Source: Thermoanaerobaculia bacterium
GTDB taxonomy: Bacteria; Acidobacteriota; Thermoanaerobaculia; Multivoradales; JAHEKO01
Assembly (NCBI GenBank): GCA_041394745.1
Contig: JAWKHP010000014.1
Location: 21,562 to 85,561 of the forward strand
Length of the DNA: 64,000 nt
Direction of reading: 5' to 3'
In this document: positions 1 to 64,000 of the stretch, piece after piece
How the letters are laid out: the number at the start of each line of letters is the position of its first letter
Position numbering within the stretch: position 1 is the stretch's first letter
Translations under genes and position numbers: made by a program
Notes under the pieces: model-generated
The model's input: the letters and a program-made list of their open reading frames with translations, nothing else
Databases searched by the model: none
What the model was told of the DNA's origin: nothing

Positions 1-1530
1 GTCGTACCGGGCGGCACCGTCACGCTCGAGCTCACCCTGGAGAACGTCAGCCCCGTCGCCGACGCCACGGCGATCGCCTTCTCCGACGACCTCGCGCCCG
101 TGCTCTCCGGCCTCACGGCGACCGGCCTCCCCATGATGGACGTCTGCGGCATGGGCTCGAGCCTCACCGGCGCGAGCGGAAACACCCGCATCGTCTTCGG
201 CGGAGGCTCGCTGCCCTCCGGAGCCAGCTGCACGTTCTCGGTGACGCTGCAGGTCCCGATGGCCGCCACGTCGGGGATCTACGACAACGCGACCTCGAAC
301 GTCTCCGCGACGATGGGCGGCGTCCCGAACCTGCTCTTCCCGCCCGCCACCGACGCGCTCACGGTCTCCTCGGACCTGCTGTCGGCGACGAAGAGCTTCA
401 CGGACGATCCGGCGGCGCCGGGCGGCACCGTCACCCTGGAGCTCACTCTCACCAACCTGCACCCCTCCCTGGACGTCACGGGCATCGCCCTCACCGACGA
501 CCTGAACGCGGTGGTGCCGGGGCTGGCCGCCGTCGGGCTTCCGATGATGGACGTCTGCGGAATGGGCTCGAGCCTCACCGGCACCTCGGTGATCAGCCTC
601 ACGGGCGGAACCTTGGCCCCCCTCTCCTCCTGCACCTTCAGCGTGACGCTCGCGGTGCCGGCCAGCGTGCCGCTCGGCGCGAGCTTCCTGAACACGACCT
701 CGACGGTCACCGGCTCGCTCGCCGGCCTCGGCGTGACCGGACAACCGGCCACCGACACCCTGTTCATCGACTCGGTCGAGCTCTCGAAGGCCTTCGCGGG
801 ACCGGTGGCGGCGGGGGGCACGGTGACGCTGACCTTCACCCTCGACAATCTCGACGCCGCGAACGGCATCGCTCAGCTGAGCTTCACCGACGACCTGGAC
901 GCGGTCCTGCCGGGCCTCGTCGCGGTGGGGCTGCCGGCGAGCAACGTCTGCGGGGCCGGCTCGAGCCTGACCGGCACGTCGTTCCTCACCCTGACGGACG
1001 GCAGCCTGGCGGCCGGAGGCTCGTGCTCGTTCCCCGTCCAGCTGCAGGTACCCGCCGCCGCCACGCCGGGGAGCTACCCCAACGTCACCAGCGAGGTGTT
1101 CAGTGGCGGGCTCTCGGTGGGCTCCGCGGCGACCGACACCCTCTCGGTCGAGCCGCCGCCGACCTTCGCCAAGGCGTTCGCGCCGTCCGCGATCCTGGCC
1201 GGCGACGTCAGCACCCTGACCTTCACCATCGACAACTCCGCCAGCGCGCTGGCGGCGAGCGCCCTGAGCTTCACCGACAACCTTCCGGCCGGCCTGGTGG
1301 TCGCGACGCCGAACGGCGCCTCGACCACCTGCACCGGCGGCACCATCGGCGCCACGCCGGGCAGCGGCGTCGTCTCCTACAGCGGCGGCTCGGTCGGCGC
1401 CGGCGCGAGCTGCACCGTGCAGGCCGACGTGACCGGCACGACGGCCGGCGACTACCTCAACGTCTCCGGCGACCTGACCTCGAGCTCGGGCAACAGCGGC
1501 ACGGCCTCCGACACGCTCACCATCCTCGAC
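1..1530 (+). repeat. Four tandem in-frame coding repeats of about 390-410 nt inside the surface protein.
   Basis: GGTVTL-type unit starts at about nt 10, 421, 813 and 1201. There is a near-identical ~45-nt block (ccgatgatggacgtctgcgg.atgggctcgagcctcaccggc) at ~128-172 and ~538-582. Confidence 0.7.
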
Positions 1531-2526
1531 GTCACACCGCCGACGGTGACCAACGTCGACAGCATCCTGGGCACCGACGGCTCGATCGACGAGTGCGACA
1601 GCGTGCGCACGACCGTGGCCGCCCTGCTGGTCACCTTCAGCGAGTCGATGTACGACCCCGGCGACCCGATGGACCCCAACGCGGTGACCAATCCCGACAA
1701 CTGGATGCTCGTCGGCGCCGGGCCGGATCACGACCTGTCGACGCTCCAGTGCGGTCCGCTCATGGGAGACGACGTGGCGACGGCGTTCGGCGCCATCTCC
1801 TGGAACCCCGGCTCGCTGACCGCGACCCTCGTCGCCGCCGGACCGGGCCCGGTGGCCGACGCGCCGTACCGGTTGATGGCCTGCAGCGGCGGCCTGGTCG
1901 ACGACGGCGGCGCCAATCCGCTCGACGGCGACGGCGACGGGACGGGAGGCGACGACTTCGTGCGTGGCTTCCGCATCGATCGCTTCGACGCGCTCGACGA
2001 CGGTCACTTCGACTGCGATCTCGACGCCTGGACCGTCGACACCCCGCCGGGAACCGAGATCCTCTTCTCGAGCGACGACGTCGACGACGCCGGGATCTCC
2101 GGCTCGGTGGCCTTCACCGCCCAGCTGCCGGCGATCTCGGCGACGCTCGCCCAGTGCGCGCCGATCCTGCCGGAGTCGATCTACCACCTCAGCGGCTTCG
2201 TCCGGCTCGATTCCTCGCAGCCCCGCCGCTTCCTGACAGCGTGCGACACGTTCGCGTCGATGGACTGCTCGGGCTCGCCGCTGTTCACGACGCAGTCCGA
2301 GGTGTTGGTCGGCGCACCGGGGGCGTGGACGCCGTTCACGGCCGATTCGGTGCTGATGCCGGGCGTGCACTCGGCGCTCTGCCGGGGGACCGTGCTGCCC
2401 GGCAACGAGGCGCCGTACTCGGTGCACCTGGACGACGTCTCGTTCGACGCCGTCTTCACGCAGATCCTCTTCCAGGACGGCTTCGAGTCCGGCGACACCT
2501 CGGCGTGGACGACGACGACGCCGTGA
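1..2526 (+). CDS. Secreted cell-surface repeat protein, 5'-truncated at the window edge. Ig-like/DUF11-like repeats, then Ig-like and CBM-like regions, then a C-terminal GFESGD tag.
   Basis: Frame 1 is open from nt 1, and the repeat unit already starts there (VVPGGTVTLELTLENV...); the track Met at 100 is internal. Four units of about 130 aa share GGTVTLxLTLxN, GLPMMDVCGMGSSLTG and SCTFSVTL motifs. The protein ends ILFQDGFESGDTSAWTTTTP, with stop TGA at 2524-2526. Confidence 0.85.
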   Translation, partial: VVPGGTVTLELTLENVSPVADATAIAFSDDLAPVLSGLTATGLPMMDVCGMGSSLTGASGNTRIVFGGGSLPSGASCTFSVTLQVPMAATSGIYDNATSNVSATMGGVPNLLFPPATDALTVSSDLLSATKSFTDDPAAPGGTVTLELTLTNLHPSLDVTGIALTDDLNAVVPGLAAVGLPMMDVCGMGSSLTGTSVISLTGGTLAPLSSCTFSVTLAVPASVPLGASFLNTTSTVTGSLAGLGVTGQPATDTLFIDSVELSKAFAGPVAAGGTVTLTFTLDNLDAANGIAQLSFTDDLDAVLPGLVAVGLPASNVCGAGSSLTGTSFLTLTDGSLAAGGSCSFPVQLQVPAAATPGSYPNVTSEVFSGGLSVGSAATDTLSVEPPPTFAKAFAPSAILAGDVSTLTFTIDNSASALAASALSFTDNLPAGLVVATPNGASTTCTGGTIGATPGSGVVSYSGGSVGAGASCTVQADVTGTTAGDYLNVSGDLTSSSGNSGTASDTLTILDVTPPTVTNVDSILGTDGSIDECDSVRTTVAALLVTFSESMYDPGDPMDPNAVTNPDNWMLVGAGPDHDLSTLQCGPLMGDDVATAFGAISWNPGSLTATLVAAGPGPVADAPYRLMACSGGLVDDGGANPLDGDGDGTGGDDFVRGFRIDRFDALDDGHFDCDLDAWTVDTPPGTEILFSSDDVDDAGISGSVAFTAQLPAISATLAQCAPILPESIYHLSGFVRLDSSQPRRFLTACDTFASMDCSGSPLFTTQSEVLVGAPGAWTPFTADSVLMPGVHSALCRGTVLPGNEAPYSVHLDDVSFDAVFTQILFQDGFESGDTSAWTTTTP
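2464..2523 (+). other. C-terminal tag copy 1 (ILFQDGFESGDTSAWTTTTP).
   Basis: Last 20 codons of CDS 1..2526. Shares the 20-nt core gacggcttcgagtccggcga with the tags at 22967-23026 and 31305-31364. Confidence 0.6.
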
Positions 2527-2545
2527 CCGAAGCTCGTCGAGCGGC

Positions 2546-3568
2546 TCAGAGCATCTCGGTGTAGCGGGCGAGGTCCGGCGTACCGAAGGTCGGTACGCCG
2601 GGCATCGCCGGCCGGGGCCGCGACAAGTCGACCGGAGCGCGGACCCCGTGACGGGCCGGCAACCGCGGCACGCGATCCCTGCCCAGGCACCGGCGCACGC
2701 CGGCGGGCGTGCCGAGGTCGCTCCATCCGACGCCTGGAAGGGGCAGGACGGCGAGCCGGTCCGCGCGGGACGCGAAGACGTCCGCGGAAAGATCCAGCCG
2801 GGGCATCCTCTCGAAGGCCGCGGCGAGCCTCGCGGCATCGGGCGCGGCATCCGCGAAGAGCGGCCGCAGGAGGGCGCCGGAGGGAGCTCCTTCGAGCAGC
2901 CGCTGGAAGGCGCCGAGACCGGCGACCGGGACGAAGCAGTTGACCAGCGCTCCCCGTTCGAGGAGCCCGCGGGCCCGCTCGGGGGAGGGCTTCTCGTGGA
3001 ACTCCTCGACCGGAAGCAGCACGGCGTCGCGGTCGGGCGCGCCGGGCACGATCCAGCCCAGCGAGGGATCCGGCCGCTCACCCGCCACGGCCAGGAGCAC
3101 CAGGACCTCCGGTGTTCGCTCGACCTCGCCGAACGCGGTCTCCACACCGCGCGCGAAGAGGTCTTCCCGCGCCATGTAGTGATCCGCCGGAAGGGCCGCG
3201 ATCACCGCACCGGGATCCCGCTTCGCGATCGAAAAGAGGGCCAGATGGAGGCCGACTCCGGTGCCGCGGTCCGCCGGCTGGACGAGGACGTTGGACGAGG
3301 GCAGGTCGGCCAGCTCGCGCGACCACCACGAGCGGTGGTCGCGCTGCACGACGACGACGATGCGGTCTCCCGGCACCAGCCGCTCGGCCCGCGCCAGGGC
3401 CATCTGCAGCAGGGACCGCTCGCCCCGGAGGGCGCAGTACTGCTTGGGACCCCGGGAGCCGCGCGCGTCCGTGGTCATCGCCTCCAGACGCCGCCCGGCG
3501 CCCCCGGCCAGCACGACGACCCAGCGCCTGGCGCCGCCGTCTGGATCCGAGCGCTCCGTCCTCGTCAT
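2546..3568 (-). CDS. Sugar-phosphate nucleotidyltransferase (mannose-1-phosphate guanylyltransferase-like).
   Basis: C-terminal 340 aa of ORF 2546..4246, starting MTRTERS (ATG at 3568). Carries the N-terminal VVLAGGAGRRL nucleotide-binding motif and a GTG...PADH core. The upstream part of the track ORF is low-complexity read-through antisense to the YihY gene. Confidence 0.8.
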   Translation of the reverse strand: MTRTERSDPDGGARRWVVVLAGGAGRRLEAMTTDARGSRGPKQYCALRGERSLLQMALARAERLVPGDRIVVVVQRDHRSWWSRELADLPSSNVLVQPADRGTGVGLHLALFSIAKRDPGAVIAALPADHYMAREDLFARGVETAFGEVERTPEVLVLLAVAGERPDPSLGWIVPGAPDRDAVLLPVEEFHEKPSPERARGLLERGALVNCFVPVAGLGAFQRLLEGAPSGALLRPLFADAAPDAARLAAAFERMPRLDLSADVFASRADRLAVLPLPGVGWSDLGTPAGVRRCLGRDRVPRLPARHGVRAPVDLSRPRPAMPGVPTFGTPDLARYTEML

Positions 3569-3697
3569 CGCCCCACTCCTCCGGCCGACCTGCCGCCGAC
3601 CGGAGGACAGTCTGCCGCGCAGAGCCGTTCCTGTCGCCACCCCTCCGGGTGAGACGCGGGCCAACCCCCACCGGGCGAGATGAGAGACTGAGCGTCG

Positions 3698-4642
3698 ATG
3701 CTCCGCCTCGGTCGCTGGAAGCAGACCTGGTCCCTGCACGGCCACTCGCCGTCGGCTTTCGCCCGCCGGGTCGGCTCGGCCGCCGGCGACGACGAGCTCC
3801 TGCGGCGCGCACCGGAGCTCGCGTTCTACCTCGTTCTGGCGATCTTCCCCTTCCTCTTCTTCCTCTCCGCCGGTCTCGGCTACCTGCTGGAGGGCAGCCG
3901 CCTGCTCGAGGGCACGATCTACGACTCCCTCCGCCGTTTCGGCCCCGGCAGCGAGGTCGCGGACCTGCTGCGAGGCATCCTCGACGAGGTGCGCGACACG
4001 AAGAGCGGGCAGACGCTCGCCGTGGGTCTGGTGAGCTCCCTGTGGGTCGCCTCGATGGGGATGCAGGCGCTGATCCAGGGGCTGAGCGCCGCCTTCGACG
4101 TTCGCGAGAGCCGGCCTTGGTGGCGGCAGCGGCTGGTCGCGATCGCGCTGACCGCCGTCTTCACCATCCTGGTCACGGCCGGCACGGCCGCCGTGATCTT
4201 CGGCGAGGTCGCGGCCGAGATCTTCGCGCGACCGCTGGCTCGCCATCCCGTGGTCGCCGCGGTCGGAACCACGGGACGCTGGATCGCCGGCATCGTCGTC
4301 GCCGTCCTCGCCCTCGACCTGCTCTACAACTTCGCCCCCGCGGTGGCGGAGAGACGGCGACGCTGGCTCACTCCCGGAGCCGTCACCGCGCTGGCGCTCT
4401 GGCTGGCCGCGTCGTGGGGCTTCCGCTGGTACGTCTCGAGCTTCCCCGCCTGGGGCCGCTTCTACGGTTCCCTCGGCACCGTGGTGGTGCTGCTGATGTG
4501 GTGCTTCTTCACCGCCGCGGCGCTGCTGCTGGGCGCCGAGGTCAACTCCGAGCTCGCCGGGATGGCGCGGGAATCAGCCGGCCAGGAGCCGCCAGACCTG
4601 AGCGACGACGAAACAGACCGCGAAGCCGAGAGCCAGGGGTAG
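3698..4642 (+). CDS. YihY/BrkB family membrane protein.
   Basis: ORF 3698..4642. Multiple TM segments and the [17 protein letters not shown] and GAEVNSEL motifs typical of the family. Confidence 0.85.
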
Positions 4643-6816
4643 CAGGGCGGAGACCGTCGTCCACTTGACGCTGCGCGTCTCCTTCCAGATGGTGTAGATC
4701 GTCGTCGAGCAGGGGTTGTGGATGAGGCTGAAGAGCATCAGGTTGACGGCCATCAGCAGGGTCCAGCCGCCGGCGTGGAGCAGATTCGCCGTGGCCGCTT
4801 GCGAGTCGAGCTCGAAGAGAACGCCGGTGCCGGAGCCGACGCCGGCCGCCCCGGTCACCAGGACCGTCAGCATGAGGACCGTCGGGATGACGATCTCGTT
4901 GGCCGGGATGGCGATGACGTAGGCCAGCAGGATCACTCCCGAGAGACCGATCCAGGCGCCGAAGCCGTCCATGCCGTGGATCGCCCGCTCGGCCAGGCTG
5001 ACGCCGCCCGGTTGGATGTTGGCGAGCAGCCAGATGACGGCGCCGGCGGGCAGCGCGAAGACCACCGCCCTCCACAGCACGATCAGGGTGCGGTCGATGA
5101 TCGAGGTGTAGATCGTCTTCAGCACCCGCGGCGGCCGGTAGGGCGGCAGCTCGAGGCTGAAGGTCGACACCTCGCCGCGCAGCACGGTGTGGGAGAGCAG
5201 CCACGAGACGCCGAAGGTCAGCAGCACGCCGAGCACCGCGATCGCGACCACCGAGGTGGCCGAGATGAGGCCGGCCAGGTGGGCGGGCACCAGCCCGCCG
5301 AGGAAGATCGAGGCGATCAGGATCTGGGTCGGCCAGCGCCCGTTGCAGAGCGCGAAGTTGTTCGTGATGATCGCGATGAGCCGCTCGCGCGGGCTGTCGA
5401 TGATCCGCGTCGAGACGATCGCCGCCGCGTTGCACCCCCAGCCCATCGCCATGGTCAGGGCCTGCTTGCCGTGCGCGCCCACCCGGTGGAACATGCGGCT
5501 GAGGCTGAAGGCGACGCGCGTAGATAGCCCGAAGTCCTCGAGCAGGGGTGCACGGGGAAGAAGATCGCCATCGGCGGCAGCATCACGGCGATCACCAGGC
5601 CAGTTGTAGGGTACATGCCGTCGATCAGCAGGCCGTCGAGCCACCAGGGCATGCTCGATCGCCGCCGCCCCGGCCTTGGAGCAGCGGGTGCAGCTTGTCG
5701 ATCAAGAAGGTCGAGAGCATCGCGGAGGGCACGTTGGCCCCGGCGGATAGGATCCAGGGCGATCAGGGTCAGCAGACCCAGACGATCGGGAACCCAGCGT
5801 GGTGGTTCAGGACCACCCGATCGGACCGCGCGGTCCCAGTCGAAGCGCTGCGCCTCGCCCTCCCGCCGCACGGCTCGATCCGCCAACCGGGCCGCCTCCG
5901 CGTAGACGCCCTCCATCAGCTTCGAGGAAGTCGCGGCCGACCTGGGCGCCAGCAGGGCGCGGGCGGAGCTCAGCAGCGCGGCGGCCGCCTCCGGGATCGG
6001 GCTGGTTCGCCTCTCCAGCTGCGCTGCCTCGCCCTCCTCCTCCTCCTCGGTGCGCAGCTCGCCGAGCGTCCCGTCGTGGACGGCCTGCGATCGAGCCGTC
6101 GCCGTCGAGCAGGCGCAGCGCCACCCAGCCGCGTTGGGCAGGCCTGGGAAGACGGCCTCCAACGCCGGCCAGACCGCTGACGGCGCGCTCGAGGCCCGAG
6201 GAACGGCGCGCGACGCGGCGCGCGGCTTGCCCACGGTGCGCCCGGAGGCGACGTCGGCGATGGCGGAGAGCAGCCTTTGGGATCCTGCCGTAGCGGGTCG
6301 AGGTCAGCCGACCGGGATACCCAGGTCGCGTGCCAGCCGGCGCTCGTCCACCGTCAGGCCCTTGCGCCGGGCCTCGTCTCACCAGGTTCAGGCAGAGCAC
6401 CGCGCGGTCACGATCTCGAGCACCTGGAGCGCCAGGTTCAGGTTGCGCTCGAGCCGCGTCGCGTCGACGACGATCACCGTGACGTCGGGCTTGCCGAAGA
6501 GGATGAAGTCGCGCGCGATCTCCTCGTCGAGGCTCGCCGAGAGCAGCGAGTAGGTGCCCGGCAGGTCGACGACCTTGTAGCGCGAGTCCTCGGTCGAGAA
6601 GCCGCCCTCGGCCCGCGCCACCGTCTTGCCCGGCCAGTTGCCGGTGTGCTGGCGCAGCCCGGTCAGGGCGTTGAACACCGTGCTCTTGCCGGTGTTGGGG
6701 TTGCCGGCCAGCGCCACGACGTAGTCGTAGTCGGCCATGTCGACGCCGAGCTTGGTGAGGTTGGCGACGCTGTGCACGGGGCAGGTCGCGCAGTTCGCGG
6801 GGCTGGGGTGGCTCAT
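4574..6816 (-). pseudogene. feoB: Ferrous iron transporter FeoB, interrupted by several frameshifts (or by consensus errors).
   Basis: G-domain is in ORF 6388..6816 ([24 protein letters not shown]). Central fragments lie in ORFs 5807..6841 (AVLCLNLV) and 5455..6234. The membrane/gate domains are in ORF 4574..5644. There are at least five frame changes between ~5480 and ~6400, several compensated within tens of nt. Confidence 0.85.
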
Positions 6817-7814
6817 GCCGCTCCTCCCGCGGCGGCGTCACCGCCGCGCTCGACGTGGACCTTGTCCGCCTGCTCCCGGCGCAGGGCGATGACCGCGCCG
6901 CGCACCAGATAGCCGGTCGGGTCGCCCGAGGGGCTGCGCAGCTCGGCCTCCACCCGGGTGCCGGGCACCAGCCCGAGGTCGAGCAGCCGCCGGCGCTCCG
7001 GTCCGCGCAGGGCCGGCGAGAGGGCGATCACCCGTGCGCTCTCCCCCATCGCGAGGTCGGAGAGACGGGCGCCCGGGGCCACCATCCGCTCGTCGCGGGC
7101 CAGCGGCAGCACCGAGACGTTGGCCGCCACGACCGGCGCCAGGACGTGCTCCTCGGCGTCGGCGACGAGGCGGATCCTCTCCGGCGTCACCTCTTCGAGG
7201 CGCACGCGCATGCCGGGATGGAGGCCCTCGGCCACGAGCTGGGCGAAGATCGCTTCCGGCTCGTCCTCGACGTGCACGATCTCGGCGAGCTCGCCGACCG
7301 GCAGCGACGGCAGGGGCCGGCCGCGCAGCGGCGCGATCTCGCCCCCCGGCGTGGGGATCGGGTCGCCGTGCGGGTCGTAGCGGGGGTGCCCGAGGGCGGC
7401 CGACAGCGCCTCGGTCTCCTCGGCGCTGGTGGCGTGCTCGAGCCGCTCGGCCTTCTCGTGCCAGTCGGCCGGAGCGAGGCCGGTCTTCTCGGCCAGGTAG
7501 CGCTCCCAGAGCCGGTGGATCCGCACCACGCGCAGGGCGTCGCTGCGCCCCTCCACGGTCAGCCGGTAGCCCCCATCCGCGCTGCGCGCCAGGCCCTGGC
7601 CCTCGAGCCGCGCCAGCAGCGCCGCGGCGCGGTGCCCGGGGACCCCCAGGGCGCCGGAGACGCTCTGCAGCGTCGCCGCGCGGCCGTGGTACTCCGAGTC
7701 GAAGAGGTGCTTCAGGGCGTCCTCGATCTGCACCCGCTCGTCGGCCCGCAGCGCCCGCACGGCCCGCCAGAGCCAGCCGGAACCCGGCCGCAGCAGCAGC
7801 ACGGCGACGAGCAC
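6813..7814 (-). CDS. DtxR/MntR-family metalloregulator fused to two FeoA (SH3-like) domains.
   Basis: ORF 6813..7814. It has an N-terminal hydrophobic segment, a DtxR-like HTH and dimerisation region ([22 protein letters not shown]), then two FeoA-like segments. The stop overlaps the feoB ATG (ATGA at 6813-6816). Confidence 0.85.
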
Positions 7815-7897
7815 GACGCCCGCGGCGATGAGGAGGGAGAGCGCTGGATCGATCCTGTCGGTGTCTCGGCCCGAGGTTGTTCTCGGGCCCCAAAACG

Positions 7898-7919
7898 GGA
7901 TTTATAGTACTCAAAATCC
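7898..7919. promoter_or_regulatory. AT-rich imperfect palindrome; candidate metalloregulator operator upstream of the DtxR-FeoA/feoB operon.
   Basis: GGATTTATAGTACTCAAAATCC is self-complementary at 18 of 22 positions. It lies ~85-105 nt upstream of the GTG at 7814, in the most AT-rich patch of this stretch. Confidence 0.35.
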
Positions 7920-7966
7920 GAGCGGGGCGCAAGCCCCCGGGGGAGAGGGCGCGGCCCCCGCCGGCC

Positions 7967-9532
7967 CTAGTCCTGCTGCGGCTCGACGCGGACTTCGGCG
8001 CTCACCACTCGCGTCTCCCCCTGCGGGTCGGTGAGCTCGTAGGACACCGCGTAGAGGCGTGCCCGACCGTCCGCAAGGGGCTTCGCGAGCATTTCGAAGG
8101 CGGGCTCGCCCTGCTGTTCGGGCAGGGGACGGATGAGATCCTGGATGTCCTCCGGACCGTTCGTCTTCAGCGAGATCAGGCGCAGGCGGATGGGCGCGCC
8201 GCAGATGTCGCGGAACGAGAACCGCGGCAGCACGCGGATCCAGCGGCCCGAACCGGGCAGCACGGGCGGTTCGAGGGAGAACGTCAAGTCTGCGAGCAGC
8301 CGGGCGGTCACGGTGACCGTCGACGTCGCCTGGCCCACGTTGTGGAAGCGGTCGTAGGCGCGGAAGGTCACCGTCGTCGTGCCCAGGGGGAAGACCGTCG
8401 ACGGGGTCACGTCGGCGCCTCCCACCTGGGGCGGCAACCCGGCGGGCGCGGGATCGATCCGATCCTCCGCCGTGCCCTGCGTCAGCCAGTCGGCCAGCCC
8501 GGAGTGCGCGGCCGGCGTCACGCCGCGGAAGTCGGCGCAGGGGATGCGCAGGGGCGGCGGTGCCGTCACGGTCGGCGGCGTCGAGTCGCCGACCTGGAAC
8601 GCACACTGGGTGCGGTCCTCGGCGCCGTGGAAGTCGCGGGTCGAGAGCACCACCGTGTGACGGGGTCCGAACTCGAAGAGGACCGGCCCGATGCGCCGGC
8701 CGCGGCCGAGGAAGGTGGAGGTCGTTCCGGGCGTGCCCGGGTCCGGTCCGCGCCAGTGGAACCACTGCTCGATCGCCAGATCGGAGCGGTACAGCGTTCC
8801 GTCGGGATCGCTCGACGCCGACAGCAGCGTCACGCGCAGACCCTCGGGATCGTTGGCCTCGGCCGTCGGCGGGTTGATGCCCGTCAGCAACGGGCAGCCG
8901 CCCTGGTTCAGCCACTCCGGCACCGCAGGATCGTCGATGCCGATGACGGCGTGCGGCGGGCGGTTCGAATAGTGCCCGTCGAGCCGCAGGTGGATGTCGA
9001 CGCCCTCTCCCTCGACGGTGGCGTGGAAGAGGCCCTCGAGGCTGAAGTGGTCCCTCCACGGATCGTGCAGCCCGGTCACCGGACGGTCGGTGCTCGCCGT
9101 GACGCGAGCCCAATCGCCGGAGCCGGGACAGCCGTTGAGGAACGGCCCGTCCTCGGCCCAGTAGGAGGCGACGACCTGGGCTCCGGGCCAGAAGAGCAGG
9201 TTGCCGCTCGGATCGACGCGACCGGGGAGCGCGCCGAAGGTCGAGGCCTCGGGGCACATCACCGGCACGTCCGTGCCCCCCAGGAACCACGAGACGTGGA
9301 ACACGCCGGCCCGCGGGCGCGCCCGCAGGCTCGCGAGGGTCGCCGTCCCGTCCGAGCGCACCAGGAGCTCGCCCTCGAAGTCGAGAACCGGCACCGTGAC
9401 GCCGCGCACCTCCAGCGTGCCGTCGCCGGTGACCGTGAAGCGGTCGGGGACCTCCGGCAGGGCCGCCTGGAGGCGCGGCACGCCGAGCACGAACAGCAGG
9501 ACGGCAACGGCGACGACGCGCCGGCTGCTCAC
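7967..9532 (-). CDS. Secreted protein with an HYR-like Ig-fold segment.
   Basis: 3' part of ORF 7967..11323. The GTG at 9532 gives signal peptide VSSRRVVAVAVLLFVLGVPRLQA. TTVTFRAYDRFHNVGQATSTVTV resembles an HYR domain. The start overlaps the upstream stop (GTGA). Confidence 0.75.
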   Translation of the reverse strand: MSSRRVVAVAVLLFVLGVPRLQAALPEVPDRFTVTGDGTLEVRGVTVPVLDFEGELLVRSDGTATLASLRARPRAGVFHVSWFLGGTDVPVMCPEASTFGALPGRVDPSGNLLFWPGAQVVASYWAEDGPFLNGCPGSGDWARVTASTDRPVTGLHDPWRDHFSLEGLFHATVEGEGVDIHLRLDGHYSNRPPHAVIGIDDPAVPEWLNQGGCPLLTGINPPTAEANDPEGLRVTLLSASSDPDGTLYRSDLAIEQWFHWRGPDPGTPGTTSTFLGRGRRIGPVLFEFGPRHTVVLSTRDFHGAEDRTQCAFQVGDSTPPTVTAPPPLRIPCADFRGVTPAAHSGLADWLTQGTAEDRIDPAPAGLPPQVGGADVTPSTVFPLGTTTVTFRAYDRFHNVGQATSTVTVTARLLADLTFSLEPPVLPGSGRWIRVLPRFSFRDICGAPIRLRLISLKTNGPEDIQDLIRPLPEQQGEPAFEMLAKPLADGRARLYAVSYELTDPQGETRVVSAEVRVEPQQD

Positions 9533-10326
9533 GGCGAGATCCCCGTGCCGAAAAGGCGGATCCTGTAGGCCTCCACGGTGTCCTGGCTCACGTCCTGACT
9601 CGCCGAAGCGAAGCCCATCATGGCCAGCGGCTGGAAGACGAACTCCAGCGTGCAGGTCTCGCCGGCTCCGAGCAGGCGCCCGATCGCCCGCTCCTCGTCG
9701 TCCCGCGGACCGCAGGTGCTCGAGACGCGAGCGAACCACGTCGCGTCGCGCCCCGCGAGGATCTCGGCCACGAAGAGCCGCACCGGCTCGGTGCAGACGT
9801 TGCTGATCGTCGCGGACTCCGGCGGCGAGGCGACTCCGATCGTCCCCGACGGGAAGTCGACCCGCGCGTCGAAACCGGCGTCGGTCGTCGGGGGCACGAT
9901 CTCCAGGCAGCGTGCGGGGCTCGCCGGGCACGGAGGCAGCATCGAGCCGGTCCGCGGGGCCGGACAGGTCATGCCGGCCGGGAGCGGGGTCGGCGTCTCG
10001 CACACGACGTCCTCGACGCAGCTGAAGCCCAAGGCCGCCACCGCGGGGTCGGTCGTCGCCACCTCGAAGAGCAGACGGTTCCACTCGTCGGTCGCCGCCG
10101 CCGTCGCGTTCGAGCAAGGAGTCCCGGTCCACGGCTCGAGCGAGCTGTCGGCCCGGTCCATGGCCCCGTCGGGGCTCCGCACCGTCGCCACGCAGTGGAA
10201 CGTCGACTCCGCCGGTGCCAACCCCGAGCGGTCGAGCAGACAGCCGACCCCGATGAGCACGACGAGGGCCGGGACCGACAGAGCGCGCAGGGCATGCGCC
10301 GGGCGGAGAATCGAGCGCAACGCCAC
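9529..10326 (-). CDS. Cys-rich lipoprotein with an ASH/choice-of-anchor-D-like C-terminal beta-sandwich.
   Basis: 3' part of ORF 9529..11313. The GTG at 10326 gives VALRSILRPAHALRALSVPALVVLIGVGC (lipobox). About 12 further Cys residues follow. The C-terminal GAGETCTLEFVFQP motif is present. Confidence 0.7.
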   Translation of the reverse strand: MALRSILRPAHALRALSVPALVVLIGVGCLLDRSGLAPAESTFHCVATVRSPDGAMDRADSSLEPWTGTPCSNATAAATDEWNRLLFEVATTDPAVAALGFSCVEDVVCETPTPLPAGMTCPAPRTGSMLPPCPASPARCLEIVPPTTDAGFDARVDFPSGTIGVASPPESATISNVCTEPVRLFVAEILAGRDATWFARVSSTCGPRDDEERAIGRLLGAGETCTLEFVFQPLAMMGFASASQDVSQDTVEAYRIRLFGTGISP

Positions 10327-10355
10327 GCCCGCCGACGAGAGAAGCCGTTGACCGT

Positions 10356-11258
10356 TCAAGGGCTGCCGGGAGTATGACCACGATCGGGCTCGGCTGGCAA
10401 TGGCGCCGCGCGGGGCGCGGTCCAGGGCGGACGGGCCCGCCGGGCGGCCCAGGCGTAACCCGCGACTCCCAGCAGCACGAGGAGGACGCTCCACGACTGC
10501 ATGGTGGTCCAGCGCGAGCCGCCCGGAGCCCACCCGACGGCGTCCGCCCGCAGGGTCTCGGCCACGAGGCGCCAGAGCCCGTAGGCGACGCAGAAGAGCG
10601 CCACGATCTCTCCCGCGAACCGCCGTCGCGGGAAGCGGCGCCAGAGCCAGACGAAGACGACGGCGGCGACGGCGAGCTCGTAGAGCTGCACCGGGTGGAT
10701 CGGCAGCGAGCGGGCGCCGGCGGCGACCAGGCCCGCTGCCGCCTGCGTGCTCTGCGCCGGAGATCCCGGAGGATAGACGACCGCCCACGGCAGGGAGCTC
10801 GGCCGGCCGAAGCAGCAGCCGTTGAGGAAGCAGCCCATGCGCGTCGAGGCGAGCCCGAGGGCGCCCAGCGGCGCCACGAAGTCCATGGCGTCCGCCACCG
10901 GCACCCCACGCCGCCGCGCCCAAACGGCGAGCGCCGCCGTCGCTCCCAGCAACCCCCCGTAGTAGACGAGGCCGCCGTTCCACACCGTCGCGATGCGCAG
11001 CAGCGTGCCGCCGGCGGTGGCGCTCCGGTAGAGGTCGAAGCGCAGCACGACGTGCAGCAGGTGCGCCGCCACCACGCCCGAGGCGACCAGCAGCAGCCCG
11101 AGATCGAACACCTCGACCGGACGCAGCCCCAGCCGCCCCGCGTGCCGCCGCGACGCCACCACAGCGAGCAACATCCCGAGCACCAGGAACGTGCCGTACG
11201 CCGGCATCGCCACCACCCCACCCCCCGGCCACGGAACCCCGAACAGCACCGGCCGCAT
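10356..11258 (-). CDS. lgt: Prolipoprotein diacylglyceryl transferase.
   Basis: ORF 10356..11258. Polytopic, with WNGGLVYYGGLLG, GCFLNGCCFGRP and HPVQLYE motifs characteristic of Lgt. Confidence 0.9.
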   Translation of the reverse strand: MRPVLFGVPWPGGGVVAMPAYGTFLVLGMLLAVVASRRHAGRLGLRPVEVFDLGLLLVASGVVAAHLLHVVLRFDLYRSATAGGTLLRIATVWNGGLVYYGGLLGATAALAVWARRRGVPVADAMDFVAPLGALGLASTRMGCFLNGCCFGRPSSLPWAVVYPPGSPAQSTQAAAGLVAAGARSLPIHPVQLYELAVAAVVFVWLWRRFPRRRFAGEIVALFCVAYGLWRLVAETLRADAVGWAPGGSRWTTMQSWSVLLVLLGVAGYAWAARRARPPWTAPRAAPLPAEPDRGHTPGSP

Positions 11259-11409
11259 GGGGACAGGTTACGCGAAGGGGGAAAAATCCAACAGATTGGA
11301 CCCCGATCGACACTCCGCGTCACCTCGGGCGCCGCAAGAACGGTCCGGCCGCCCCACCAGGGGCACCCCGGCAGAACCCGCCCGGGTCGACTCCGTAGGG
11401 AGGAGGACC

Positions 11410-12294
11410 ATGCAACGACACGGCTTCCTGCTCCTCTCGTTCATCGTTCTCGGATCCGCGCCGGTGAGCGCGGAGACGCGTGTCCCCTTCGAGCTGGTCC
11501 ACGACCAGATCGTTCTCGAGGTCTCCCTGGGCGACTCCGGTCCCTTCGCCATGCTGCTCGACACCGGGGTCGACCCGTCGGTGGTGGACCTCGGCACCGC
11601 CCGAACGACGGGACGGCTCGAGAGCGACGAGCCGATCGGGTACGCCGGCGGTGTGGGGTCCGAGAAGGTGGCGCTCTTCGCGGCGCGCCTCGACGGGGTC
11701 CGGATCGGAGAGCTGGAGCCCGAGCCGTTCGACGCCGTGGCGATGGACCTGGAGCCGCTGGCTCGCAAGCTCGGCCGGCCCCTCCACGGAATCCTCGGCT
11801 ACTCCTTCCTGCGCGACCGGAGCCTCCGCATCGACTACCCTTCCCGCACCGTCACCTTCGATCCGCCGCCGAACGAGCCCGGTCCCCACGCCTACGCGGC
11901 CTCGCTGGAGCTCGTGCCCGACGACACCCTACCGCTGGTGCGGGAGCTCGCCGTCGACGGCACGCGCGTGCCGGTCTCGATCGACACCGGGTCGAGCTTG
12001 GTCCTGGAGCTCTACACCGACGGTGCCGCCCGGGCCGGCGTCGAGCCGACCGCGGATGAAGCCTCCACGATCACCGGCGCACGCGGAGAGGAAGAGGTGC
12101 GCCGCGGCCGCGTCGGCCGCCTGGAGCTCGGCCCCCTGCTGCTCGAGGACCAGGACGTGACTCTCTCCACCGGACCCCGGGCCGGGTCGCTGCGCCAGGG
12201 AAACCTCGGCAACGGCTTCCTGCGCCACTTCGCGCTGACCCTCGACTACCCGGGGCGGCGCCTCGTCATCGAGCCCTCCGGGCCGGCGCCGTAA
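11410..12294 (+). CDS. Secreted retropepsin-like aspartyl protease with two DTG lobes.
   Basis: ATG at 11410 is preceded by AGGAGG (11401-11406). Signal peptide MQRHGFLLLSFIVLGSAPVSA. Two catalytic-type motifs, LLDTGVD and SIDTGSS. Confidence 0.8.
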   Translation: MQRHGFLLLSFIVLGSAPVSAETRVPFELVHDQIVLEVSLGDSGPFAMLLDTGVDPSVVDLGTARTTGRLESDEPIGYAGGVGSEKVALFAARLDGVRIGELEPEPFDAVAMDLEPLARKLGRPLHGILGYSFLRDRSLRIDYPSRTVTFDPPPNEPGPHAYAASLELVPDDTLPLVRELAVDGTRVPVSIDTGSSLVLELYTDGAARAGVEPTADEASTITGARGEEEVRRGRVGRLELGPLLLEDQDVTLSTGPRAGSLRQGNLGNGFLRHFALTLDYPGRRLVIEPSGPAP

Positions 12295-12325
12295 GAACGG
12301 GCCCATCGGTGGTACCAATGAGGGT

Positions 12326-12826
12326 GTGACCGAGGCCGAGAAGGGAGCCCGATTCGCTCGGCTGGTGCGGGAGAACCGGCGCCGGCTGGCGGGAATCGCC
12401 GGCAGCTACGCCCGCGGGGAGGAGGTCGAGGACCTCACCCAGGAGATCCTGCTGCAGCTGTGGCGCAGCCTCGACTCGTTCGCCGGGCGTTCGAGCGAGG
12501 CGACCTGGCTCTACCGGGTGGCCCTGAACACGGCACTCGGTTGGCGCCGGCGGCGCTCCCGTCGGAGTCGGTTCGAGGTGGCGGTCGACGGCGGGGAGCT
12601 CGCCGCATCGTCACGCTCCGCCGCGACGGGGGGCGAGCGGGAGCTGACGATCCTGCGCCGCTTCCTGGCGAGCCTGTCGCCGGAGGATCGCGCCCTCTTC
12701 CTGCTCTACCTCGACGACCTGACCTACCGGGAGATGGCGGAGATCACCGGTCTCTCGGAGAGCCACGTCGGCGTCAAGCTGCACCGGATGAAGCAGGCCT
12801 TCGTCGAACGGAACATCGGGAGCTGA
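12326..12826 (+). CDS. ECF-type RNA polymerase sigma-70 family factor.
   Basis: ORF 12326..12826 with a GTG start. Region 2 (DLTQEILLQLW, WLYRVALN) and region 4 (LTYREMAEITGLSESHVGVKLHRMK). Confidence 0.9.
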   Translation: MTEAEKGARFARLVRENRRRLAGIAGSYARGEEVEDLTQEILLQLWRSLDSFAGRSSEATWLYRVALNTALGWRRRRSRRSRFEVAVDGGELAASSRSAATGGERELTILRRFLASLSPEDRALFLLYLDDLTYREMAEITGLSESHVGVKLHRMKQAFVERNIGS

Positions 12827-12830
12827 GCTC

Positions 12831-13499
12831 ATGGACATCGAACGGTTCCGCAGCGCCTGGCGCGATCAGCCCGTCCCGGCGCACCTGATCGAGGAGGACG
12901 ACGACATGATCGAGAGTCTCGAGCGACGGATGAAGCTCTTCCACCGCAAGATCGTCTTCCGCGACGCCGTGGAGACACTCGCCGCCCTCTTCGTCGTGGC
13001 CGTCTTCGCCTGGGTGTCGCGGCAGAGCGGCAGCGGGCTGGCCTGGGCCGGCACCGTCGTCGCGGCGGCCGCGGCAGCGGGCATCGCCATACGGCTCGGC
13101 CGCGCCCGTCGCGCCGAGGCGGGATCGGCGGCCCACGACCTGCGGAGCCGGCTGCACGGAGAGATCGACGCCGTGGAGCGCCAGATCCACCTGCTGCGCA
13201 CCGTGGCCCGGTGGTACGTGCTGCCCCTCATGCTCGGGGGCTTCCTCTGGAGCGTCGGGCTCATCCTGGCGGCCACCGAGGAGATCGGGATCCACTCGAC
13301 GCCGGCGGCGCTCGTCGCCGTCGCGGTGGTCGCCCTCTGGCTGAGCGCGGTGGGCTGGCTGGTCTGGCGCGTCAACCGCAAGGCCGCGCGCGACCACCTC
13401 GAGCCCCTGCGCAGCGGGTTGCTCGACAGCCTCCGCCGGCTCGAGGCCGGCGGCGACGATCAGTCGACGCGCAGCGCCGGGTCGCCGAGCAGCCCGTAG
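12831..13499 (+). CDS. Membrane protein, putative cognate anti-sigma factor.
   Basis: ORF 12831..13499 starts 5 nt after the sigma stop. It has several TM segments. The role is assigned by position only. Confidence 0.6.
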   Translation: MDIERFRSAWRDQPVPAHLIEEDDDMIESLERRMKLFHRKIVFRDAVETLAALFVVAVFAWVSRQSGSGLAWAGTVVAAAAAAGIAIRLGRARRAEAGSAAHDLRSRLHGEIDAVERQIHLLRTVARWYVLPLMLGGFLWSVGLILAATEEIGIHSTPAALVAVAVVALWLSAVGWLVWRVNRKAARDHLEPLRSGLLDSLRRLEAGGDDQSTRSAGSPSSP

Positions 13500-16400
13500 A
13501 CGCGCGCCAGCCGGCCGTCGCCTCCCGCCGCCGCGAAGCCCTCCAGCGCCGAGAGCCAAGCGTCGCCCAGCCGTTCGTTCTCGTCGAGAGCGTCGAAGAG
13601 CAGCCGGTTGAGCACGTGCGCCTGTCCCGAAGCCGAGACGCCGCTCGGCGCGAGGACGGCGACGCCGCCACCGCCAGGCTCGAGCACGAGCGCCTCGCCG
13701 AGCGACTCGAAGGCGGGCAGCTCGAAGCGGCCGATGACGCAGGTCCACGCCGAGACGATCGGCGGTGCGCCGACGGGGCCCAGCGCGGGAACGTCGGCCG
13801 CGGTCAGGAGGGGCTCCGCCGCCCACCGGTCGACGCCGCCGTGGCCGACCCAGTTGACCAGGAACGGGGACGCGGACCACGCGTCGAAGAGAGCCTCGCG
13901 CGCCTCGTCCACCGGAGAGCGGGCGAGGTCGATCGACTGCACATCGAGAGTCGCCGGCAGGTGGCCCGCCGCGGCCGTGCTCTGGGTCGGAAAGTCCCCG
14001 GCCCCGTCCGGATCGTCCGCCACGGCCAGGGCGAAGCCGCCCGGCCCCGCCCCCGCGCTCTCGAACGCCTGCAGCTTCGCGACGTAGGCATTCAGCTCCG
14101 CCGCGTCGCGGACCGGCAGGCGCCCGACGGCCACGCGGACCGGTCCCTCCTCCGGCTCGACGAGCAGGGAATCGGCCGCCGCCAGCCCGTGGGCGGTGCC
14201 GAGCAGGACCGGCGTGAGCCGGTTCTTCCCGTATCCGAGCAGGTCGCGCGGGTCGAGGCTGCCGGCACCGGCCAGCACGAGGTAGCGCGGCGCGACGCTC
14301 CAGCTCTCGCTCGCCCAGCGGACGAAGTCGCGGATCGCCCAGGGGTCCGGACGCCCGCCGCGGAACCGGTCGTAGATCTCTCGCACGTCGACGGCCAGGG
14401 CGGTCAGGCCCGTGCTCTCACGGTACGCCGCCAGCGCCTCGGCCGCGGGGAGCATGTCCGCCGTGGTGAGGACGACGTACTCGGCGCCCGGCGTCGTGTC
14501 GATGCGGGCCGCGCCGACCGGCTCGACCCGGGACGGAGCGAGCAGCGCGTCGCGCTCGACGACCACGTAGACGGTGCCCGGTGCGCGGGGGTTGAAGGTC
14601 AGGCGGTGCTCACCGGCCGCGGCGTCCACCGCCGCGTCGTGCATGAAGAGCGGGCGCGCCGGGTCGGTGACGTCGAAGGCCAGGACGTCGGAGGAGGCGA
14701 AGTGCTCCACCGTGATCTGCTCGCCGCCCTCCGCCGCCAGCTCGAGCGCACCGGCCTCGGCGCGGTAGGCGCGCGAGTAGTCGAGGGCGAAGCCGTCGAG
14801 GTAGAACATCGAGAGCCGTTCCGGCGCGTCGTCCAGAGCCTCGACGGTGACGGTCGTGGACGCGCCCAGCAGGCTCGCGTCGACCGGGAAAGTGGCCTCG
14901 TGGCGCTCGAGATCGGCCCACTCGGTCACTCCGACCTCGACGCCTCCGACCAGGACGCGCGCCGCGTGGTCCAGGTCGGCGGGGCCGACCACCGCGCCCG
15001 TCGCGCGGATCGTCAGCTGCGCGGTACCGCCGGGAACGACGTCGGGCGTGTCGAGCGCGAACGTGTGGCTGCCGAGCTCGGGATCCCCCGCCGCGAAGCC
15101 CTGCCAGTACCAGTGGTCGACGTCGGTCTCCCGCGTGGCGGCCGTCGCGGGGAAGACGTCCTCCTCGAAGTCGACGTGCGACGTGAAGTCGCCGCCGGGG
15201 CTCGGAGCGCCCGGCCGGCTCGTCCACCGGCCCATGGCGAGGCCGGGCGCGGCGAGGTCGATCTGCAGCACGTCCTGCGCCGTGTACAGGCTGTCGATCC
15301 CGGGCACGAAGACCAGCGCCTCCGATCCGTCGTCGGCGGCGAGGTACGGGACCTCCTCCCCGCCGCGCCGGATCGAGAGCTCGTAGGAGGCGAGGCGCTC
15401 TTCCATCGCGGCCGACGGGACCCCCGCGGCGGCGGCGAGCTCGGCGGCACCGAGCCGCACGACGCCGCGTCCCGCCACGCTCACGTCCAGCGCGTTCACC
15501 GAGGCCGGGGCACCGGCCCTCGCAGGATTCCGACCGGCGGACACGCCCGCTCCCGGTGCCGTGCGTGCCCGGCGGATCGGGAGGGCGGCGTCGACGGCTC
15601 CGGCCTCGGAACGGACGGTGAAGGGCCCGTGGATCCGGCGCTTGCCGGAGGACTCCACCTCGACCAACCGGTAGTCGATCGCCCCACGGCCCGGCGCCTG
15701 CGCGTCGAGCACGCGGTAGACGCCGCCCTGCGGCGCGTCGGCCAGCGCCGCCAACGGCCGCCCGACCGCCCGCCACTCTCCCCGCTCCCGCCGCTCCACC
15801 GAGAAGGCGACCGTCCCCGCCTCCGAGGTCGTCTCCCACTCGAGCAGCAGCCCCTCCGGCGTGCGCGAGCCCCGCATCCCGGAGACCAGGGCGACGGTGG
15901 GGGCGCAGGTCGAGAAGGTGAAGGAGCCGATGCGGGTGCCCCAGCGGCCCGGACGGTCCCCGTGTCCCTGCTGTACTCGCCGAGATACCAGAAAGTGGTC
16001 CCGTCCGGAGCGATGGTCATGCCCGTGTAGTCGCCCCAGCGGCGGGGGCTCGGATCGAACGCGAAGTATCGATCCACGCCCGCCTGCAGCGTGGTCTCGG
16101 TTCCCACGGTGCCCGGCGGATCGTGAACAGCCGGCCGTTGACGAAGGCTCCCGGAAGGTCGACGTGCTGCTGCGCGAGTACCCGATGGCCATGTCGCCGC
16201 AGTCGTTGACCGCCAGGCTGGGGAAGAACCGGTACTGACCCGAGCTGGCGAAGACGCCCGCCTGCACGACCGTGGCGCTCCGCCGCCCGACGGAGCCGGG
16301 TCGATCTCCGCCCAGCGGACGCAGTCGACGGTGCCGCCCCCGGGGTTGCACCGATGGTCTGGGCCGTCCAGAGGTGGCCGTTGCGGTACTCGGTCTGGTG

Positions 16401-17567
16401 GCCGCGCCAGTCGTTGGCCTGCATGAGCCCCGGCTGCGACTGCGGCACGTTGACCGGGAAGCTCGGCGCGACGCCGCTCGCCGCCTCGAGGTTCACCGTC
16501 CCCGTTGACGAAGACGTTCGCGCCGAAGGGGTCGCTCCACGACCACACCGTGTGGTGCGCCCCGTCGAAGACCTCCGTCATGAGGTAGTGCGGCTGCCGG
16601 GCGGCGGCCACGTGCCGGTCAGGTAGCCGTGCAGGTTCGCCGGCTGCGGCGTGCCGTCGCCCCGGCCGAGACGATCCGTCCGACGACCGTCGTAGCGCTG
16701 CCGGTCAGAGCGGTGCCTTCTCGATCGCCCAGGCGCGGGAATCGAAGAAGGCGTTGGTCGAGTTGCGAACATGTTGGCGCCGAAGAAGAGGGCCTCGTCG
16801 CCGACGCCCAGGTGAGGGAAGTCGAAGAACAGCGCGGCGCTGCCCGTGGTGACTGAGTAGATGGTCCAGGTCGCGGTCAACGGGTCGTTGATCGAGGGCA
16901 CGGCGAAGCAGTAGCGCAGTGCCGTTCGAGTCGATCCCGAGGACGAAGCGGCCCGTCTCCTCGTCGTAGACGGCGTTGGGATCGAAGAGGCCGGTGCAGT
17001 TGGGGTTCACGCCCATGAAGCTCGAGAAGGCAACGGGCCCGGTGAGCGACGTGCCGCTCTTGTCGTAGATCTCGAACGAGGTGTTGACGACGGCGATGAC
17101 GTGGTCGGGACCGGCGGCGAGCTCGGGGTCGGGCGGCACGCTGCCGGACAGATTGTCGGTGTAGTCGAGGCTGTCGAAGGAGACGCCGGGCGTCGGAGCG
17201 AGCAGACCCTCCGGCGAGAGGATCTGGATGTCCGGGTCGAAGGGCGCGCGCAGGGCGAGGCGCCGCAGCGTTCCGCTTCCTCCGGAGGGATCGGCATGCG
17301 GATGGCGATTCGGTCTCCGGCTCGATCGGCAGCTCCGCCCGGGCGAGCGCTTCACTCGGGCGATGACGTCCGCCAGTCGCACCTGGTAGCCCTTGCGATC
17401 CTGGAACTTCGGGGCTCCGCGCTCGGCCGCTCCGACGGAGGCGGCGCGTCCTGGAAGAGGGGCGCCGAAGCCCCGACGCCGCCGGCGTCGTGGTGAACCG
17501 GCACGCACGCCGTGAGGAGCGCCGCGAACGACGCGGACAAGACGACAGACGGGAACCTCGGGGCCAT
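13460..17567 (-). pseudogene. Giant lipoprotein: sialidase-like beta-propeller fused to a peptidase C25 (gingipain-like) domain, frameshifted in the N-terminal third.
   Basis: ATG at 17567 follows GAGGGAG and gives MAPRFPSVVLSASFAALLTAC (lipobox). N-terminal fragments are spread over ORFs 17352..17615, 16705..17508, 16578..16901, 16017..16496 and 15496..16611 (WGDYTGMTIAPDGTTFWYLGEY). ORF 13460..16351 carries the C25-like part, with NWVGHGG (His) and SAWTCVIGRF (Cys). Confidence 0.8.
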
Positions 17568-17657
17568 GGGAACGCTCCCTCGTTGTGAACGGTGGGAGCC
17601 GCTATTGTGGCGCATTCCCCCGGCGGGGGCCAGGGAGGCCGGGGCGCGGGCCGGCCC

Positions 17658-20081
17658 TCAGGCGCGCAGGACGCGGCTGGGGTCGGCGCGGGCGGCCCGC
17701 CACGCCGGGAGGGCCGTCGCCGCCACCGCGGTCAGCACGATCACCGCCACCGCGCTCAAGTAGGAGACCGGATCGAACGGCTCCACGCGGTAGAGGAACC
17801 CCTCGAGGAGGCGAACCACGCCGACGGCGGCGCCGAGGCCGACGAGGAGGCCCAGCGCGGTGAGCCTCAGCGAGCGCGACGACACCCACGCCACCACCCG
17901 GGCCCCGTCGGCGCCGAGCGCCATGCGGATGCCGATCTCGCGCAACCTCTGCACGACGAGCCACGAGAGCAGACCGAAGACGCCGAGCGCTGCGAGCAGC
18001 AGGGCGAGCGCGGCGAACGCCGTCACCAGGACGCCGACGACGCGGTTCGGTGCCGTCGCGCGATCGACGAGGGCCTCCATCGAGGTCACCGAGTAGACCG
18101 GAGCGTTCGCGGCGACCCCCGAAACGGCGTCGCGCAACGGCCGCGTCAGGGAGAGCGGCGGCACCTCGGTACGGGCCAGCACCGTCATGTCGATCCCGTA
18201 GCGCTGCCCCGTCTGGCGCAGCGGCAGGTAGACCTGGATGCGCGAGGGCTCGCCCACCGAGTAGTGGTGGACGTTGGCGGCCACGCCGACGATCGTGCGA
18301 TAGACGGCCTCGCCGTCCTCACCGCTCTCGTCCACCGTGACGCGACGACCGAGCGGATTCTCACCGGGCCAGAACAGCTCGGCCATCGTCTCGTCGATCA
18401 CCGCCACCGGGAGGGAGCCGTCCCGGTCGGTCGGCTCGAAGCCGCGGCCGCGCACGATCGGCACGCCCAGGGTCTCGAAGTAGGACTCCGAGACGATGCC
18501 GAAGAGCACCGAGCGCGCCGTGTCCTCGTCGGTGGGGTCCTCCCCCTCCGGGTGGATCCGCATCTCCCAGGAGCGCTGCGCGAGCGGCACGAGCAGGGAG
18601 ATCGCCGCCGACCGCACTCCCGGGATGGCCGCCACCCGCTCCTCCACTCGCCCGTAGAAGTCGCGCCAGCTCTCGGCGTCGCCCGCGTACTCGTCGGGCA
18701 CCTGGGTCCGGGCCGTGAGCACGCGATCCGGGTCGAACCCCAGGTCCACCCGGCCCAGCCGGCGCAGGCTGTCGACGAGCAGGGTCGCACCCACGAGGAG
18801 CACGACGGCGATGGCGATCTGGACGACGACGAGGCCGGAGCGCAACCGCGAGTGCCCGCCGACGGCGCGCGAGCCGTCGCGCAGGCGCCCGGCGAGCGCC
18901 GTGCGCTCCGCGGCGAGTGCCGGAACGAGGCCGGCGATCAGGCCGGCGACGAGCGTCAAGGCCAGCGTGAAGAGGGCGGCGCGCCAATCCAGCTCCGCGC
19001 GCCGGGCGATCCAGTCCGGGAGCCCGCGCGCCAGCAGCGGCAGGACCGAGCGCCCGAGCAGGGCGGCGAGGGCGAGACCGGCCGCTCCACCGGCCAGTGA
19101 GAGGACGACGCCCTCGCCCAGCGCCGGAGCGGCGAGGCGCCAGCGGCCGGCTCCCAACGCTCGGCGCAGCGCCAGGTCCGCGGCCCGCGCCTCGTTGCGC
19201 ACCAGGAACAGGTTGGTGACGTTGGCGACCGCGATCGCCAGCACGCTGGCGACGGCACCGAAGAGCAGCCACAGGCGCAGCCGGCTGCTGCCGAGGAAGT
19301 AGTCCTCCAGCGTGCGCAGCTCCGGCGCGTCGACCGGTCCGCCTTCGACCTCCTCGATCTCCCGGTGGACGCGCTCCAGGTCGGCCCGGGCGCGCGCCAG
19401 ATCGACGCCGGGGGCGAGCCGGGCGACGGCCCGCGTGCCGAAGGAGCTGGTCCGCTCGTTCCACGGCAAGCCGTCGAGCGAGCCCATCGGGAAGTAGAAC
19501 GGCGTCTCGGGGGCCGGGTACCCGACGCCGGGAGCGAGGACGCCCACGACGACGTAGGGCCGGCCGTCGAGCTGGAGGGTCCGGCCGAGGATCTCCGGAT
19601 CGGAGTGGAAGCGGTCGCGCCACAGGTCGTGCCCGAGCACCGCGACGGCGTCGGCTCCCGGCTCGGCCTCGGCGCCGGAGAACACGCGCCCCACCGCCGG
19701 CCGCAGACCCAACACCCCGAAGAAGTCCCCGAGAACCGCCTCACCCTCGAGGACCTCGGCGTCCCCCTCGCCCGTGAGCGTCATGTTCCACCCCGCCGAG
19801 GCACCCCACCGATCGAAGGCCCGGCTGCGGTCGCGCCAGTCGCGGTAGTTCGGGATCGAGGTCGAGATGTAGTAGCCCTTGGTGGAGAGCACGTCCACCG
19901 TGACCAGACGATCCGCCTCGGCGAACGGCAGCGGCTCGAGGAGCGCGCCCTCGACCAGGCTGAACATCGTCGCGTTGCCGGCGATGGCCACCGCCAGGAT
20001 CGAGACCACCACGAGACTGAAGCCGGGATGGCGGCCGAGGGTGCGGCCGACGAATCGCAGAATGGGGGACACGAAGCGCAT
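17658..20081 (-). CDS. ADOP-family duplicated MacB-like ABC permease (FtsX/MacB_PCD x2), with no adjacent ATPase.
   Basis: 3' 808 codons of ORF 17658..20495, starting MRFVSPILRFVGRTL (ATG at 20081). It is two MacB-like halves, each with a periplasmic domain and an FtsX-type TM bundle. It is intact. Confidence 0.9.
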   Translation of the reverse strand: MRFVSPILRFVGRTLGRHPGFSLVVVSILAVAIAGNATMFSLVEGALLEPLPFAEADRLVTVDVLSTKGYYISTSIPNYRDWRDRSRAFDRWGASAGWNMTLTGEGDAEVLEGEAVLGDFFGVLGLRPAVGRVFSGAEAEPGADAVAVLGHDLWRDRFHSDPEILGRTLQLDGRPYVVVGVLAPGVGYPAPETPFYFPMGSLDGLPWNERTSSFGTRAVARLAPGVDLARARADLERVHREIEEVEGGPVDAPELRTLEDYFLGSSRLRLWLLFGAVASVLAIAVANVTNLFLVRNEARAADLALRRALGAGRWRLAAPALGEGVVLSLAGGAAGLALAALLGRSVLPLLARGLPDWIARRAELDWRAALFTLALTLVAGLIAGLVPALAAERTALAGRLRDGSRAVGGHSRLRSGLVVVQIAIAVVLLVGATLLVDSLRRLGRVDLGFDPDRVLTARTQVPDEYAGDAESWRDFYGRVEERVAAIPGVRSAAISLLVPLAQRSWEMRIHPEGEDPTDEDTARSVLFGIVSESYFETLGVPIVRGRGFEPTDRDGSLPVAVIDETMAELFWPGENPLGRRVTVDESGEDGEAVYRTIVGVAANVHHYSVGEPSRIQVYLPLRQTGQRYGIDMTVLARTEVPPLSLTRPLRDAVSGVAANAPVYSVTSMEALVDRATAPNRVVGVLVTAFAALALLLAALGVFGLLSWLVVQRLREIGIRMALGADGARVVAWVSSRSLRLTALGLLVGLGAAVGVVRLLEGFLYRVEPFDPVSYLSAVAVIVLTAVAATALPAWRAARADPSRVLRA

Positions 20082-20176
20082 GGCACCTCCGGAGGACGAG
20101 GGGTGGAGACTCCGTGGAAGAGGGCTTGCAAGGCGAGCGCCAAGGTACCGGTTGGCCGCCCCGACGGCGCGCGTCG

Positions 20177-20218
20177 TCCGCACCGGGCCGCTCCCCTGTC
20201 CGCTTCCGCACCGGGCCG
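20177..20218. repeat. 14-nt perfect direct repeat (tccgcaccgggccg x2) in a divergent intergenic region.
   Basis: Copies at 20177-20190 and 20205-20218. TTTTCCACA also occurs twice, at 20263-20271 and 20318-20326. Confidence 0.5.
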
Positions 20219-20405
20219 TCCCGGGGGCGGACAGGCAGGGCCTCCTCCCGCCCCTCCACAGGTTTTCCACAACGTCTCCCTGACTGATCCGCAGCTCGAC
20301 CCCCGTCAACCCTCCCCTTTTCCACAGCTTTTCCGCGGAGCCTCTCGGCCGGGCGATGCCGTCCGGTGCTTGGTAGAGTCGCGGTGGCCCCGAAAGGAAA
20401 GAGCT

Positions 20406-23029
20406 GTGAACACGAGGACGGCGTGGATCTTGGCCGCGGTGCTGGCCGCTCCGATGGCCGGATCGGTCCGGGCTGTGGAAGGCGGCGCGGAGCATGCGAT
20501 TCTCGAAGGGCTATGGCGAACGCAGGAGGAGATCGTCCTGCGCTCTCGGCACTACCAGGGCGCAGAGGCCGAAGCCGAGGCATTCACCACCGCAGTGCGC
20601 AGCCACCTGCGGGCGATCCGCCGCGAGACGCGCCGGCAGGGAGCGCGTGCCCGCTCCGCGCTCGGGCGCAAGATCGCGGCCGTCGAAACCCTCCTCCGAG
20701 CCGGCGGCGCGAGCGAGGGCGAGCTCCCCTCTCCTCGTCCGCTACCAGGCCGCCCTTCCAGCCAGATCGTCCCGTCGGCCGGCTGCGAGGGGGCGCCCGC
20801 CATGGAGCCCGGCACCGTCGAGTGGTTCGAAGGTACCTGGACACCAGATCCGGGGCGCGTCCACTTCGATCGCGACGCGTGGGTGCGTTTCGACGCCCGT
20901 GCGACCGGCCGCCTCGTGGTCCACACCGGAGGTTCCCACGCCGACACGGAGATCGCCGTCTTCGAACGGTGCGGCGCTCGGCCGGTGGCCGAGAACGACG
21001 ACGCGGTTGGACTGCAGAGTGTCGTCGGGCTCGATGCCGTGGCCGGACGCAGCTACAGGATCCGCGTCCGCACCCTCGTCGGACATCCGACGGACCCGGT
21101 GCGGCTGACGGTCGGACCGAGCGGTGGGATCAGTGGGACGGTCGTGACGGAAGACGAAGGAGAGCCGGTCGTCGGCATCCGCGTCAGCGCCTACGACGCG
21201 AACGGAAGCCTCGAGAGCACCGCCTTTACCTCGACCGATGGTTCCTACACGATCGACGGGCTGGATGACGGCGCCCTCTTCGTGCGGACCCGCTTCGCTT
21301 CGCCATTCCTCGACGAGCTCTGGGACGATCATCCCTGCTCACCGGACTGCGACGAAACCGAGGGGGATCAAGTCTCGGTGAAGAGCGGCGCCGTGACAGC
21401 CGGGGTCGACTTCGCGCTTCCCCTCGGCGGGTCGTTGACCGGAAGGATCCGTGATGCCGCCACGGGGCTGCCCCTCGCCTCCTACGACGTCGAGATCTAC
21501 TCCGCAACGGGAGAACAACTGGACTTCAGCGGCACGGACGAAGCCGGTCGCTACCGGGTGGAGGGGTTGGCGAGCGGCACCGTTCGCGCGGCGACCGGCG
21601 ACTCGGGCCCGTATCGCGACGAGCTCTACGACAACCTGCCCTGCGAGCCCGACTGCGATCCGACGACCGGAACGCCGATCATCATCCAACAAGGCCTGAC
21701 GACCTCGGAGATCGACTTCGATCTCGAGCTCGGAGGAGTGATCTCGGGACAGGCGGTCGCTTCCGGCACGGGCTCCGGCATCGCGTTTGCGCAGCTCACC
21801 ATCACCGACCAAGCGGGCCAGTACCTGGACGACCAGACCGCCGACGCTTCGGGGTACTACTCGTTCGGGGGCCTCGACGACGGCAACTACCGGATCTACA
21901 CGTCGGACTCGCGGTTCCGCAACGAAGTGTGGGATGACGTGCCCTGCCCGACGATCGACTGTGATCCCCTCACGGGCGACCTCGTTTCCGCGACCGTCGG
22001 ACAGACTACCGGCGGCATCGACTTTGCCCTCGACCCCTTGGGGGGGATCGCGGGCACGGTGGGCGCAACCGGTGCGGGCGTACCCACGGGGTTCGTCGAC
22101 ATCTTCACGGGCGGCGGGTTCCCCACCGAAGGCGCGGACCTCGACGCACTCGGCCGCTGGGCGGTTCCGTACCTGTTTCCTGGCGACTACAGGGCTGCAA
22201 CGCAGGTCGAGGCGCCGTACCTGGACGAGCTCTACGACGATTTCCCGTGTCCGACCGGTCCTCCCGACGGGTGCGATCCGATCGACGGTGATCCCATCTC
22301 CGTACCGCTCGGCGCCTTCGTGACGGGTATCGACTTCCTCTTGGACACCGGAGGCGCGATCACGGGAACGGTCCGGGACGCTTGGACGGGCGAGCCGGTG
22401 TTCTCAAGCGTCACGGCTTGGTCCGCCGACGACATCGTAGCGGGAGGCGCAACGACCGAAAGCGACGGTCACTTCCGCATCGAGCCGCTTCCCCGCCGGA
22501 AGCTTCTTCCTGACGACGAGCCAGTTCTCCCACTTCGATCAGCTCTATGACGGTTGCCCTGCGAGCCATCGTGCGATCCGACGACGGGAACGCCGGTGAC
22601 GGTGACTCTCGGTAAAACGACGTCCGGGATCGAGTTCGACCTGGTCCTCACGGGCGGACTGGAGGGCACGGTCACGGGAGCTCGGCAACCGCTGGTTGGA
22701 GTGGCCATCGACGTTTGGAGAGCAGACGGGCGGCTGGCGGCGACGACCGCAAGCAACCAGCAGGGGCGATTTCAAGTGACTTCGGTTCCGCGACCGTCTT
22801 CGTCTCGACCGACAACGGTCTGGGATTGACGGACGAGGTCTTTCGCGACCGGCTCTGTCCCGAGGGTCCAGCGATTCTCGGTCTCTGCGATCCCCTGGTG
22901 GGGACGCCCGTGGTCGTCAACGCCGGCGCCATCCCGGTATCCGGAATCGACTTCGCCCTGGAGGGCCTTCTCTTCGCCGACGGCTTCGAGTCCGGCGATG
23001 CGAGCGCCTGGTCCACGGTCGTTCCCTAG
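20406..23029 (+). pseudogene. Secreted CarboxypepD_reg-like repeat protein with a C-terminal GFESGD tag; three frameshifts near the 3' end.
   Basis: GTG at 20406 follows GAAAGGAAAGAG. Signal peptide VNTRTAWILAAVLAAPMAGSVRA. About 8 repeats of GG.I.G.V...G.Y...GL..G.Y then ELYD..PC.P.CDPTTGTP. The reading continues through ORFs 22554..22829 and 22715..23029, with frame changes at ~22490, ~22550 and ~22775. Confidence 0.8.
22967..23026 (+). other. C-terminal tag copy 2 (LLFADGFESGDASAWSTVVP).
   Basis: Last 20 codons before TAG at 23027-23029. Confidence 0.6.
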
Positions 23030-23087
23030 GGCCGGGCGCTGGCACGGCGCCTGCAGATCTTTCCGACGTCTGCGTCAGGAGGACGTC

Positions 23088-23564
23088 ATGAACCGACCCC
23101 GTTTCCCGCCCATCGCCCCTCACCGCCACGTTCCTGCTCGCTCCCTTCGCCGTCGCCGGCCCCGCTCAGGAGGAGCCGGCGACGCCCGTCGCGGAGGACG
23201 TCGGCGTCGAGGACGCCGCGCCGCCGGTCACCCTGGAGGGGTTGGCCGCGCGCGTGGAGCGGCTCGAGCCCTGGTACCTTCCTCGGATCGCGAGCCGGGA
23301 CGGGCGTCGTCTCGAGTCGTGCGAGCTCCCCACCGGCGATCCCGACGCCTCGCGGCTGGCCGAGCTCGAGCGCCGGCTGCAACGCCTGAGGCCTGGCGCC
23401 GCCACGCCCGCCGGCACCTCTGAGCCAGGTCGAGTCGAGGCTGCGCAGCGTCGAGTCGCGCCTCTCCTGCGTCGAGAGCGACCCGCGAACCGACCTGGCC
23501 GCCCCAGGAGCCGGGCAACGTCACCGCCGGTCCGATCTACGTCTCCAGCGCCTGCCACCCCTGA
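23088..23564 (+). pseudogene. Possible small secreted coiled-coil protein, readable only across several frame changes.
   Basis: ATG at 23088. A signal-like LTATFLLAPFAVAGPAQ appears in the next frame. Heptad-like RVERLE, ELERRLQRL and VESRLRSVESRLSCVE follow. A possible end is ...GNVTAGPIYVSSACHP with TGA at 23562-23564. Weak support. Confidence 0.3.
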
Positions 23565-23565
23565 G

Positions 23566-26500
23566 TCAGCTGAGGAGCATCTTGAGGTCGTCGGCGGTGA
23601 GCTCGCCGAGGCCGCTGCCCTCGCCGCCCTCGAGGATGGTCTCCGCCAGCTGCTTCTTCGAGCGCTGCAGGTCGAGGATCTTCTCCTCGACGGTGTCGCG
23701 GGCGATCATGCGGTAGGCGAAGACCGGCTGGGTCTGGCCGATGCGGTGGGCGCGGTCGATGGCCTGGGCCTCGACGGCGGGGTTCCACCACGGGTCGAGC
23801 AGGAAGACGTAGTCGGCGGCCGTCAGGTTGAGCCCGGTGCCGCCCGCCTTGAGGCTGACCAGGAAGAGCTTGCACTCCGGATCGGTCTGGAACCGCTCGA
23901 CCGGGGCCGCGCGATCGCGGGTCTGGCCGTCCAGATAGGCGTAGGGCAAGCCGCGCTGCTCGAGGTCTTCGCGCACGTAGGCCAGCAGGCTGGTGAACTG
24001 CGAGAAGACGAGGACCTTGTGGCCCTCGTCGAGCACCTCGTCGACCTGCTCGAAGAGGGCCTCGAGCTTGGCGCTGCCCGCCCGCCGCCACTCGTCCTTG
24101 ACGAGACCCGGGTGACAGGCCACCTGCCGCAGCCGCAGGAGCGCCTCGAGCACCTGCATCGTCGAGCCCGCGACACCCTTCGAGCTCACCTGGTCGAGCA
24201 GGCTCGCCTGGTACTCGGCGCGCAGGGCATCGTAGAGCTCCCGCTGCTCCGGCCGCAGCGAGCAGAACAGGACCTGCTCGGTTTTCGGCGGCAGGTCGGC
24301 CAGCACCTCGCTCTTGGTGCGGCGCAGGATGAAGGGACGCAGGCCGCGCGCCACCAACGCGAGCTGCTCGCGGGTCGGCGTCCCACCGCTGACCAGCACG
24401 TCGAGCCGCGGCATCCGGCCCAGCAGGCCGGGGTTCAGGAACTCGAACAGGGAGCCGAGCTCGCCGAGGTGGTTCTCGATCGGCGTGCCGGTGAGGGCCA
24501 GCCGGTGGCGCCCGGTGAGCAGACGGCTCGCCTTGGCCGTCTGGGAGTCCGGGTTCTTGATCGCCTGTGCCTCGTCGAGGACGACGCTGTCGAACTCGAC
24601 GGTCGAGAGGAAGCCGATGTCGCGCCGTAGGGTGCCGTAGGTGGTCACCACCAGGTCGTAGTCGCCGAGCTTCCCTTGCAGCTGCTCGCGGTCGCTGCCG
24701 TGGTACTCGACGACCTTCAGCTTCGGTGTGAAGCGGCCCGCCTCGTCGACCCAGTTGTAGACCAGGCTGCGCGGCGCCACCACCAGAGACGGCAGCCCGG
24801 TGCTCTTCGACGGCGTCCGGTGGGCGTGCAGGTGAGCCAGCACCTGCACCGTCTTGCCGAGCCCCATGTCGTCGGCGAGCACGCCGCCGAGGCCGAACTC
24901 ACGCAGGAACGACAGCCAGCCGAGGCCCTGACGCTGGTAGCCGCGCAGCGTGCCCTTGAACCCGCGGGCCTCCTTGATCGGCTCGACCCGCTCGAAGGAG
25001 GAGAGCTTCTCGCGCAGCTCGGCGAACGCCTTGTCGACCTGCGCCGGCGGCATCGCGGCGAGCAGGGCGTCGACCAGCGCCGCCTGCGAGGTCAGGAACC
25101 GCAGGCCGTCCTCGGTCTCCTCCTGGGCCAGCTCCGACAGCGAGCCGTAGGTCTCCATCCATGCCTCCGGCAGCACGCCCTGCGAGCCGTCCTCGAGCTC
25201 GATGAAGCGTTCGCCCTTGGAGACGGCGGCGAGGAGCCGGCGCATCTCGACGCGGTCGCCCGCGAAGTCCACGTCGCCGGAAACCTCGAACCAATCGATA
25301 CCGCTTTCCACCTTGAGGGCCGGCGGGTTGGGCCGGCGCAGGGAGGCACCGTGCACCTCCACCGACCATCCTTCCGACAGCAGGGCCTCGGCGACGTCGG
25401 GCAGCTCGGCCGGGCGCAGCTGCAGACCGTGGTCCTGCGACCCCTCGACGGGCCGCAAGCCGAGCTCCACCAGCCGCACGACCGACTCGCGCTCCCGGTC
25501 GATGTCGCGACGGGCGTAGCGGCCCTCCTCCCAGTCGACGATCGCCGGTCGCAGGTCCTCGGCGTTCACCTCCAGCTCGCCGTAGAGGAAGGTGAGCCGG
25601 GCGAGCAGCGGCGCGCTGTTCCAACCGGAGACCGGCAGCGGCTCGAGCACCAGCCGGGGCTGCGGTTCCGAGGGCTCCTGCTCGAGGTCCATGTCGTCGG
25701 GCGCCTCGAGCTCGGGAAGCTCGGGCAGCTCGAGCAGCGACACCAGCGCCTCGTCGAGCTCGCCGTTGGGAATGCGGACCTCGCCGTTCTCGATCAGCAT
25801 CTCCAGCCAGGGCAGGTCGCGCTCGCGGGTCAGGTCGAGCGGCGCCAGGGTCTTCGAGACCAGCAGGAGCCCGGTCGGGTCGTCGGCACCGTTGCGCGCG
25901 CCCGGCAGGATGAGTGCCGGATCGGTGAGCGCCACGCTCTCGTCGTCACGCTCGAAGACGCCGGTCAGCCGGGCGGAACCCCCGGCGACGCGCTCGAGGC
26001 GCAAGGCCAGCCGCCACGGCGAGCCGTCGTCCCAGGCCACTCGCGGAGGGCTGCCGGGGAGCGCCCGTCCCACCAGCTGAGCGTTCCCTCGTCGCACAGG
26101 TGCGGCAGGACGAGGTCGTAGAGATCGGGCGGCAGCTGGAACCGGCGCACGCCCCGGGACGACCGCCCGCGCGGGCGCCGGCCCTGCGCGACGCCGGCTC
26201 GGGCAGGAGGGCCGGGATGACGGCGAGATCGACCTGCAGCTCGTCGTCGTCCTCCTCCACCGGCAGCAGGATCGACTCCAGGTCCTCGGGTTCGATCGAG
26301 GTGGGCTTGGGCCTTCCGCCCCGGCCGCGTCCGCCGCTGAACACGTCGAGGACGAGCGAGTCGTCGCTGGCGGCCGTGTTGATCAGCAGCTGGACGTCGA
26401 GCGAGGACTCGTGCGACGAATCGGCCGACCGCGCCAGGGCGTCGCGTACCGTCTCGAACCGCGACCTCCAGCTGTCGACTTCACCGCGCCGCGCGCCGCG

Positions 26501-26989
26501 GCTCCTCCCCCGACCCGAGCCGCGGGAGCGCCGCGGCGGATCCTCCCTCGGTTGGACGCCGAGGTCGCCCCAGTTGGCGGCGCGGTCCTTGCGCAGGGAG
26601 AGCCGGTCCCGGCCCGGCGGCCGTCCCTCACCGCCCGCGGCGTCGAGGGCCAGCAGCGTCGCCCACAGGTGCTTGCACGGGCGACCGTCGGCGAACCGGC
26701 GGCACTCGCAGAACCCGTGCAGGATCCGCTCGCCCACTTGCGTCCAGTCGGCGCCGACGCGGTAGGACTCCCGCTCGTTGCCCTTGACCGACGCGCGAGC
26801 CCGGGAGCCGTCGAGCTCGAGCTCGACCCGGCCCTCTTCGAAGTATTCGGTCCCGCGATCGCGATCGGCGCGATCGAAGTGGGACGCGGTGCGCTTGTAC
26901 AGGGGGACGGCCTTGCCGTCGTGCGACGCGTCGCGGCGCCGGCTCCGGCCGCTTCGCCTGCGGCCTCGAGTCGCGGTCTTGTTACTCAT
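23566..26989 (-). pseudogene. SWIM zinc-finger / SNF2-family helicase, split by two frameshifts.
   Basis: ORF 25946..26989 carries SWIM (CECRRFADGRPCKHLWA). ORF 25965..26150 bridges. ORF 23566..26097 carries SNF2_N (LADDMGLGKT, DEAQAIKN) and Helicase_C (GGTGLNLTAADYVFLLDPWWNPAVEAQAIDRAHRIGQ). Frame changes at ~26165 and ~26060. Confidence 0.85.
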
Positions 26990-27242
26990 CGTTCTCCACT
27001 TCTCTTGCGGGCTCGTCGCCGAGCGCCGCGTCCCTCCGGCCTCGCAATCCGCGACGGCCCCTCCTGGCTACCGCCGGCGGCTCCTCCCCACGAGGACGCT
27101 CACGGCTCGCAGCGGGGCGGCACGACCGTCTCGGGGCGGCTCGGCTCGAGAGTCCACTCGAACGAGAGCAGCGCGGCAACTGCCGGCTCCCGCTGAGCGC
27201 CTAGCATAAACGCTTCGGCTCTCGAGCGGAAGTCGCTCGTGG

Positions 27243-27803
27243 TCAATCGTCTCCCAGCCGGGTCAGCTCCATGGAGTGGAAGCGGGTCCAGGTGGTGCCG
27301 TCGGTCGAGACCTCACCCGTCTCGGTCCACCGGTCGCCGTCGATCGTGTCGAGGAACCGGACCTCGCCGTCCGCGGTGTCGAAGCCCCACTGCAAGCGCC
27401 CGTCCTCGAGCACGGTGAGATCCACGACGCCGTGCCTGCCCGCCGCGGTGTGGGTCGCCAGGCGATAGCCCCCGGCGCCCGAGTCCCAGTAGAGAAGGCT
27501 CAGCGCGTCGTAGATCGGCACCGGATCCTCGCCCTCCGCGAGGACCGTCGTACCGTGGGCCTCCAACACGAACAGCGTGCCCCCGAGGCGGCTGCCGACC
27601 GACTGCCGGACGTGGAAGGGCCGGCTCCCCTCCCCGGCACCGGTCCGGCCGTCGCCTTCCCACTCCCCGACCCAGCGGGAGAGCGAAGCGAGGGCGTCCA
27701 CCTGGTCCTGCGGCGGTTGCGGCGGCGTCTGGGCGTTCGCGGCCGCCGTCGCCAGAAGCGCGAGGATCAGGCCGGCGGCGGGTCGACTCAGGGTTCGGGT
27801 CAC
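27243..27803 (-). CDS. Secreted hypothetical protein (DUF1579-like).
   Basis: ORF 27243..27803. Signal peptide ...LLATAAANA-QT. The GTG start overlaps the upstream stop (GTGA). Confidence 0.75.
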   Translation of the reverse strand: MTRTLSRPAAGLILALLATAAANAQTPPQPPQDQVDALASLSRWVGEWEGDGRTGAGEGSRPFHVRQSVGSRLGGTLFVLEAHGTTVLAEGEDPVPIYDALSLLYWDSGAGGYRLATHTAAGRHGVVDLTVLEDGRLQWGFDTADGEVRFLDTIDGDRWTETGEVSTDGTTWTRFHSMELTRLGDD

Positions 27804-28777
27804 GGGTTCTCCTCTACCAGGTTGGAGGCGAGTCGGGCGGCGTCGATGTTACCGCCCGACACGACGCAGACGGTCGGCCCGACACCGGCCGCTCCCGCCA
27901 GGGCCGCGGCGACCGGCGCCGCTCCGGCGCCCTCGGCCACCACGCGCTGGCGCTCGACGAGCAGACGGACGGCCTGCGCCACCGCGGCCGGATCCACCAC
28001 GGTGCTGCCGGCCAGCAGGGTCGAGGCCAGGGGCCACATCTCCTCGAGCACGCTCCGGCCTCCGATGCCGTCGACGAAGCTGGGCCGGTAGTCGATCGTC
28101 ACCGGCCCGCCCGCCGAGAGCGAGGCCGCCAGCGGCGCCGCGCTGGAGACCTCGACGGCGAAGACCCGCGCCCGGGGCGCGACCGCGGCGAGCGCCGAGG
28201 CGATGCCGCAGGAGAGGCCGCCTCCGCCGTAGGGCACCAGGACCGTGCGCACCTCCGGAAGCTCCTCGGCGATCTCGAGGCCGATCGTGCCGTTGCCGGC
28301 CATCACCGCCGTGTCGGCCACCGGATGGACGAAGAGGCCGGGGAGGTCTCCCGGATCGTGCTCGATCAGACGGCGCCACCATTCGTCGAACGGGACGGAG
28401 ATCGTCTCGCCTCCCATCCGGCGGATCGCGTCGAGCTTCGTGCGCGGCGCGTGGTCGGGCACCAGAACCCGGCAGGGCACGCCGAGCCGACGAGCGCACC
28501 ACGCCACCCCTTGCGCCATGTTGCCGGCACTCGTGGTGACGACACCCCGGCGCAGCGTCCCGCCGTCGGCGAGCCCCATCGCGTTGCCCGCCCCGCGAAG
28601 CTTGAAGCTGCCGATCGGTTGCAGGTTCTCGAGCTTCAGCCAGACGGGGGCCGGCAGGTCGTCCACCGCGAGGGGGACCAGCGGCGTGCGCAGGGCCGTG
28701 CCCGCGAGCCGGTCGGCCGCGCCGCGGATCTGCTCGATCGACGGCGCCCGAACCGTACTGGGGCTCATCCGGGCCAT
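27800..28777 (-). CDS. PLP-dependent threonine dehydratase / serine racemase-like enzyme.
   Basis: ORF 27800..28777. Has the GSFKLRGAGNAM lysine motif and the fold-type II glycine loop PYGGGGL. Confidence 0.85.
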   Translation of the reverse strand: MARMSPSTVRAPSIEQIRGAADRLAGTALRTPLVPLAVDDLPAPVWLKLENLQPIGSFKLRGAGNAMGLADGGTLRRGVVTTSAGNMAQGVAWCARRLGVPCRVLVPDHAPRTKLDAIRRMGGETISVPFDEWWRRLIEHDPGDLPGLFVHPVADTAVMAGNGTIGLEIAEELPEVRTVLVPYGGGGLSCGIASALAAVAPRARVFAVEVSSAAPLAASLSAGGPVTIDYRPSFVDGIGGRSVLEEMWPLASTLLAGSTVVDPAAVAQAVRLLVERQRVVAEGAGAAPVAAALAGAAGVGPTVCVVSGGNIDAARLASNLVEENP

Positions 28778-29754
28778 TCCATCCTGCGGCCCACACCGAG
28801 CTCGTCGGCGCGCAGCCAGGCCCGGCGCGCGGCGGTCAGGTCCTCGATCGCCAGCCCGAGCGACTCGTAGAGGGTGATCTCGTCGGCGGCCGTGCGCCCG
28901 GCGGCTCTCCCCGCCACCACCTCGGCGAGCTCGGCGACGATGTCCCCGGCGTCGAAGGCACCGTTCGCCGCCGCCAGGAGGAGGTCGCCCGCCTCGGCCA
29001 GCGCCGACTCCCGGGAGTCGACGACGATCCGCGCGCGCCGGATCAGCCCGGCATCGACCTCACGCGCCCGGGGCGTGCACGAGCCCACCGCGTTGACGTG
29101 GCAGCCGGGAGCCAGCCAGGCGCCTTCGAGGATCGGCTGGGCCGATGCCGTCAGGGTACAGACCAGGTCGGCGCCCTCGACGGCCGCGCGAGCCGAGCCC
29201 ACGGGCTCGACGCGCAATCCCGCGGTCGAGCGCGCCCACAGCGCGAGCTCCGCGGCGCGCTCGGGAGTCCGGTTCCACACCCGCACGCGGCGCAGGGAAC
29301 GCACGGCGGCGATCGCCCGCAGGTGGGCGCGCGCCTGGACGCCCGCTCCCAACAAGGCCAGGTCGCCGGCGTCCTCGCGCGCCAGCTCGCGGGTGGCCAG
29401 TGCCGAGGCCGCCGCCGTGCGCCGCGCCGTCAGCTCGCCCGCCTCGAGGATGGCTTCCGGCCGGCCGGTGGCCCCGTCGAAGAGCAGCACCGCCCCCTGG
29501 TGGGAGTCGAGCCCCGCCGCGTGCGCACCGGGGAAGACGGTCACGACCTTCAACGCGAAGGTGGGAGGGTCGGCCAGGAACGCGGGCATCGAGCCCACCA
29601 GCCCGGCCCGGTCGGGGCGGAAGACGGCTTGGCGCAACGGGTTGACGACGTCGCCGCGCGCGAGCGCCTCGAAAGCCTCCTCGGCGGCCGCCAAGGCCTC
29701 ACGCTCGTCGAGCACCCGTCCGACGTCGGTCCGGTCCAGCCAGAGGATCGTCAC
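28765..29754 (-). CDS. Ornithine cyclodeaminase / mu-crystallin family protein.
   Basis: ORF 28765..29754. Rossmann LALLGAGVQARAHL and family-typical TARRTAAASALATR. Overlaps the downstream PLP gene by 13 nt. Confidence 0.85.
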   Translation of the reverse strand: MTILWLDRTDVGRVLDEREALAAAEEAFEALARGDVVNPLRQAVFRPDRAGLVGSMPAFLADPPTFALKVVTVFPGAHAAGLDSHQGAVLLFDGATGRPEAILEAGELTARRTAAASALATRELAREDAGDLALLGAGVQARAHLRAIAAVRSLRRVRVWNRTPERAAELALWARSTAGLRVEPVGSARAAVEGADLVCTLTASAQPILEGAWLAPGCHVNAVGSCTPRAREVDAGLIRRARIVVDSRESALAEAGDLLLAAANGAFDAGDIVAELAEVVAGRAAGRTAADEITLYESLGLAIEDLTAARRAWLRADELGVGRRMEWPG

Positions 29755-29903
29755 GCGCGGAGCTTACCCGCCGGACCCGCCGGCGGCAGCGGTCCGCTCC
29801 CGGCTCTCGGCTCCGTCGCGTGCGCCTCGACCCCACCGTCCCTCTTCGACCCACCGCGGCCCGAGGCGGTGCTACGCTGCCCGTCACCTGCGGAGGCACC
29901 TGC

Positions 29904-31367
29904 ATGCGGTCCACGATCCGAAGCCCGCACCGGTCGGCGGCGATCCTCATGGCCGGCCTCGCCTCGTGGTCGCTCCCCGGAGCGGCCCAGTGGTCCTCCG
30001 ATCCGGCGGCCAATCTGGTGCTCGCCGACCGCACGGGAGAGCAGGTGCAGCCGAAGGTCGTGCCGACGGCCGACGGCGGCGCCTACGTCTCCTGGTTCGA
30101 CAACGCGACGGGCGGCTACGACGTCACCCTGCAGCGGCTCGACGTCCAGGGCTTCGAGCAGTGGGCGCACGACGGCGTGCTGGTGGCCGACCGGAGCTTC
30201 AGCTCGACGCAGGACTACGGGCTCGCCGTCGACACCGGCGGCAACGCCCTGCTCGCCTACCGGGACGACTCGGGACCGAACGACCAGATCGCCGCCGCCA
30301 AGGTCGACCCCGACGGCACCCTGCTCTGGGGAGCGGGCGGCATCCAGGTGAGCGCGACGACCGGCTTCGTCGCGGCGCCGAAGATCGCCGGGACCTCGGA
30401 CGGCAACGTCGTCGTGGCTTGGACCCAGGACTCGAGCGTGATGGTCCAGCGACTGGACCCGGACGGCGCGCCGCTGTGGAGCCCGGCGGTCGAGATCGCC
30501 CCGTCGAGCGGCTCCTTCTCCCTGTCGGACCTGCACGCCGCCCCCGGCGGTGACGTCGTCCTCTCCTTCGTGCACCAGGTCAGCACGACTCGGCACTTGT
30601 GGGCGCAGAAGCTGGACGCCGACGGCGATCCCCTCTGGGGCGCCGGTCACGTCCAGGTCTACGACGGAGCGGGCTCCCTGCAGTTCGGCAACTTCCCGTC
30701 CTTCGTGCCGGACGGCTCCGGCGGGGCGGTCTTCTCCTGGTACATCACCTCGCCTCTGCAGGTCTTCGCCCAGCGCCTCCTGGCCAACGGCACCGAGGCC
30801 TTCGCGCACAACGGCGTCGCAGGCTCGACGGACGGCGTCCGGCTGCGCGCCTCCCCCACCGTGGCCTTCGATCCCGCAACGCAGGAGGCCTTCCTGTTCT
30901 GGGTGGAGACCGACTCCCTGCAGAGCCAGTTCGGCGTCTGGGGCCAGAAGCTCGACGCCGCCGGCGCGCGTCAGTGGACCGACAGCGGGCGGACCCTCGT
31001 GCCGCTCGGGGCGAGCCAGCCCAGCTTCGTCCAGGCGGCCACCCTCGGCGACGGCGCCGTCGCAGCCTGGATCGACGGCATCGCCTTCGGCAACGCCCCG
31101 ATCCGCGCCTCGCGCCGCGACGGCGCGGGCGACGCCGTCTGGGACCCCGACCCGGTCGCCCTCAAGACCTCGGCCACCGGCTCCTCCCGCCTCGCCGGTG
31201 CCACCAGCAGCGCCGGCTTCGGGATCTACGTCTGGTCCGACGGCACCAGCGACGGCGACATCCTGGCCCAGAACCTGAACCCCGACGGCAGCCTCGGTCC
31301 CGCGTTCCTGTTCACCGACGGCTTCGAGTCCGGCGACACCTCCGCCTGGACCACGGCCGTGCCCTGA
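29904..31367 (+). CDS. Secreted repeat (propeller-like) protein with a C-terminal GFESGD tag.
   Basis: ATG at 29904 within ORF 29820..31367. Signal peptide ...ASWSLPGAAQ. Recurrent DPDG.(L/P)LWG strands. Ends FLFTDGFESGDTSAWTTAVP. Confidence 0.8.
   Translation: MRSTIRSPHRSAAILMAGLASWSLPGAAQWSSDPAANLVLADRTGEQVQPKVVPTADGGAYVSWFDNATGGYDVTLQRLDVQGFEQWAHDGVLVADRSFSSTQDYGLAVDTGGNALLAYRDDSGPNDQIAAAKVDPDGTLLWGAGGIQVSATTGFVAAPKIAGTSDGNVVVAWTQDSSVMVQRLDPDGAPLWSPAVEIAPSSGSFSLSDLHAAPGGDVVLSFVHQVSTTRHLWAQKLDADGDPLWGAGHVQVYDGAGSLQFGNFPSFVPDGSGGAVFSWYITSPLQVFAQRLLANGTEAFAHNGVAGSTDGVRLRASPTVAFDPATQEAFLFWVETDSLQSQFGVWGQKLDAAGARQWTDSGRTLVPLGASQPSFVQAATLGDGAVAAWIDGIAFGNAPIRASRRDGAGDAVWDPDPVALKTSATGSSRLAGATSSAGFGIYVWSDGTSDGDILAQNLNPDGSLGPAFLFTDGFESGDTSAWTTAVP
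31305..31364 (+). other. C-terminal tag copy 3 (FLFTDGFESGDTSAWTTAVP).
   Basis: Last 20 codons before TGA at 31365-31367. Confidence 0.6.
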
Positions 31368-31391
31368 CGAGCCCCCGGGAACGACCGATCC

Positions 31392-33183
31392 TCATGCCTC
31401 CTGCGAGGCGATCCACTCCTCCATCTTGCGGTGCAGCACCTGGAGGGGGAGGGCACCGTCGGTGAGGACGGCGCGGTGGAAGGCCTTGACGTCGAAGCGG
31501 TCGCCCAGACGGCGCTCGGCCTCGGCGCGCAGGCTCGAGATCTCGCGCTGGCCGACCTTGTAGGCCAACGCCTGACCGGGGATCGCGATGTAGCGCTCGA
31601 CCTCCGCCACGACGTCGCTCTCGGCCATCGAGGAGTGCTCCATCATGTAGTCGATCGCCTGCTGGCGGGACCAGCCCTTGGCGTGCATGCCGGTGTCGAC
31701 GACCAGGCGCATGGCCCGGAGCATCTCGTCGGAGAGCCTGCCGTAGTAGCTGTAGGGATCGGTGAACAGACCGAGCTCCTTGCCGAGCGACTCGGAGTAG
31801 AGGGCCCACCCCTCGAAGAAGGCGGTCTCGCCACCGAAGCGGCGGAAGCGCGGCAGCTCCTCGATCTCCTGCGCGATGGAGATCTGGAAGTGGTGGCCGG
31901 GCGAGGCCTCGTGCAGAGAGAGCGTCTCCATGCCGAACTTGGGCTGCGCCTTGAGGTTGTAGGTGTTGACGTAGAAGACGCCGGGGCGGGAGCCGTCGGG
32001 GCTCGCGGGCTGGTAGGAGGCTCCGGCCGCGGACTCCTGCATGAACTCCGGCACCGGGCGCACCTCGTAGTCTGCCTGCGGGAAGATGTCGAACTCTGCG
32101 GCAGCTTCTCGTTGATCCTCGCCTGCAGCGCGCGGTACCCGGCGAGCAGGTCCTCGACGTCGTCGTAGTAGAAGCGGTCCGAGGTCTCGAGCTCGGTGAA
32201 GAACTCGCAGGGTGCCCTCGAAGCCGACCTCGCGCATCACCCTCCATCTCGCCGGTGATGCGAGCGACCTCGTCGAGGCCGAACCGGTGGATCTGGTCCG
32301 GCGTCAGGTCGCTCGTCGTCTGCGTCTTCACCTGGTAGGCGTACCAGGCCTCGCCGTCGGGCAGCGCCGTCAGGGCGATCGTGTCGCGGCAGGCGGGAAT
32401 GTACTCGTCGCGGACGAACTCGTAGAGCCGGCGATAGACCGGCACGAGCTCGTCGCGGATGGCCGCGACGTAGGCCTCCCGCAGCTCGTCGCGGACCTCC
32501 TCGGGGACCTCCTCCGGGAACTCGGCGACCGGCATGTAGAAGACCGACTGCGTCGGGTCGTCGACGATGTGCGCCTCGAGCTGCGGCAGGACCTTCTCCA
32601 TCAACGGCCTCGGCTGCACGACGCCCTTCGCCATCCCCTCGCGCATGTTGGCGATCGCCTGGTCGAAGAGGACGACGGCGTCGGTGATGCGGAGGAGGAA
32701 GTCGCGGTAGTCCTGCTCGGTGTGGAAGGGCTGGACGCTCTGCCCGGAGCCCATCTGGGCGAAGAACGACGGGAAGCTCGAGAACTGATCGAGCGGGATC
32801 AGCTCGCCCGGGAAGCGGGCGCCCTCGAGAGCCATCTCCCGCTCGTAGACGAAGATGTCGTAGGAGAGGCGGTCCTGCCCCGAGAGCCCGTCGCGGTCGA
32901 TCGCCTGGATCGTGTCGAGCCAGCGTCGGTCGAAGGCCTGCTGGTCGGCGATGTACTCGGCGGAGAGGAAGTTCGGGATGTGGCCGTTGTAGCGCGGGTC
33001 GCCGATGAAGGTCCCCAGCAGCGGGTTGCGCTCCATCGACTCCTCGAAATAGCGGTCGAAGAGGTCGTTCATCTCGGCGGCGACCGCCTCCGGATCGGGA
33101 GCGGGCTCCTCGGGGGCCTGGGCGCAGGCGGCGGTGAGGAGCAGGGCGGCGACGACGGGCGCGCTGCGGCGGACGGATCGCAT
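31392..33183 (-). pseudogene. DUF885 family lipoprotein, with three or more indels within ~150 nt.
   Basis: ATG at 33183 follows AGGAG and gives MRSVRRSAPVVAALLLTAC. The N-terminal half is in ORF 31312..33234 and the C-terminal half in ORF 31392..32240 (HEASPGHHFQ motif). Frame changes at ~32235, ~32195 and ~32100. Confidence 0.85.
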
Positions 33184-33296
33184 GGGCGTCTCCTGGGCTT
33201 CGTGGAAAGGGAGGCCCCGACGGGGCCGAAGCACTGTACGGAAAACGGGGCTCCGAGGTTCCGGGCGGCCTCCGAACGGTGGGATAGGGTACCTGG

Positions 33297-35148
33297 ATGA
33301 GCGGTCCGGAAGCCAGGAAGAAGCGTCCCTCGCTGGGGGTGGTGTGGCGCGAGGCCAAGCACCTGCTGTGGGCCCACCGCCGGCGTCTGGCGATCGGCCT
33401 CGGCCTGCTGGTGGTCTCCCGGCTCTCCGGCATGGTGCTGCCGGCCACCACCAAGGTGTTGATCGATCGGGTGATCGGCAACCACGAGGTGGAGCTCCTC
33501 TGGTGGATCGCGGTGGCGGCCGGCGCGGCCACCGTGGTGCAGGCGGCGACGAGCTTCTCGCTCACCGTGCTGCTGGGAGTCGCCGGGCAGCGGGCGATCA
33601 CCGATCTGCGCCTGAAGGTCCAGCGGCACATCAACCGGCTGCCGGTCTCCTACTTCGACGAGCACAAGTCGGGCGAGCTGATCTCGCGCATCATCAACGA
33701 CGCCGAAGGAGTGCGCAACCTCGTCGGCACCGGCTTCGTGCAGCTGACCGGGAGCTTCGTGACGGCGACCGTGGCGCTCGGCGTCCTGCTCTGGCTCAAC
33801 TGGCGGCTCACCCTCCTGACGCTGGTCTTCCTCGGCGTCTTCGGCGCTCTGCTCTTCGTCGGTTTCTCGAGGCTGCGGCCGATCTTCCGCGAGCGCGGCA
33901 AGCTCCTGGCGGACTTGAACGGCCGCCTGTCGGAGAGCCTTCAGGGCGTGCGCGTCGTCAAGGCCTACACCGCCGAGAAGCGGGAGGAGCGCACGTTCGC
34001 CCGCCACGCCCACGTGCTGCTGCGCAACATCGCGCGCTCGATGGTCGGGATGTCGACGATCGGCAGCCTCTCACGGCTCCTCTTCGGCTTCGTCGGCATC
34101 GCCCTCTCGGTGGCCGGGGCACGGGCCGTGCTCGCCGGGCAGATGACCGTCGGCGACATCTTCATGTTCGTCGTCTTCACCGGCTTGCTGGTGACGCCGC
34201 TGGTGCAGGCCTCGAACATCGGCACGCAGATCACCGAGGCCTTCGCCGGGCTCGACCGCATCCGCGAGGTGCTCTCGGTCGAGCCGGAGGACGAGGACCC
34301 GGCGCGGACGGTGCGCCTCGGCGCCGTGCGCGGCGAGGTCGCCTTCGACCGGGTCTCCTTCGAGTACAAGGCCGGCGTGCCGGTGCTCCACGACGTCTCC
34401 TTCGAGAGCCCGGCGGGGACGACGACGGCGCTGGTGGGCTCCTCCGGCGCGGGCAAGAGCACCGTCATCGGCCTGGTGATGGGCTTCCGCAAGCCGACCT
34501 CCGGCCGGGTGCTCGTCGACGGCGTCGATCTCGCCACGGTGCGCCTCAAGGACTACCGCGGCCAGCTGGCCGTGGTCATGCAGGACGACTTCCTCTTCGA
34601 CGGCACGATCGGCGACAACATCGGCTACGGCAAGCCCGGGGCGACGCGTGCGCAGATCGAGGAGGCGGCCGGCTGGCACGCTGCGAGGAGTTCATCGGCG
34701 GCTTCGAGGACGGCTACGACACGGTGATCGGCGAGCGGGGGTCAAGCTCTCCGAGGCCAGCGCCAGCGGGTCTCGATCGCCCGCGCCATGCTGGCGGACC
34801 CGCGCATCTCATCCTCGACGAGGCGACGTCGAGCCTCGACAGCGAGAACGAGGCGTTGATCCAGGAGGCGCTGGCAAGGCTCAAGACCGGTCGCACCTCC
34901 TTCGTCATCGCCCACCGGCTCTCGACCATCCTCTCGGCCGACCAGATCCTGGTCACGGAGGACGGCCGCATCGTCGAGCGCAGCCGCCACGCCGAGCTCT
35001 GGCGCTGGGCGGGCGCTACCGCGAGCTCTACGAGCGCCAGCACCGCTGGGAGGAGAACCTCTTCGTCAACCCCGGCGAGGACTTCACCCCCGAGCCGGTG
35101 CGCGAGAAGGCGGCGGCACGGCCGTCCGGCGGGCTGCCGCGGGACTGA
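33297..35148 (+). pseudogene. ABC exporter, fused permease-ATPase (MsbA-like), with multiple single-base deletions in the ATPase domain.
   Basis: ORF 33297..34727 carries the TMD and Walker A (GSSGAGKST). The signature reads VKLSEASASG where adding one g restores VKLSGGQRQR. Walker B reads ...RISSSTR where adding one c restores RILILDEATS. The tail is in ORF 34648..35148. Confidence 0.85.
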
Positions 35149-35272
35149 GGACGGGTCCGCCGCGGCGAGCACGACCGCCAGGCGGCCGCAGGCCATTCCA
35201 CCGGACGCACGCCCCGCCCGTACCGCGTGAAGCGGCCGGCCCCCGTGCCGGCCGGGGCGGGGGAGCGCAACT

Positions 35273-35299
35273 GTGCAAGCAAAACGCTTGTGCTATCAT
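35273..35299 (+). promoter_or_regulatory. Imperfect inverted repeat plus a TATCAT -10-like box just upstream of the antitoxin ATG.
   Basis: GTGCAAGC-aaaac-GCTTGTGC at 35273-35293, followed by TATCAT at 35294-35299, 6 nt before the ATG at 35306. No Shine-Dalgarno sequence is visible. Confidence 0.3.
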
Positions 35300-35305
35300 C
35301 GCTCC

Positions 35306-35536
35306 ATGAAGGCGGTGCATGTCCGCAACGTCCCGACGGCGGTCGTCGAGGCACTCAAACGGAGAGCCTCTCGCCACGAGCGATCGCTGGAGGGAGAGCT
35401 CCGGCACCTGTTGCGCGAGGTCGCGGAGCTGGAGATGCCTGCGCCCGGTCGCTCGCCGGTCCGGCTCCATCTGTCGGACGCCCCGGACGGCCCTCCGTGG
35501 GACCGCCAGTCGATCTACGGCGATGACGGTCGCTGA
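35306..35536 (+). CDS. Ribbon-helix-helix (FitA/Arc-like) antitoxin.
   Basis: MKAVHVRNVPTAVVEALKRRASRHERSLEGELRHLL is typical of FitA/VapB-type RHH antitoxins. Overlaps the PIN gene by 14 nt. Confidence 0.7.
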   Translation: MKAVHVRNVPTAVVEALKRRASRHERSLEGELRHLLREVAELEMPAPGRSPVRLHLSDAPDGPPWDRQSIYGDDGR

Positions 35537-36005
35537 GCCCTGGACTCCGGAGCTGGGCGGCTCGGTCCTCGTCGACACCAACGTCCTGCTGGCCGCGACC
35601 ACCCCTTCTCGCACGCTCCATCGGATCGCCCGGAGCGTCCTCGACGAGTGGCCCATCCGCGGCGCGCGACTCTGCACCTGTGGCCAGGTGCTCCGCGAGT
35701 ACCTGGTCGTCTCGACCCGCCCGATCGAGGTCAACGGCCTCGGCCTGAGCGCCGAGCTCGCGCTCGAGAACGTCCGCGAGCTCGGCGACCGGATGCTGTT
35801 CCTCGCGGAGGATCACCAGGTAGCGAGACGCCTGCGAGCCCTGGTCGCGAAGCACGACCTCCACGGAAAGAGCATCCACGACGCCAACCTGGCGGCGGTG
35901 GCGGCGGTCCACGGAGTCGATCGCATCGTCACCGCCGACGCGTCCGTCTTCGGCCTCACTCTCCCCGACCTGGAGATCTTCGGACTTCCCGGAACGACGC
36001 CCTGA
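35523..36005 (+). CDS. vapC: PIN-domain toxin (VapC/FitB-like).
   Basis: ATG at 35523 in ORF 35319..36005. Acidic PIN residues are in VLVDTNVLL, ..LAEDH.. and IHDANLAAVA...IVTAD. Confidence 0.8.
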   Translation: MTVAEPWTPELGGSVLVDTNVLLAATTPSRTLHRIARSVLDEWPIRGARLCTCGQVLREYLVVSTRPIEVNGLGLSAELALENVRELGDRMLFLAEDHQVARRLRALVAKHDLHGKSIHDANLAAVAAVHGVDRIVTADASVFGLTLPDLEIFGLPGTTP

Positions 36006-36058
36006 TTGAGTGGGGAGAATCCCCTGCTAGCCTGCCAGGTCTCCTGAGGCCCGCCATC

Positions 36059-37861
36059 GTGTCGACCCGTCGCCGGACCACCGCCGTCGTGTTCTCGATC
36101 GCCGCCCTGGCGCTGGCGGTGCGGTTGGCGTTCGCGACGGCGTTCGCGCGCACGCCGATCGGGGCGTCCATCTTCCTCGATTCGAAGACCTACGACGACC
36201 TCGCGGTGGCGCTGCGGCAGGGGACCGGGGCGGCGCTCGAGCCGTTCTTCGTGGAGCCGCTCTACGGCTACTTTCTGGCGGTGGTCTACGGGATCTTCGG
36301 TCGCGGGCTTTGGCCGGTGCGCGTCCTGCAGGCGCTCGGAGGAGCGCTCTCCTGCGCCCTGATCTTCGATCTCGCCCGCCGCCTCTACGGACGCCGGGCG
36401 GGGATCGTCGCGGGCCTGGCGGCGGCGCTCTACGGGCCGTTCGTCTTCTACGACGCGATGCTGCTCAAGACCTCCGGCGAGGTCCTCTGCGCGACGCTCC
36501 TGCTCTGGCTCCTGCTCCGGGCCACCGAGGAGGACGGCGGCGAGCTGACCTGGGCCGCGGTGGGGCTCCAGCTCGGCCTAGCCGCCACGCTGAAGGCGAA
36601 CTTCCTCGTCCTGGCCCCGGTCGCCCTGGCGGCGCCCTGGCTCGCGGCCGGTGTCGGTCGGCGGCGGCGGATCGCCCGCGCGGCCTGGGTGGCGGGCGGG
36701 ATCGCACTGGCCCTCGCGCCCGTCCTCGTCCGCAACTCGGCCCTCGCCGGCGAGCCGACCTTCCTCACCAGCGGCGCCGGCATGAACTTCTACCAGGGCA
36801 ACCGCGAGGGCACCGACGGAGGGCTCGCCATCCCGCCGTTCATCGGCCTCGACCCCTCACGCGAGCAGGAGGACTCGCTGGCCGAAGCGCGCCGGCGCAC
36901 CGGCGAGCCCGAGCTCACCGCCGCCGAGGCCTCGCGGTTCTGGCTCCGCCGCTCCCTCGACTGGATCCGTTCCCATCCGGTCGACTGGCTGCGCCTGATG
37001 GGGCGCAAGGTGCTCCTCTTCTGGAACCGGTACGAGGCCGCGGACGACTTGAGCTTCCACTACACGCGCCACGCCGTCCCCCTCCTCTGGCTGGCGCCGA
37101 TCGGATTCTGGCTCGTCGCCCCGCTGGGCCTCGCCGGCACCCTGGCCGGCGCGGGAGGCGGGCGGAGGGAGTGGTTGCTGCGGGCGAGCGTCCTGCTGCT
37201 GGCGGCGGGCACCGTGCTCTTCCACGTGGCGGACCGCTACCGGCTCGCCGCGGTTCCAGCGCTGATCGTCCTCGCGGTCGGCTTCGTCCGCCGGACCGTC
37301 CTCGCGTGGACGGGCGGTAGACGCCGGGCGGCCTGCGGGCTCGCCGCGCTGGCGGTCGCCGCTCTTCTGTTCGTGAACGTGCCCGATCTCTATCCGGGCG
37401 GGCAGGACATGGCTCCCTTCGACCGGATCATGGCGCTGGGCTACCGGGAGGGAGGTCGACCGGAGCGGGCGGCGCCGTACGCGACCCGGGCCGCGGAGGC
37501 GTACACGCGCGAGGCCGCCGCCGCGACGGCGCGCGGCGACAGCTACCGGGCCGAGATCTACCTGGTCAACGCGCTCGACGTGCGCCCGGACGATCCGGAC
37601 TCCTGGCGGTTGCTGAGCCGCCTGCGGTTCGACGCGGGCCGCTGGGCCGCGGCCGGGGATGCCGCCGAGCGGGGTCTCGCCACGGCCCCCGACGACCCCG
37701 CCCTCCTCGTCCTGCTGGGCGACGTCCGTGCCCTGGAACACCGCTTCGAGGAGGCCCTCGCCCTCTTCGAACGCGCCCTCGCCGCCGACCCCGGAGCCGA
37801 CGCGATCGAGCGGCGCGTCACAGCGGCGCGGGCGGCGCTCGAATCCCGGCGCCGCCCCTGA
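36059..37861 (+). CDS. GT-C glycosyltransferase (family 39 / ArnT-PMT-like) with C-terminal TPR repeats.
   Basis: GTG at 36059 within ORF 35648..37861. About 10 TM segments and a DSKTYDD loop near the N-terminus. The C-terminal ~170 aa is TPR-like. Confidence 0.8.
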   Translation: MSTRRRTTAVVFSIAALALAVRLAFATAFARTPIGASIFLDSKTYDDLAVALRQGTGAALEPFFVEPLYGYFLAVVYGIFGRGLWPVRVLQALGGALSCALIFDLARRLYGRRAGIVAGLAAALYGPFVFYDAMLLKTSGEVLCATLLLWLLLRATEEDGGELTWAAVGLQLGLAATLKANFLVLAPVALAAPWLAAGVGRRRRIARAAWVAGGIALALAPVLVRNSALAGEPTFLTSGAGMNFYQGNREGTDGGLAIPPFIGLDPSREQEDSLAEARRRTGEPELTAAEASRFWLRRSLDWIRSHPVDWLRLMGRKVLLFWNRYEAADDLSFHYTRHAVPLLWLAPIGFWLVAPLGLAGTLAGAGGGRREWLLRASVLLLAAGTVLFHVADRYRLAAVPALIVLAVGFVRRTVLAWTGGRRRAACGLAALAVAALLFVNVPDLYPGGQDMAPFDRIMALGYREGGRPERAAPYATRAAEAYTREAAAATARGDSYRAEIYLVNALDVRPDDPDSWRLLSRLRFDAGRWAAAGDAAERGLATAPDDPALLVLLGDVRALEHRFEEALALFERALAADPGADAIERRVTAARAALESRRRP

Positions 37862-38059
37862 CGGCGTGTGTCGTCCCGACCGCAGGGAGCCACCTTCGGC
37901 TCCATTCCTCGTCCCCCAGGTCCGGGTGCAGATTCTCGCCGGCTGAACCTTCCTGCGCCCGTCGCGTATCCTGTAGGTCATCTGTCCAGAGGTCTCCCCG
38001 CGACGCCGGCCGGCGCCCCGGGGAGAGGCTCGGTCCACGTCCACGGGACGGGGTCGCTG

Positions 38060-41000
38060 ATGAGCGCTCGGGAGCTTGCGGGCGTGACGCTCGGTGTCGT
38101 GCTGGTTGCGGGGGCCGTCCGGGCCGCCGAGGAGGCGAAGGAGGAAGGGAAGCTCACGGCCGGCACGTTCGCGGGCCTCGAGCTGCGCGGGATCGGGCCC
38201 GCTCTCATGTCGGGCCGCATCGCCGACGTCGCCATCGCGCCGGACGACCGCAATACCTGGTACGTCGGCGTCGGCTCGGGCGGCGTCTGGAAGACGGTGA
38301 ACGCCGGGACCACCTGGGAGCCGATCTTCGACGGTCAGGGCTCCTACTCGATCGGCGAGGTCACCCTCGATCCCTCCGACTCCTCGACCGTCTGGGTGGG
38401 AACCGGCGAGAACGTGGGCGGCCGCCACGTCGGCTTCGGTGACGGCGTCTACGTCAGCCGCAACGGCGGTGCCTCGTGGGAGAACAAGGGCCTCCCGCAG
38501 TCCGAGCACATCGGCTCCATCGTCGTCGACCCGCGGGACTCGAACGTCGTCTTCGTGGCAGCCCAGGGACCGCTCTGGGCCAAGGGCGGCGAGCGGGGCG
38601 TCTACAAGACGACCGACGGCGGCGCCACCTGGAGGAAGGTGCTCGGCGAGGGCGACTACGTCGGCGCCAACGAGGTCGTCATGGACCCGCGGCACCCGGA
38701 CGTCCTCTACGCCGCCCTCCACGAGCGCTTCCGCACCGTCGCGGCGCTGATCGACGGCGGCCCGGGCTCGGGCATCTGGAAGTCGACCGACGGCGGCGAG
38801 AGCTGGCGCGAGCTGACCCAGGGCCTGCCCACCGAGGACATGGGGAAGATCGGCCTGGCCGTCTCGCCCTTCGACTCCGACGTCGTCTACGCCACCATCG
38901 AGCTCGCCCATCGCAAGGGCGGCTTCTACCGCTCGACCGACGGCGGCGAGAGCTGGGAGAAGCGCAACGACTACCTCTCCGGCGGCACCGGGCCGCACTA
39001 CTACCAGGAGATCTTCGCCAGCCCCCACGCCTTCGATCGGGTCTACCAGATGGACGCGCCCCTCCATGAGACGCAGGACGGCGGCACGACCTTCGCCCCG
39101 GTGGACGAGGAGTTCAAGCACGGCGACAACCACGCCATGGCCTTCGTCGCGGACGACCCGGACTACCTGCTGGTGGGCTGCGACGGGGGTCTCTACGAGA
39201 GCTTCGACCTGGGCGCCACCTGGAAGTTCGTCTCCAACCTGCCGGTGACCCAGTTCTACAAGGTGGCGGTCGACTACGACGAGCCCTTCTACCACCTCGT
39301 CGGCGGCACGCAGGACAACAGCACGCAGTACGGACCCTCGCGCACCGACAGCCGGCAGGGCATTCGCAACGCCGACTGGTCGCTGACGCTCTTCGCCGAC
39401 GGTCACCAGCCGGCGATCGACTACTCGAACCCGAACATCATCTACTCCGAGTTCCAGGAGGGGAACCCGTTCCGCTACGACCGGGCGACCGGCGAGATGG
39501 TCTACATCCGGCCGCAACCGGAGCCGGACGACCCGCCGGAGCGCTTCAACTGGGACTCGCCGATCCTCATCAGCCCGCACGACCCGGCGCGCATCTACTA
39601 CGCCAGCCAGAGGCTCTGGCGTTCCGACGACCGCGGCGACAGCTGGACGCCGATCTCGGGCGACCTGACGCGGAACCTCGATCGGATGACGATGCCGATG
39701 ATGGACGACCGCGTGTGAAGCGCCGACGCGGTGTGGGATCTGTGGGCGATGTCCCGCTTCTCCACTCTGACCTCGATCTCCGAGTCCCCGGTCGTGGCGG
39801 GGCTGCTCTACACCGGCTCCGACGACGGCCTCGTCCACGTCAGCGACGACGGCGGCGCCACCTGGCGGCAGGCGGCCCGGCCGCCGGGCGTGTCCGAACG
39901 CTTCTTCGTCAACGACGTCAAGGCCGACCTCCACGATCCCGACACCGTCTACCTGGCCGGGGACGATCACAAGATCGGCGACTTCTCGCCCCACCTGTTC
40001 CAGAGCACCGACCGCGGCGCGAGCTGGCGCTCGATCGCCTCGAACCTGCCCGATCGGCACCTCGTGTGGCGGCTCGTACAGGATCCCGTGAAGCCGGAGC
40101 TGCTCTTCGTCGGTACCGAGTTCGGGATCTACTTCACCGTCGACGGCGGCGGCAGGTGGATCGAGCTCACCGGCGGCGCGCCGACGATCCCCTTCCGCGA
40201 CCTGGCGATCCAGACGCGGGAGAACGATCTGGTCGGCGCCTCCTTCGGGCGCGGCTTCTGGATCCTCGACGACTACACGCCTCTGCGCCACGTCGACGAG
40301 CGGGCGCTGGCGAGCGAGGCGCTCCTCTTCCCGGTGCGCACTGCGCGCTGGTACATCGAGCGGCGCACGCTCGGTTTCGAGACGAAGGCCTCGCAGGGCA
40401 ACGCCTACTTCACGGCGCCCAACCCCCCGTTCGGCGCCATCGTGACCTACTACCTCGCGGACGGCTACAAGAGCGCCGGGGACCGGCGGCGGGAGACGGA
40501 GAAGGAGCGCGCCGAGGCGGGCGAGGACAACCCCTCCCCCGGGTGGGACGCACTCGAGGAGGAGGCCCGCGAGGAGGCCCCCGCGATCGTGCTGACGGTT
40601 CGCGACGCGGCCGGCGAGGTCGTCCGTCGCCTCGAGGGTCCGGCCGGCCCCGGCTTCCACCGCGTGGCCTGGGACCTGCGCTACGCGCCGACCGACGCCC
40701 AGACGCCCGAGTTCGATCCCGAGTTCTCCTTCGGCCGCCCGGCCGGGCCGGGCACCTACTCGGTCGGCCTGGCCAAGCGCGTCGGCGGTGAGCTGACCGA
40801 CCTCGGTCTCTCCGAGTCCTTCGAGGTCGTGGACATCGCCGAGGGCACCCTGGCGGGCGACGACGCGGCCTCCCGCGCCTTCCGGCGGGAGCTCGACGAG
40901 GCCAACCGCGTGGCCGACGGCATCGGCAACCTCCTCGGGGCGACCGGGGAGAGGCTCGCCGGGCTGAAGGCCGCGCTCCTGCGCTCGACCACGACCGAGC

Positions 41001-41329
41001 TCGACGGCGACGTGAGGGCGCTCGAGCAGCGTCTCGCGGACCTGCGCCGGCAGCTCTCGGGCAGCGAGGTCAAGGGCGACTACAACCAACCGGACCGGCC
41101 TTCGATCTCCGACCGCATCCAAACCGCCTTTCTCGGGGTCGGCTTCTCCGACTACGGTCCCACCCCGACCCACCGCCGGACACTCGAGATCGCTCAGGGC
41201 CAGCTCGCCTCGCTGCGCGACGCGCTCGACCGCCTGATCAACCAGGATCTCGCCGCGCTCGAGGCCCGCGCCGAGGCGGCCGGCGTCCCCTGGTCCCCGG
41301 GCCGGGGCGTCCCCCGGTGGCAGCCGTGA
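38060..41329 (+). pseudogene. Secreted BNR/Asp-box, sortilin-VPS10-like double-propeller protein with one in-frame TGA.
   Basis: ORFs 37868..39718 and 39731..41329 are in the same frame, separated only by TGA at 39716-39718. Repeated S.DGG.(S/T)W Asp-boxes. Signal peptide MSARELAGVTLGVVLVAGAVRA from the ATG at 38060. Confidence 0.85.
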
Positions 41330-41402
41330 CCTCCGCTCTCGCCGCACTCCTGGTCGCCCTCGCGGCCGCCGGGAGCGGGCCCGCGCGCGAGCTGGCGGGC
41401 TG

Positions 41403-42785
41403 GTGGCGGGCCGAGCCGGAGCACGAGGGCGCTCGACCGTGCTCTCCCTGCACCTCGAGCCCGGAGAGGCCGACGAGCTGAAGGCGACTCTCGTCCTGGC
41501 CGGCGAGCTCGGTCGCATTCCCCTGGGTCCCGCGAGGGTGACACCGGAGGGCCTGGAGATCGCGGGACTGAGGCTCGCCTGCGAAGACGAGTGCACGGCT
41601 CTCGTCGGGGTCCTGCCACGCGCCCTCGTGCCGCTCTACGACGTCCCCGTCCGCTTCGAGCGCTCGGGCCCGCCGGAGGAGGCCCCCCCGACCGCCGCTC
41701 CCCAGGCTCCACCTCCGGCGTGGACCGCCGAGGTCGGGGGCGCGGTGTGGGCGCCGCTCGGCGTCGACGAGACGCGCGAGCTGCTCTTCGTCGCCACCGA
41801 CTCCGGATCGCTGTGGGCCCTCTCGGCCCGCGACGGCTCCACGACGTGGAAGCGCGACCTCGCGTCCGCGGTGCGCGCCGCCCCGACGCTCGACGGCGAC
41901 TCGCTCCTCGTCCACACCGACGGGGAGACGATCCACCGCCTCGACGCCGCCACCGGTGAGGCGATCTGGAGCCGCGAGCTGGGCGTCGAGCCGACAGAGC
42001 GCCTCGGGCCGGACGCTCCGGGCGCCCCTTGGGACTTCTACGCCTCGGCCGTCGCCGCGACCCCGGAGCGGCTCTTCGTCGGCACCCGGGCCGGGACGGT
42101 GCACGCCCTCTCGGCCGCCGATGGAGCCGAGCTCTGGCGCACCGACGCCGGCGCGGCGGTGACCGCGACTCCGCTCGCCCTCACCGACCGCATCGTCGTC
42201 GCGACCCTCGGGGGGCGCGTGCTCGCTCTCGACCCGGCCGACGGCAGGGTGCTCTGGGACCGCGACCTCGGCGGCGGCATCCCGGCCGATCCCGTGATGG
42301 TCGACGGCCGCATCTGGGTCGGCACCCGCGCCTACGAGATCCAGGCGCTCGACCCCGCCGACGGCGCGACGGCGTGGACCCGGTATCTCTGGTTCTCGTG
42401 GGTCGACTCCTCGCCGACCGTGCGCGACGGCGTGGCCTACTCGGGGTCCTCCGACGCCCTCGAGGTGCTCGCCCTCGATCCGGCGCACGGCTCCTCCCTC
42501 TGGGAAGCCTCGGTACCGGGCTGGGCGTGGGCGACCCCGGCCGTCACGGCGAGTACCGTCGTCGCCGGCACGGTGGGGACGGAGGGCTACATGGGACCCC
42601 GGCGCGGCAGTCTCTCGGCGCTCGACCGCGAGTCCGGGGCGCTGCGCTGGAGGCTGCAGCTGCCGCCGCCGGCCGAGGGCGGGTTCTGGGGCATCGCGTC
42701 GGCTCCGGCGGTGCTCGGCGAGCGCCTCTTCGCGGCCACCCTGGACGGAACCGTCCTCTGCTTCGGCCCGTCCGACCCCCGGTAG
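41403..42785 (+). CDS. PQQ-like (BamB-type) beta-propeller repeat protein.
   Basis: ORF 41403..42785 with repeated G.(L/V).ALDA.(D/T)G...W motifs. A signal-like N-terminus (VTSALAALLVALAAAG) starts at the GTG at 41326, overlapping the upstream stop (GTGA), but sits in another frame. This implies one indel near 41430. Confidence 0.75.
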   Translation: MAGRAGARGRSTVLSLHLEPGEADELKATLVLAGELGRIPLGPARVTPEGLEIAGLRLACEDECTALVGVLPRALVPLYDVPVRFERSGPPEEAPPTAAPQAPPPAWTAEVGGAVWAPLGVDETRELLFVATDSGSLWALSARDGSTTWKRDLASAVRAAPTLDGDSLLVHTDGETIHRLDAATGEAIWSRELGVEPTERLGPDAPGAPWDFYASAVAATPERLFVGTRAGTVHALSAADGAELWRTDAGAAVTATPLALTDRIVVATLGGRVLALDPADGRVLWDRDLGGGIPADPVMVDGRIWVGTRAYEIQALDPADGATAWTRYLWFSWVDSSPTVRDGVAYSGSSDALEVLALDPAHGSSLWEASVPGWAWATPAVTASTVVAGTVGTEGYMGPRRGSLSALDRESGALRWRLQLPPPAEGGFWGIASAPAVLGERLFAATLDGTVLCFGPSDPR

Positions 42786-42795
42786 ACTCCCGACC

Positions 42796-44328
42796 ATGAC
42801 TCGCGTTCACCGGTCCGCCCTGCTCCTCGCCCTCCTCCTCGCTCTCCCCTCGACCGTCCGGTCCGACGACGGCGAACCGACGATGGAGAACGAGAAGGCT
42901 CCGATCCCCGAGCCCCACCGCTTCGTCACCCACCACACCGGCACCTTCGGCGGTCGCACCGTGCGCTACACGGCGACGGCCGGCGAGACCTACCTGCGCG
43001 ACGACGACGGCAAGCCGACGGCGAGCGTCTTCACCTTCGCCTACGACGAAGACGGGCTCGAGGACCCGACGACGCGCCCCGTGACCTTCGTCTGGAACGG
43101 CGGGCCGGGGTCGGCCTCGGTCTGGCTCCACATGGGCACCTTCGGGCCGCGCCGGGTCGTGGTGCCGAGCGACGCCTCCGACGACGGCGCGCCGCCCTAC
43201 CCGGTGGAGGAGAACACGGCGACCATCCTCGACGTCACCGATCTGGTGTTCGTCGACCCGGTCGGAACCGGCTTCAGCCGGCCGCTCGGCGAGCACGAAG
43301 GCAAGGAGTTCTGGGGGCTGGACGAGGACGCCTCCTCGATCGCCCAACTGATCCGCCTCTGGGTCACCGAGAACGGCCGCTGGGCCTCGCCCAAGTACCT
43401 GCTGGGCGAGAGCTTCGGCACGACCCGCGCCGCGGCGGTCGCCGGCTACCTCGAGAGCGGTCGCGAGGACATGAGCCTCAACGGCCTGGTGCTCATCTCC
43501 CAGGCCCTCGACTACACCGGCTCGACGCCGGAACCGGACAACATCCTGGCCTTCGTCTCCTATCTGCCGACCATGGCCGCCACGGCGCGGTACCACGGCA
43601 GGGTCGCGGAGCCCGGCACCGACCTCGAGAGCTTCCTGGCCGAGGTACGCCGGTTCGCGACCGACGAGTACGCGCCGGCCCTGCTCATGGGAAGCGACCT
43701 CCCGGCCGAGCGCCGCGCCGAGATCGCCGAGCGGCTCGCCGCCTACACGGGCCTCTCGCGCGAGTACGTCGAGCGCGCCGACCTCAAGGTCCTGGCCTGG
43801 CGGTTCCTCAAGGAGCTGCTGCGTGACGAAGGCGTGGCGATCGGGCGGCTCGACGGGCGCTACGAGGGCGACGACATCGACGACACCGACGTCGAGCCGG
43901 ACGGCGATCCGTCGAGCTACGGCATCGACGGCGCCTTCAACGCGGCCTTCCACGACTACATCCGGCGCGAGCTCGACGTCGACATGGAAGGCCGGCCCTA
44001 CCACGTCTCCGGAGGCGTCGAGAGCTGGAACTGGCGCACCGTGCCGGAGGGCGGCTACTGGGAGCCCTCGTACGTCGACACCGCCCCCGCCCTGGCCCGG
44101 GCGATGCGGCGCAATCCCGAGCTCCGGGTGATGGTGGCCAACGGGTACTACGACTTCGCCACCCCGTTCTTCGACGCCGAGATCACGTTCCGGCGCCACG
44201 GCATCGCCACCGATCGGGTCGAGATGCACTACTACGAGGCGGGCCACATGATGTACATCCACGACCCGTCGCGGCAGCGGCTGATGGACGACGTGCGGCG
44301 CTTCTACGGCGAGTCCTCGACGCCCTGA
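42796..44328 (+). CDS. Secreted serine carboxypeptidase, peptidase S10 family.
   Basis: ORF 42796..44328, intact. Signal peptide, WNGGPGSAS, and the GESFG nucleophile motif (LLGESFGTTR). Confidence 0.9.
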   Translation: MTRVHRSALLLALLLALPSTVRSDDGEPTMENEKAPIPEPHRFVTHHTGTFGGRTVRYTATAGETYLRDDDGKPTASVFTFAYDEDGLEDPTTRPVTFVWNGGPGSASVWLHMGTFGPRRVVVPSDASDDGAPPYPVEENTATILDVTDLVFVDPVGTGFSRPLGEHEGKEFWGLDEDASSIAQLIRLWVTENGRWASPKYLLGESFGTTRAAAVAGYLESGREDMSLNGLVLISQALDYTGSTPEPDNILAFVSYLPTMAATARYHGRVAEPGTDLESFLAEVRRFATDEYAPALLMGSDLPAERRAEIAERLAAYTGLSREYVERADLKVLAWRFLKELLRDEGVAIGRLDGRYEGDDIDDTDVEPDGDPSSYGIDGAFNAAFHDYIRRELDVDMEGRPYHVSGGVESWNWRTVPEGGYWEPSYVDTAPALARAMRRNPELRVMVANGYYDFATPFFDAEITFRRHGIATDRVEMHYYEAGHMMYIHDPSRQRLMDDVRRFYGESSTP

Positions 44329-45249
44329 GCGGGTGCGGGTCGCCCCCCGCCGAGCCGCAAGCCGCGAACCAACGCCTCCAGCTCACCCATGCTCCGTCCG
44401 ACGAAAACGTGTCGGGCCGGGGGGACCGCGAGCTCGTCGACGGCTTCGCCTCCGACCACCAGGACCCCGCCTCTTGCGGCCACGAGCCGGGCGAGCGCCG
44501 CGAGCTCCCGAGATCGACCCTCTGCGTCGTCCACATGGGAGACGCTCACCCAGACGAGATCGGCGTCCATCGCTTCCACGGCGTGGGACAGCGCCGCGAC
44601 GGGGGTCGTCGCCCCCAGATTCACCGCCGAGACACCCTCCGCTTCGAGGACCAGGGCCACGGCGAGAGTCGGTAGCAGATAGGGATCGCCCTCGAGTCCG
44701 CCTCCTACCGCCAGCGTCTTCCCCTCCGGCGGAGGAAGACAGGCCCGTAGCGCGTTGAGTCCCTGCAAGGCCATCTCCGTGGCCCGATGCTCGACGACGA
44801 CGCCGTCGATACCCTCGCGCCAGAGACAGCCGATCCGCGTCATCGCCTCGCGCAGGGGGTGATCGACGATCCAGGCCGGCGAGCGCTGGCCCAGGTAGAG
44901 GGAGAGGAACAGGCCGCGCACCTCGCGCACGTCGCCGTCGACGAGCGCCCGGTGCACCGTCTCGGCCTCGTCCTCGCGATCCCCGGAGTGAGCGCCGCCA
45001 GCTCGACGAGCCCTAGGGCCGTCAGGCTGGACGAGGTCGACGTGCGCGGTCCGGATGAACCGGATCGCCTCGCTCACGGCAATGCAGCCGATGGCCGCCC
45101 GCGGCGCGGGCGGCGGTGATGCGCCCGTCGTCCACCCACCGCTTGACGGACGATTCGCTCACCCCGACGGCATCGGCCAACCGGCGCGGGCTGACGTGAT
45201 CACCCGCTAGTGGCGACTGTTTTGGACGATTGGACATTGGCAGGATCAT
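44304..45249 (-). pseudogene. CarH/LitR-like regulator: excisionase/MerR-type HTH plus B12-binding_2 and B12-binding domains, one frameshift.
   Basis: ORF 45022..45249 carries the HTH (LADAVGVSESSVKRWVDDGRI). ORF 44304..45077 carries the helical bundle (IGCLWREGIDGVVVEHRAT) and a Rossmann B12-like domain. Frame change at ~45075. The start could be 45249 or 45237. Confidence 0.75.
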
Positions 45250-45380
45250 GTTCCAACCTCCACTCAGGTCAAGCCGGAACGAATCGAACCCCGCCTATGC
45301 TCACACGGAACGGCTCGAGCTCGAGGCGCCCCTTGACCGGGATGAACGTTTTCGTCTACGTCGGTGAACGGTATGAACGC
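45195..45380. promoter_or_regulatory. Low-GC divergent control region between the regulator and the carotenoid genes, with short direct repeats.
   Basis: TGGAC-gat-TGGAC-at-TGGCA at ~45223-45243. GGAACG at 45276 and 45307. TGAACG at 45343, 45365 and 45374. TTGACC at ~45333. Confidence 0.3.
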
Positions 45381-45919
45381 TCGATCCTGCCTCCTCCTCC
45401 TCTCGCTCGTCGCGGCCCCTGCCGGGCGCGCCGTCGTCGACCTCCCGTCGCGGCCGGACACGCCTCCGCTCCCCGCCTTCGAGCTCCAGGATCAGAACGG
45501 CGCCACCGTTCGCGGCGCCGAGTTGCTCGGCCATCTGCGGTGCTGGTCGAAGCCGACCGGCGCGGCCGGGACGAGTCGGCCGGTGGTCGCAGGCACTCCT
45601 GCGCGCGCTACGCTCCCGCCCCGCCTCCGTCGACGTGCGGCTCCTGCGCGTCGCCGATCTCACCTCGGTTCCGCCCGGGGCCCGCCCTTCGCGCGACGCC
45701 TCGTCCGCGACGCCTACGACGTGCCCCTCCTGCTCGACTGGGACGGAGTCCTCGCGGACACGTTCAGCTTCGCGCTGGGGCTGGCCAACGTCCTCGTCTT
45801 CGACACCGACGGAACGCTGGCCGAGCGGCACGCGGGGCCGCCGCCCACGGACGGGCGGGTCGGCGCCCTGGTCGACCGCCTGCTCGACGGCACCCGGACC
45901 TCGCAGAGGGACACGATGA
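45373..45919 (+). pseudogene. Small secreted thioredoxin-fold-like protein (no CxxC seen), frameshifted; the 3' end is uncertain.
   Basis: ATG at 45373 gives MNARSCLLLLSLVAAPAGRA. FELQDQNGATVRGAELLGH and VPLLLDWDGVLADTF...VLVFDTDGTL are readable, with a compensated out-of-frame stretch at ~45535-45690. Confidence 0.4.
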
Positions 45920-45936
45920 ACGTCCTCGGCCCCCGC

Positions 45937-47493
45937 ATGACGGCCGCCCCGGGTCGTCGTCGTGGAGCCGGCCCGGCGGCCTGGCCAGCGCGATGCTGCT
46001 CGCCTCGGCCGGGCGGACGTGATGGTGGCCGAGCGGCGCGACCGGGAGTGGGCGGCCGCACCTCGACTTTCCAGGGCGGCGGCTTCACGTTCGATCTCGG
46101 CCCGACCTTCTTCCTCTACCCGCAGGTCTTGCGCTCGATCTTCGCGATGTGCGGCCGCTCGCTGGATCGACGAGGTGGAGCTCCTGCCCCTGACCCGCAC
46201 TACCGGCTGGTCTTCGAGGGTTCGGGCTCCTCGAGGTCACGGCCGATCTGGACCGGATGCGTCGCGAGGTCGCTCGCTTCTCGACCGCCGACGCCGCTCG
46301 GCTCGAGAGAGCTTCATGGAGGACAACCGCCGCAAGCTCGCCGCCTTCAAGCCGGTGCTCGAGTCCCCGTTCTCCGGCTGGAGCGACCTGCTGCGCCGTG
46401 ACCTGCTGGCCACCCTGCCCCCCTGTTGCGGCCTTGGGCGAGCGTCGAGTCCGACTCCGCAGGCACTTCGAGGATCCCCGTGTCCGGTTGGCGTTCTGGT
46501 TTCCAGAGCAAGTACCTCGGGATGTCGCCCTTCCAGTGCCCGGAGTCTCACCATCCTCTCGTTCCTCGAGTACGAAGCACGGAGTGTTCCACCCTCGCGG
46601 CGGCTGCGGCGCGGTCTCGGAAGCGATGGCGGACGCAGCCACGGAGCCAGTGCCGAGATCCGCTTGGGAGAACCCGTCGAGCGCATTCGCTTCGACGGTC
46701 AAGGAGCCGTCGTCGAGACCGCACGCGGTCGCCTCGAGCTCGACGCCCTGTCGTCAACGCCGACTTCGGCGGCGACGCGATGCAGCGCCTGGTCCCGGAC
46801 CGACTGTGCCGCCGCTGGTCGGATCGGGCGCTCGCGTCCAAGCGCTACTCGTGCTCGACCTTCATGCTCTACCTCGGCATCGACGGACCCCTGCCTCAGA
46901 TCCCGCACCACACGATCCACCTCGCCTCCGACTACCGCGAGCATCTGAACGACATCGAGCGCGACCATCGCCTGTCGGAGAACCCGTCCTCTACGTGCAG
47001 AACGCCAGCGCCACCGATCCCACCCTGGCGCCGCCGGGAGCCAGCGCGCTCTACGTCCTCGTGCCGGTCAGCCACCAGCACCTGGGCATCGACTGGACAT
47101 GGGAGGCACGCCTTCTACCGCGACCTGATCCTGCGCCGACTCGCCAAGATCGGCCTCGAGGGTCTCGGAGAGGTCGCATCCGCTGGGAGCGCATCGTGAC
47201 ACCCGACGATTGGCGGGCACAGCGCATCTACCGGGGCGCCACGTTCAACCTCGCGCAACCCTCGGCCAGATGCTCCACTTGCGGCCGCAGAACCGCTTCG
47301 AGGAGCTCGAGAGCGTCTACCTGGTGGGCGGCGGCACCTACCCGGGGAGCGGCCTTGCCGGTCATCTACGAGTCGGCCTGGCATCATTCTCAGTTCGATC
47401 GCCGACGATCCTCGCCTTGCCGCGCAGGTGGCGCAAGGCCGACGACGACACCCCGGCGGAGCGCGGCGAGCGTCCGCTGGCGAGGACCGCTGA
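45937..47493 (+). pseudogene. Phytoene/diapophytoene desaturase family FAD oxidoreductase (CrtI/CrtN-like), heavily frameshifted.
   Basis: Readable across frames: VVVVGAGPGGLASAMLLASAGRDVMVAERRDRVGGR, FTFDLGPTFF, GVFHPRGGCGAVSEAMA, RYSCSTFMLYLGIDG, LYVQNASATDPTLAPPG, VYLVGGGTYPGSGLPV. Fragments lie in ORFs 45364.., 45962.., 46257.., 46426.. and 47210... Boundaries are approximate. Confidence 0.75.
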
Positions 47494-48936
47494 GCGAGGC
47501 GGAGCCTGTCCTCCGCGCACGGCTCGCCGCCATGCGGACGGCGCAGACGCGGTGGCGTGCCCTCTCGTCCGCGAGAGGTTGGCGCCGGTTCGACGGGCTG
47601 CGGCACCGCATCGCCCACGACGCCGAGACGCTGGCCGCCGCCGTCTCCATCCACGCCGGGGTACCGGCGAGACGCTCGTCTCGGAAGTGCTCCTCTCGCC
47701 GAAGCGTGCCGCTTCCTCGAGCGCAACGCCGCCTCGCTGCTGGCGGCGCGTCGCTCGGCGCCGGGCGCCTCTTCTGGCTGCCGGGGCCTCCGGTCGGGTC
47801 CTGGCGTGGAGCCTCGGGGCGTCGTGCTGGTTCTCGGACCGTCGAACTATCCTCCTGATCCCGGCGATCCAGACGCTGCAGGCCCTGACTGCCGGCAACG
47901 CCGTTCTCTGGAAGCCCGGGCGCGCCGGGGCCGCGCGTGCGCCGCGAGCCTCGCCGGCATGCTATGGGATGCGGGTCTTCCGGCCGAACTGCTGGCCGTC
48001 CTGCACGAGGAGATCGACTGGGGGCTGAACGCCATCGAGCAGGGCGTGGATAAGGTCGTCGTGACCGGCTCCGGAGCGACCGGACGGCGGTGCTGATCAT
48101 CTGGTCGACGGCGTGATTCCGGCCTGCCTGGAGCTCTCGGGGTGCGACGCCGTGTTCCTCCGGCCCGAGGCCGATCCTGTGGTCGCGGCCGCCGGTATCG
48201 CCTTCGGCCTGACCTTCAACGGCGGCGCGACGTGCATGGCTCCCCGTCGCGCGGGCCCGTGCCCGAGCCGCTGCAAGAGCCTCGAGCGCGAGCTGGCCCG
48301 ACGCCTGACCGCCGCCCCCCGACGACGCTCACGCGGGAGGAGTCGGCCGATCTGCGCGAGGGCCTCGAGGAAGCCCTGGCCGCCGGGGCCTGGCATCGTA
48401 GCCGGTGCGCCTGCGCGGGCTCCGGTGTAGTCCCCGTCCCCGCCGACGCGCACCCCGGCTGCGGTTGTTGCGACGGCTCCATGATGCCGGTCAGCTTGCC
48501 CCGTCACGGTGCGCGACGAGGAGGAGGCGCTCGGGCTCGCCGCCGAGTGCCCGTTGGAAGCCGAGCGCGACGCTCTTCGGCGACGAGGAGCCCTGTCGTC
48601 GCATGGCCGAGCGCGTCGAAGCGGGCGTCGTCGTGATCAACGACGTGATCGTTCCCACTGCGGATCCACGCGTGTCCCGTTCGGCGGTCGCGGGCCAGCG
48701 GCTACGGCACCCGGGCGGCGCCGAAGGGCTGATCGAGATGACGTGGCCCAAGGCCGTGATCGCCCGTCGCGGCCGGCCGGCGGCCGCACTCGAGCGACCG
48801 GCGCCCCCGCCCTGTCGCTCGCCCTGCTGGCCGCCCTCCATGCCCGGACGCTGTCCGACCGCCTGCGGGGCTGGCGCGGCGTCCTGATCGAGCCCGGCGC
48901 CTCGCCCGGCGCTCCCCCGAGGAGAGACTGCGATGA
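47490..48936 (+). pseudogene. Aldehyde dehydrogenase family protein, heavily frameshifted.
   Basis: Readable: EACRFLERNAASLL, GVVLVLGPSNYP..IPAIQTLQALTAGNAVLWKPG, VDKVVVTGSGATGR, LELSGCDAVF, FNGGATCMAPRR (catalytic Cys context), VVVINDVIVPTADPR. The probable stop overlaps the next ATG (ATGA at 48933-48936). The start is approximate. Confidence 0.7.
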
Positions 48937-50480
48937 ACGGCGTCTCCGCCCCCTTCTCCGATCGCGTCGCCGTCATCGGCTTCGGCCTCGGCGGCCTCGC
49001 CGCCGCATGCACCCTCGCCGCCCGCGGCTACGCGGTCACGCGCTGTTCGAGAAGAACCCTGGCCTGGCGGCAGCCGCGGTGCTCGGCCGACGGGTTCCGC
49101 TTCGACATGGGCCTCCACGATCCTCACCGTGCCGAGCGTCCTCGAACGGATCTTCGCCGAGGCCGGGCGCTCCTTGCCGACGAGCGGCGCTGGTGCGCCT
49201 CGATCCCCAGTGGCGCAGCTTCTTCGACGACGGTACCGTCCTCGACCCGCACGAGGACGAGGACGCCACGGCCGGTGCCATCGCGCGGTTCGCCGGGGTC
49301 CGAGACGCGGAGGGATACCGGGATCTCCTCGCCCTCGCCGAGCGGCTGCACGACATCTCGGACCGCTTCTTCTCTGAAGAGCGTCGAGTCGGTGGCCGAC
49401 ACGCTGGACTGGAGAGCGAGTTTCCCTGGCGACGCTGGCCGACCTGGCGACCCTGCGCCTGGGCCGTTCCGTCGCCTCCACGATCCGCGCCCGGGTGCGG
49501 GACCCGCGCGTGGCTCAGGCTCGACCACTTCACGCAGTACGTGGGCCTTCGCCCTCCTGCTCGCCAGGCCGTGCTCTGCGGCATCGCGCACATGCAGACG
49601 GACGGCGGCGTCTGGTATCCGCGCGGGACGCGAGCCGCGCCCGAGGCCCCGGCCCGGCTGGCCCGGGAGCTCGGCGTCGACATCCGCACCGGGATCGGCG
49701 TGCGGCGCATCCTGCACCGCGACGATCGCGTCCACGGCCTCCAGACCGATCGGGAGAGACGCTTCGCCTCGGCGCCGTGGTGTCGAACATGGACTCGGTG
49801 CGCACCTACGACGAGCTGTGCGCGGCGAGCCGCCCGGCGCTTCGGGGCCCGCAACCGGTGGCGTCCCGCCTGCTCGGGAGTCGTGCTCTACCTCGGTCTC
49901 GACCGTGCCTACGACCACCTGGCACACCACGACTTCGTCTTCTCCCGCGATCCCGACGAGGAGTTCCACCTCGATCTACGAGCGGGGAGCCGCCCCCGAT
50001 CCGACCTGCTACCTGGCGGGCACCGGCGCGCACCGAGCCGGGCGTGGCACCGCCGGGAGGAGAGGCGCTCTACGTTCTGGTTCACGCTGCCCTGCGGCCG
50101 GGGCACGCCTGGCGGAGATGCCTCGCGCCATCGCCGGGTCATCCTGGACAAGCTCGTCTGGACGGCGGGGCCCGACGATCTCGAGAGCCGCATCAACCAC
50201 GAGAGCGTCCCCCCACACCGCCTGACATCCATCGGCGCCACCGCGTGCTGACGGAGCGATCTACGGGCTCGCCAGTCACGGGCTGCTCCGTGGCGCTTCA
50301 AGCCGGGGAACCGGAGTCGCGACGGAGGGCCTGTACCTCTGCGGCGGAGCCGCACATCCGGGGCTCCGCATGCCGATGGTCTTGATGTCCGGGTGGATCG
50401 CCGCGGACGCACCTCGGCGACCGGCCGGTCGCCGAGCGCCTGGCTCGCGGCCGCCGGCCGGCGAGCGGCCGAAGGAGACG
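48933..50480 (+). pseudogene. Second CrtI-family desaturase/oxidase (CrtP/CrtD-like), heavily frameshifted.
   Basis: ATG at 48933 follows GAGGAGAG. Readable: VAVIGFGLGGLAAACTLAARGYAVT, DGFRFDMG, LDHFTQYVG, GGVWYPRG, AVVSNMDSVRTYDEL, SGVVLYLGLDRAYDHLAHHDFVFS, GEALYVLVH, GLYLCGGAAHPGPGMPMVLMSGWIAA. No stop is recoverable at the 3' end. Confidence 0.75.
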
Positions 50481-51341
50481 ATGGCCGCACCTCCTCTCTC
50501 GGCCACGCGTCGCCCGGCGGCGGCCGCCTCGCGAGCCCGGCGACGGCCCCTCGTCGATCTGCCTCTTCTCGCCCCGGTCCCTCTCCCTGTTCCGTCTACC
50601 TGCGGCGCCACGCCCGCCGGCACTTCGCGGCGGTCAGGTCTCGCGGCGCGGCGTACCGGCGGAGGAGGTCGCACGGCCCGTCCTGGTCGTCTCCAACCAT
50701 CCCGGTTGGTGGGACCCTCCTCTTCATGCTGGTCGGGCCGGCCCCGCTGCCCGGGCGCGAAGGGTACGGCCCGATGGACTCGAGCCAGCTCGCCCGCTAC
50801 CCCTTCTCTTCCGCCGCTTCGGCGTCTTCGGCGTGGAGCCCGGCACGGTGGCTGGGGCGCGCGCCTTCCTCGAGATCGGGAGGCGGTCCGAAGCGCCTGC
50901 GGGCGAGCCTCTGGGTCACCGGGCAGGGTCGCTTCGCCGATCCGCGCTCGCGGCCCTGCGCCTCCGGCCCGGGTGGGACGGCTCCTCCACCGGTCCCGCG
51001 GCGTCGACCTCCTGCCGCTCGCCATCGAGTACCCGTTCTGGAACGAGCGCCGGCTCCCCGAGGCCCTCTCCTTCGGTCCTCCGGTGCCCGTCGACGAAGG
51101 CAGAGCCGCCCGCGGCGAGCTGGCGACAGGCCGTCGAGCGAGCTCTGGAAGCGGGAACAGGATCGTCTGGCCGGCGAGGCGATCGAGCGCGATCCGGCGC
51201 CTTCCTCGATCCGTGTCCGGAGCTCGGGAACTGGCGGCGTCTACGACCTCGCGCGCCGCGCTCCCGGGCAGGGCGGACCGACCGTTGAGCTCCCAGGCTC
51301 TCCCCGATCGTTCTCGCCCCGGCCGGGGTGTCGGCTCCTGA
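50481..51341 (+). pseudogene. PlsC-like (lysophospholipid) acyltransferase, frameshifted.
   Basis: ATG at 50481 follows GAAGGAG. Readable: VLVVSNHPGWWDPLLF (HX4D), LARYPF..RFGVFGVEPGT, LWVTGQGRFADPR, LLPLAIEYPFWNER, GGVYDLARR. The stop is either 51286-51288 or 51339-51341, depending on frame. Confidence 0.65.
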
Positions 51342-52366
51342 CGCTTTGGAACCTGCGGCTCCTCCGCGCCGCGCGCCGGGCCGAGGGACGTACCCGGCCG
51401 TCGGTTCCATCCTCATCCCGGCTCGCGATGAGGAGAGGGTGATCGAGTCGCGGTCGAGGCCGCCCTCCTGGCCAGCCGGAACGTCGATCTGGAGGTCCTG
51501 GTGCTGACGACGGCTCCACCGACCGCACGTCCGGATCGTCAGCTCGCCTGATGCGACCCCAGGCTGCGGCTGCTGCGCGGCACACCGCTGCCGCGCGGCC
51601 GGTGCGGAAAGAACCACGCGTGATCAGCTGGGGAGGGCGGCGCGCGCGGCGACGTCCTGCTCTTCGTGGACGCGGATGTCTCCCTGGCCTCGAGGCCGCG
51701 GCGAAGCTCTGCCGCCGAGCTCTCCGAACGCGCCGTCGACCTGCTGAGCGGCGTCCCGCGCCAGCTCACCGGCACGCTGACGGAGAAGCTCGTCGTACCG
51801 CTGATCCACCTGCGCTGCTCGGCTACCTCCCTGATCGCGCTGGCTCGCCAGTTCGGGCCACCTCGCCTGGCTGCGGCGTGCGGTCAGCTCGTCGCCGTGC
51901 GCCGGGACCGCTGGTGGAGGCCGGCATGCCGCGATCGGCGACCGGCGTCACGACGCCCTCGCCCTTGGCCTGCCTGTTCCGGCGGCGCGGCTTCCGGACC
52001 GACCTTCGTGGACGCTACCGCTCTGGCCTCCCGCCGGATGTACCGGAGCGTCCGCGAGGTTTGGAACGGGTTCGCCAAGAACGCCGTCGAGGGCATGGGC
52101 GCCCCTGCCGCCATCGTCCCCTGGATGCAGCCCTGCTCGCCGGCGGCCACGTCCTGCCCTTCGCCCTCCCTCTCCCATCCCGGGGCCCGGCCGCCGCCGC
52201 GCTCGTCCTCGGCACGAGCTGGCCTGATCGCGACGCGCTTCCGCCTCCCTCCTCGGCGCGCTCCTCCATCCGGTCGGAGTGACTCCTCCCCGTCGCCATC
52301 CAGTGGCATGCCCTGGTCCTCGCCCTCGCCGGACGGCGCGTCCCGTGGAAGGGGCGCACGGCCTGA
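51328..52366 (+). pseudogene. Family 2 glycosyltransferase, frameshifted.
   Basis: GTG at 51328 is in frame with SILIPARDEERVIE. Also readable: LVLDDGSTDRT, DPRLRLL, CGKNHA, DVLLFVDADV, LLSGVPRQLTGTLTEKLVVPLIH, MYRSVREVWNGFAKNAVEG. The tail GRRVPWKGRTA is followed by TGA at 52364-52366. Confidence 0.7.
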
Positions 52367-52473
52367 TCGCTCGCCGCCTTCCATCAGGGTGGGCCTGTCC
52401 TACCCGAAGGCCCGTGGCGCTACGGAGGGGAGGGCGCGATGATCCTTCCAGGCTCCGACCGAGGAGGTAGGCC

Positions 52474-52803
52474 ATGGAGTGGCGTCAGGCACTGGACGAG
52501 ACGATCACCCTCTGGGAGCGGATCCGCGACGGGATCGGGACCGCGGACGAGTTGCAGCTGCTCTCGGACATCCACGCGGTCTGCTCGCTGTGCGAGAAGG
52601 CCGATCTCGATGCCCACGAGGAGGGCGGCCGCCGCTGCGACCACTGCCTCGTGCTGAAGCAGTGGGGCGGCTGTCAGGAGATCAACGGCCTGATGAGCGA
52701 GAAGGTCGTCGAGAAGGACTGGGACGGCCTGCGCCGGCTGGTGGACGAGTTCATCCGCCGGCTGCGCACCACGGCGCCGCCGGCCTCCGCCGCGGGCGCC
52801 TAG
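52474..52803 (+). CDS. Small cytoplasmic Cys-rich protein (CxxC...CxxC...C), function unknown.
   Basis: ORF 52474..52803, intact. AGGAGG lies 8 nt upstream of the ATG. Cys pattern is CSLC-x14-CDHC-x8-C. No signal peptide. Confidence 0.7.
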   Translation: MEWRQALDETITLWERIRDGIGTADELQLLSDIHAVCSLCEKADLDAHEEGGRRCDHCLVLKQWGGCQEINGLMSEKVVEKDWDGLRRLVDEFIRRLRTTAPPASAAGA

Positions 52804-55675
52804 GTCGCCGCCGCGGCGTCCTTGACGATCACGCCCTCGCCGCGCTTGCCGTCGATGAGGACGAGGAGCGGCCGCTTCAGCCTGGAGATGGCGGACGTGG
52901 TCCGCCTCGAGATCACCTGCTCGTCGAGCCAGCGCCAGTCGAGCAGCCCGTCGCCGTCGGCCGGGTTGACGGTGAGGAAGCCGACGTTGAACGACGAGAG
53001 ATTGTGGAAGAAGTGGCTCCCTTGGGAGGGAGTCACCCTGGAGGTCGCGCAGACCGCACCTCGCCGACCAGCGCCGCCGTCTCAGACCTGATCCCAGGCC
53101 ACGGGAATCCCGGGAGCCAGGATCGTGGACCCCAGCGTCCCACGCCGATCAACACGTAGGGCGCCCCTCGCTCCACCAGCTTGCTGTTGAGACGGCCGAT
53201 CTCGATCGCCGCCTCCTGGCTCTTCGCGCGATCGAAGCGCTGGAAGTCGACGACGACCAGGTCGCGTATGCCCTCGGTGCGGCCGTGGCCGAGCACCTTG
53301 GTGCTGCGGCACAGCAGCGCCTCCTCCGGCAGGTCGCCGAGCTCCAGCTCCTCGCTCTGCCGCGCCAGGGCCAACGGTCTCATCTGCACGAAGCCGAAGC
53401 GATGGGGCCCGTCCGGCACCGCGCCCAGATCGACGGCGAACTCGATCTCCACCTCGCCGCCGACGCCGTGCTTGAGCTCTTCGAGCAGCTCGCGCAGCAC
53501 TTCGGCGAGTGGGAAGAGGTTCTGCTTGAGGACGGGCGCGAAGGTCACCAGGCGCACGCCCTCCCGGGCCAGGCCGTCGTGCAGCGTGTCGTCGGCCTGC
53601 GAGTAGGTGGAGGCCACCGCCCCCAGAGTGCCGTCCGCCTCCGCCGCCTCGAGCTCGAACCACTCCTCCCGGAAGCTCGCCGAGGCCGAGTCCATGCGCA
53701 GCGCCCAGAAGCCCCGCTGCGAGCCCTGCAGCGCGTCCTTGCCGGCGGGCAGGTGGTGGGGATAGCGCGGCGAGAAGCGGACGCACTCCCCGCCCTCGGC
53801 GATCGCCCGTCCCAGGCCGAGCGCCACCGCGGCCACGCCGTCCGCCGGCACCGCCGGCGGCGCCGGGTAGAAGTTGTGCGAACGGGCGATGCCGGAGAAG
53901 CTCGGGTAGAAGCGGTCTCCGTGCCGGGAGCCCACCAGCCGCTGGAGGATGACGGCCATCTTCTCCTCCTCCAGCCGGTAGGGGGTCGCCTTCAAGTAGG
54001 CCTTGGCCTGCGGCGAGAACGCCGACGCGTAGACCTTGCGGATCGCCGCCAGGGTCTGCTCCACGGGGTCGGCCAGGAGCCGGCCCTCGTTGGGCAGCAG
54101 GTAGGTCTCGTAGACGCCGGTGAAGGGCTGCTGGGCGGAGTCCTCGAGCAGCGAGGACGAGCGCACGGCGAGCGGCCACGGCGAGCGCTCGAGGAAGGCG
54201 GCCACGTCACGCGCGGCCTCCTCGGGGAAATCCGCCTCCAGGAAGCGCGCCTCGATCTCGTCCCGGTCCTGGCACTGGATGGCGAAGTCGTGGAGGTCGT
54301 TCTCCTCGAGAAACCGGTCGAAGACCTCGGTGCCCACCACCGCCGTCTCCGGCACCCCCAGCTCGATGCCCGGGAAGTGGCGGTCGAGGCCGGTCTCCAG
54401 CAACAGCTGGCGGACGAAGGCGAGCCCGCGGGCCTTGCCGCCGAGCGAGCCGCCGCCGAGACGGTAGAAGTCGACGGACCGATCGGCGCTCCCCGGCGAG
54501 AAGTCGGCGACCACGGCCTGGGCCAGGTCGCGCCGGTAGGCGTCGATCTCCTCGATCAGGTCGCGGCGCAGGGCCTCGGCGTCGGGATAGTCGGAGGCCT
54601 TGCGAGGCCGCAAGGCGTCGGCGAGGTCGAACTCCGTGCGCGCCTTGAGCCAGCGCGAGAAGTGGTTCTGTGAGCCGTGGTAGAGGATCGACTCGGCCGG
54701 CACGCTGCGCGCCACCTCCGCCAGGCTCTTCAGGTCCGCCGCCCGGGCCACCTCGGTGCCGTCCGGCAGGCGGAAGACGAAGTCGCCGAAGCCGAAGTCC
54801 TGCAACATCACCCGGCGCAGGTCCTTGAGCAGGGTCGGCGAGCCCTTGAGCAGGAAGCTGGCGTCGACGCTCCGTGCCAGCGCCTCGTTCTCCGGCCGCG
54901 ACGAGTGGAGGATGATCGGAATGTCCGGGTAGAGCGAACGCACGGTGCGCGAGAAGTCGGCGCCGGCGTGCGGATCGGACACCCCGCCGCGCGGGAACTC
55001 GACGTCGGAGATCACGCCCAGCACGTAGTCCTGGTAGATCTCGAAGGCCGTCTGCGCCTCCTCGTAGGTACGGCAGAGGATGATCTTCGGCCGCGCCCGC
55101 ATGCGCAGGATCTTCTGGGAGATGTTGAACCCCTCCTCGATCACGCGCTGCGAGTGCTCGAGGAGCTGGGCGTAGATCACCGGCAAGAAGGAGGAGTAGG
55201 CGCGGATGTTGTCCTCGACGACGAGGATCACCTGCACGCCGACCTCGCGCGTGTCGTGGGCGACGTTGCGCCGGTCCTCCACCGACTTGATGATGCCGAC
55301 CAGGATGCGGGCGTCCCCCTGCCAGAGGAAGGTGCCGTCGAGGTGCGAGCCCTCGCCGTCCGACGCCGTCAGGTCGGCCAGCTCGCGCGGGTTGCGGGCG
55401 AGCAGCGCCACGGGCACGTCGAGACCCGCGGCGTCCACCTCGCGGGCGAGCTCCTCGGCCGACATGTCGACCAGGTAGGGAGCCGTGATCACCAGGTTGA
55501 ACCGGCGGTCACGGCTCACCAGCTCGAGCGCCTCCGCTCCCGTCGAGACGACCGTCAGCCCCGGCGGGTAGTGGAGGTCCAGGTTGCGGAACTCCCCGAG
55601 CAGCCGCTCCGAAAGCTCTCCCGCCTCTTCGAGCACGAAGGCGTCGTAGGGGCTCGAGACCAGCAGCACGTCCAT
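52800..55675 (-). pseudogene. Receiver-like domains fused to a PEP/pyruvate-binding (PPDK_N-like) domain; three indels near the 3' end.
   Basis: ORF 53033..55675 (880 aa) has LLVSSPYDAFVLEE and VILVVEDN receiver-like segments, and LGGKARGL...AVRSSSLLEDS of PPDK_N. The C-terminus continues via GIPVAWDQ (ORF 53082..) into ORF 52800..53036 (TPSQGSHFFHNLSSFNVGFLTVN). Confidence 0.85.
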
Positions 55676-55746
55676 GATCCGGAAGCGGGTCAGGGACTGG
55701 AAGTCGAGCCGGCGGCGCCGGCGCTCGGGATGGAAGGCCGAGACGG

Positions 55747-59046
<3,300 letters not shown>

Positions 59047-59050
<4 letters not shown>

Positions 59051-59639
59051 CGGTCCTCCTCCTCGTGTTCCTCGTGGTCGAAACTCCCGAGGTCGCCGAG
59101 CGGCAGATCGAGGGCGCCGACGATCCGGCCCAGCTGCTCCGGATCGAGCCGCCCGATCAGGTTCACGACCGTCGCCTCGTCGTCCTCCAGGGCCAGGACG
59201 GTGATGCCCTGGACCGTGCCGTCGTCGTCGAGACGGGTGTAGATCAGCACGTCGTCGCCTTCGTCGCGCACCCGCACCATCGGGGCCCAGCCACGCTCGT
59301 CCAGCCAGCGGCCGGCCGCGCGCACGCGCTCCCGGACGCTCTCCATGTCGCCGGCCGCCGGCTCGCCCGAGCGCACCCGGACCGCCTGCAGCCCCTGGAC
59401 GAGCGCCGCCAGCTCCGGGCTCGTCCTCGCCCGCGAACGCCGCGACCGCTTGAGCATCGGCGCCGTCGGGTTGACCTCGATCGAGACGTCCTCGGGCGCC
59501 AGGACCTCGAGCTGCTCGAGGGGCACGTAACCGGGCAGCTCGGCCAGCTGCTCTCCCACTGGGCGCCGGCCGGCGCCGCGAGCACGATCGCCGTCAGGGC
59601 GGCGAGCGTCACGGGAATCATCGTTCGTCGCACGTTCAT
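59047..59639 (-). pseudogene. DUF4252-like secreted protein with one indel after the signal peptide.
   Basis: ATG at 59639 follows GGAGAGG and gives MNVRRTMIPVTLAALTAIVLAAPAGAQ. The body is in ORF 59047..59559. Frame change at ~59560. Confidence 0.65.
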
Positions 59640-59877
59640 CGTCCTCTCCACCTCATGCGGACGGAGGGTCGTCTCCGTCCCGTCCTGCCTCCGGTCTGCG
59701 GATCCCGAACGGCGCCAGGGCACGGCCAGAGGCTCCGCTTCGTCGCATCCGACGCCGCCACGTCAGCCAGCTCCCGCTGCACGTCATCGCCGGCCCGGCG
59801 GCTGTAGTGCCCGACGAGGGCCAAGGCCAACCGGACCTCCCGCTCCGCCCGCGCGATCTCGGCGGTCGCCGCCGGGC

Positions 59878-60270
59878 TCAACCCGGCGGGCGCTCGGCGC
59901 GGACCGCGACGGGAGGCGCGAGCGCTCCCGGGGCGAGCCGGAAGGCCACGCCGAGGGCCACGGCGAGAGCGGCCGCCATGCCGAGAAGAGCGGCGAGCGA
60001 TCCTCGCGACCGGGCGCGCCACGGACCGGACAGCACGTCGCCACCCGCCCGGCGGTGCCGCGCCGCCGCCTTGATGCGCGCGACCACGGCCGGCGGCGCG
60101 TCGTGGGAGGGCAGGCCCCGCAACCCCTCGCGCACCGTTCGCGCCCAGGCTGCCGCCCGCGCGCACGCCGCGCAGCCTTCCAGGTGCGCCGTCAGCCGGC
60201 GTGCCTCCTCGGGCGGCAGCTCGCCGTCGAGCCAGGACTCGATCCGTTCGTCCACGTCGCGACAGAGCAT
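59878..60270 (-). CDS. Anti-sigma factor, zf-HC2 type, single TM.
   Basis: ATG at 60270, 3 nt after the sigma stop. MLCRDVDERIESWLDGELPPEEARRLTAHLEGCAAC (HxxxCxxC), then TM LAALLGMAAALAVALGVAF. A continuation to 59636 in another frame is possible but uncertain. Confidence 0.75.
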   Translation of the reverse strand: MLCRDVDERIESWLDGELPPEEARRLTAHLEGCAACARAAAWARTVREGLRGLPSHDAPPAVVARIKAAARHRRAGGDVLSGPWRARSRGSLAALLGMAAALAVALGVAFRLAPGALAPPVAVRAERPPG

Positions 60271-60272
60271 CG

Positions 60273-60794
60273 TCACGCCCCCAGTCCCGCCGGCGCCAGC
60301 TCCTGCAGGTGCTCCCGGATGCGGCGCCGGCCCCGGTGCAGGTAGACGCGCACCGTGTTGAGCGGCAGCTCCAGGATCTCGGCGATCTCGCGGTACTTGA
60401 ACCCCTGCACCTCGCGCATCAACACGACGCTGCGCATCGGCTCGCCGAGCGTGCCCAGCGCCCCCTCGAGGCGCTCGCGCAGCTGCGCGCCCTCGGCCGT
60501 GCTGGCCGGGGAGGGCCCCGGATCGGGCGCCGTGCCGAGGGCGACCTCGCCGGAATCGGCGACGTGCTCGCGCACCACCTTGACGTGTCGCAGCCGGTCG
60601 AAGCAGAGGTTGCGGGTGACCCGCATCAGCCAGGCCGGGACGCGATCCGGATCGAGCTCCTCCCAGTGGGTCCATAGCTTCATGAAGGCCTCCTGCGTGA
60701 CGTCCTCGGCATCTTCGGGCCGGCCGAGCAGATACGACGCATAGGTGAACACCTGCCGCTGACACTCGTCGACGAGTCTGTCGAAGGCTTCCAA
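60273..60794 (-). CDS. ECF-type RNA polymerase sigma factor.
   Basis: 3' part of ORF 60273..60953. Region 2 (AEDVTQEAFMKLW, WLMRVTRNLCFD) and region 4 (FKYREIAEILELPLNTVRVYLHRGRRRI). The TTG at 60794 is the first start candidate after the upstream stop. Confidence 0.85.
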   Translation of the reverse strand: MEAFDRLVDECQRQVFTYASYLLGRPEDAEDVTQEAFMKLWTHWEELDPDRVPAWLMRVTRNLCFDRLRHVKVVREHVADSGEVALGTAPDPGPSPASTAEGAQLRERLEGALGTLGEPMRSVVLMREVQGFKYREIAEILELPLNTVRVYLHRGRRRIREHLQELAPAGLGA

Positions 60795-60810
60795 CGCGTC
60801 GTCCGTCCGC

Positions 60811-61506
60811 TCACTCCAGCACCACCCGCGCGTCGCCGACCCCGAGACGGGCGCGGATCCGCGCGGGGCCGGCGCCCTCGCTCCACTCGAGCCGGGCACC
60901 CACCAGGAAGGGGCGGCCGGAGCTCCCGCCGGCGGCACCGGCCAGGCTCGCATCGCCGATGCGCGTGCGCAGCGCGACGCTGCCGACCGCGACGCGCGGA
61001 GACCGGATGGTGAGATCTCCCACTCCCATCGACACCTCCACGTCGCGCCCGCCGGCGCTCAGGTCGGCGACGCCGACTCCCAGGCGCAGCGCCAGGGGCG
61101 CGCGACGAGGGTAGACCACGCGCCCCTTCAGGTCGAGCTTCGCCAAGCTCCATCGGGAGAGGCCGGCCAGCGAGACACGCACGACGCCGTCCTCGTGACG
61201 GGCGACGAGGCGCAGGTTGCCCCGGTACCGTTCGCAGCGGGCGGCGGAGAGCTCGTCGCAGCCCACCCCGACCTCGGTGCGGACGTCCGGCACGTCCGCC
61301 GCCACCAGCTCCAGCTCGCCGACGCGGAAGACCACCTCCACGCGCTCTCCGGGCGCCACCGGCTCGACCGATCGGAGCTCGTCGACGACCTCCACGCGGT
61401 CCGAGAAGCGGGGCATCGCGGGGTCGACCGCGGCTCCGAAGGCGGGTGCGGCGATCACGAACAGGGCTGCGAGCCGGAGGGCCGGTGCCTTGGAGTTGCC
61501 GTCCAT
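60811..61506 (-). CDS. Secreted beta-rich protein (DUF4097/putative-adhesin-like), first gene of the ECF operon.
   Basis: ORF 60811..61506. Signal peptide MDGNSKAPALRLAALFVIAAPAFGAA. Repetitive V.V..GDL.I strands. Confidence 0.7.
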   Translation of the reverse strand: MDGNSKAPALRLAALFVIAAPAFGAAVDPAMPRFSDRVEVVDELRSVEPVAPGERVEVVFRVGELELVAADVPDVRTEVGVGCDELSAARCERYRGNLRLVARHEDGVVRVSLAGLSRWSLAKLDLKGRVVYPRRAPLALRLGVGVADLSAGGRDVEVSMGVGDLTIRSPRVAVGSVALRTRIGDASLAGAAGGSSGRPFLVGARLEWSEGAGPARIRARLGVGDARVVLE

Positions 61507-61516
61507 TCAGCCGGTC

Positions 61517-61542
61517 TACGAGCGCCCCGGGCCGGTTGTTAC
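61517..61542 (-). promoter_or_regulatory. Candidate ECF-type promoter (GTAAC-N17-CGTA) immediately upstream of the ATG at 61506.
   Basis: The minus strand reads tGTAACaaccggcccggggcgctCGTAgaccggctgaATG. -35 at 61538-61542 and -10 at 61517-61520. No Shine-Dalgarno sequence, so the transcript would be nearly leaderless. Confidence 0.35.
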
Positions 61543-61572
61543 AGCTCCCGGGAGATAGGCTCGGAGACTGCC

Positions 61573-62541
61573 ATGAGCGCCCCGCCACCGACCGTACCCA
61601 CCCTGCGCCTGGGCATCTCCTCGTGCCTGCTCGGGGAGGAGGTGCGCTACGACGGCGGGCACAAGAACGACGCCTTCGTGCGCGGCCTGCTCGAGCCCTT
61701 CGTCGCGTGGATCCCGGTCTGCCCCGAGGTCGAGGTCGGCATGGGCGTGCCGCGCGAGGCCGTGCACCTCGAGGGCGAGCTCTCCGCGCCCCGCATGGTC
61801 GGCTCGCGCTCCGGCACCGACTGGTCGCAGGCCATGCGCCGCTGGGCGCGCCGCCGGGTCGAGGAGCTCTCCGCCGCCGATCTCGACGGCTACCTGCTCA
61901 AGAGGGGCTCTCCCAGCTGCGGGCTGCATCGGGTCAAGGTCTTCGTCGGCGGCATGCCGAGGCCGGAAGGGCGCGGCCTCTTCGCCGCCGAGCTCGCCCG
62001 CGCGCTCCCCCTCCTGCCCCTCGAAGAGGAGGGCCGCCTGCGCGACCCGGCGCTGCGCGAGCGCTTCGTGGCCGCGGCCTTCGCGCACCGGCGCTTCAAG
62101 GACGCCCTCGCCGCCGACCCGACGCCGGGCGGGCTCGTCGCCTTCCACACCGGCTACAAGCTCACGATCATGGCCCACAGCCCCGAGCACTACCGTGCCA
62201 TGGGCCGGCTCGTCGCCGACTCCGGCACGCTCCCCTGGGGTGAGCTCACGGGCTCCTACGCGCGCCTGCTCGCCGAGGCTCTCGCCGTCCCGGCCCGCCG
62301 CGGCCGTCACGTCAACACCCTGCAGCACCTCGCCGGATTCCTCAAGCGCCGCCTGAGCGCCGCCGACAAGGAGGAGCTCGGCACCGTCATCGAGAGCTAC
62401 CGGCGCGGCCAGGTCCCCCTCGTCGTGCCCCTGACGCTGCTGCGCCACCACTTCCGGCACGCCGAGACCCCGGCCTGGGTACACCGGCAGATCTACCTCG
62501 ACCCCTATCCGGCCGAGCTGATGCTGCGCAACGAGATCTGA
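61573..62541 (+). CDS. DUF523 + DUF1722 fusion protein (YbgA-like).
   Basis: ATG at 61573 within ORF 61195..62541. Readable: GISSCLLGEEVRYDGGHK, VCPEVEVGMGVPRE, SPSCG (DUF523), then a helical DUF1722-like half (HLAGFLKRRLS, YRRGQVPLVVPLTLLRHH). Confidence 0.85.
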   Translation: MSAPPPTVPTLRLGISSCLLGEEVRYDGGHKNDAFVRGLLEPFVAWIPVCPEVEVGMGVPREAVHLEGELSAPRMVGSRSGTDWSQAMRRWARRRVEELSAADLDGYLLKRGSPSCGLHRVKVFVGGMPRPEGRGLFAAELARALPLLPLEEEGRLRDPALRERFVAAAFAHRRFKDALAADPTPGGLVAFHTGYKLTIMAHSPEHYRAMGRLVADSGTLPWGELTGSYARLLAEALAVPARRGRHVNTLQHLAGFLKRRLSAADKEELGTVIESYRRGQVPLVVPLTLLRHHFRHAETPAWVHRQIYLDPYPAELMLRNEI

Positions 62542-63470
62542 CCGGGGCCGGCGTCGGCCGGAGGCGCCTCCACCGGCAGGGTCTCAGGAGACAGGGCCCG
62601 CCAGAGGCGATGGTCGCGCACCAACCGGGACGGCGAGGATCCGCCGTACCGCTCGACGTCGTCGAGGAGCTCGTCGTAGGCGCGTCGCAGCCTCCCCGAT
62701 CGCCACACGGCGTGGAGCCGCCGCTGATGCCAACCCTGCTCGCGCGGAGCCCCGCGCTCGAGCTCCAGACTTCCGCCGTGCCCAGCGGTCTGACGTTCGA
62801 AGGCCCGGTAGCGGCGGATCGGGTAGTGCAGGATCTCGATCGCCGCCGCCTCCCTCGCTTCCCAGTCGTGGACCACCTCGTGGTTGCCCGGCAAGACGCG
62901 TTCCAGGCCGACCGTCGAGCAGACGACCTTCCCGGGGAGCCGGCGCAGGAAGAGCGGCCACTCGAGCGGCTCCCCGAGGGCCGGTGCCGGTGGGTGATCG
63001 GGACACGGGCGGGCCACGCGCCAGATGTTGTGGAAGAAGCGGTAGCCGGACCTCGCGAGGGCGCCGCGGTCCGGCAACATGTTGGACCGCGGCGCGATGT
63101 GGACGCAGCCGCGACCCGCTCGCACCGCGTCACGCAACGATCCGCGCTCCGGCACCCAGAACTCGTCTCCATCGGCCAGCACCACCCAGTCGGCGCCGTG
63201 GCGCTCGCGGGCCTCGACGGCGAGCTCGGTCATCCAGAGATCCTGCCGGCGCGCAGCGTCGACTCGCCGGCGCCAGTGCAGGTCGTAGCGTCCGGCGAGC
63301 TCGCCGAGCAGCTCGGTCGTGCCGTCCACCGAGCGGTGATCGACGACGAGGAACACGTCCACGCCCTGCTCCGCGTGGTACCGGACCCAGTCGCGGAGGA
63401 GGTCCGCCTCGTCGCGCACCACGGCCGCCATCGCCAAACGCACGCCGGGACGGTAGCAGACGGGAAGCAC
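62505..63470 (-). CDS. Glycosyltransferase family 2-like protein (Glyco_tranf_2_4-type).
   Basis: ORF 62505..63563. AMAAVVRDEADLLRDWVRYH and LADGDEFW motifs. The start is ambiguous (GTG 63470, GTG 63443, ATG 63431); 63563 would overlap the divergent MBL gene. Confidence 0.7.
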   Translation of the reverse strand: MLPVCYRPGVRLAMAAVVRDEADLLRDWVRYHAEQGVDVFLVVDHRSVDGTTELLGELAGRYDLHWRRRVDAARRQDLWMTELAVEARERHGADWVVLADGDEFWVPERGSLRDAVRAGRGCVHIAPRSNMLPDRGALARSGYRFFHNIWRVARPCPDHPPAPALGEPLEWPLFLRRLPGKVVCSTVGLERVLPGNHEVVHDWEAREAAAIEILHYPIRRYRAFERQTAGHGGSLELERGAPREQGWHQRRLHAVWRSGRLRRAYDELLDDVERYGGSSPSRLVRDHRLWRALSPETLPVEAPPADAGPGQISLRSISSAG

Positions 63471-63534
63471 GCCGCGGCCCGCCCGGCGATAGGCTGGGGC
63501 GGCGCCGACCGCACCGCGGACCGCAGGAGGATCG

Positions 63535-64000
63535 ATGCTCTTTCGCCAGATCGCCGACGACAAGCTCTCCCAGTACGCCTACCTCATCGGCTGCCAGAAG
63601 ACCGGCGAGGCGCTGCTGGTCGATCCTCAGCGGGACGTCGACCGCTATCTCGAGGCGGCGGTGCGGGAGGGGCTCAGGATCGCGGCGGTGACCGAGACCC
63701 ACATCCACGCCGACTTCCTCTCCGGCGTGCGGGAGGTGGCGCACCGACTGCCTGAGGCGACCGTCTACCTCTCCGCCGAGGGGGGCGAGGAGTGGTCGTA
63801 CCGGTGGGCCGCCGAGCTCGGGGGGCGGGCGCGCCTGCTCGGGGACGGCGATCGTTTCGAGGTCGGCCGGATCGGCATCGAGGCCGTTCACAGCCCCGGG
63901 CATACGCCCGAGCACCTCGCCTTCCTCGTCGTCGACGGCGGACGGGGCGGCAGCGAGCCGATGGGGATGGCGAGCGGGGACTTCGTCTTCGTCGGCGACC
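63535..64000 (+). CDS. MBL-fold metallo-hydrolase (glyoxalase II / persulfide dioxygenase-like), 3'-truncated at the window edge.
   Basis: Not in the ORF track because there is no stop before the edge. ATG at 63535 follows GCAGGAGGA. MLFRQIADDKLSQYAYLIGC..., metal motif TETHIHADF, later HSPGHTPEH. Confidence 0.85.
   Translation, partial: MLFRQIADDKLSQYAYLIGCQKTGEALLVDPQRDVDRYLEAAVREGLRIAAVTETHIHADFLSGVREVAHRLPEATVYLSAEGGEEWSYRWAAELGGRARLLGDGDRFEVGRIGIEAVHSPGHTPEHLAFLVVDGGRGGSEPMGMASGDFVFVGD

Follow-up and report, generated by a model that had tools for sequence, protein, structure and literature searches.

Within a single class of uncultured Acidobacteriota, many secreted proteins end in the same short tail, here called the tag. 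It is a new, non-tripartite signal of sorting type whose mechanism we infer, and its most probable role (roughly 0.6) is that of a lineage-specific C-terminal localisation signal on Sec-exported proteins of Thermoanaerobaculia-type Acidobacteriota, which would sort them to the cell surface or retain them there. A preliminary description of this DNA had proposed a signal dedicated to sorting, attachment, or processing, and such a role is supported by the C-terminal placement of the tag, by the signal peptides of its carriers, by their spread over at least 71 Pfam families, and by the exchange of anchors between orthologues.

Within the window, the whole stretch of 64,000 nucleotides that was analysed, there are exactly three copies of the 20-nt core GACGGCTTCGAGTCCGGCGA (at 2476, 22979, and 31317, all on the + strand) against a mean of 0.04 in shuffled sequence, and three copies were reached in 0 of 100 shuffles. 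A six-frame motif scan recovered these three tags alone (Table 1). Each closes a + strand gene in the form [LI]F-x-DGFESGD-x-SAW-x4-P, with the stop exactly 16 codons past the Asp, and likeness at the DNA level runs from the Leu-Phe codons up to the stop codon. The shared core and the near-identical protein ends first noticed here are therefore both real, as are the unrelated bodies upstream of them. Because codons inside the tag differ synonymously among the copies, its conservation is at the protein level. The genes that follow (2546-3559, 23566-26382, and 31392-32303) all lie on the opposite strand, which rules out the tag as the start of a domain continued by read-through. As assembled, carrier 2 contains at least three frameshifts between ~22480 and ~22800, within its last 700 nt.

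Table 1. Tag copies, the proteins that carry them, and the C25 peptidase ORF in the window
Feature	Positions	Strand	Basis
Carrier 1: DUF7933/DUF11 repeats, Ig-like domain, CBM4/16/22-type jellyroll, then tag (N-terminus cut off by the window start)	1..2526	+	Pfam, AlphaFold2, Foldseek
Tag copy 1, ILFQDGFESGDTSAWTTTTP	2464..2523, stop codon 2524-2526	+	Core count, translation, motif scan
C25 peptidase ORF, earlier candidate partner	13460..17567	-	C25 domain E=2.5e-57, C-terminal catalytic domain
Carrier 2: signal peptide, PPC-like domain (assigned by eye, no family match), CarboxypepD_reg/SdrD_B repeats, tag	20406..23029 (start about)	+	Pfam
Tag copy 2, LLFADGFESGDASAWSTVVP	22967..23026, stop codon 23027-23029	+	Core count, translation, motif scan
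Carrier 3 (P0245, 487 aa): Sec signal peptide, beta-propeller body, tag	29904..31367	+	Translation, homologue search, AlphaFold2
Tag copy 3, FLFTDGFESGDTSAWTTAVP	31305..31364, stop codon 31365-31367	+	Core count, translation, motif scan

Placement at the protein end extends to related MAGs. Among the matches listed from species genomes, the tag lay 11 to 19 residues from the stop in 96 of 105 from Acidobacteriota-labelled MAGs, which are mostly Thermoanaerobaculia or "Holophagae"; none of the 10 listed matches outside the phylum was terminal, and the motif there opens a jellyroll domain of ~190 aa. Over the 127 pattern matches listed, the stop fell exactly 16 residues past the Asp in 71 and 11 to 19 residues past it in about 103. 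The unit measures ~20 to 22 residues and reads [LIV]-F-x-D-G-F-E-[ST]-G-D-x-[ST]-A-W, followed by 0 to 8 residues, usually with Pro last (55 of 64 tags). In the same 64 tags conservation reaches beyond the searched pattern, with F at -2 in 61 and T at +7 in 46. The tag is under selection at the protein level: the peptide DGFESGDTSAW was found in 57 copies encoded by 44 different DNA sequences, and among orthologues that are 55 to 78% identical, conservation of the core is 0.77 versus 0.72 for the body. Genomes hold several copies, three in this 64-kb window and at least seven loci in the richest MAG, and 19 additional variant tags were found across the tagged loci. A profile of the tail matched 5982 cluster representatives (E<=0.001), a figure that takes in domain starts inside proteins; of the top-scoring matches checked, about half were terminal tags.

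The tag is a modular unit added to the ends of secreted enzymes and adhesin-like proteins that are otherwise unrelated. No Pfam family occurs in more than 6 of 88 carriers, and the folds just before the tag (propeller, CarboxypepD_reg, beta-helix, and subtilase) are unrelated. Most carriers have signal peptides: signal-peptide-like N-termini were called in 64 of 77 tagged ORFs versus 177 of 387 neighbouring ORFs (p=7e-10), by a crude heuristic with a background rate of 46%. Carrier families are those relying on known anchors in other lineages; NCBIfam lists among them the M36 peptidases named as myxosortase-dependent and as rhombosortase-dependent (9 members each), and the choice-of-anchor families Q, J, B, and O.

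Carrier 3 belongs to a highly conserved family in which the C-terminal anchor is swapped among orthologues. The tag is present in 101 of its best 120 homologues (and at the end of ~49 of 57 homologues of the carrier 1 C-terminal module). At the same junction, after ..AQNLNxDGSLG, one orthologue carries IPTL-CTERM (P0322; 24.7 bits, cut-off 20.5), while two others carry the T9SS type A sorting domain (P0363 and P0364; 31 and 24.1 bits, cut-off 23) and another a weak dockerin-like tail (P0355). The tag fills the slot taken in homologues of other lineages by IPTL-CTERM, T9SS C-terminal domains, MYXO-CTERM, or GlyGly-CTERM.

The swapping also bears on whether the tail might instead be a C-terminal pro-peptide or degron, a site recognised by a periplasmic protease (tail-specific or C-terminal processing) that governs maturation, activation, or turnover rather than location. 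The tail is exposed, flexible, and at the extreme C-terminus, peptidases (S8, M36, M14, and trypsin-like) are frequent among the carriers and often have removable extensions, and the window itself encodes two secreted peptidases, an S10 carboxypeptidase and an aspartyl protease. However, what orthologues substitute are anchoring signals, IPTL-CTERM and the T9SS C-terminal domain, and not pro-peptides. Many carriers, moreover, are not enzymes, among them DUF11 adhesin-like repeats and propellers, and tandem duplicates of the tag exist and short C-terminal extensions are tolerated, a poor fit to recognition of a free C-terminus. We consider a pro-peptide or degron unlikely.

Could the tail serve in cis, its hairpin capping or completing the carrier's own last domain (for example, by adding an edge strand or supplying half of a Ca2+ site) with no part in sorting? 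The motif does form the first strand of CBM4/LamG-type jellyrolls elsewhere, and in carrier 1 and some other proteins the tag follows a jellyroll whose last strand bears the usual DD motif; the carrier 1 jellyroll itself opens with a paralogous LFANGHFDCDLxxW. Yet the domains before the tag differ in fold, and orthologues function with other C-terminal signals at its position. In AlphaFold2 models the tail has pLDDT of about 50 to 63 in carrier 1 (>90 in the body, 89.9 overall) and 40 to 48 in carrier 3 (91.7 overall), low values that a functionless tail would also give, and despite deep alignments it packs on neither the jellyroll nor the propeller. A structural role in cis is, on this evidence, quite improbable.

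The C25 peptidase that the preliminary description had put forward as a partner found no support. If the tag were its substrate, it would be cleaved and the cargo attached to a surface glycan. The C25 domain lies between tagged genes, PorU, the T9SS sortase of the same family, is a precedent for a sorting signal lacking a membrane helix, and the invariant Asp residues of the tag could provide P1 sites for a clan CD peptidase. Against this, no C25 domain turned up in ~0.95 Mb of sequence around tagged genes from some 60 other MAGs, and the seven relatives detected among species genomes by a low-sensitivity scan belong to Thermoflexales, Deltaproteobacteria, Lentisphaerae, Bacteroidia, and Kapaibacterium, none of them in tag-bearing MAGs. 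The ORF is, moreover, frameshifted in its N-terminal half. This N-terminal part has homology to tagged-protein bodies elsewhere. We hold this partnership to be very unlikely.

The wider history of the motif raises the further alternative of a stub without function, the remnant of a truncated C-terminal jellyroll, that spread as gene ends were duplicated. In Chloroflexota, Actinomycetota, and Archaea the motif opens a jellyroll, often repeated and often C-terminal, that matches CBM_4_9 (PF02018) and Polysacc_lyase (PF14099) weakly, and in the first two phyla large secreted proteins have the complete jellyroll, opening with this motif, as their C-terminal domain. The likeness suggests that the tag arose from the opening hairpin of a CBM4/LamG-like jellyroll. 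The preliminary description had allowed that the motif might prove internal or the first strand of a known domain; it is such a strand outside the lineage, which explains the origin of the tag and does not make it internal here. One relic copy is real, lying 11 codons past the stop of a paralogue whose own tail is tripartite (L017). As a general account, decay is highly improbable given the same stop position in 71 independent genes among the matches listed, a core about as conserved as the body, a peptide that is fixed while synonymous codons vary freely, and a profile with so many matches, part of them internal domain starts.

As had been claimed, we found no known machinery for the tag: it has no Pfam, NCBIfam, or PDB match and no description was found in the literature. 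Of eight criteria published for C-terminal sorting signals, six apply to it, the exceptions being a transmembrane segment and a basic cluster, in agreement with the earlier statement that it has no hydrophobic helix or basic tail. Nor was a partner gene evident beside the window tags, and clustering of neighbours over 117 loci returned as recurrent only regulators (Ser/Thr kinase or TPR proteins and ECF sigma factors) and sulfatase-like genes; no secretion or processing system was seen in five further 20-kb contexts or in the whole window. An uncleaved type I secretion signal for an ABC transporter/membrane-fusion protein/TolC-type exporter would agree with an acidic C-terminal tail lacking a membrane helix and with the ABC exporter (33339-34727) and MacB-type permeases in the window, the latter also near some tagged genes, but its chance is negligible, since type I substrates have no N-terminal Sec signal peptide whereas most carriers do, no RTX repeats were noticed, conserved ABC, membrane-fusion, or TolC neighbours are absent over the 117 loci, and MacB-type permeases are so highly multi-copy in Acidobacteria that adjacency is expected by chance.

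For a localisation signal, Sec export followed by periplasmic folding would leave the tail exposed for recognition in trans by a putative machinery, which, as the tag has no membrane helix, cannot be an intramembrane protease of sortase type (exosortase, rhombosortase, or myxosortase). We favour, purely by inference, a receptor or a component of a translocon that binds the tail as a beta-hairpin through strand augmentation, because CBM4/LamG-type jellyroll modules have this same sequence as their first hairpin. Counting against this mode, a jellyroll HMM stripped of its first strand found no match in ~1 Mb of DNA from tag-bearing genomes. Docking would be non-covalent and may depend on Ca2+. 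Alternatively, under the same explanation, a periplasmic or outer-membrane peptidase might cleave and transfer the cargo.

Donor-strand complementation, as in chaperone-usher and type V pili, and split-domain tags of the SpyTag/SpyCatcher kind, in which a terminal beta-strand forming part of a fold is supplied in trans, offer a conceptual parallel as a model only, there being no sign here of an acceptor domain without its first strand or of a covalent bond. Dockerin, like the tag, is a short acidic C-terminal module on many different exo-enzymes, but it consists of two 22-residue Ca2+-binding loop-helix repeats to which the tag has no sequence or HMM similarity, and no scaffold-type partner, as in dockerin-cohesin, was found. 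First strands of CBM4/9/16/22 and LamG-like jellyrolls share ΦF-x-DGFESGD-x-SAW with the same spacing, whereas tags in the window and in Thermoanaerobaculia lack the remaining ~170 residues and are followed by a stop and an opposite-strand gene. T9SS is characteristic of Bacteroidota and, more widely, of the FCB group. Its type A C-terminal domain (TIGR04183/PF18962) resembles the tag in having no membrane helix and in marking a large, diverse set of Sec-exported degradative enzymes and adhesins in diderm bacteria, and it stands in for the tag in two carrier 3 orthologues; it is, however, a folded beta-sandwich (model ~72 to 75 positions), whereas the tag has 20 residues predicted to be flexible and no HMM match to it. 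The tripartite signals (IPTL-CTERM, PEP-CTERM/exosortase, GlyGly-CTERM/rhombosortase, MYXO-CTERM/myxosortase, and LPXTG/sortase) share with the tag an extreme C-terminal position, an invariant signature motif, many carriers per genome, N-terminal signal peptides, unrelated passengers, and the same passenger families (choice-of-anchor proteins and M36 peptidases), and IPTL-CTERM is interchangeable with it in carrier 3 orthologues. Unlike them, the tag has neither a hydrophobic transmembrane segment nor an Arg/Lys cluster, and therefore can be neither held in the inner membrane nor cut by an intramembrane protease. Since IPTL-like tripartite tails coexist with the tag in the same MAG loci (L106 and L074), we reject the tag as an IPTL-CTERM variant and regard it as a separate system.

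Three genes of the window (carriers 1 to 3) end in a tag of about 20 residues, [LI]F-x-DGFESGD-x-SAW-x4-P, which we consider, with a probability of roughly 0.6, to be a localisation or anchoring signal that is specific to the lineage, acts after Sec export, and is read in trans. The two observations from which the analysis started, a C-terminal tag with one 20-nt core common to three proteins and unrelated architectures upstream of it, both hold. The core, GACGGCTTCGAGTCCGGCGA, is present in three copies, all on the plus strand; shuffled sequence contained a mean of 0.04 copies, and none of the shuffles had three. The frames end in ILFQDGFESGDTSAWTTTTP, LLFADGFESGDASAWSTVVP and FLFTDGFESGDTSAWTTAVP, each directly followed by a stop codon lying exactly 16 codons past the first Asp of DGFESGD (hereafter, the Asp), and a relaxed six-frame motif scan found no further copy in the window. 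In 300-nt alignments around each copy, similarity runs from the Leu-Phe codons to the stop and includes synonymous differences, so the shared feature is the peptide and not a DNA element; near-identical DNA is expected for identical peptides given the codon bias of this window (72% G+C). A repeated DNA element or gene conversion is ruled out, since similarity ends at the stop and DGFESGDTSAW is encoded by 44 distinct DNA sequences among 57 copies. Because each tagged gene precedes a gene on the opposite strand, the tags are true C-termini, and with convergent genes downstream, read-through or recoding into a downstream domain is likewise ruled out. The bodies of the three carriers are unrelated to one another.

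Coordinates of tagged genes and other features in the window and in compared public loci (L numbers)
Feature	Location	Strand	Description
Carrier 1	1..2526	+	DUF7933/DUF11 repeats, then Ig-like domain and CBM4/16/22-type jellyroll; runs off window start; core at 2476
Carrier 2	20406..23029	+	CarboxypepD_reg/SdrD_B repeats; at least three frameshifts in last 700 nt; core at 22979
Carrier 3 (protein 3, P0245)	29904..31367	+	beta-propeller; core at 31317
C25 ORF	13460..17567	-	C25 peptidase
Frameshifts or no clean third-position G+C signal	22480-22800		within carrier 2
Frameshifts or no clean third-position G+C signal	15880-17567		upstream part of C25 ORF
Frameshifts or no clean third-position G+C signal	38084-41329
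Frameshifts or no clean third-position G+C signal	45000-52500
Sortilin/BNR gene	38084-39718 and 39794-41329		apparently split in two
Regulator beside tagged gene	12326-13499		example in window
Regulator beside tagged gene	L119:11669-14412		example in public locus
Tagged body homologous to C25 ORF N-terminal part	L003:3084-4652		ends in tag
Tagged body homologous to C25 ORF N-terminal part	L089:4522-6252		ends in tag
Tagged body homologous to C25 ORF N-terminal part	L040:123-2396		ends in tag
Paralogue with tripartite end	L017:5839-7170		orphan tag downstream

Several window genes are broken: at least three frame changes are needed to read carrier 2, and the N-terminal half of the C25 ORF shifts frame repeatedly. 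Since related public contigs (e.g., L127) are fragmented in the same way, the breaks are more probably indel errors of long-read assembly than signs of pseudogenes. The stretch of unclear reading frames at 45 to 52 kb contains no RNA genes. Homologues of the window's Sortilin/BNR protein occur in L069, L031, and L116, at tagged genes or close to them; the L069 match falls inside a tagged ORF. The window copy has no tag at its end.

A scan of one genome per GTDB species, with DGFE[ST]GD-x-[ST]AW as a degenerate DNA pattern, returned at least 117 loci. MAGs with listed loci were almost all labelled Thermoanaerobaculia, Holophagae, Candidatus Multivoradales (an order of Thermoanaerobaculia), or plain Acidobacteriota. 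Among the matches listed, a stop follows 11 to 19 residues past the Asp in 96 of 105 from Acidobacteriota-labelled MAGs and in none of the 10 from Chloroflexota, Actinomycetota, and Archaea; overall, the distance is exactly 16 residues in 71 of 127 listed matches and 11 to 19 in about 103. About 28 assemblies carry 2 to 7 tag loci each among the matches listed. Tagged genes form clusters in loci such as L003, L045, and L084, and a relaxed pattern recovered 19 more variant tags in the same loci (DDFESGD, DGFEAGD, NGFESGD, DGYESGD, and others), so that tagged genes often cluster. Counting from the Asp, the tag never varies at D, G, F, E, G, D, and W, and conservation is 90% or more at F(-2) and A(+9); outside the search pattern, 64 distinct tags share L/I/V(-3) in 58, F(-2) in 61, T(+7) in 46, S(+11) in 51, and a last-residue Pro in 55. 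A tail HMM matched 5,982 of 1.84 billion cluster representatives at E ≤ 0.001, the best-scoring being a mixture of single terminal and multi-copy internal contexts, and a census with a 40-column tail profile matched only 60 short gene fragments.

Two further features of these loci were observed. Tagged genes of L001 to L117 and the window stop with 48 TAG, 47 TGA, and 10 TAA codons, compared to 144 TAG, 324 TGA, and 49 TAA for other called ORFs in the same loci; this excess of TAG (Fisher p = 5e-4) may stem from the context of the final Pro codon or from crude gene calling. A few terminal tags also lie on contigs from MAG bins of Deltaproteobacteria, Polyangiaceae, or Kangiella (L023, L082, L076, and L095), which may reflect mis-binning or horizontal transfer.

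In non-acidobacterial matches, the motif is the start of a domain of about 190 residues. This domain is often repeated, often stands last in a large secreted protein, and has weak Pfam matches to CBM_4_9 (from profile position 2 to 4) and Polysacc_lyase (PF14099). The jellyroll of carrier 1 opens with LFANGHFDCDLxxW, at the same spacing as the tag. The tag is thus, by sequence, the first hairpin of a CBM4/LamG-type jellyroll that has become a free-standing terminal unit in this lineage. A CBM4/LamG-like jellyroll continues after the motif as a complete beta-sandwich of about 150 to 200 residues, whereas the tag reaches its stop 16 residues past the Asp, with convergent genes downstream, and an HMM of the rest of the domain had no match in the window or the acidobacterial loci. 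The preliminary description had weighed against its own proposal the prospect that the motif is the first strand of a known domain. This proved correct only outside the lineage, where the motif opens a jellyroll; within the lineage, the tag stays terminal.

Carriers are diverse and mostly predicted to be exported. Pfam assigned 88 tagged proteins to 71 families, none with more than six members, including InhA-like MAM, BNR, FG-GAP, beta-helix, CarboxypepD_reg, DUF11, LVIVD, and peptidases S8 and M14, and BLAST clustering spread 93 carriers over many families. NCBIfam models placed tagged proteins among myxosortase-dependent M36 (9 members), rhombosortase-dependent M36 (9), choice-of-anchor Q (8), J (4), B (3), and O (2), rhombotarget A (2), and MtsC, a MYXO-CTERM protein (2), names which record a dependence on other anchors. 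A simple heuristic scan scored 64 of 77 complete tagged ORFs as having a signal peptide, versus 177 of 387 neighbouring ORFs (Fisher p = 7e-10), and many carrier N-termini are textbook Sec signals, in agreement with the exported nature first attributed to the carriers.

Exchange of the tag for other anchors is clearest in the family of protein 3, which is well conserved (1,807 matches, the best 120 at 53 to 78% identity). Among those best 120 of 1,807 homologues, the tag is the C-terminal end of 101 and a variant tag that of about eight others. At one junction, directly after ..AQNLNxDGSLG, other homologues carry IPTL-CTERM (TIGR04174; P0322, 24.7 bits against a cut-off of 20.5), the T9SS type A sorting domain (TIGR04183; P0363 with 31 bits and P0364 with 24.1 bits against a cut-off of 23), IPLL followed by a transmembrane segment and an RR tail (P0360), or, in one Phycisphaerae protein, a weak dockerin-like tail (P0355). 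Similarly, the tag ends about 49 of 57 homologues of the C-terminal module of carrier 1. The L017 paralogue has a tripartite end (EVPALAPLG..., a transmembrane segment, RRQR) and a stop; eleven codons past that stop is an in-frame orphan tag, ATLADGFETGDTSAWPVTVP, again followed by a stop. This looks like anchor replacement with the old tag left behind. In L077 (minus strand), which ends in DGFETGDTSAWSTVIPALFGDGPLVNGMLLVLMVAGAAVMRLKER, the tag passes directly into a hydrophobic helix and basic residues, so that this one protein combines both kinds of signal.

AlphaFold2 models of two carrier bodies (alignments of 50 and 59 sequences) had mean pLDDT of 89.9 and 91.7 and pTM of 0.84 and 0.88, with both tails predicted as coil that does not pack on the body (pLDDT about 50 to 63 and 40 to 48). 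In the protein 3 alignment, the tail core is conserved at 0.77 versus 0.72 for the body. The tail can be extended by a few residues at the C-terminus, 0 to 8 residues follow the Trp, and tandem duplicates with a period of about 21 to 24 residues occur at the C-termini of six proteins (P0135, P0149, P0157, P0199, P0185, and P0075), so the tail acts as a module. A linear recognition element read in trans would behave in this way; a structural part of the carrier, or a signal that depends on a free carboxylate, would not. The sorting, attachment, or processing signal proposed in the preliminary description is supported by anchor swapping, unrelated exported carriers, and the six of eight checklist features discussed below. 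For the mechanism, which we infer, we favour recognition of the tail as a beta-hairpin that would dock by strand augmentation; alternatively, the tail would be cleaved and its cargo transferred by a soluble or outer-membrane peptidase.

A more specific, and unlikely, proposal is that the tag is one half of a jellyroll domain that is split in nature, with the remainder encoded once as a surface or outer-membrane receptor on which exo-enzymes and adhesins dock by beta-strand complementation, possibly in a Ca2+-dependent manner. Of an ancestral C-terminal CBM/LamG-type anchor domain, each cargo in Thermoanaerobaculia would then retain no more than the first hairpin. No acceptor jellyroll without its first strand turned up when about 1 Mb of tag-bearing DNA was searched with an HMM. 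If true, dozens of exo-enzymes and adhesins would share one display system, resembling cohesin-dockerin or SpyTag pairing, of a kind undescribed in bacteria. Specific evidence speaks against a C-terminal pro-peptide or degron and against an evolutionary relic, as it does against a structural cap acting in cis, since the tail is unpacked in the AlphaFold2 models and tolerant of extension and duplication.

No recurrent secretion or processing partner was found near tagged genes when 686 ORFs from the 117 listed loci were clustered, nor any such system or recurrent gene in five annotated 20-kb contexts or the whole window, which extends to the listed loci the earlier remark that no obvious partner sits beside the three window genes. 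The neighbours that do recur are Ser/Thr kinase or TPR proteins (18 listed loci), ECF sigma factors (6), and sulfatase-like genes; winged-helix regulators likewise recur. Ser/Thr kinase/TPR/winged-helix regulators and ECF sigma factors are multi-copy families in Acidobacteriota, and their recurrence here may be no more than chance. The sulfatase-like proteins, a putative assignment judged from sequence, lie near tagged genes in L034, L050, L055, L081, L094, and L113, and several share a C-terminal motif, ...L(R/E)ALGY(L/I), clear in L055, L081, and L094 and near the end in L113. The window also encodes FeoAB, Lgt, a secreted aspartyl protease, an ECF sigma factor, a MacB-type permease, an SNF2 helicase, an ABC exporter, a PMT_2/TPR protein, Sortilin/BNR proteins, and an S10 carboxypeptidase. 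The C25 peptidase, put forward as a speculative candidate partner, is not supported in that role, nor is the tag as its substrate: about 0.95 Mb flanking tagged genes in some 60 other MAGs contained no C25 domain, a low-sensitivity scan detected relatives in other phyla, the N-terminal half of the ORF is frameshifted, and that half is homologous to tagged-protein bodies, with the C25 module in place of the tag. The homology covers whole tagged bodies from three loci; after a shared terminal strand (SFTFSTC; SFTFPPC in L003), the window ORF runs on through an Ig-like region to the C25 domain, and the other three end in the tag.

The tag is real and widespread and, as far as the libraries searched show, undescribed. 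It marks a large share of the predicted exoproteome of Thermoanaerobaculia, a widespread and almost uncultured class of Acidobacteriota in soils and sediments, including peptidases, sialidase-like propellers, and adhesin-like repeat proteins. A profile of the tag would improve annotation and localisation prediction for these MAGs and offers a clean query for finding the missing machinery by phylogenetic profiling, and a portable 20-residue surface-display or docking tag could serve as a tool. Neither Pfam nor NCBIfam models matched the tag (whole proteins, 88 carriers, and tag-only 40-mers at E ≤ 10), no PDB chain matched in a sequence search, and the literature searched contained no paper on 'DGFESG' and nothing relevant on sorting or secretion in Thermoanaerobaculia.

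Among known signals, an outer-membrane protein beta-signal, the C-terminal strand of a beta-barrel with an aromatic end and an alternating hydrophobic pattern, is ruled out, since the carriers checked are soluble multidomain proteins and the tail usually ends in Pro and does not alternate. The T9SS C-terminal domain is a folded beta-sandwich modelled over about 72 to 75 positions (TIGR04183/PF18962), whereas the tag has 20 residues and no predicted fold; its HMMs gave no significant match to whole proteins or tag-only 40-mers at E ≤ 10, and no T9SS-type Pfam match was found in the 64-kb window. The sole Por_Secre_tail match was sub-threshold and fell in the repeats of carrier 2 (residues 255 to 297, E = 0.25, 11.4 bits against a cut-off of 23). 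A T9SS domain is therefore ruled out as well. Type I substrates carry no Sec signal peptide and are associated with genes for ABC, membrane-fusion, and TolC proteins; the tag is not a type I secretion signal, because most carriers have Sec signals, and no conserved transporter neighbours occur in the listed loci or annotated 20-kb contexts. IPTL-like tripartite tails coexist with the tag in L106 and L074, which argues that the tag belongs to a system separate from IPTL-CTERM.

Haft et al. (bioRxiv 10.1101/2023.06.07.544157) gave an eight-item checklist for small C-terminal sorting signals, of which the tag shows six: a near-C-terminal position (item 1), several copies per genome, with three in this 64-kb window (2), an invariant signature motif (3), an N-terminal signal peptide on most carriers, as judged by heuristic (6), carriers without mutual similarity outside the signal (7), and homologues with a different signal (8). 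The transmembrane helix and basic cluster are missing: no hydrophobic run follows the motif in the tail sequences, with the single composite L077 as an exception (4), and no terminal basic cluster is present, tails ending S-x-[TV]-V-P with Pro last in 55 of 64 (5). Accordingly, the tag lies outside the tripartite class, in keeping with the preliminary description, and is not processable by an intramembrane sortase-type enzyme. The tag nevertheless shows the population-genetic and architectural hallmarks of a C-terminal sorting signal, and earlier signals of this kind led to new machineries, namely sortase, exosortase, archaeosortase, rhombosortase, myxosortase, and the T9SS. With neither the membrane helix nor the basic tail on which every intramembrane system relies, and being far too short for a T9SS domain, the tag should have a reader that works differently from these known systems.

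Follow-up and report, generated by a model that had tools for sequence, protein, structure and literature searches.

A probable carotenoid glycosyl-ester operon beneath dense, most likely technical frameshifts in a Thermoanaerobaculia contig

The window, i.e., the whole 64,000-nt stretch of Thermoanaerobaculia DNA analysed here, has a GC content of ~72% and carries, between about 44.3 and 52.4 kb, a minus-strand regulator gene beside a run of plus-strand genes of carotenoid type. A first-pass annotation had placed the regulator stop at 44304, the ATG of the first desaturase at 45937, the glycosyltransferase stop at 52364-52366 and an NHPGWWD motif in the acyltransferase, all of which hold. It overlooked a further gene at 45364-45940. 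The features of the locus, read in repaired frames, are:

44304..45249, minus strand: regulator with a HTH_17/MerR-like HTH, a B12-binding_2 domain and a Rossmann B12-binding-like domain
44986..52282, no strand: indel-dense low-quality stretch with ~86 frameshifting indels and roughly 1-2% substitutions
45250..45363, no strand: divergent intergenic/promoter region, from alignment with the L064 intergenic region
45364..45940, plus strand: conserved 196-aa-type protein with a hydrophobic N-terminus, the operon's first gene, 4 frameshifts
45937..47493, plus strand: desaturase 1, CrtI-family (CrtN/CrtI branch), 18-21 frameshifts, no nonsense codons
47427..48935 (start approximate), plus strand: aldehyde dehydrogenase (Aldedh family), ~16-18 frameshifts
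48933..50520 (end approximate, final aligned codon ~50450), plus strand: desaturase/oxidase 2, CrtI-family (CrtP/CrtD branch), 16-18 frameshifts, no nonsense codons
50513..51274, plus strand: PlsC/lysophospholipid-type acyltransferase with the HX4D motif NHPGWWD, 7-9 frameshifts
51292..52366 (start approximate), plus strand: GT2 glycosyltransferase with the motifs DDGSTDRT and FVDADV, 12-14 frameshifts

Comparison with syntenic intact clusters, together with curated family models run on the repaired proteins, bore out the gene content and order of the first-pass annotation. The repaired translations match such clusters in Acidobacteriota, Azospirillum and others, and are 50-77% identical to same-order intact genes in L064, L065, L067, L070 and A. 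brasilense Sp7; the last of these holds the same module on its plasmid p3, at 49-68% identity. The 196-aa-type gene is 58% identical to the L064 gene in the same position (995-1585); its product had no match in Pfam, NCBIfam or PDB, and its stop overlaps the start of desaturase 1 as ATGA. Both desaturases belong to the carotenoid desaturase family, as had been proposed, the repaired proteins scoring 481 and 325 bits against TIGR02734 (cut-off 238). Desaturase 1 is 77% identical to its intact L064 counterpart over 507 codons, 59% to A. brasilense crtI copy 1 and 36% to copy 2. Desaturase 2 is 66-68% identical to the proteins of L065, L067, L070 and A. brasilense copy 2, which give the same 18 shift sites. 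In the aldehyde dehydrogenase (Pfam Aldedh, 161 bits), two motifs of the catalytic region, ELSGCDA and FNGGATCMAPRR, can be read; the enzyme is 68% identical to the L064 protein (N-terminal 280 aa), 50% to that of L065 and 53% to that of A. brasilense. Identities to the L065, L067, L070 and A. brasilense counterparts are 46-51% for the acyltransferase, whose homologs bear PF01553, and 52-58% for the glycosyltransferase, which matches Pfam Glycos_transf_2 and Glyco_transf_21 and, weakly, NCBIfam HpnB and CruG.

Intact genes in the window have a GC3 of 0.92-0.96 with a steady phase. At ~44.3-52.4 kb this signal is smeared and switches repeatedly, on a scale seen nowhere else in the window, and a simple GC3/ORF filter finds no confident gene in 44328-52471. 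Unrepaired ORFs of the block yield Pfam fragments only (Amino_oxidase profile positions 22-86, Aldedh 167-220, and B12-binding_2). A codon-usage Viterbi decoder required 57 shifts across the block, while control genes shift at their ends only. Frameshift-aware protein-to-DNA alignment against intact homologs placed 84 shifts in 44989-52282 (mean spacing 88 nt, CV 0.88), and forbidding stops in the alignment added 2 more, for a total of ~86; the positions agree across 4 independent references. The almost continuous frameshifting described earlier is thus confirmed at ~85 frame changes in 44986-52282, or roughly one per 88 nt. Stop trinucleotides are absent from all forward frames at 50383-51286, close to the ~50393-51288 first given; these 903 nt are the window's longest such stretch, and the acyltransferase lies within it. 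Flanking genes are clean. The damage begins within the regulator gene, which has 3 shifts (44989, 45020 and 45084) and a clean C-terminal part of ~200 codons (44370-44985), and ends 84 nt short of the glycosyltransferase stop.

The shifts are not peculiar to the cluster, a point on which the first-pass annotation needs correction; several indel-dense patches mark the contig, and the block is the biggest of them. Elsewhere the window has at least five smaller ones of like kind, which that annotation did not report:

5547-6405: FeoB, multi-frameshift patch
15951-16920: C25 peptidase, N-terminal region, multi-frameshift patch
26039-26197: SNF2 helicase, multi-frameshift patch
32098-32241: DUF885, 3 shifts in 143 nt
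34680-34997: ABC ATPase, 4 shifts across the signature and Walker B motifs

Stitching the affected genes outside the block gave coherent proteins. Within the block the indels are mostly of 1 nt (35 deletions vs 26 insertions), mostly lack a homopolymer context and have Poisson-like spacing; a hand count gave A or T for 16 of the 26 insertions, against a sequence GC content of 72%. The excess of amino-acid substitutions is modest (25 vs 12 in desaturase 1, 18 vs 7 in the aldehyde dehydrogenase), and near-invariant columns are altered in 5 of 120 cases vs 1 of 120, which together imply ~1-2 substitutions per indel. No substitution excess is seen in the regulator's last ~200 codons (8 vs 11). Judged from this pattern, local error in sequencing or assembly is the most likely source of the ~85 frame breaks, since unrelated genes of the contig show damage of the same type; an indel-rich error could arise, e.g., from a long-read consensus with low coverage or without polishing. 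Counting against error, a search for a near-identical contig with its frames intact found none: the closest relative of desaturase 1 reached 70-77% identity, and the top metagenome match to the regulator 41%.

The noise could also have a technical origin other than simple low coverage: the consensus may have merged several diverged strains, or may span an island that varies between strains and is carried by only part of the population. Related Acidobacteriota lack the cluster beside the same peptidase, so it may be accessory, and the noisy patches are sharply bounded, as such an origin would allow. However, other patches fall in ordinary core-type genes, e.g., FeoB and the ABC ATPase, and we consider a strain mixture unlikely.

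The staphyloxanthin genes of Staphylococcus aureus are the operon crtOPQMN plus aldH. The window's cluster follows the same logic of desaturase, oxidase, aldehyde dehydrogenase, glycosyltransferase and acyltransferase but, in a distant phylum, lacks CrtM, has another gene order and has an acyltransferase of PlsC type. The likeness drawn by the first-pass annotation was reasonable and agrees with published C30 clusters of the squalene route, in which the same gene set leads to C30 glycosyl esters with an unlinked HpnCDE synthase (PMC9907078, PMC10448405). In this route, as described for Planctopirus limnophila and other bacteria, HpnCDE or Sqs supplies the squalene on which CrtN and CrtP work; the carotenoid acids formed are found as glycosyl esters that an acyltransferase has acylated, again with an unlinked synthase, and CrtN is reported from Acidobacteria together with HpnCDE (PMC9907078). 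Our desaturases 1 and 2 are likened to CrtN and CrtP by family and synteny. As first noted, no CrtM/CrtB-type synthase is present in the window, there being no SQS_PSY-type synthase among its genes. An unlinked synthase is normal for the squalene-route C30 glycosyl-ester pathway of Planctomycetes and Methylobacterium.

Another parallel is the C30 carotenoid cluster of Methylobacterium extorquens AM1, with a glycosyltransferase (META1p3663), a lysophospholipid acyltransferase (META1p3664), a CrtP-like enzyme (META1p3665) and a CrtN-like enzyme (META1p3670), whose product is an acylated glucosyl ester of 4,4'-diapolycopenedioic acid (PMC10448405). Both clusters pair two CrtI-family enzymes with a glycosyltransferase and a PlsC/lysophospholipid-type acyltransferase, and in AM1 the backbone synthase HpnCDE, which makes squalene, is encoded elsewhere. 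A CrtO probe found no homolog in M. extorquens, where acylation is by a PlsC-type enzyme (PMC10448405). Unlike AM1, in which the aldehyde dehydrogenase was not identified, the window's operon contains one, and it has in addition the leading 196-aa gene and the adjacent B12-domain regulator.

A rather improbable alternative is that the cluster tailors a C40 or other backbone instead of a C30 (4,4'-diapo) one, e.g., with a CrtI/CrtD-type pair giving a C40 carotenoid acid or glycoside ester and a phytoene synthase elsewhere. The top specific NCBIfam models are indeed of C40 type (CrtID for desaturase 1, CrtD for desaturase 2), both far under their cut-offs; the homologs are all publicly annotated as 'phytoene desaturase', neither synthase type is linked, and C30 and C40 operons have a common architecture (PMC9907078). 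However, the L064 ortholog of desaturase 1, used as a stand-in, is only ~34-36% identical to the C40 CrtI of Pantoea, Paracoccus and Thermus, against 53-63% to alphaproteobacterial cluster homologs in gene sets of the M. extorquens C30 type (PMC10448405). The alphaproteobacterial orders among the homologs also largely overlap those of the CrtN/CrtP tree (PMC9907078), the in-cluster aldehyde dehydrogenase fits the CrtP, AldH, glycosyl-ester sequence, and no cyclase, hydratase, CrtE or CrtB was found in any related locus examined.

The frameshifts may, lastly, be genuine, the carotenoid module and its regulator having lost function as a decaying string of pseudogenes, with FeoB, the ABC transporter, DUF885 and others as further pseudogenes of a decaying genome. 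The limits 44986-52282 span almost exactly one functional unit, from regulator to glycosyltransferase, as expected under true loss of function and counting against error; the amino-acid change in desaturase 1 and the aldehyde dehydrogenase reaches conserved columns, the glycosyltransferase has a single apparent in-frame TGA at 51621, and absence of the cluster from relatives carrying the flanking peptidase suggests that it is dispensable. The corrected-frame GC3 of the block (0.84-0.90 vs ~0.95 in the flanks) is lowered even in the frameshift-free portion of the regulator gene and could indicate a different history of the block. We nevertheless regard decay as quite improbable, since it brings many more substitutions than indels (here ~1:1-2) and simulation at >=5 substitutions per indel predicted 9-21 stops (P(<=2) ~0) where ~2,250 codons hold 1 credible nonsense codon, and since insertions nearly equal deletions without larger deletions or slippage context, damage starts mid-gene in an otherwise statistically clean regulator, gene overlaps and start/stop signals are kept, and elsewhere 3-4 shifts crowd into 140-320 nt inside domains whose conservation is otherwise perfect, in genes with clean ends.

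We therefore favour, with reasonable confidence, a real and probably functional carotenoid glycosyl-ester operon overlaid by ~86 frameshifts of technical indel noise. Its order would be 196-aa protein, CrtN-like desaturase, aldehyde dehydrogenase, CrtP-like oxidase, PlsC-type acyltransferase and GT2, divergent from a CarH/CtMerR-like regulator. By homology and synteny it appears to be the widespread carotenoid-acid glycosyl-ester tailoring module of the C30 squalene route, C30 chemistry being suggested by gene content, similarity and the literature. Family membership and synteny are the parts established directly, and the following pathway steps are proposed. Desaturase 1 would desaturate a C30 backbone, either squalene or diapophytoene, whose synthesis is encoded at another place in the genome, desaturase 2 would convert a terminal methyl to an aldehyde and the aldehyde dehydrogenase would convert this to an acid, to which the GT2 enzyme would esterify a sugar that the acyltransferase would then link to a fatty acid.

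Upstream of the operon, alignment with the L064 intergenic region revealed a conserved element, CTTGACCGG(G/A)ATGAACGTTTT, at ~45332-45353. Three TGAACG direct repeats (45343, 45365 and 45374), assessed for position and window-wide frequency, reach into the first codons of the 196-aa gene. Element and repeats together form a candidate operator, and a -35/-10-like site for the regulator lies on the minus strand at 45272-45245.

The regulator is 73% identical to its intact L064 ortholog. Its closest solved structure is CtMerR (8JBS, E=5.5e-19), the match covering the HTH and both B12 subdomains; CtMerR (PDB 8JBS/8JBT) is an AdoCbl-dependent light-responsive regulator (PMC11796333). With CtMerR and CarH (Thermus, Myxococcus) it shares the three-part architecture, with a four-helix-bundle B12-binding_2 domain, the motifs GxxW, EH (Wx9EH) and GxxxP, and the rest of the classic B12 motif (DxYx2P-x41-SxS-x22-GG); in this comparison, too, the gene stands divergent from a carotenoid operon. 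However, tyrosine replaces the cobalt-ligating histidine of the Rossmann domain (GDPY), the RxWERRY recognition helix is absent, and the NCBIfam CarH equivalog scores 38 bits against a cut-off of 400. The CarH/LitR-like label of the first-pass annotation therefore stands for the HTH, B12-binding_2 and B12-binding architecture, the last with a Pfam match under the gathering score, and fails on the features that define CarH; a canonical CarH was rejected. The regulator probably represses the operon and would release it under light stress.

The same tyrosine occupies the cobalt-ligand position in 117 of the 120 regulator homologs checked, and homologs of this type frequently adjoin light-stress genes. 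Class II LitR of Pseudomonas (PplR/PmlR), a LitR/CarH relative, keeps the four-helix bundle and should not ligate B12; it is described as having lost any recognisable Rossmann B12 domain and as acting via an adjacent short-LOV photoreceptor, on a regulon of photolyase and furan/cyclopropane fatty-acid genes (PMC9758184). By description, this regulon resembles the gene neighbourhoods of the tyrosine-type regulators, which, unlike class II LitR, retain the Rossmann motif except for the histidine and had no LOV gene nearby. This clade of tyrosine-type regulators is the sole, mildly novel lead to come from the locus.

GC content lies between 0.69 and 0.75 throughout the window (2-kb windows), and because few stop codons occur in any reading frame at such values, GC content at third codon positions (GC3) was used as the frame indicator. 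Intact genes of the window have a GC3 of 0.92–0.96 with a stable phase. Between approximately 44.3 and 52.4 kb the best-phase GC3 is only about 0.7–0.87 and the phase switches repeatedly (300-nt windows), and a simple ORF/GC3 filter returned no confident genes between 44328 and 52471. Raw ORFs of this block matched Pfam as fragments only, i.e., Amino_oxidase (profile positions 22–86), Aldedh (167–220) and B12-binding_2. After training on the intact genes of the window, a Viterbi decoder that scores codon usage and penalises frameshifts placed 57 shifts in the block and shifted control genes at gene ends only. The first-pass annotation, which described the block as almost continuously frameshifted with all forward frames open over part of it, was right on both counts; stop trinucleotides are absent from every forward frame over 50383–51286, and these 903 nt exceed any comparable run in the window. 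Plain tblastn and tblastx were misleading on the block, their HSPs extending through wrong frames because 72% GC DNA offers few stops in any frame, and were replaced by a purpose-written protein-to-DNA aligner with explicit frameshift states. Automatic gene calling fails over the whole 8 kb, so that the organism would wrongly seem to be without carotenoid genes.

Genes of the block recovered by frameshift-aware alignment, with identity to the reference and number of frameshifts
45201–44370, minus strand: regulator; 73% identity; 3 frameshifts
45364–45935, plus strand: 196-aa gene; 58% identity; 4 frameshifts
45926–47491, plus strand: desaturase 1; 77% identity; 21 frameshifts
47427–48910, plus strand: aldehyde dehydrogenase (ALDH); 68% (L064) and 50% (L065) identity; about 17 frameshifts
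48933–50450, plus strand: desaturase 2; 68% identity; 16–18 frameshifts
50542–51259, plus strand: acyltransferase; 51% identity; 8–9 frameshifts
51292–52363, plus strand: GT2 glycosyltransferase; 56% identity; 12–14 frameshifts

In total, 84 shifts were placed over 44989–52282 (86 with stops forbidden), with about 10 predicted in 46.0–46.7 kb, and their positions were reproduced with two more references, the homologous locus L070 and Azospirillum brasilense Sp7. The landmarks previously proposed were recovered, including the ATG at 45937 (sharing ATGA with the stop of the preceding gene), the regulator stop at 44304 and the acyltransferase motif NHPGWWD; the GT2 gene ends with a TGA at 52364–52366. 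Stitched desaturase 1 has thousands of intact "phytoene desaturase family" matches over its full length (best P0001, 644 bits). Once repaired, both desaturases gave full-length Amino_oxidase and NAD_binding_8 Pfam matches and exceeded the TIGR02734 cut-off of 238.1 bits (481.2 bits for desaturase 1 and 325.5 bits for desaturase 2), placing them within the carotenoid desaturase family as had been claimed. The ALDH, GT2 and regulator domains likewise became full-length Pfam matches. Intact counterparts exist in L064, the closest intact contig, which has an identical arrangement of a divergent 290-aa regulator, 196-aa gene, desaturase and ALDH start, and in L065 (JGI metagenome) and L067 (Acidobacteria bacterium Mor1), where CrtI-family, Aldedh, CrtI-family, Acyltransferase and GT2 genes are followed by ABC_tran and ABC2_membrane genes. 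Co-clustering of the oxidase, ALDH, glycosyltransferase and acyltransferase, in conserved order, extends to L070 and A. brasilense.

Two features vary around this core. The 196-aa protein (45364–45940, plus strand), with a hydrophobic N-terminus, is the first operon gene in the window and in L064 (995–1585); it has no match in Pfam, NCBIfam or PDB, and L065, L067 and A. brasilense lack the gene. The ABC_tran and ABC2_membrane pair that follows the cluster in Acidobacteriota-type relatives (L065, 15706–17810; L067, 16512–18565; L070, 11875–13985) perhaps serves pigment export, and no such genes or remnants were found downstream of the GT2 gene in the window. A terminator scan after the GT2 gene found nothing, and an Rfam scan of the window gave no riboswitch or other RNA family.

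The gene set and its order match the squalene-route C30 tailoring module. In Planctopirus limnophila, CrtN and CrtP act on squalene made by HpnCDE or Sqs, and the resulting 4,4'-diapolycopene-derived acids are found as acylated glycosyl esters; CrtN has been reported in Acidobacteria, usually with HpnCDE (PMC9907078). The acyl-glucosyl ester of 4,4'-diapolycopenedioic acid in M. extorquens AM1 is completed by a glycosyltransferase together with the neighbouring lysophospholipid-type acyltransferase, with the squalene genes unlinked (PMC10448405). The intact L064 orthologue of desaturase 1 shares 53–63% identity with alphaproteobacterial homologues from M. extorquens-type clusters (replicons of Azospirillum, Microvirga, Gluconobacter and Rhodobacterales, each with two copies per record), compared with 34–36% for CrtI of the characterised C40 type from Pantoea, Paracoccus and Thermus. 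Plasmid p3 of A. brasilense Sp7 encodes an ALDH, two crtI-family genes, a lysophospholipid acyltransferase and a glycosyltransferase; desaturase 1 is 59% identical to copy 1 and 36% to copy 2, and desaturase 2 is 68% identical to copy 2 and 35% to copy 1. Judged by these identities, the desaturases of the block and the A. brasilense copies are one-to-one orthologues.

We consider a C40 or other backbone instead of C30 unlikely. The best specific NCBIfam models are of C40 type, namely CrtID for desaturase 1 and CrtD for desaturase 2, both below cut-off, and this match of desaturase 1 to CrtI-like and of desaturase 2 to CrtD-like models would fit the published sister relations CrtN–CrtI and CrtP–CrtD (PMC9907078). 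As the first-pass annotation had noted, the window holds no CrtM/CrtB-type synthase, SQS_PSY-family genes being absent from all 64 kb, and in relatives none occurs at up to 10 kb from the cluster; on the squalene route, an unlinked synthase is to be expected and does not mark a gap. From gene set, order and similarity, the block is probably a squalene-route C30 carotenoid glycosyl-ester tailoring module. The proposed interpretation is supported in part, and the cluster is a further case of a known type. The distribution of the carotenoid-acid glycosyl-ester module gains one uncultured, probably Acidobacteriota-like lineage, which is unsurprising.

The frameshifting described earlier is confirmed as an observation, but it is not specific to the cluster; the same damage occurs in five other patches. 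These were found by a decoder scan of the whole window, cross-checked with Pfam.

Smaller multi-frameshift patches in the window
5547–6405, minus strand: FeoB; about 7 shifts, stitching restores FeoB_N, Gate and FeoB_C
15951–16920, minus strand: N-terminal region of a C25 peptidase; about 10 shifts
26039–26197, minus strand: SNF2/SWIM helicase; 2 shifts
32098–32241, minus strand: DUF885 protein; 3 shifts in 143 nt, raw ORF matches profile positions 301–532 only
34680–34997, plus strand: ABC ATPase; 4 shifts, across the signature and Walker B motifs

All five lie in unrelated genes whose ends are clean and which yield coherent proteins after stitching, and long stretches free of shifts include 37.8–44.9 kb and 52.4–58 kb. 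The recurrence of such patches in unrelated genes is the decisive point against a biological origin of the frameshifts. Judging from the pattern, this patchy, indel-dominated noise over coding sequence that is otherwise well conserved most likely reflects a long-read consensus with locally low coverage or insufficient polishing.

Genuine pseudogenisation of the block, which we regard as unlikely, would draw on the close coincidence of the large patch with one functional module, on a small substitution excess and on base composition. In a relative-rate test of the window against its sister sequence L064, with outgroups, 25 window-specific and 12 sister-specific changes were counted in desaturase 1 and 18 and 7, respectively, in the ALDH, and near-invariant columns were altered at 5/120 positions in the window and 1/120 in L064. 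The corrected GC3 of the block (0.84–0.90) is lower than that of the flanks, in part because of mis-framed codons beside shifts; uniform random substitution was rejected as the cause, as it would imply some 13% substitutions along with dozens of stops.

Against decay stands the ratio of roughly 1–2 substitutions per indel to which these relative-rate counts correspond. In natural pseudogenes substitutions outnumber indels 5–10-fold, equivalent here to 420–840 substitutions. When substitutions were placed on the corrected coding sequence in a nonsense simulation, this range gave 9–21 stops (P(≤2) about 0), and 84–168 substitutions gave 2–4. TGA 51621 is the sole remaining in-frame stop. Two other apparent stops were dismissed: 45938 is where the upstream gene ends, in the ATGA overlap, and 51549 vanishes with two more frameshifts allowed, which regains a DDGSTDRT motif. 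In a nucleotide alignment with L064 (76% identity) the indels were mostly single-base, comprising 35 deletions and 26 insertions at homopolymer lengths of mostly 1–3, with large deletions absent; 16 of the 26 inserted bases were A or T (hand count) in 72% GC sequence. Replication slippage favours repeats, and bacterial decay favours deletions, larger ones included. The spacing of shifts was Poisson-like (mean 88 nt, CV 0.88).

The damage also starts mid-gene. All three regulator shifts fall within 100 nt at the N-terminal end, where the noisy stretch begins, and the last ~200 codons (44370–44985) have zero frameshifts and no substitution excess (8 vs 11). In its substitution-to-indel ratio, stops, indel spectrum and gene-unit boundaries, the block departs from a neutrally decaying pseudogene. 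No near-identical intact copy was found in the collections searched (desaturase 1 proteins, and metagenomes with the regulator), the metagenome scan returning relatives at 36–41% only. Synteny with the intact upstream S10 peptidase retrieved 63 loci (best 62–66% identity, Acidobacteriota MAGs); a carotenoid cluster lay beside the peptidase in 0/63, and tblastx matches were noise.

The contig has patchy low-quality stretches throughout. Rather than being counted as a lost pathway or as pseudogenes, the block should be flagged as low-quality together with at least five smaller stretches. Patch starts at 5547, 15951, 26039, 34680 and 44986 are 8.6–10.4 kb apart, and a periodicity of ~10 kb could reflect windowed polishing or read tiling; against periodicity, no patch lies between 52.3 and 64 kb and the 32.1-kb patch is off-cycle. 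Directly upstream of the frameshifted feoB, one ORF (6813–7814, minus strand) joins FeoA domains to the C-terminal domain of an iron-dependent repressor. A frame-stable gene at 20619–22550 (plus strand) has a markedly low GC3 (~0.81), encodes CarboxypepD_reg/SdrD_B-type repeats, and is compositionally atypical for the genome.

The divergent regulator had been described as CarH/LitR-like, with the architecture of these light-responsive repressors. Its HTH, B12-binding_2 and B12-binding architecture and its genomic context agree with this, but family membership does not follow. The closest solved structure is CtMerR (8JBS, E=5.5e-19), with Thermus CarH 5C8D at an E of about 8e-6. In the dark CtMerR forms a tetramer with bound AdoCbl, and in the light it is monomeric; the SignatureFinder signature of light-responsive cobalamin binding comprises GxxW, EH, GxxH and GxxxP (PMC11796333). 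The regulator carries 3/4 of these elements (GCLW, EH and GATTP), and GxxH reads GDPY. A domain with Arg at the position of the GxxH His is reported to bind neither AdoCbl nor MeCbl (PMC11796333). PMC9304148 defines Wx9EH, which lies in the four-helix bundle, and the classic B12 motif D/ExHx2G/P...SxT/V...GG, in which the His provides the lower axial ligand of cobalt. Wx9EH is present (W-REGIDGVVV-EH), with W, E and H invariant in 120 homologues, and the B12 motif reads D-P-Y-L-L-P x41 S-V-S x22 GG (DxYx2P-x41-SxS-x22-GG), with Tyr for His and the remainder intact.

This Tyr aligns without gaps with the His of CtMerR (GDLHEI) and TtCarH (GERHEI), and is not a sequence error, because the intact L064 orthologue carries it too. 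Database homologues at 43–54% identity, from Planctomycetota, Acidobacteriota, Eisenbacteria and Myxococcales, have Tyr in 117/120 cases, with GxxW, EH and GxxxP invariant. The RxWERRY recognition helix is absent, the regulator reading VKRWVDDG; HTH_17 (23.9 bits) and MerR (20.7 bits) both score below gathering, and the CarH equivalog NF052513 scores 38 bits against a 400-bit cut-off. Given the missing helix, this score and the Tyr for His, the protein is therefore not CarH or class I LitR as defined. In the divergent promoter region (45332–45379) the element CTTGACCGG(G/A)ATGAACGTTTT is common to the window and L064, as are three TGAACG direct repeats, which fall within 37 nt and reach from the upstream side into the start of the operon; together, the element and the repeats form a candidate operator.

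Genomic contexts were compared for eight members of the Tyr clade (the window, L064, L070, L071, L072, L074, L075 and L076). The regulators of the window and L064 adjoin the carotenoid cluster, that of L070 lies with a DNA photolyase and the same carotenoid cluster, and that of L072 has an adjoining ECF sigma factor. On two unrelated long contigs (L075, 1208–6703; L076, 3694–8861) the regulator is divergent from an Amino_oxidase-DUF1365-CMAS-CMAS-DUF1295 operon, which resembles photo-oxidative-stress and furan-fatty-acid gene sets. The contexts of L071 and L074 held nothing obviously light-related. Overall, these contexts resemble the class II LitR regulon of Pseudomonas, whose regulator acts independently of B12, through a short-LOV protein; however, class II LitR is described as without a recognisable Rossmann B12 domain (PMC9758184). 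Elsewhere in the window, a fusion of 2-thiouracil desulfurase and DUF1722 (61195–62541, plus strand), i.e., a RudS-type tRNA 4-thiouridine desulfidase, adjoins an ECF sigma factor gene (60273–60953, minus strand). A RudS-type gene has been discussed together with LitR (PMC11417400), and this may be a second light-linked locus in the window.

It is possible, if doubtful, that the Tyr clade (P0122–P0240) is a large, unrecognised CarH/CtMerR-like group of Acidobacteriota, Planctomycetota, Eisenbacteria and Myxococcota, keeping the photoreceptor signatures except for the invariant Tyr and recurring beside light-stress genes. If light-sensing, its members would bind cobalamin His-off or act as B12-independent effectors of another photoreceptor. 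Signature searches that require GxxH would miss these regulators. The Tyr-for-His clade is the sole lead of wider interest from this analysis, and it could extend the range of B12-domain light regulators.
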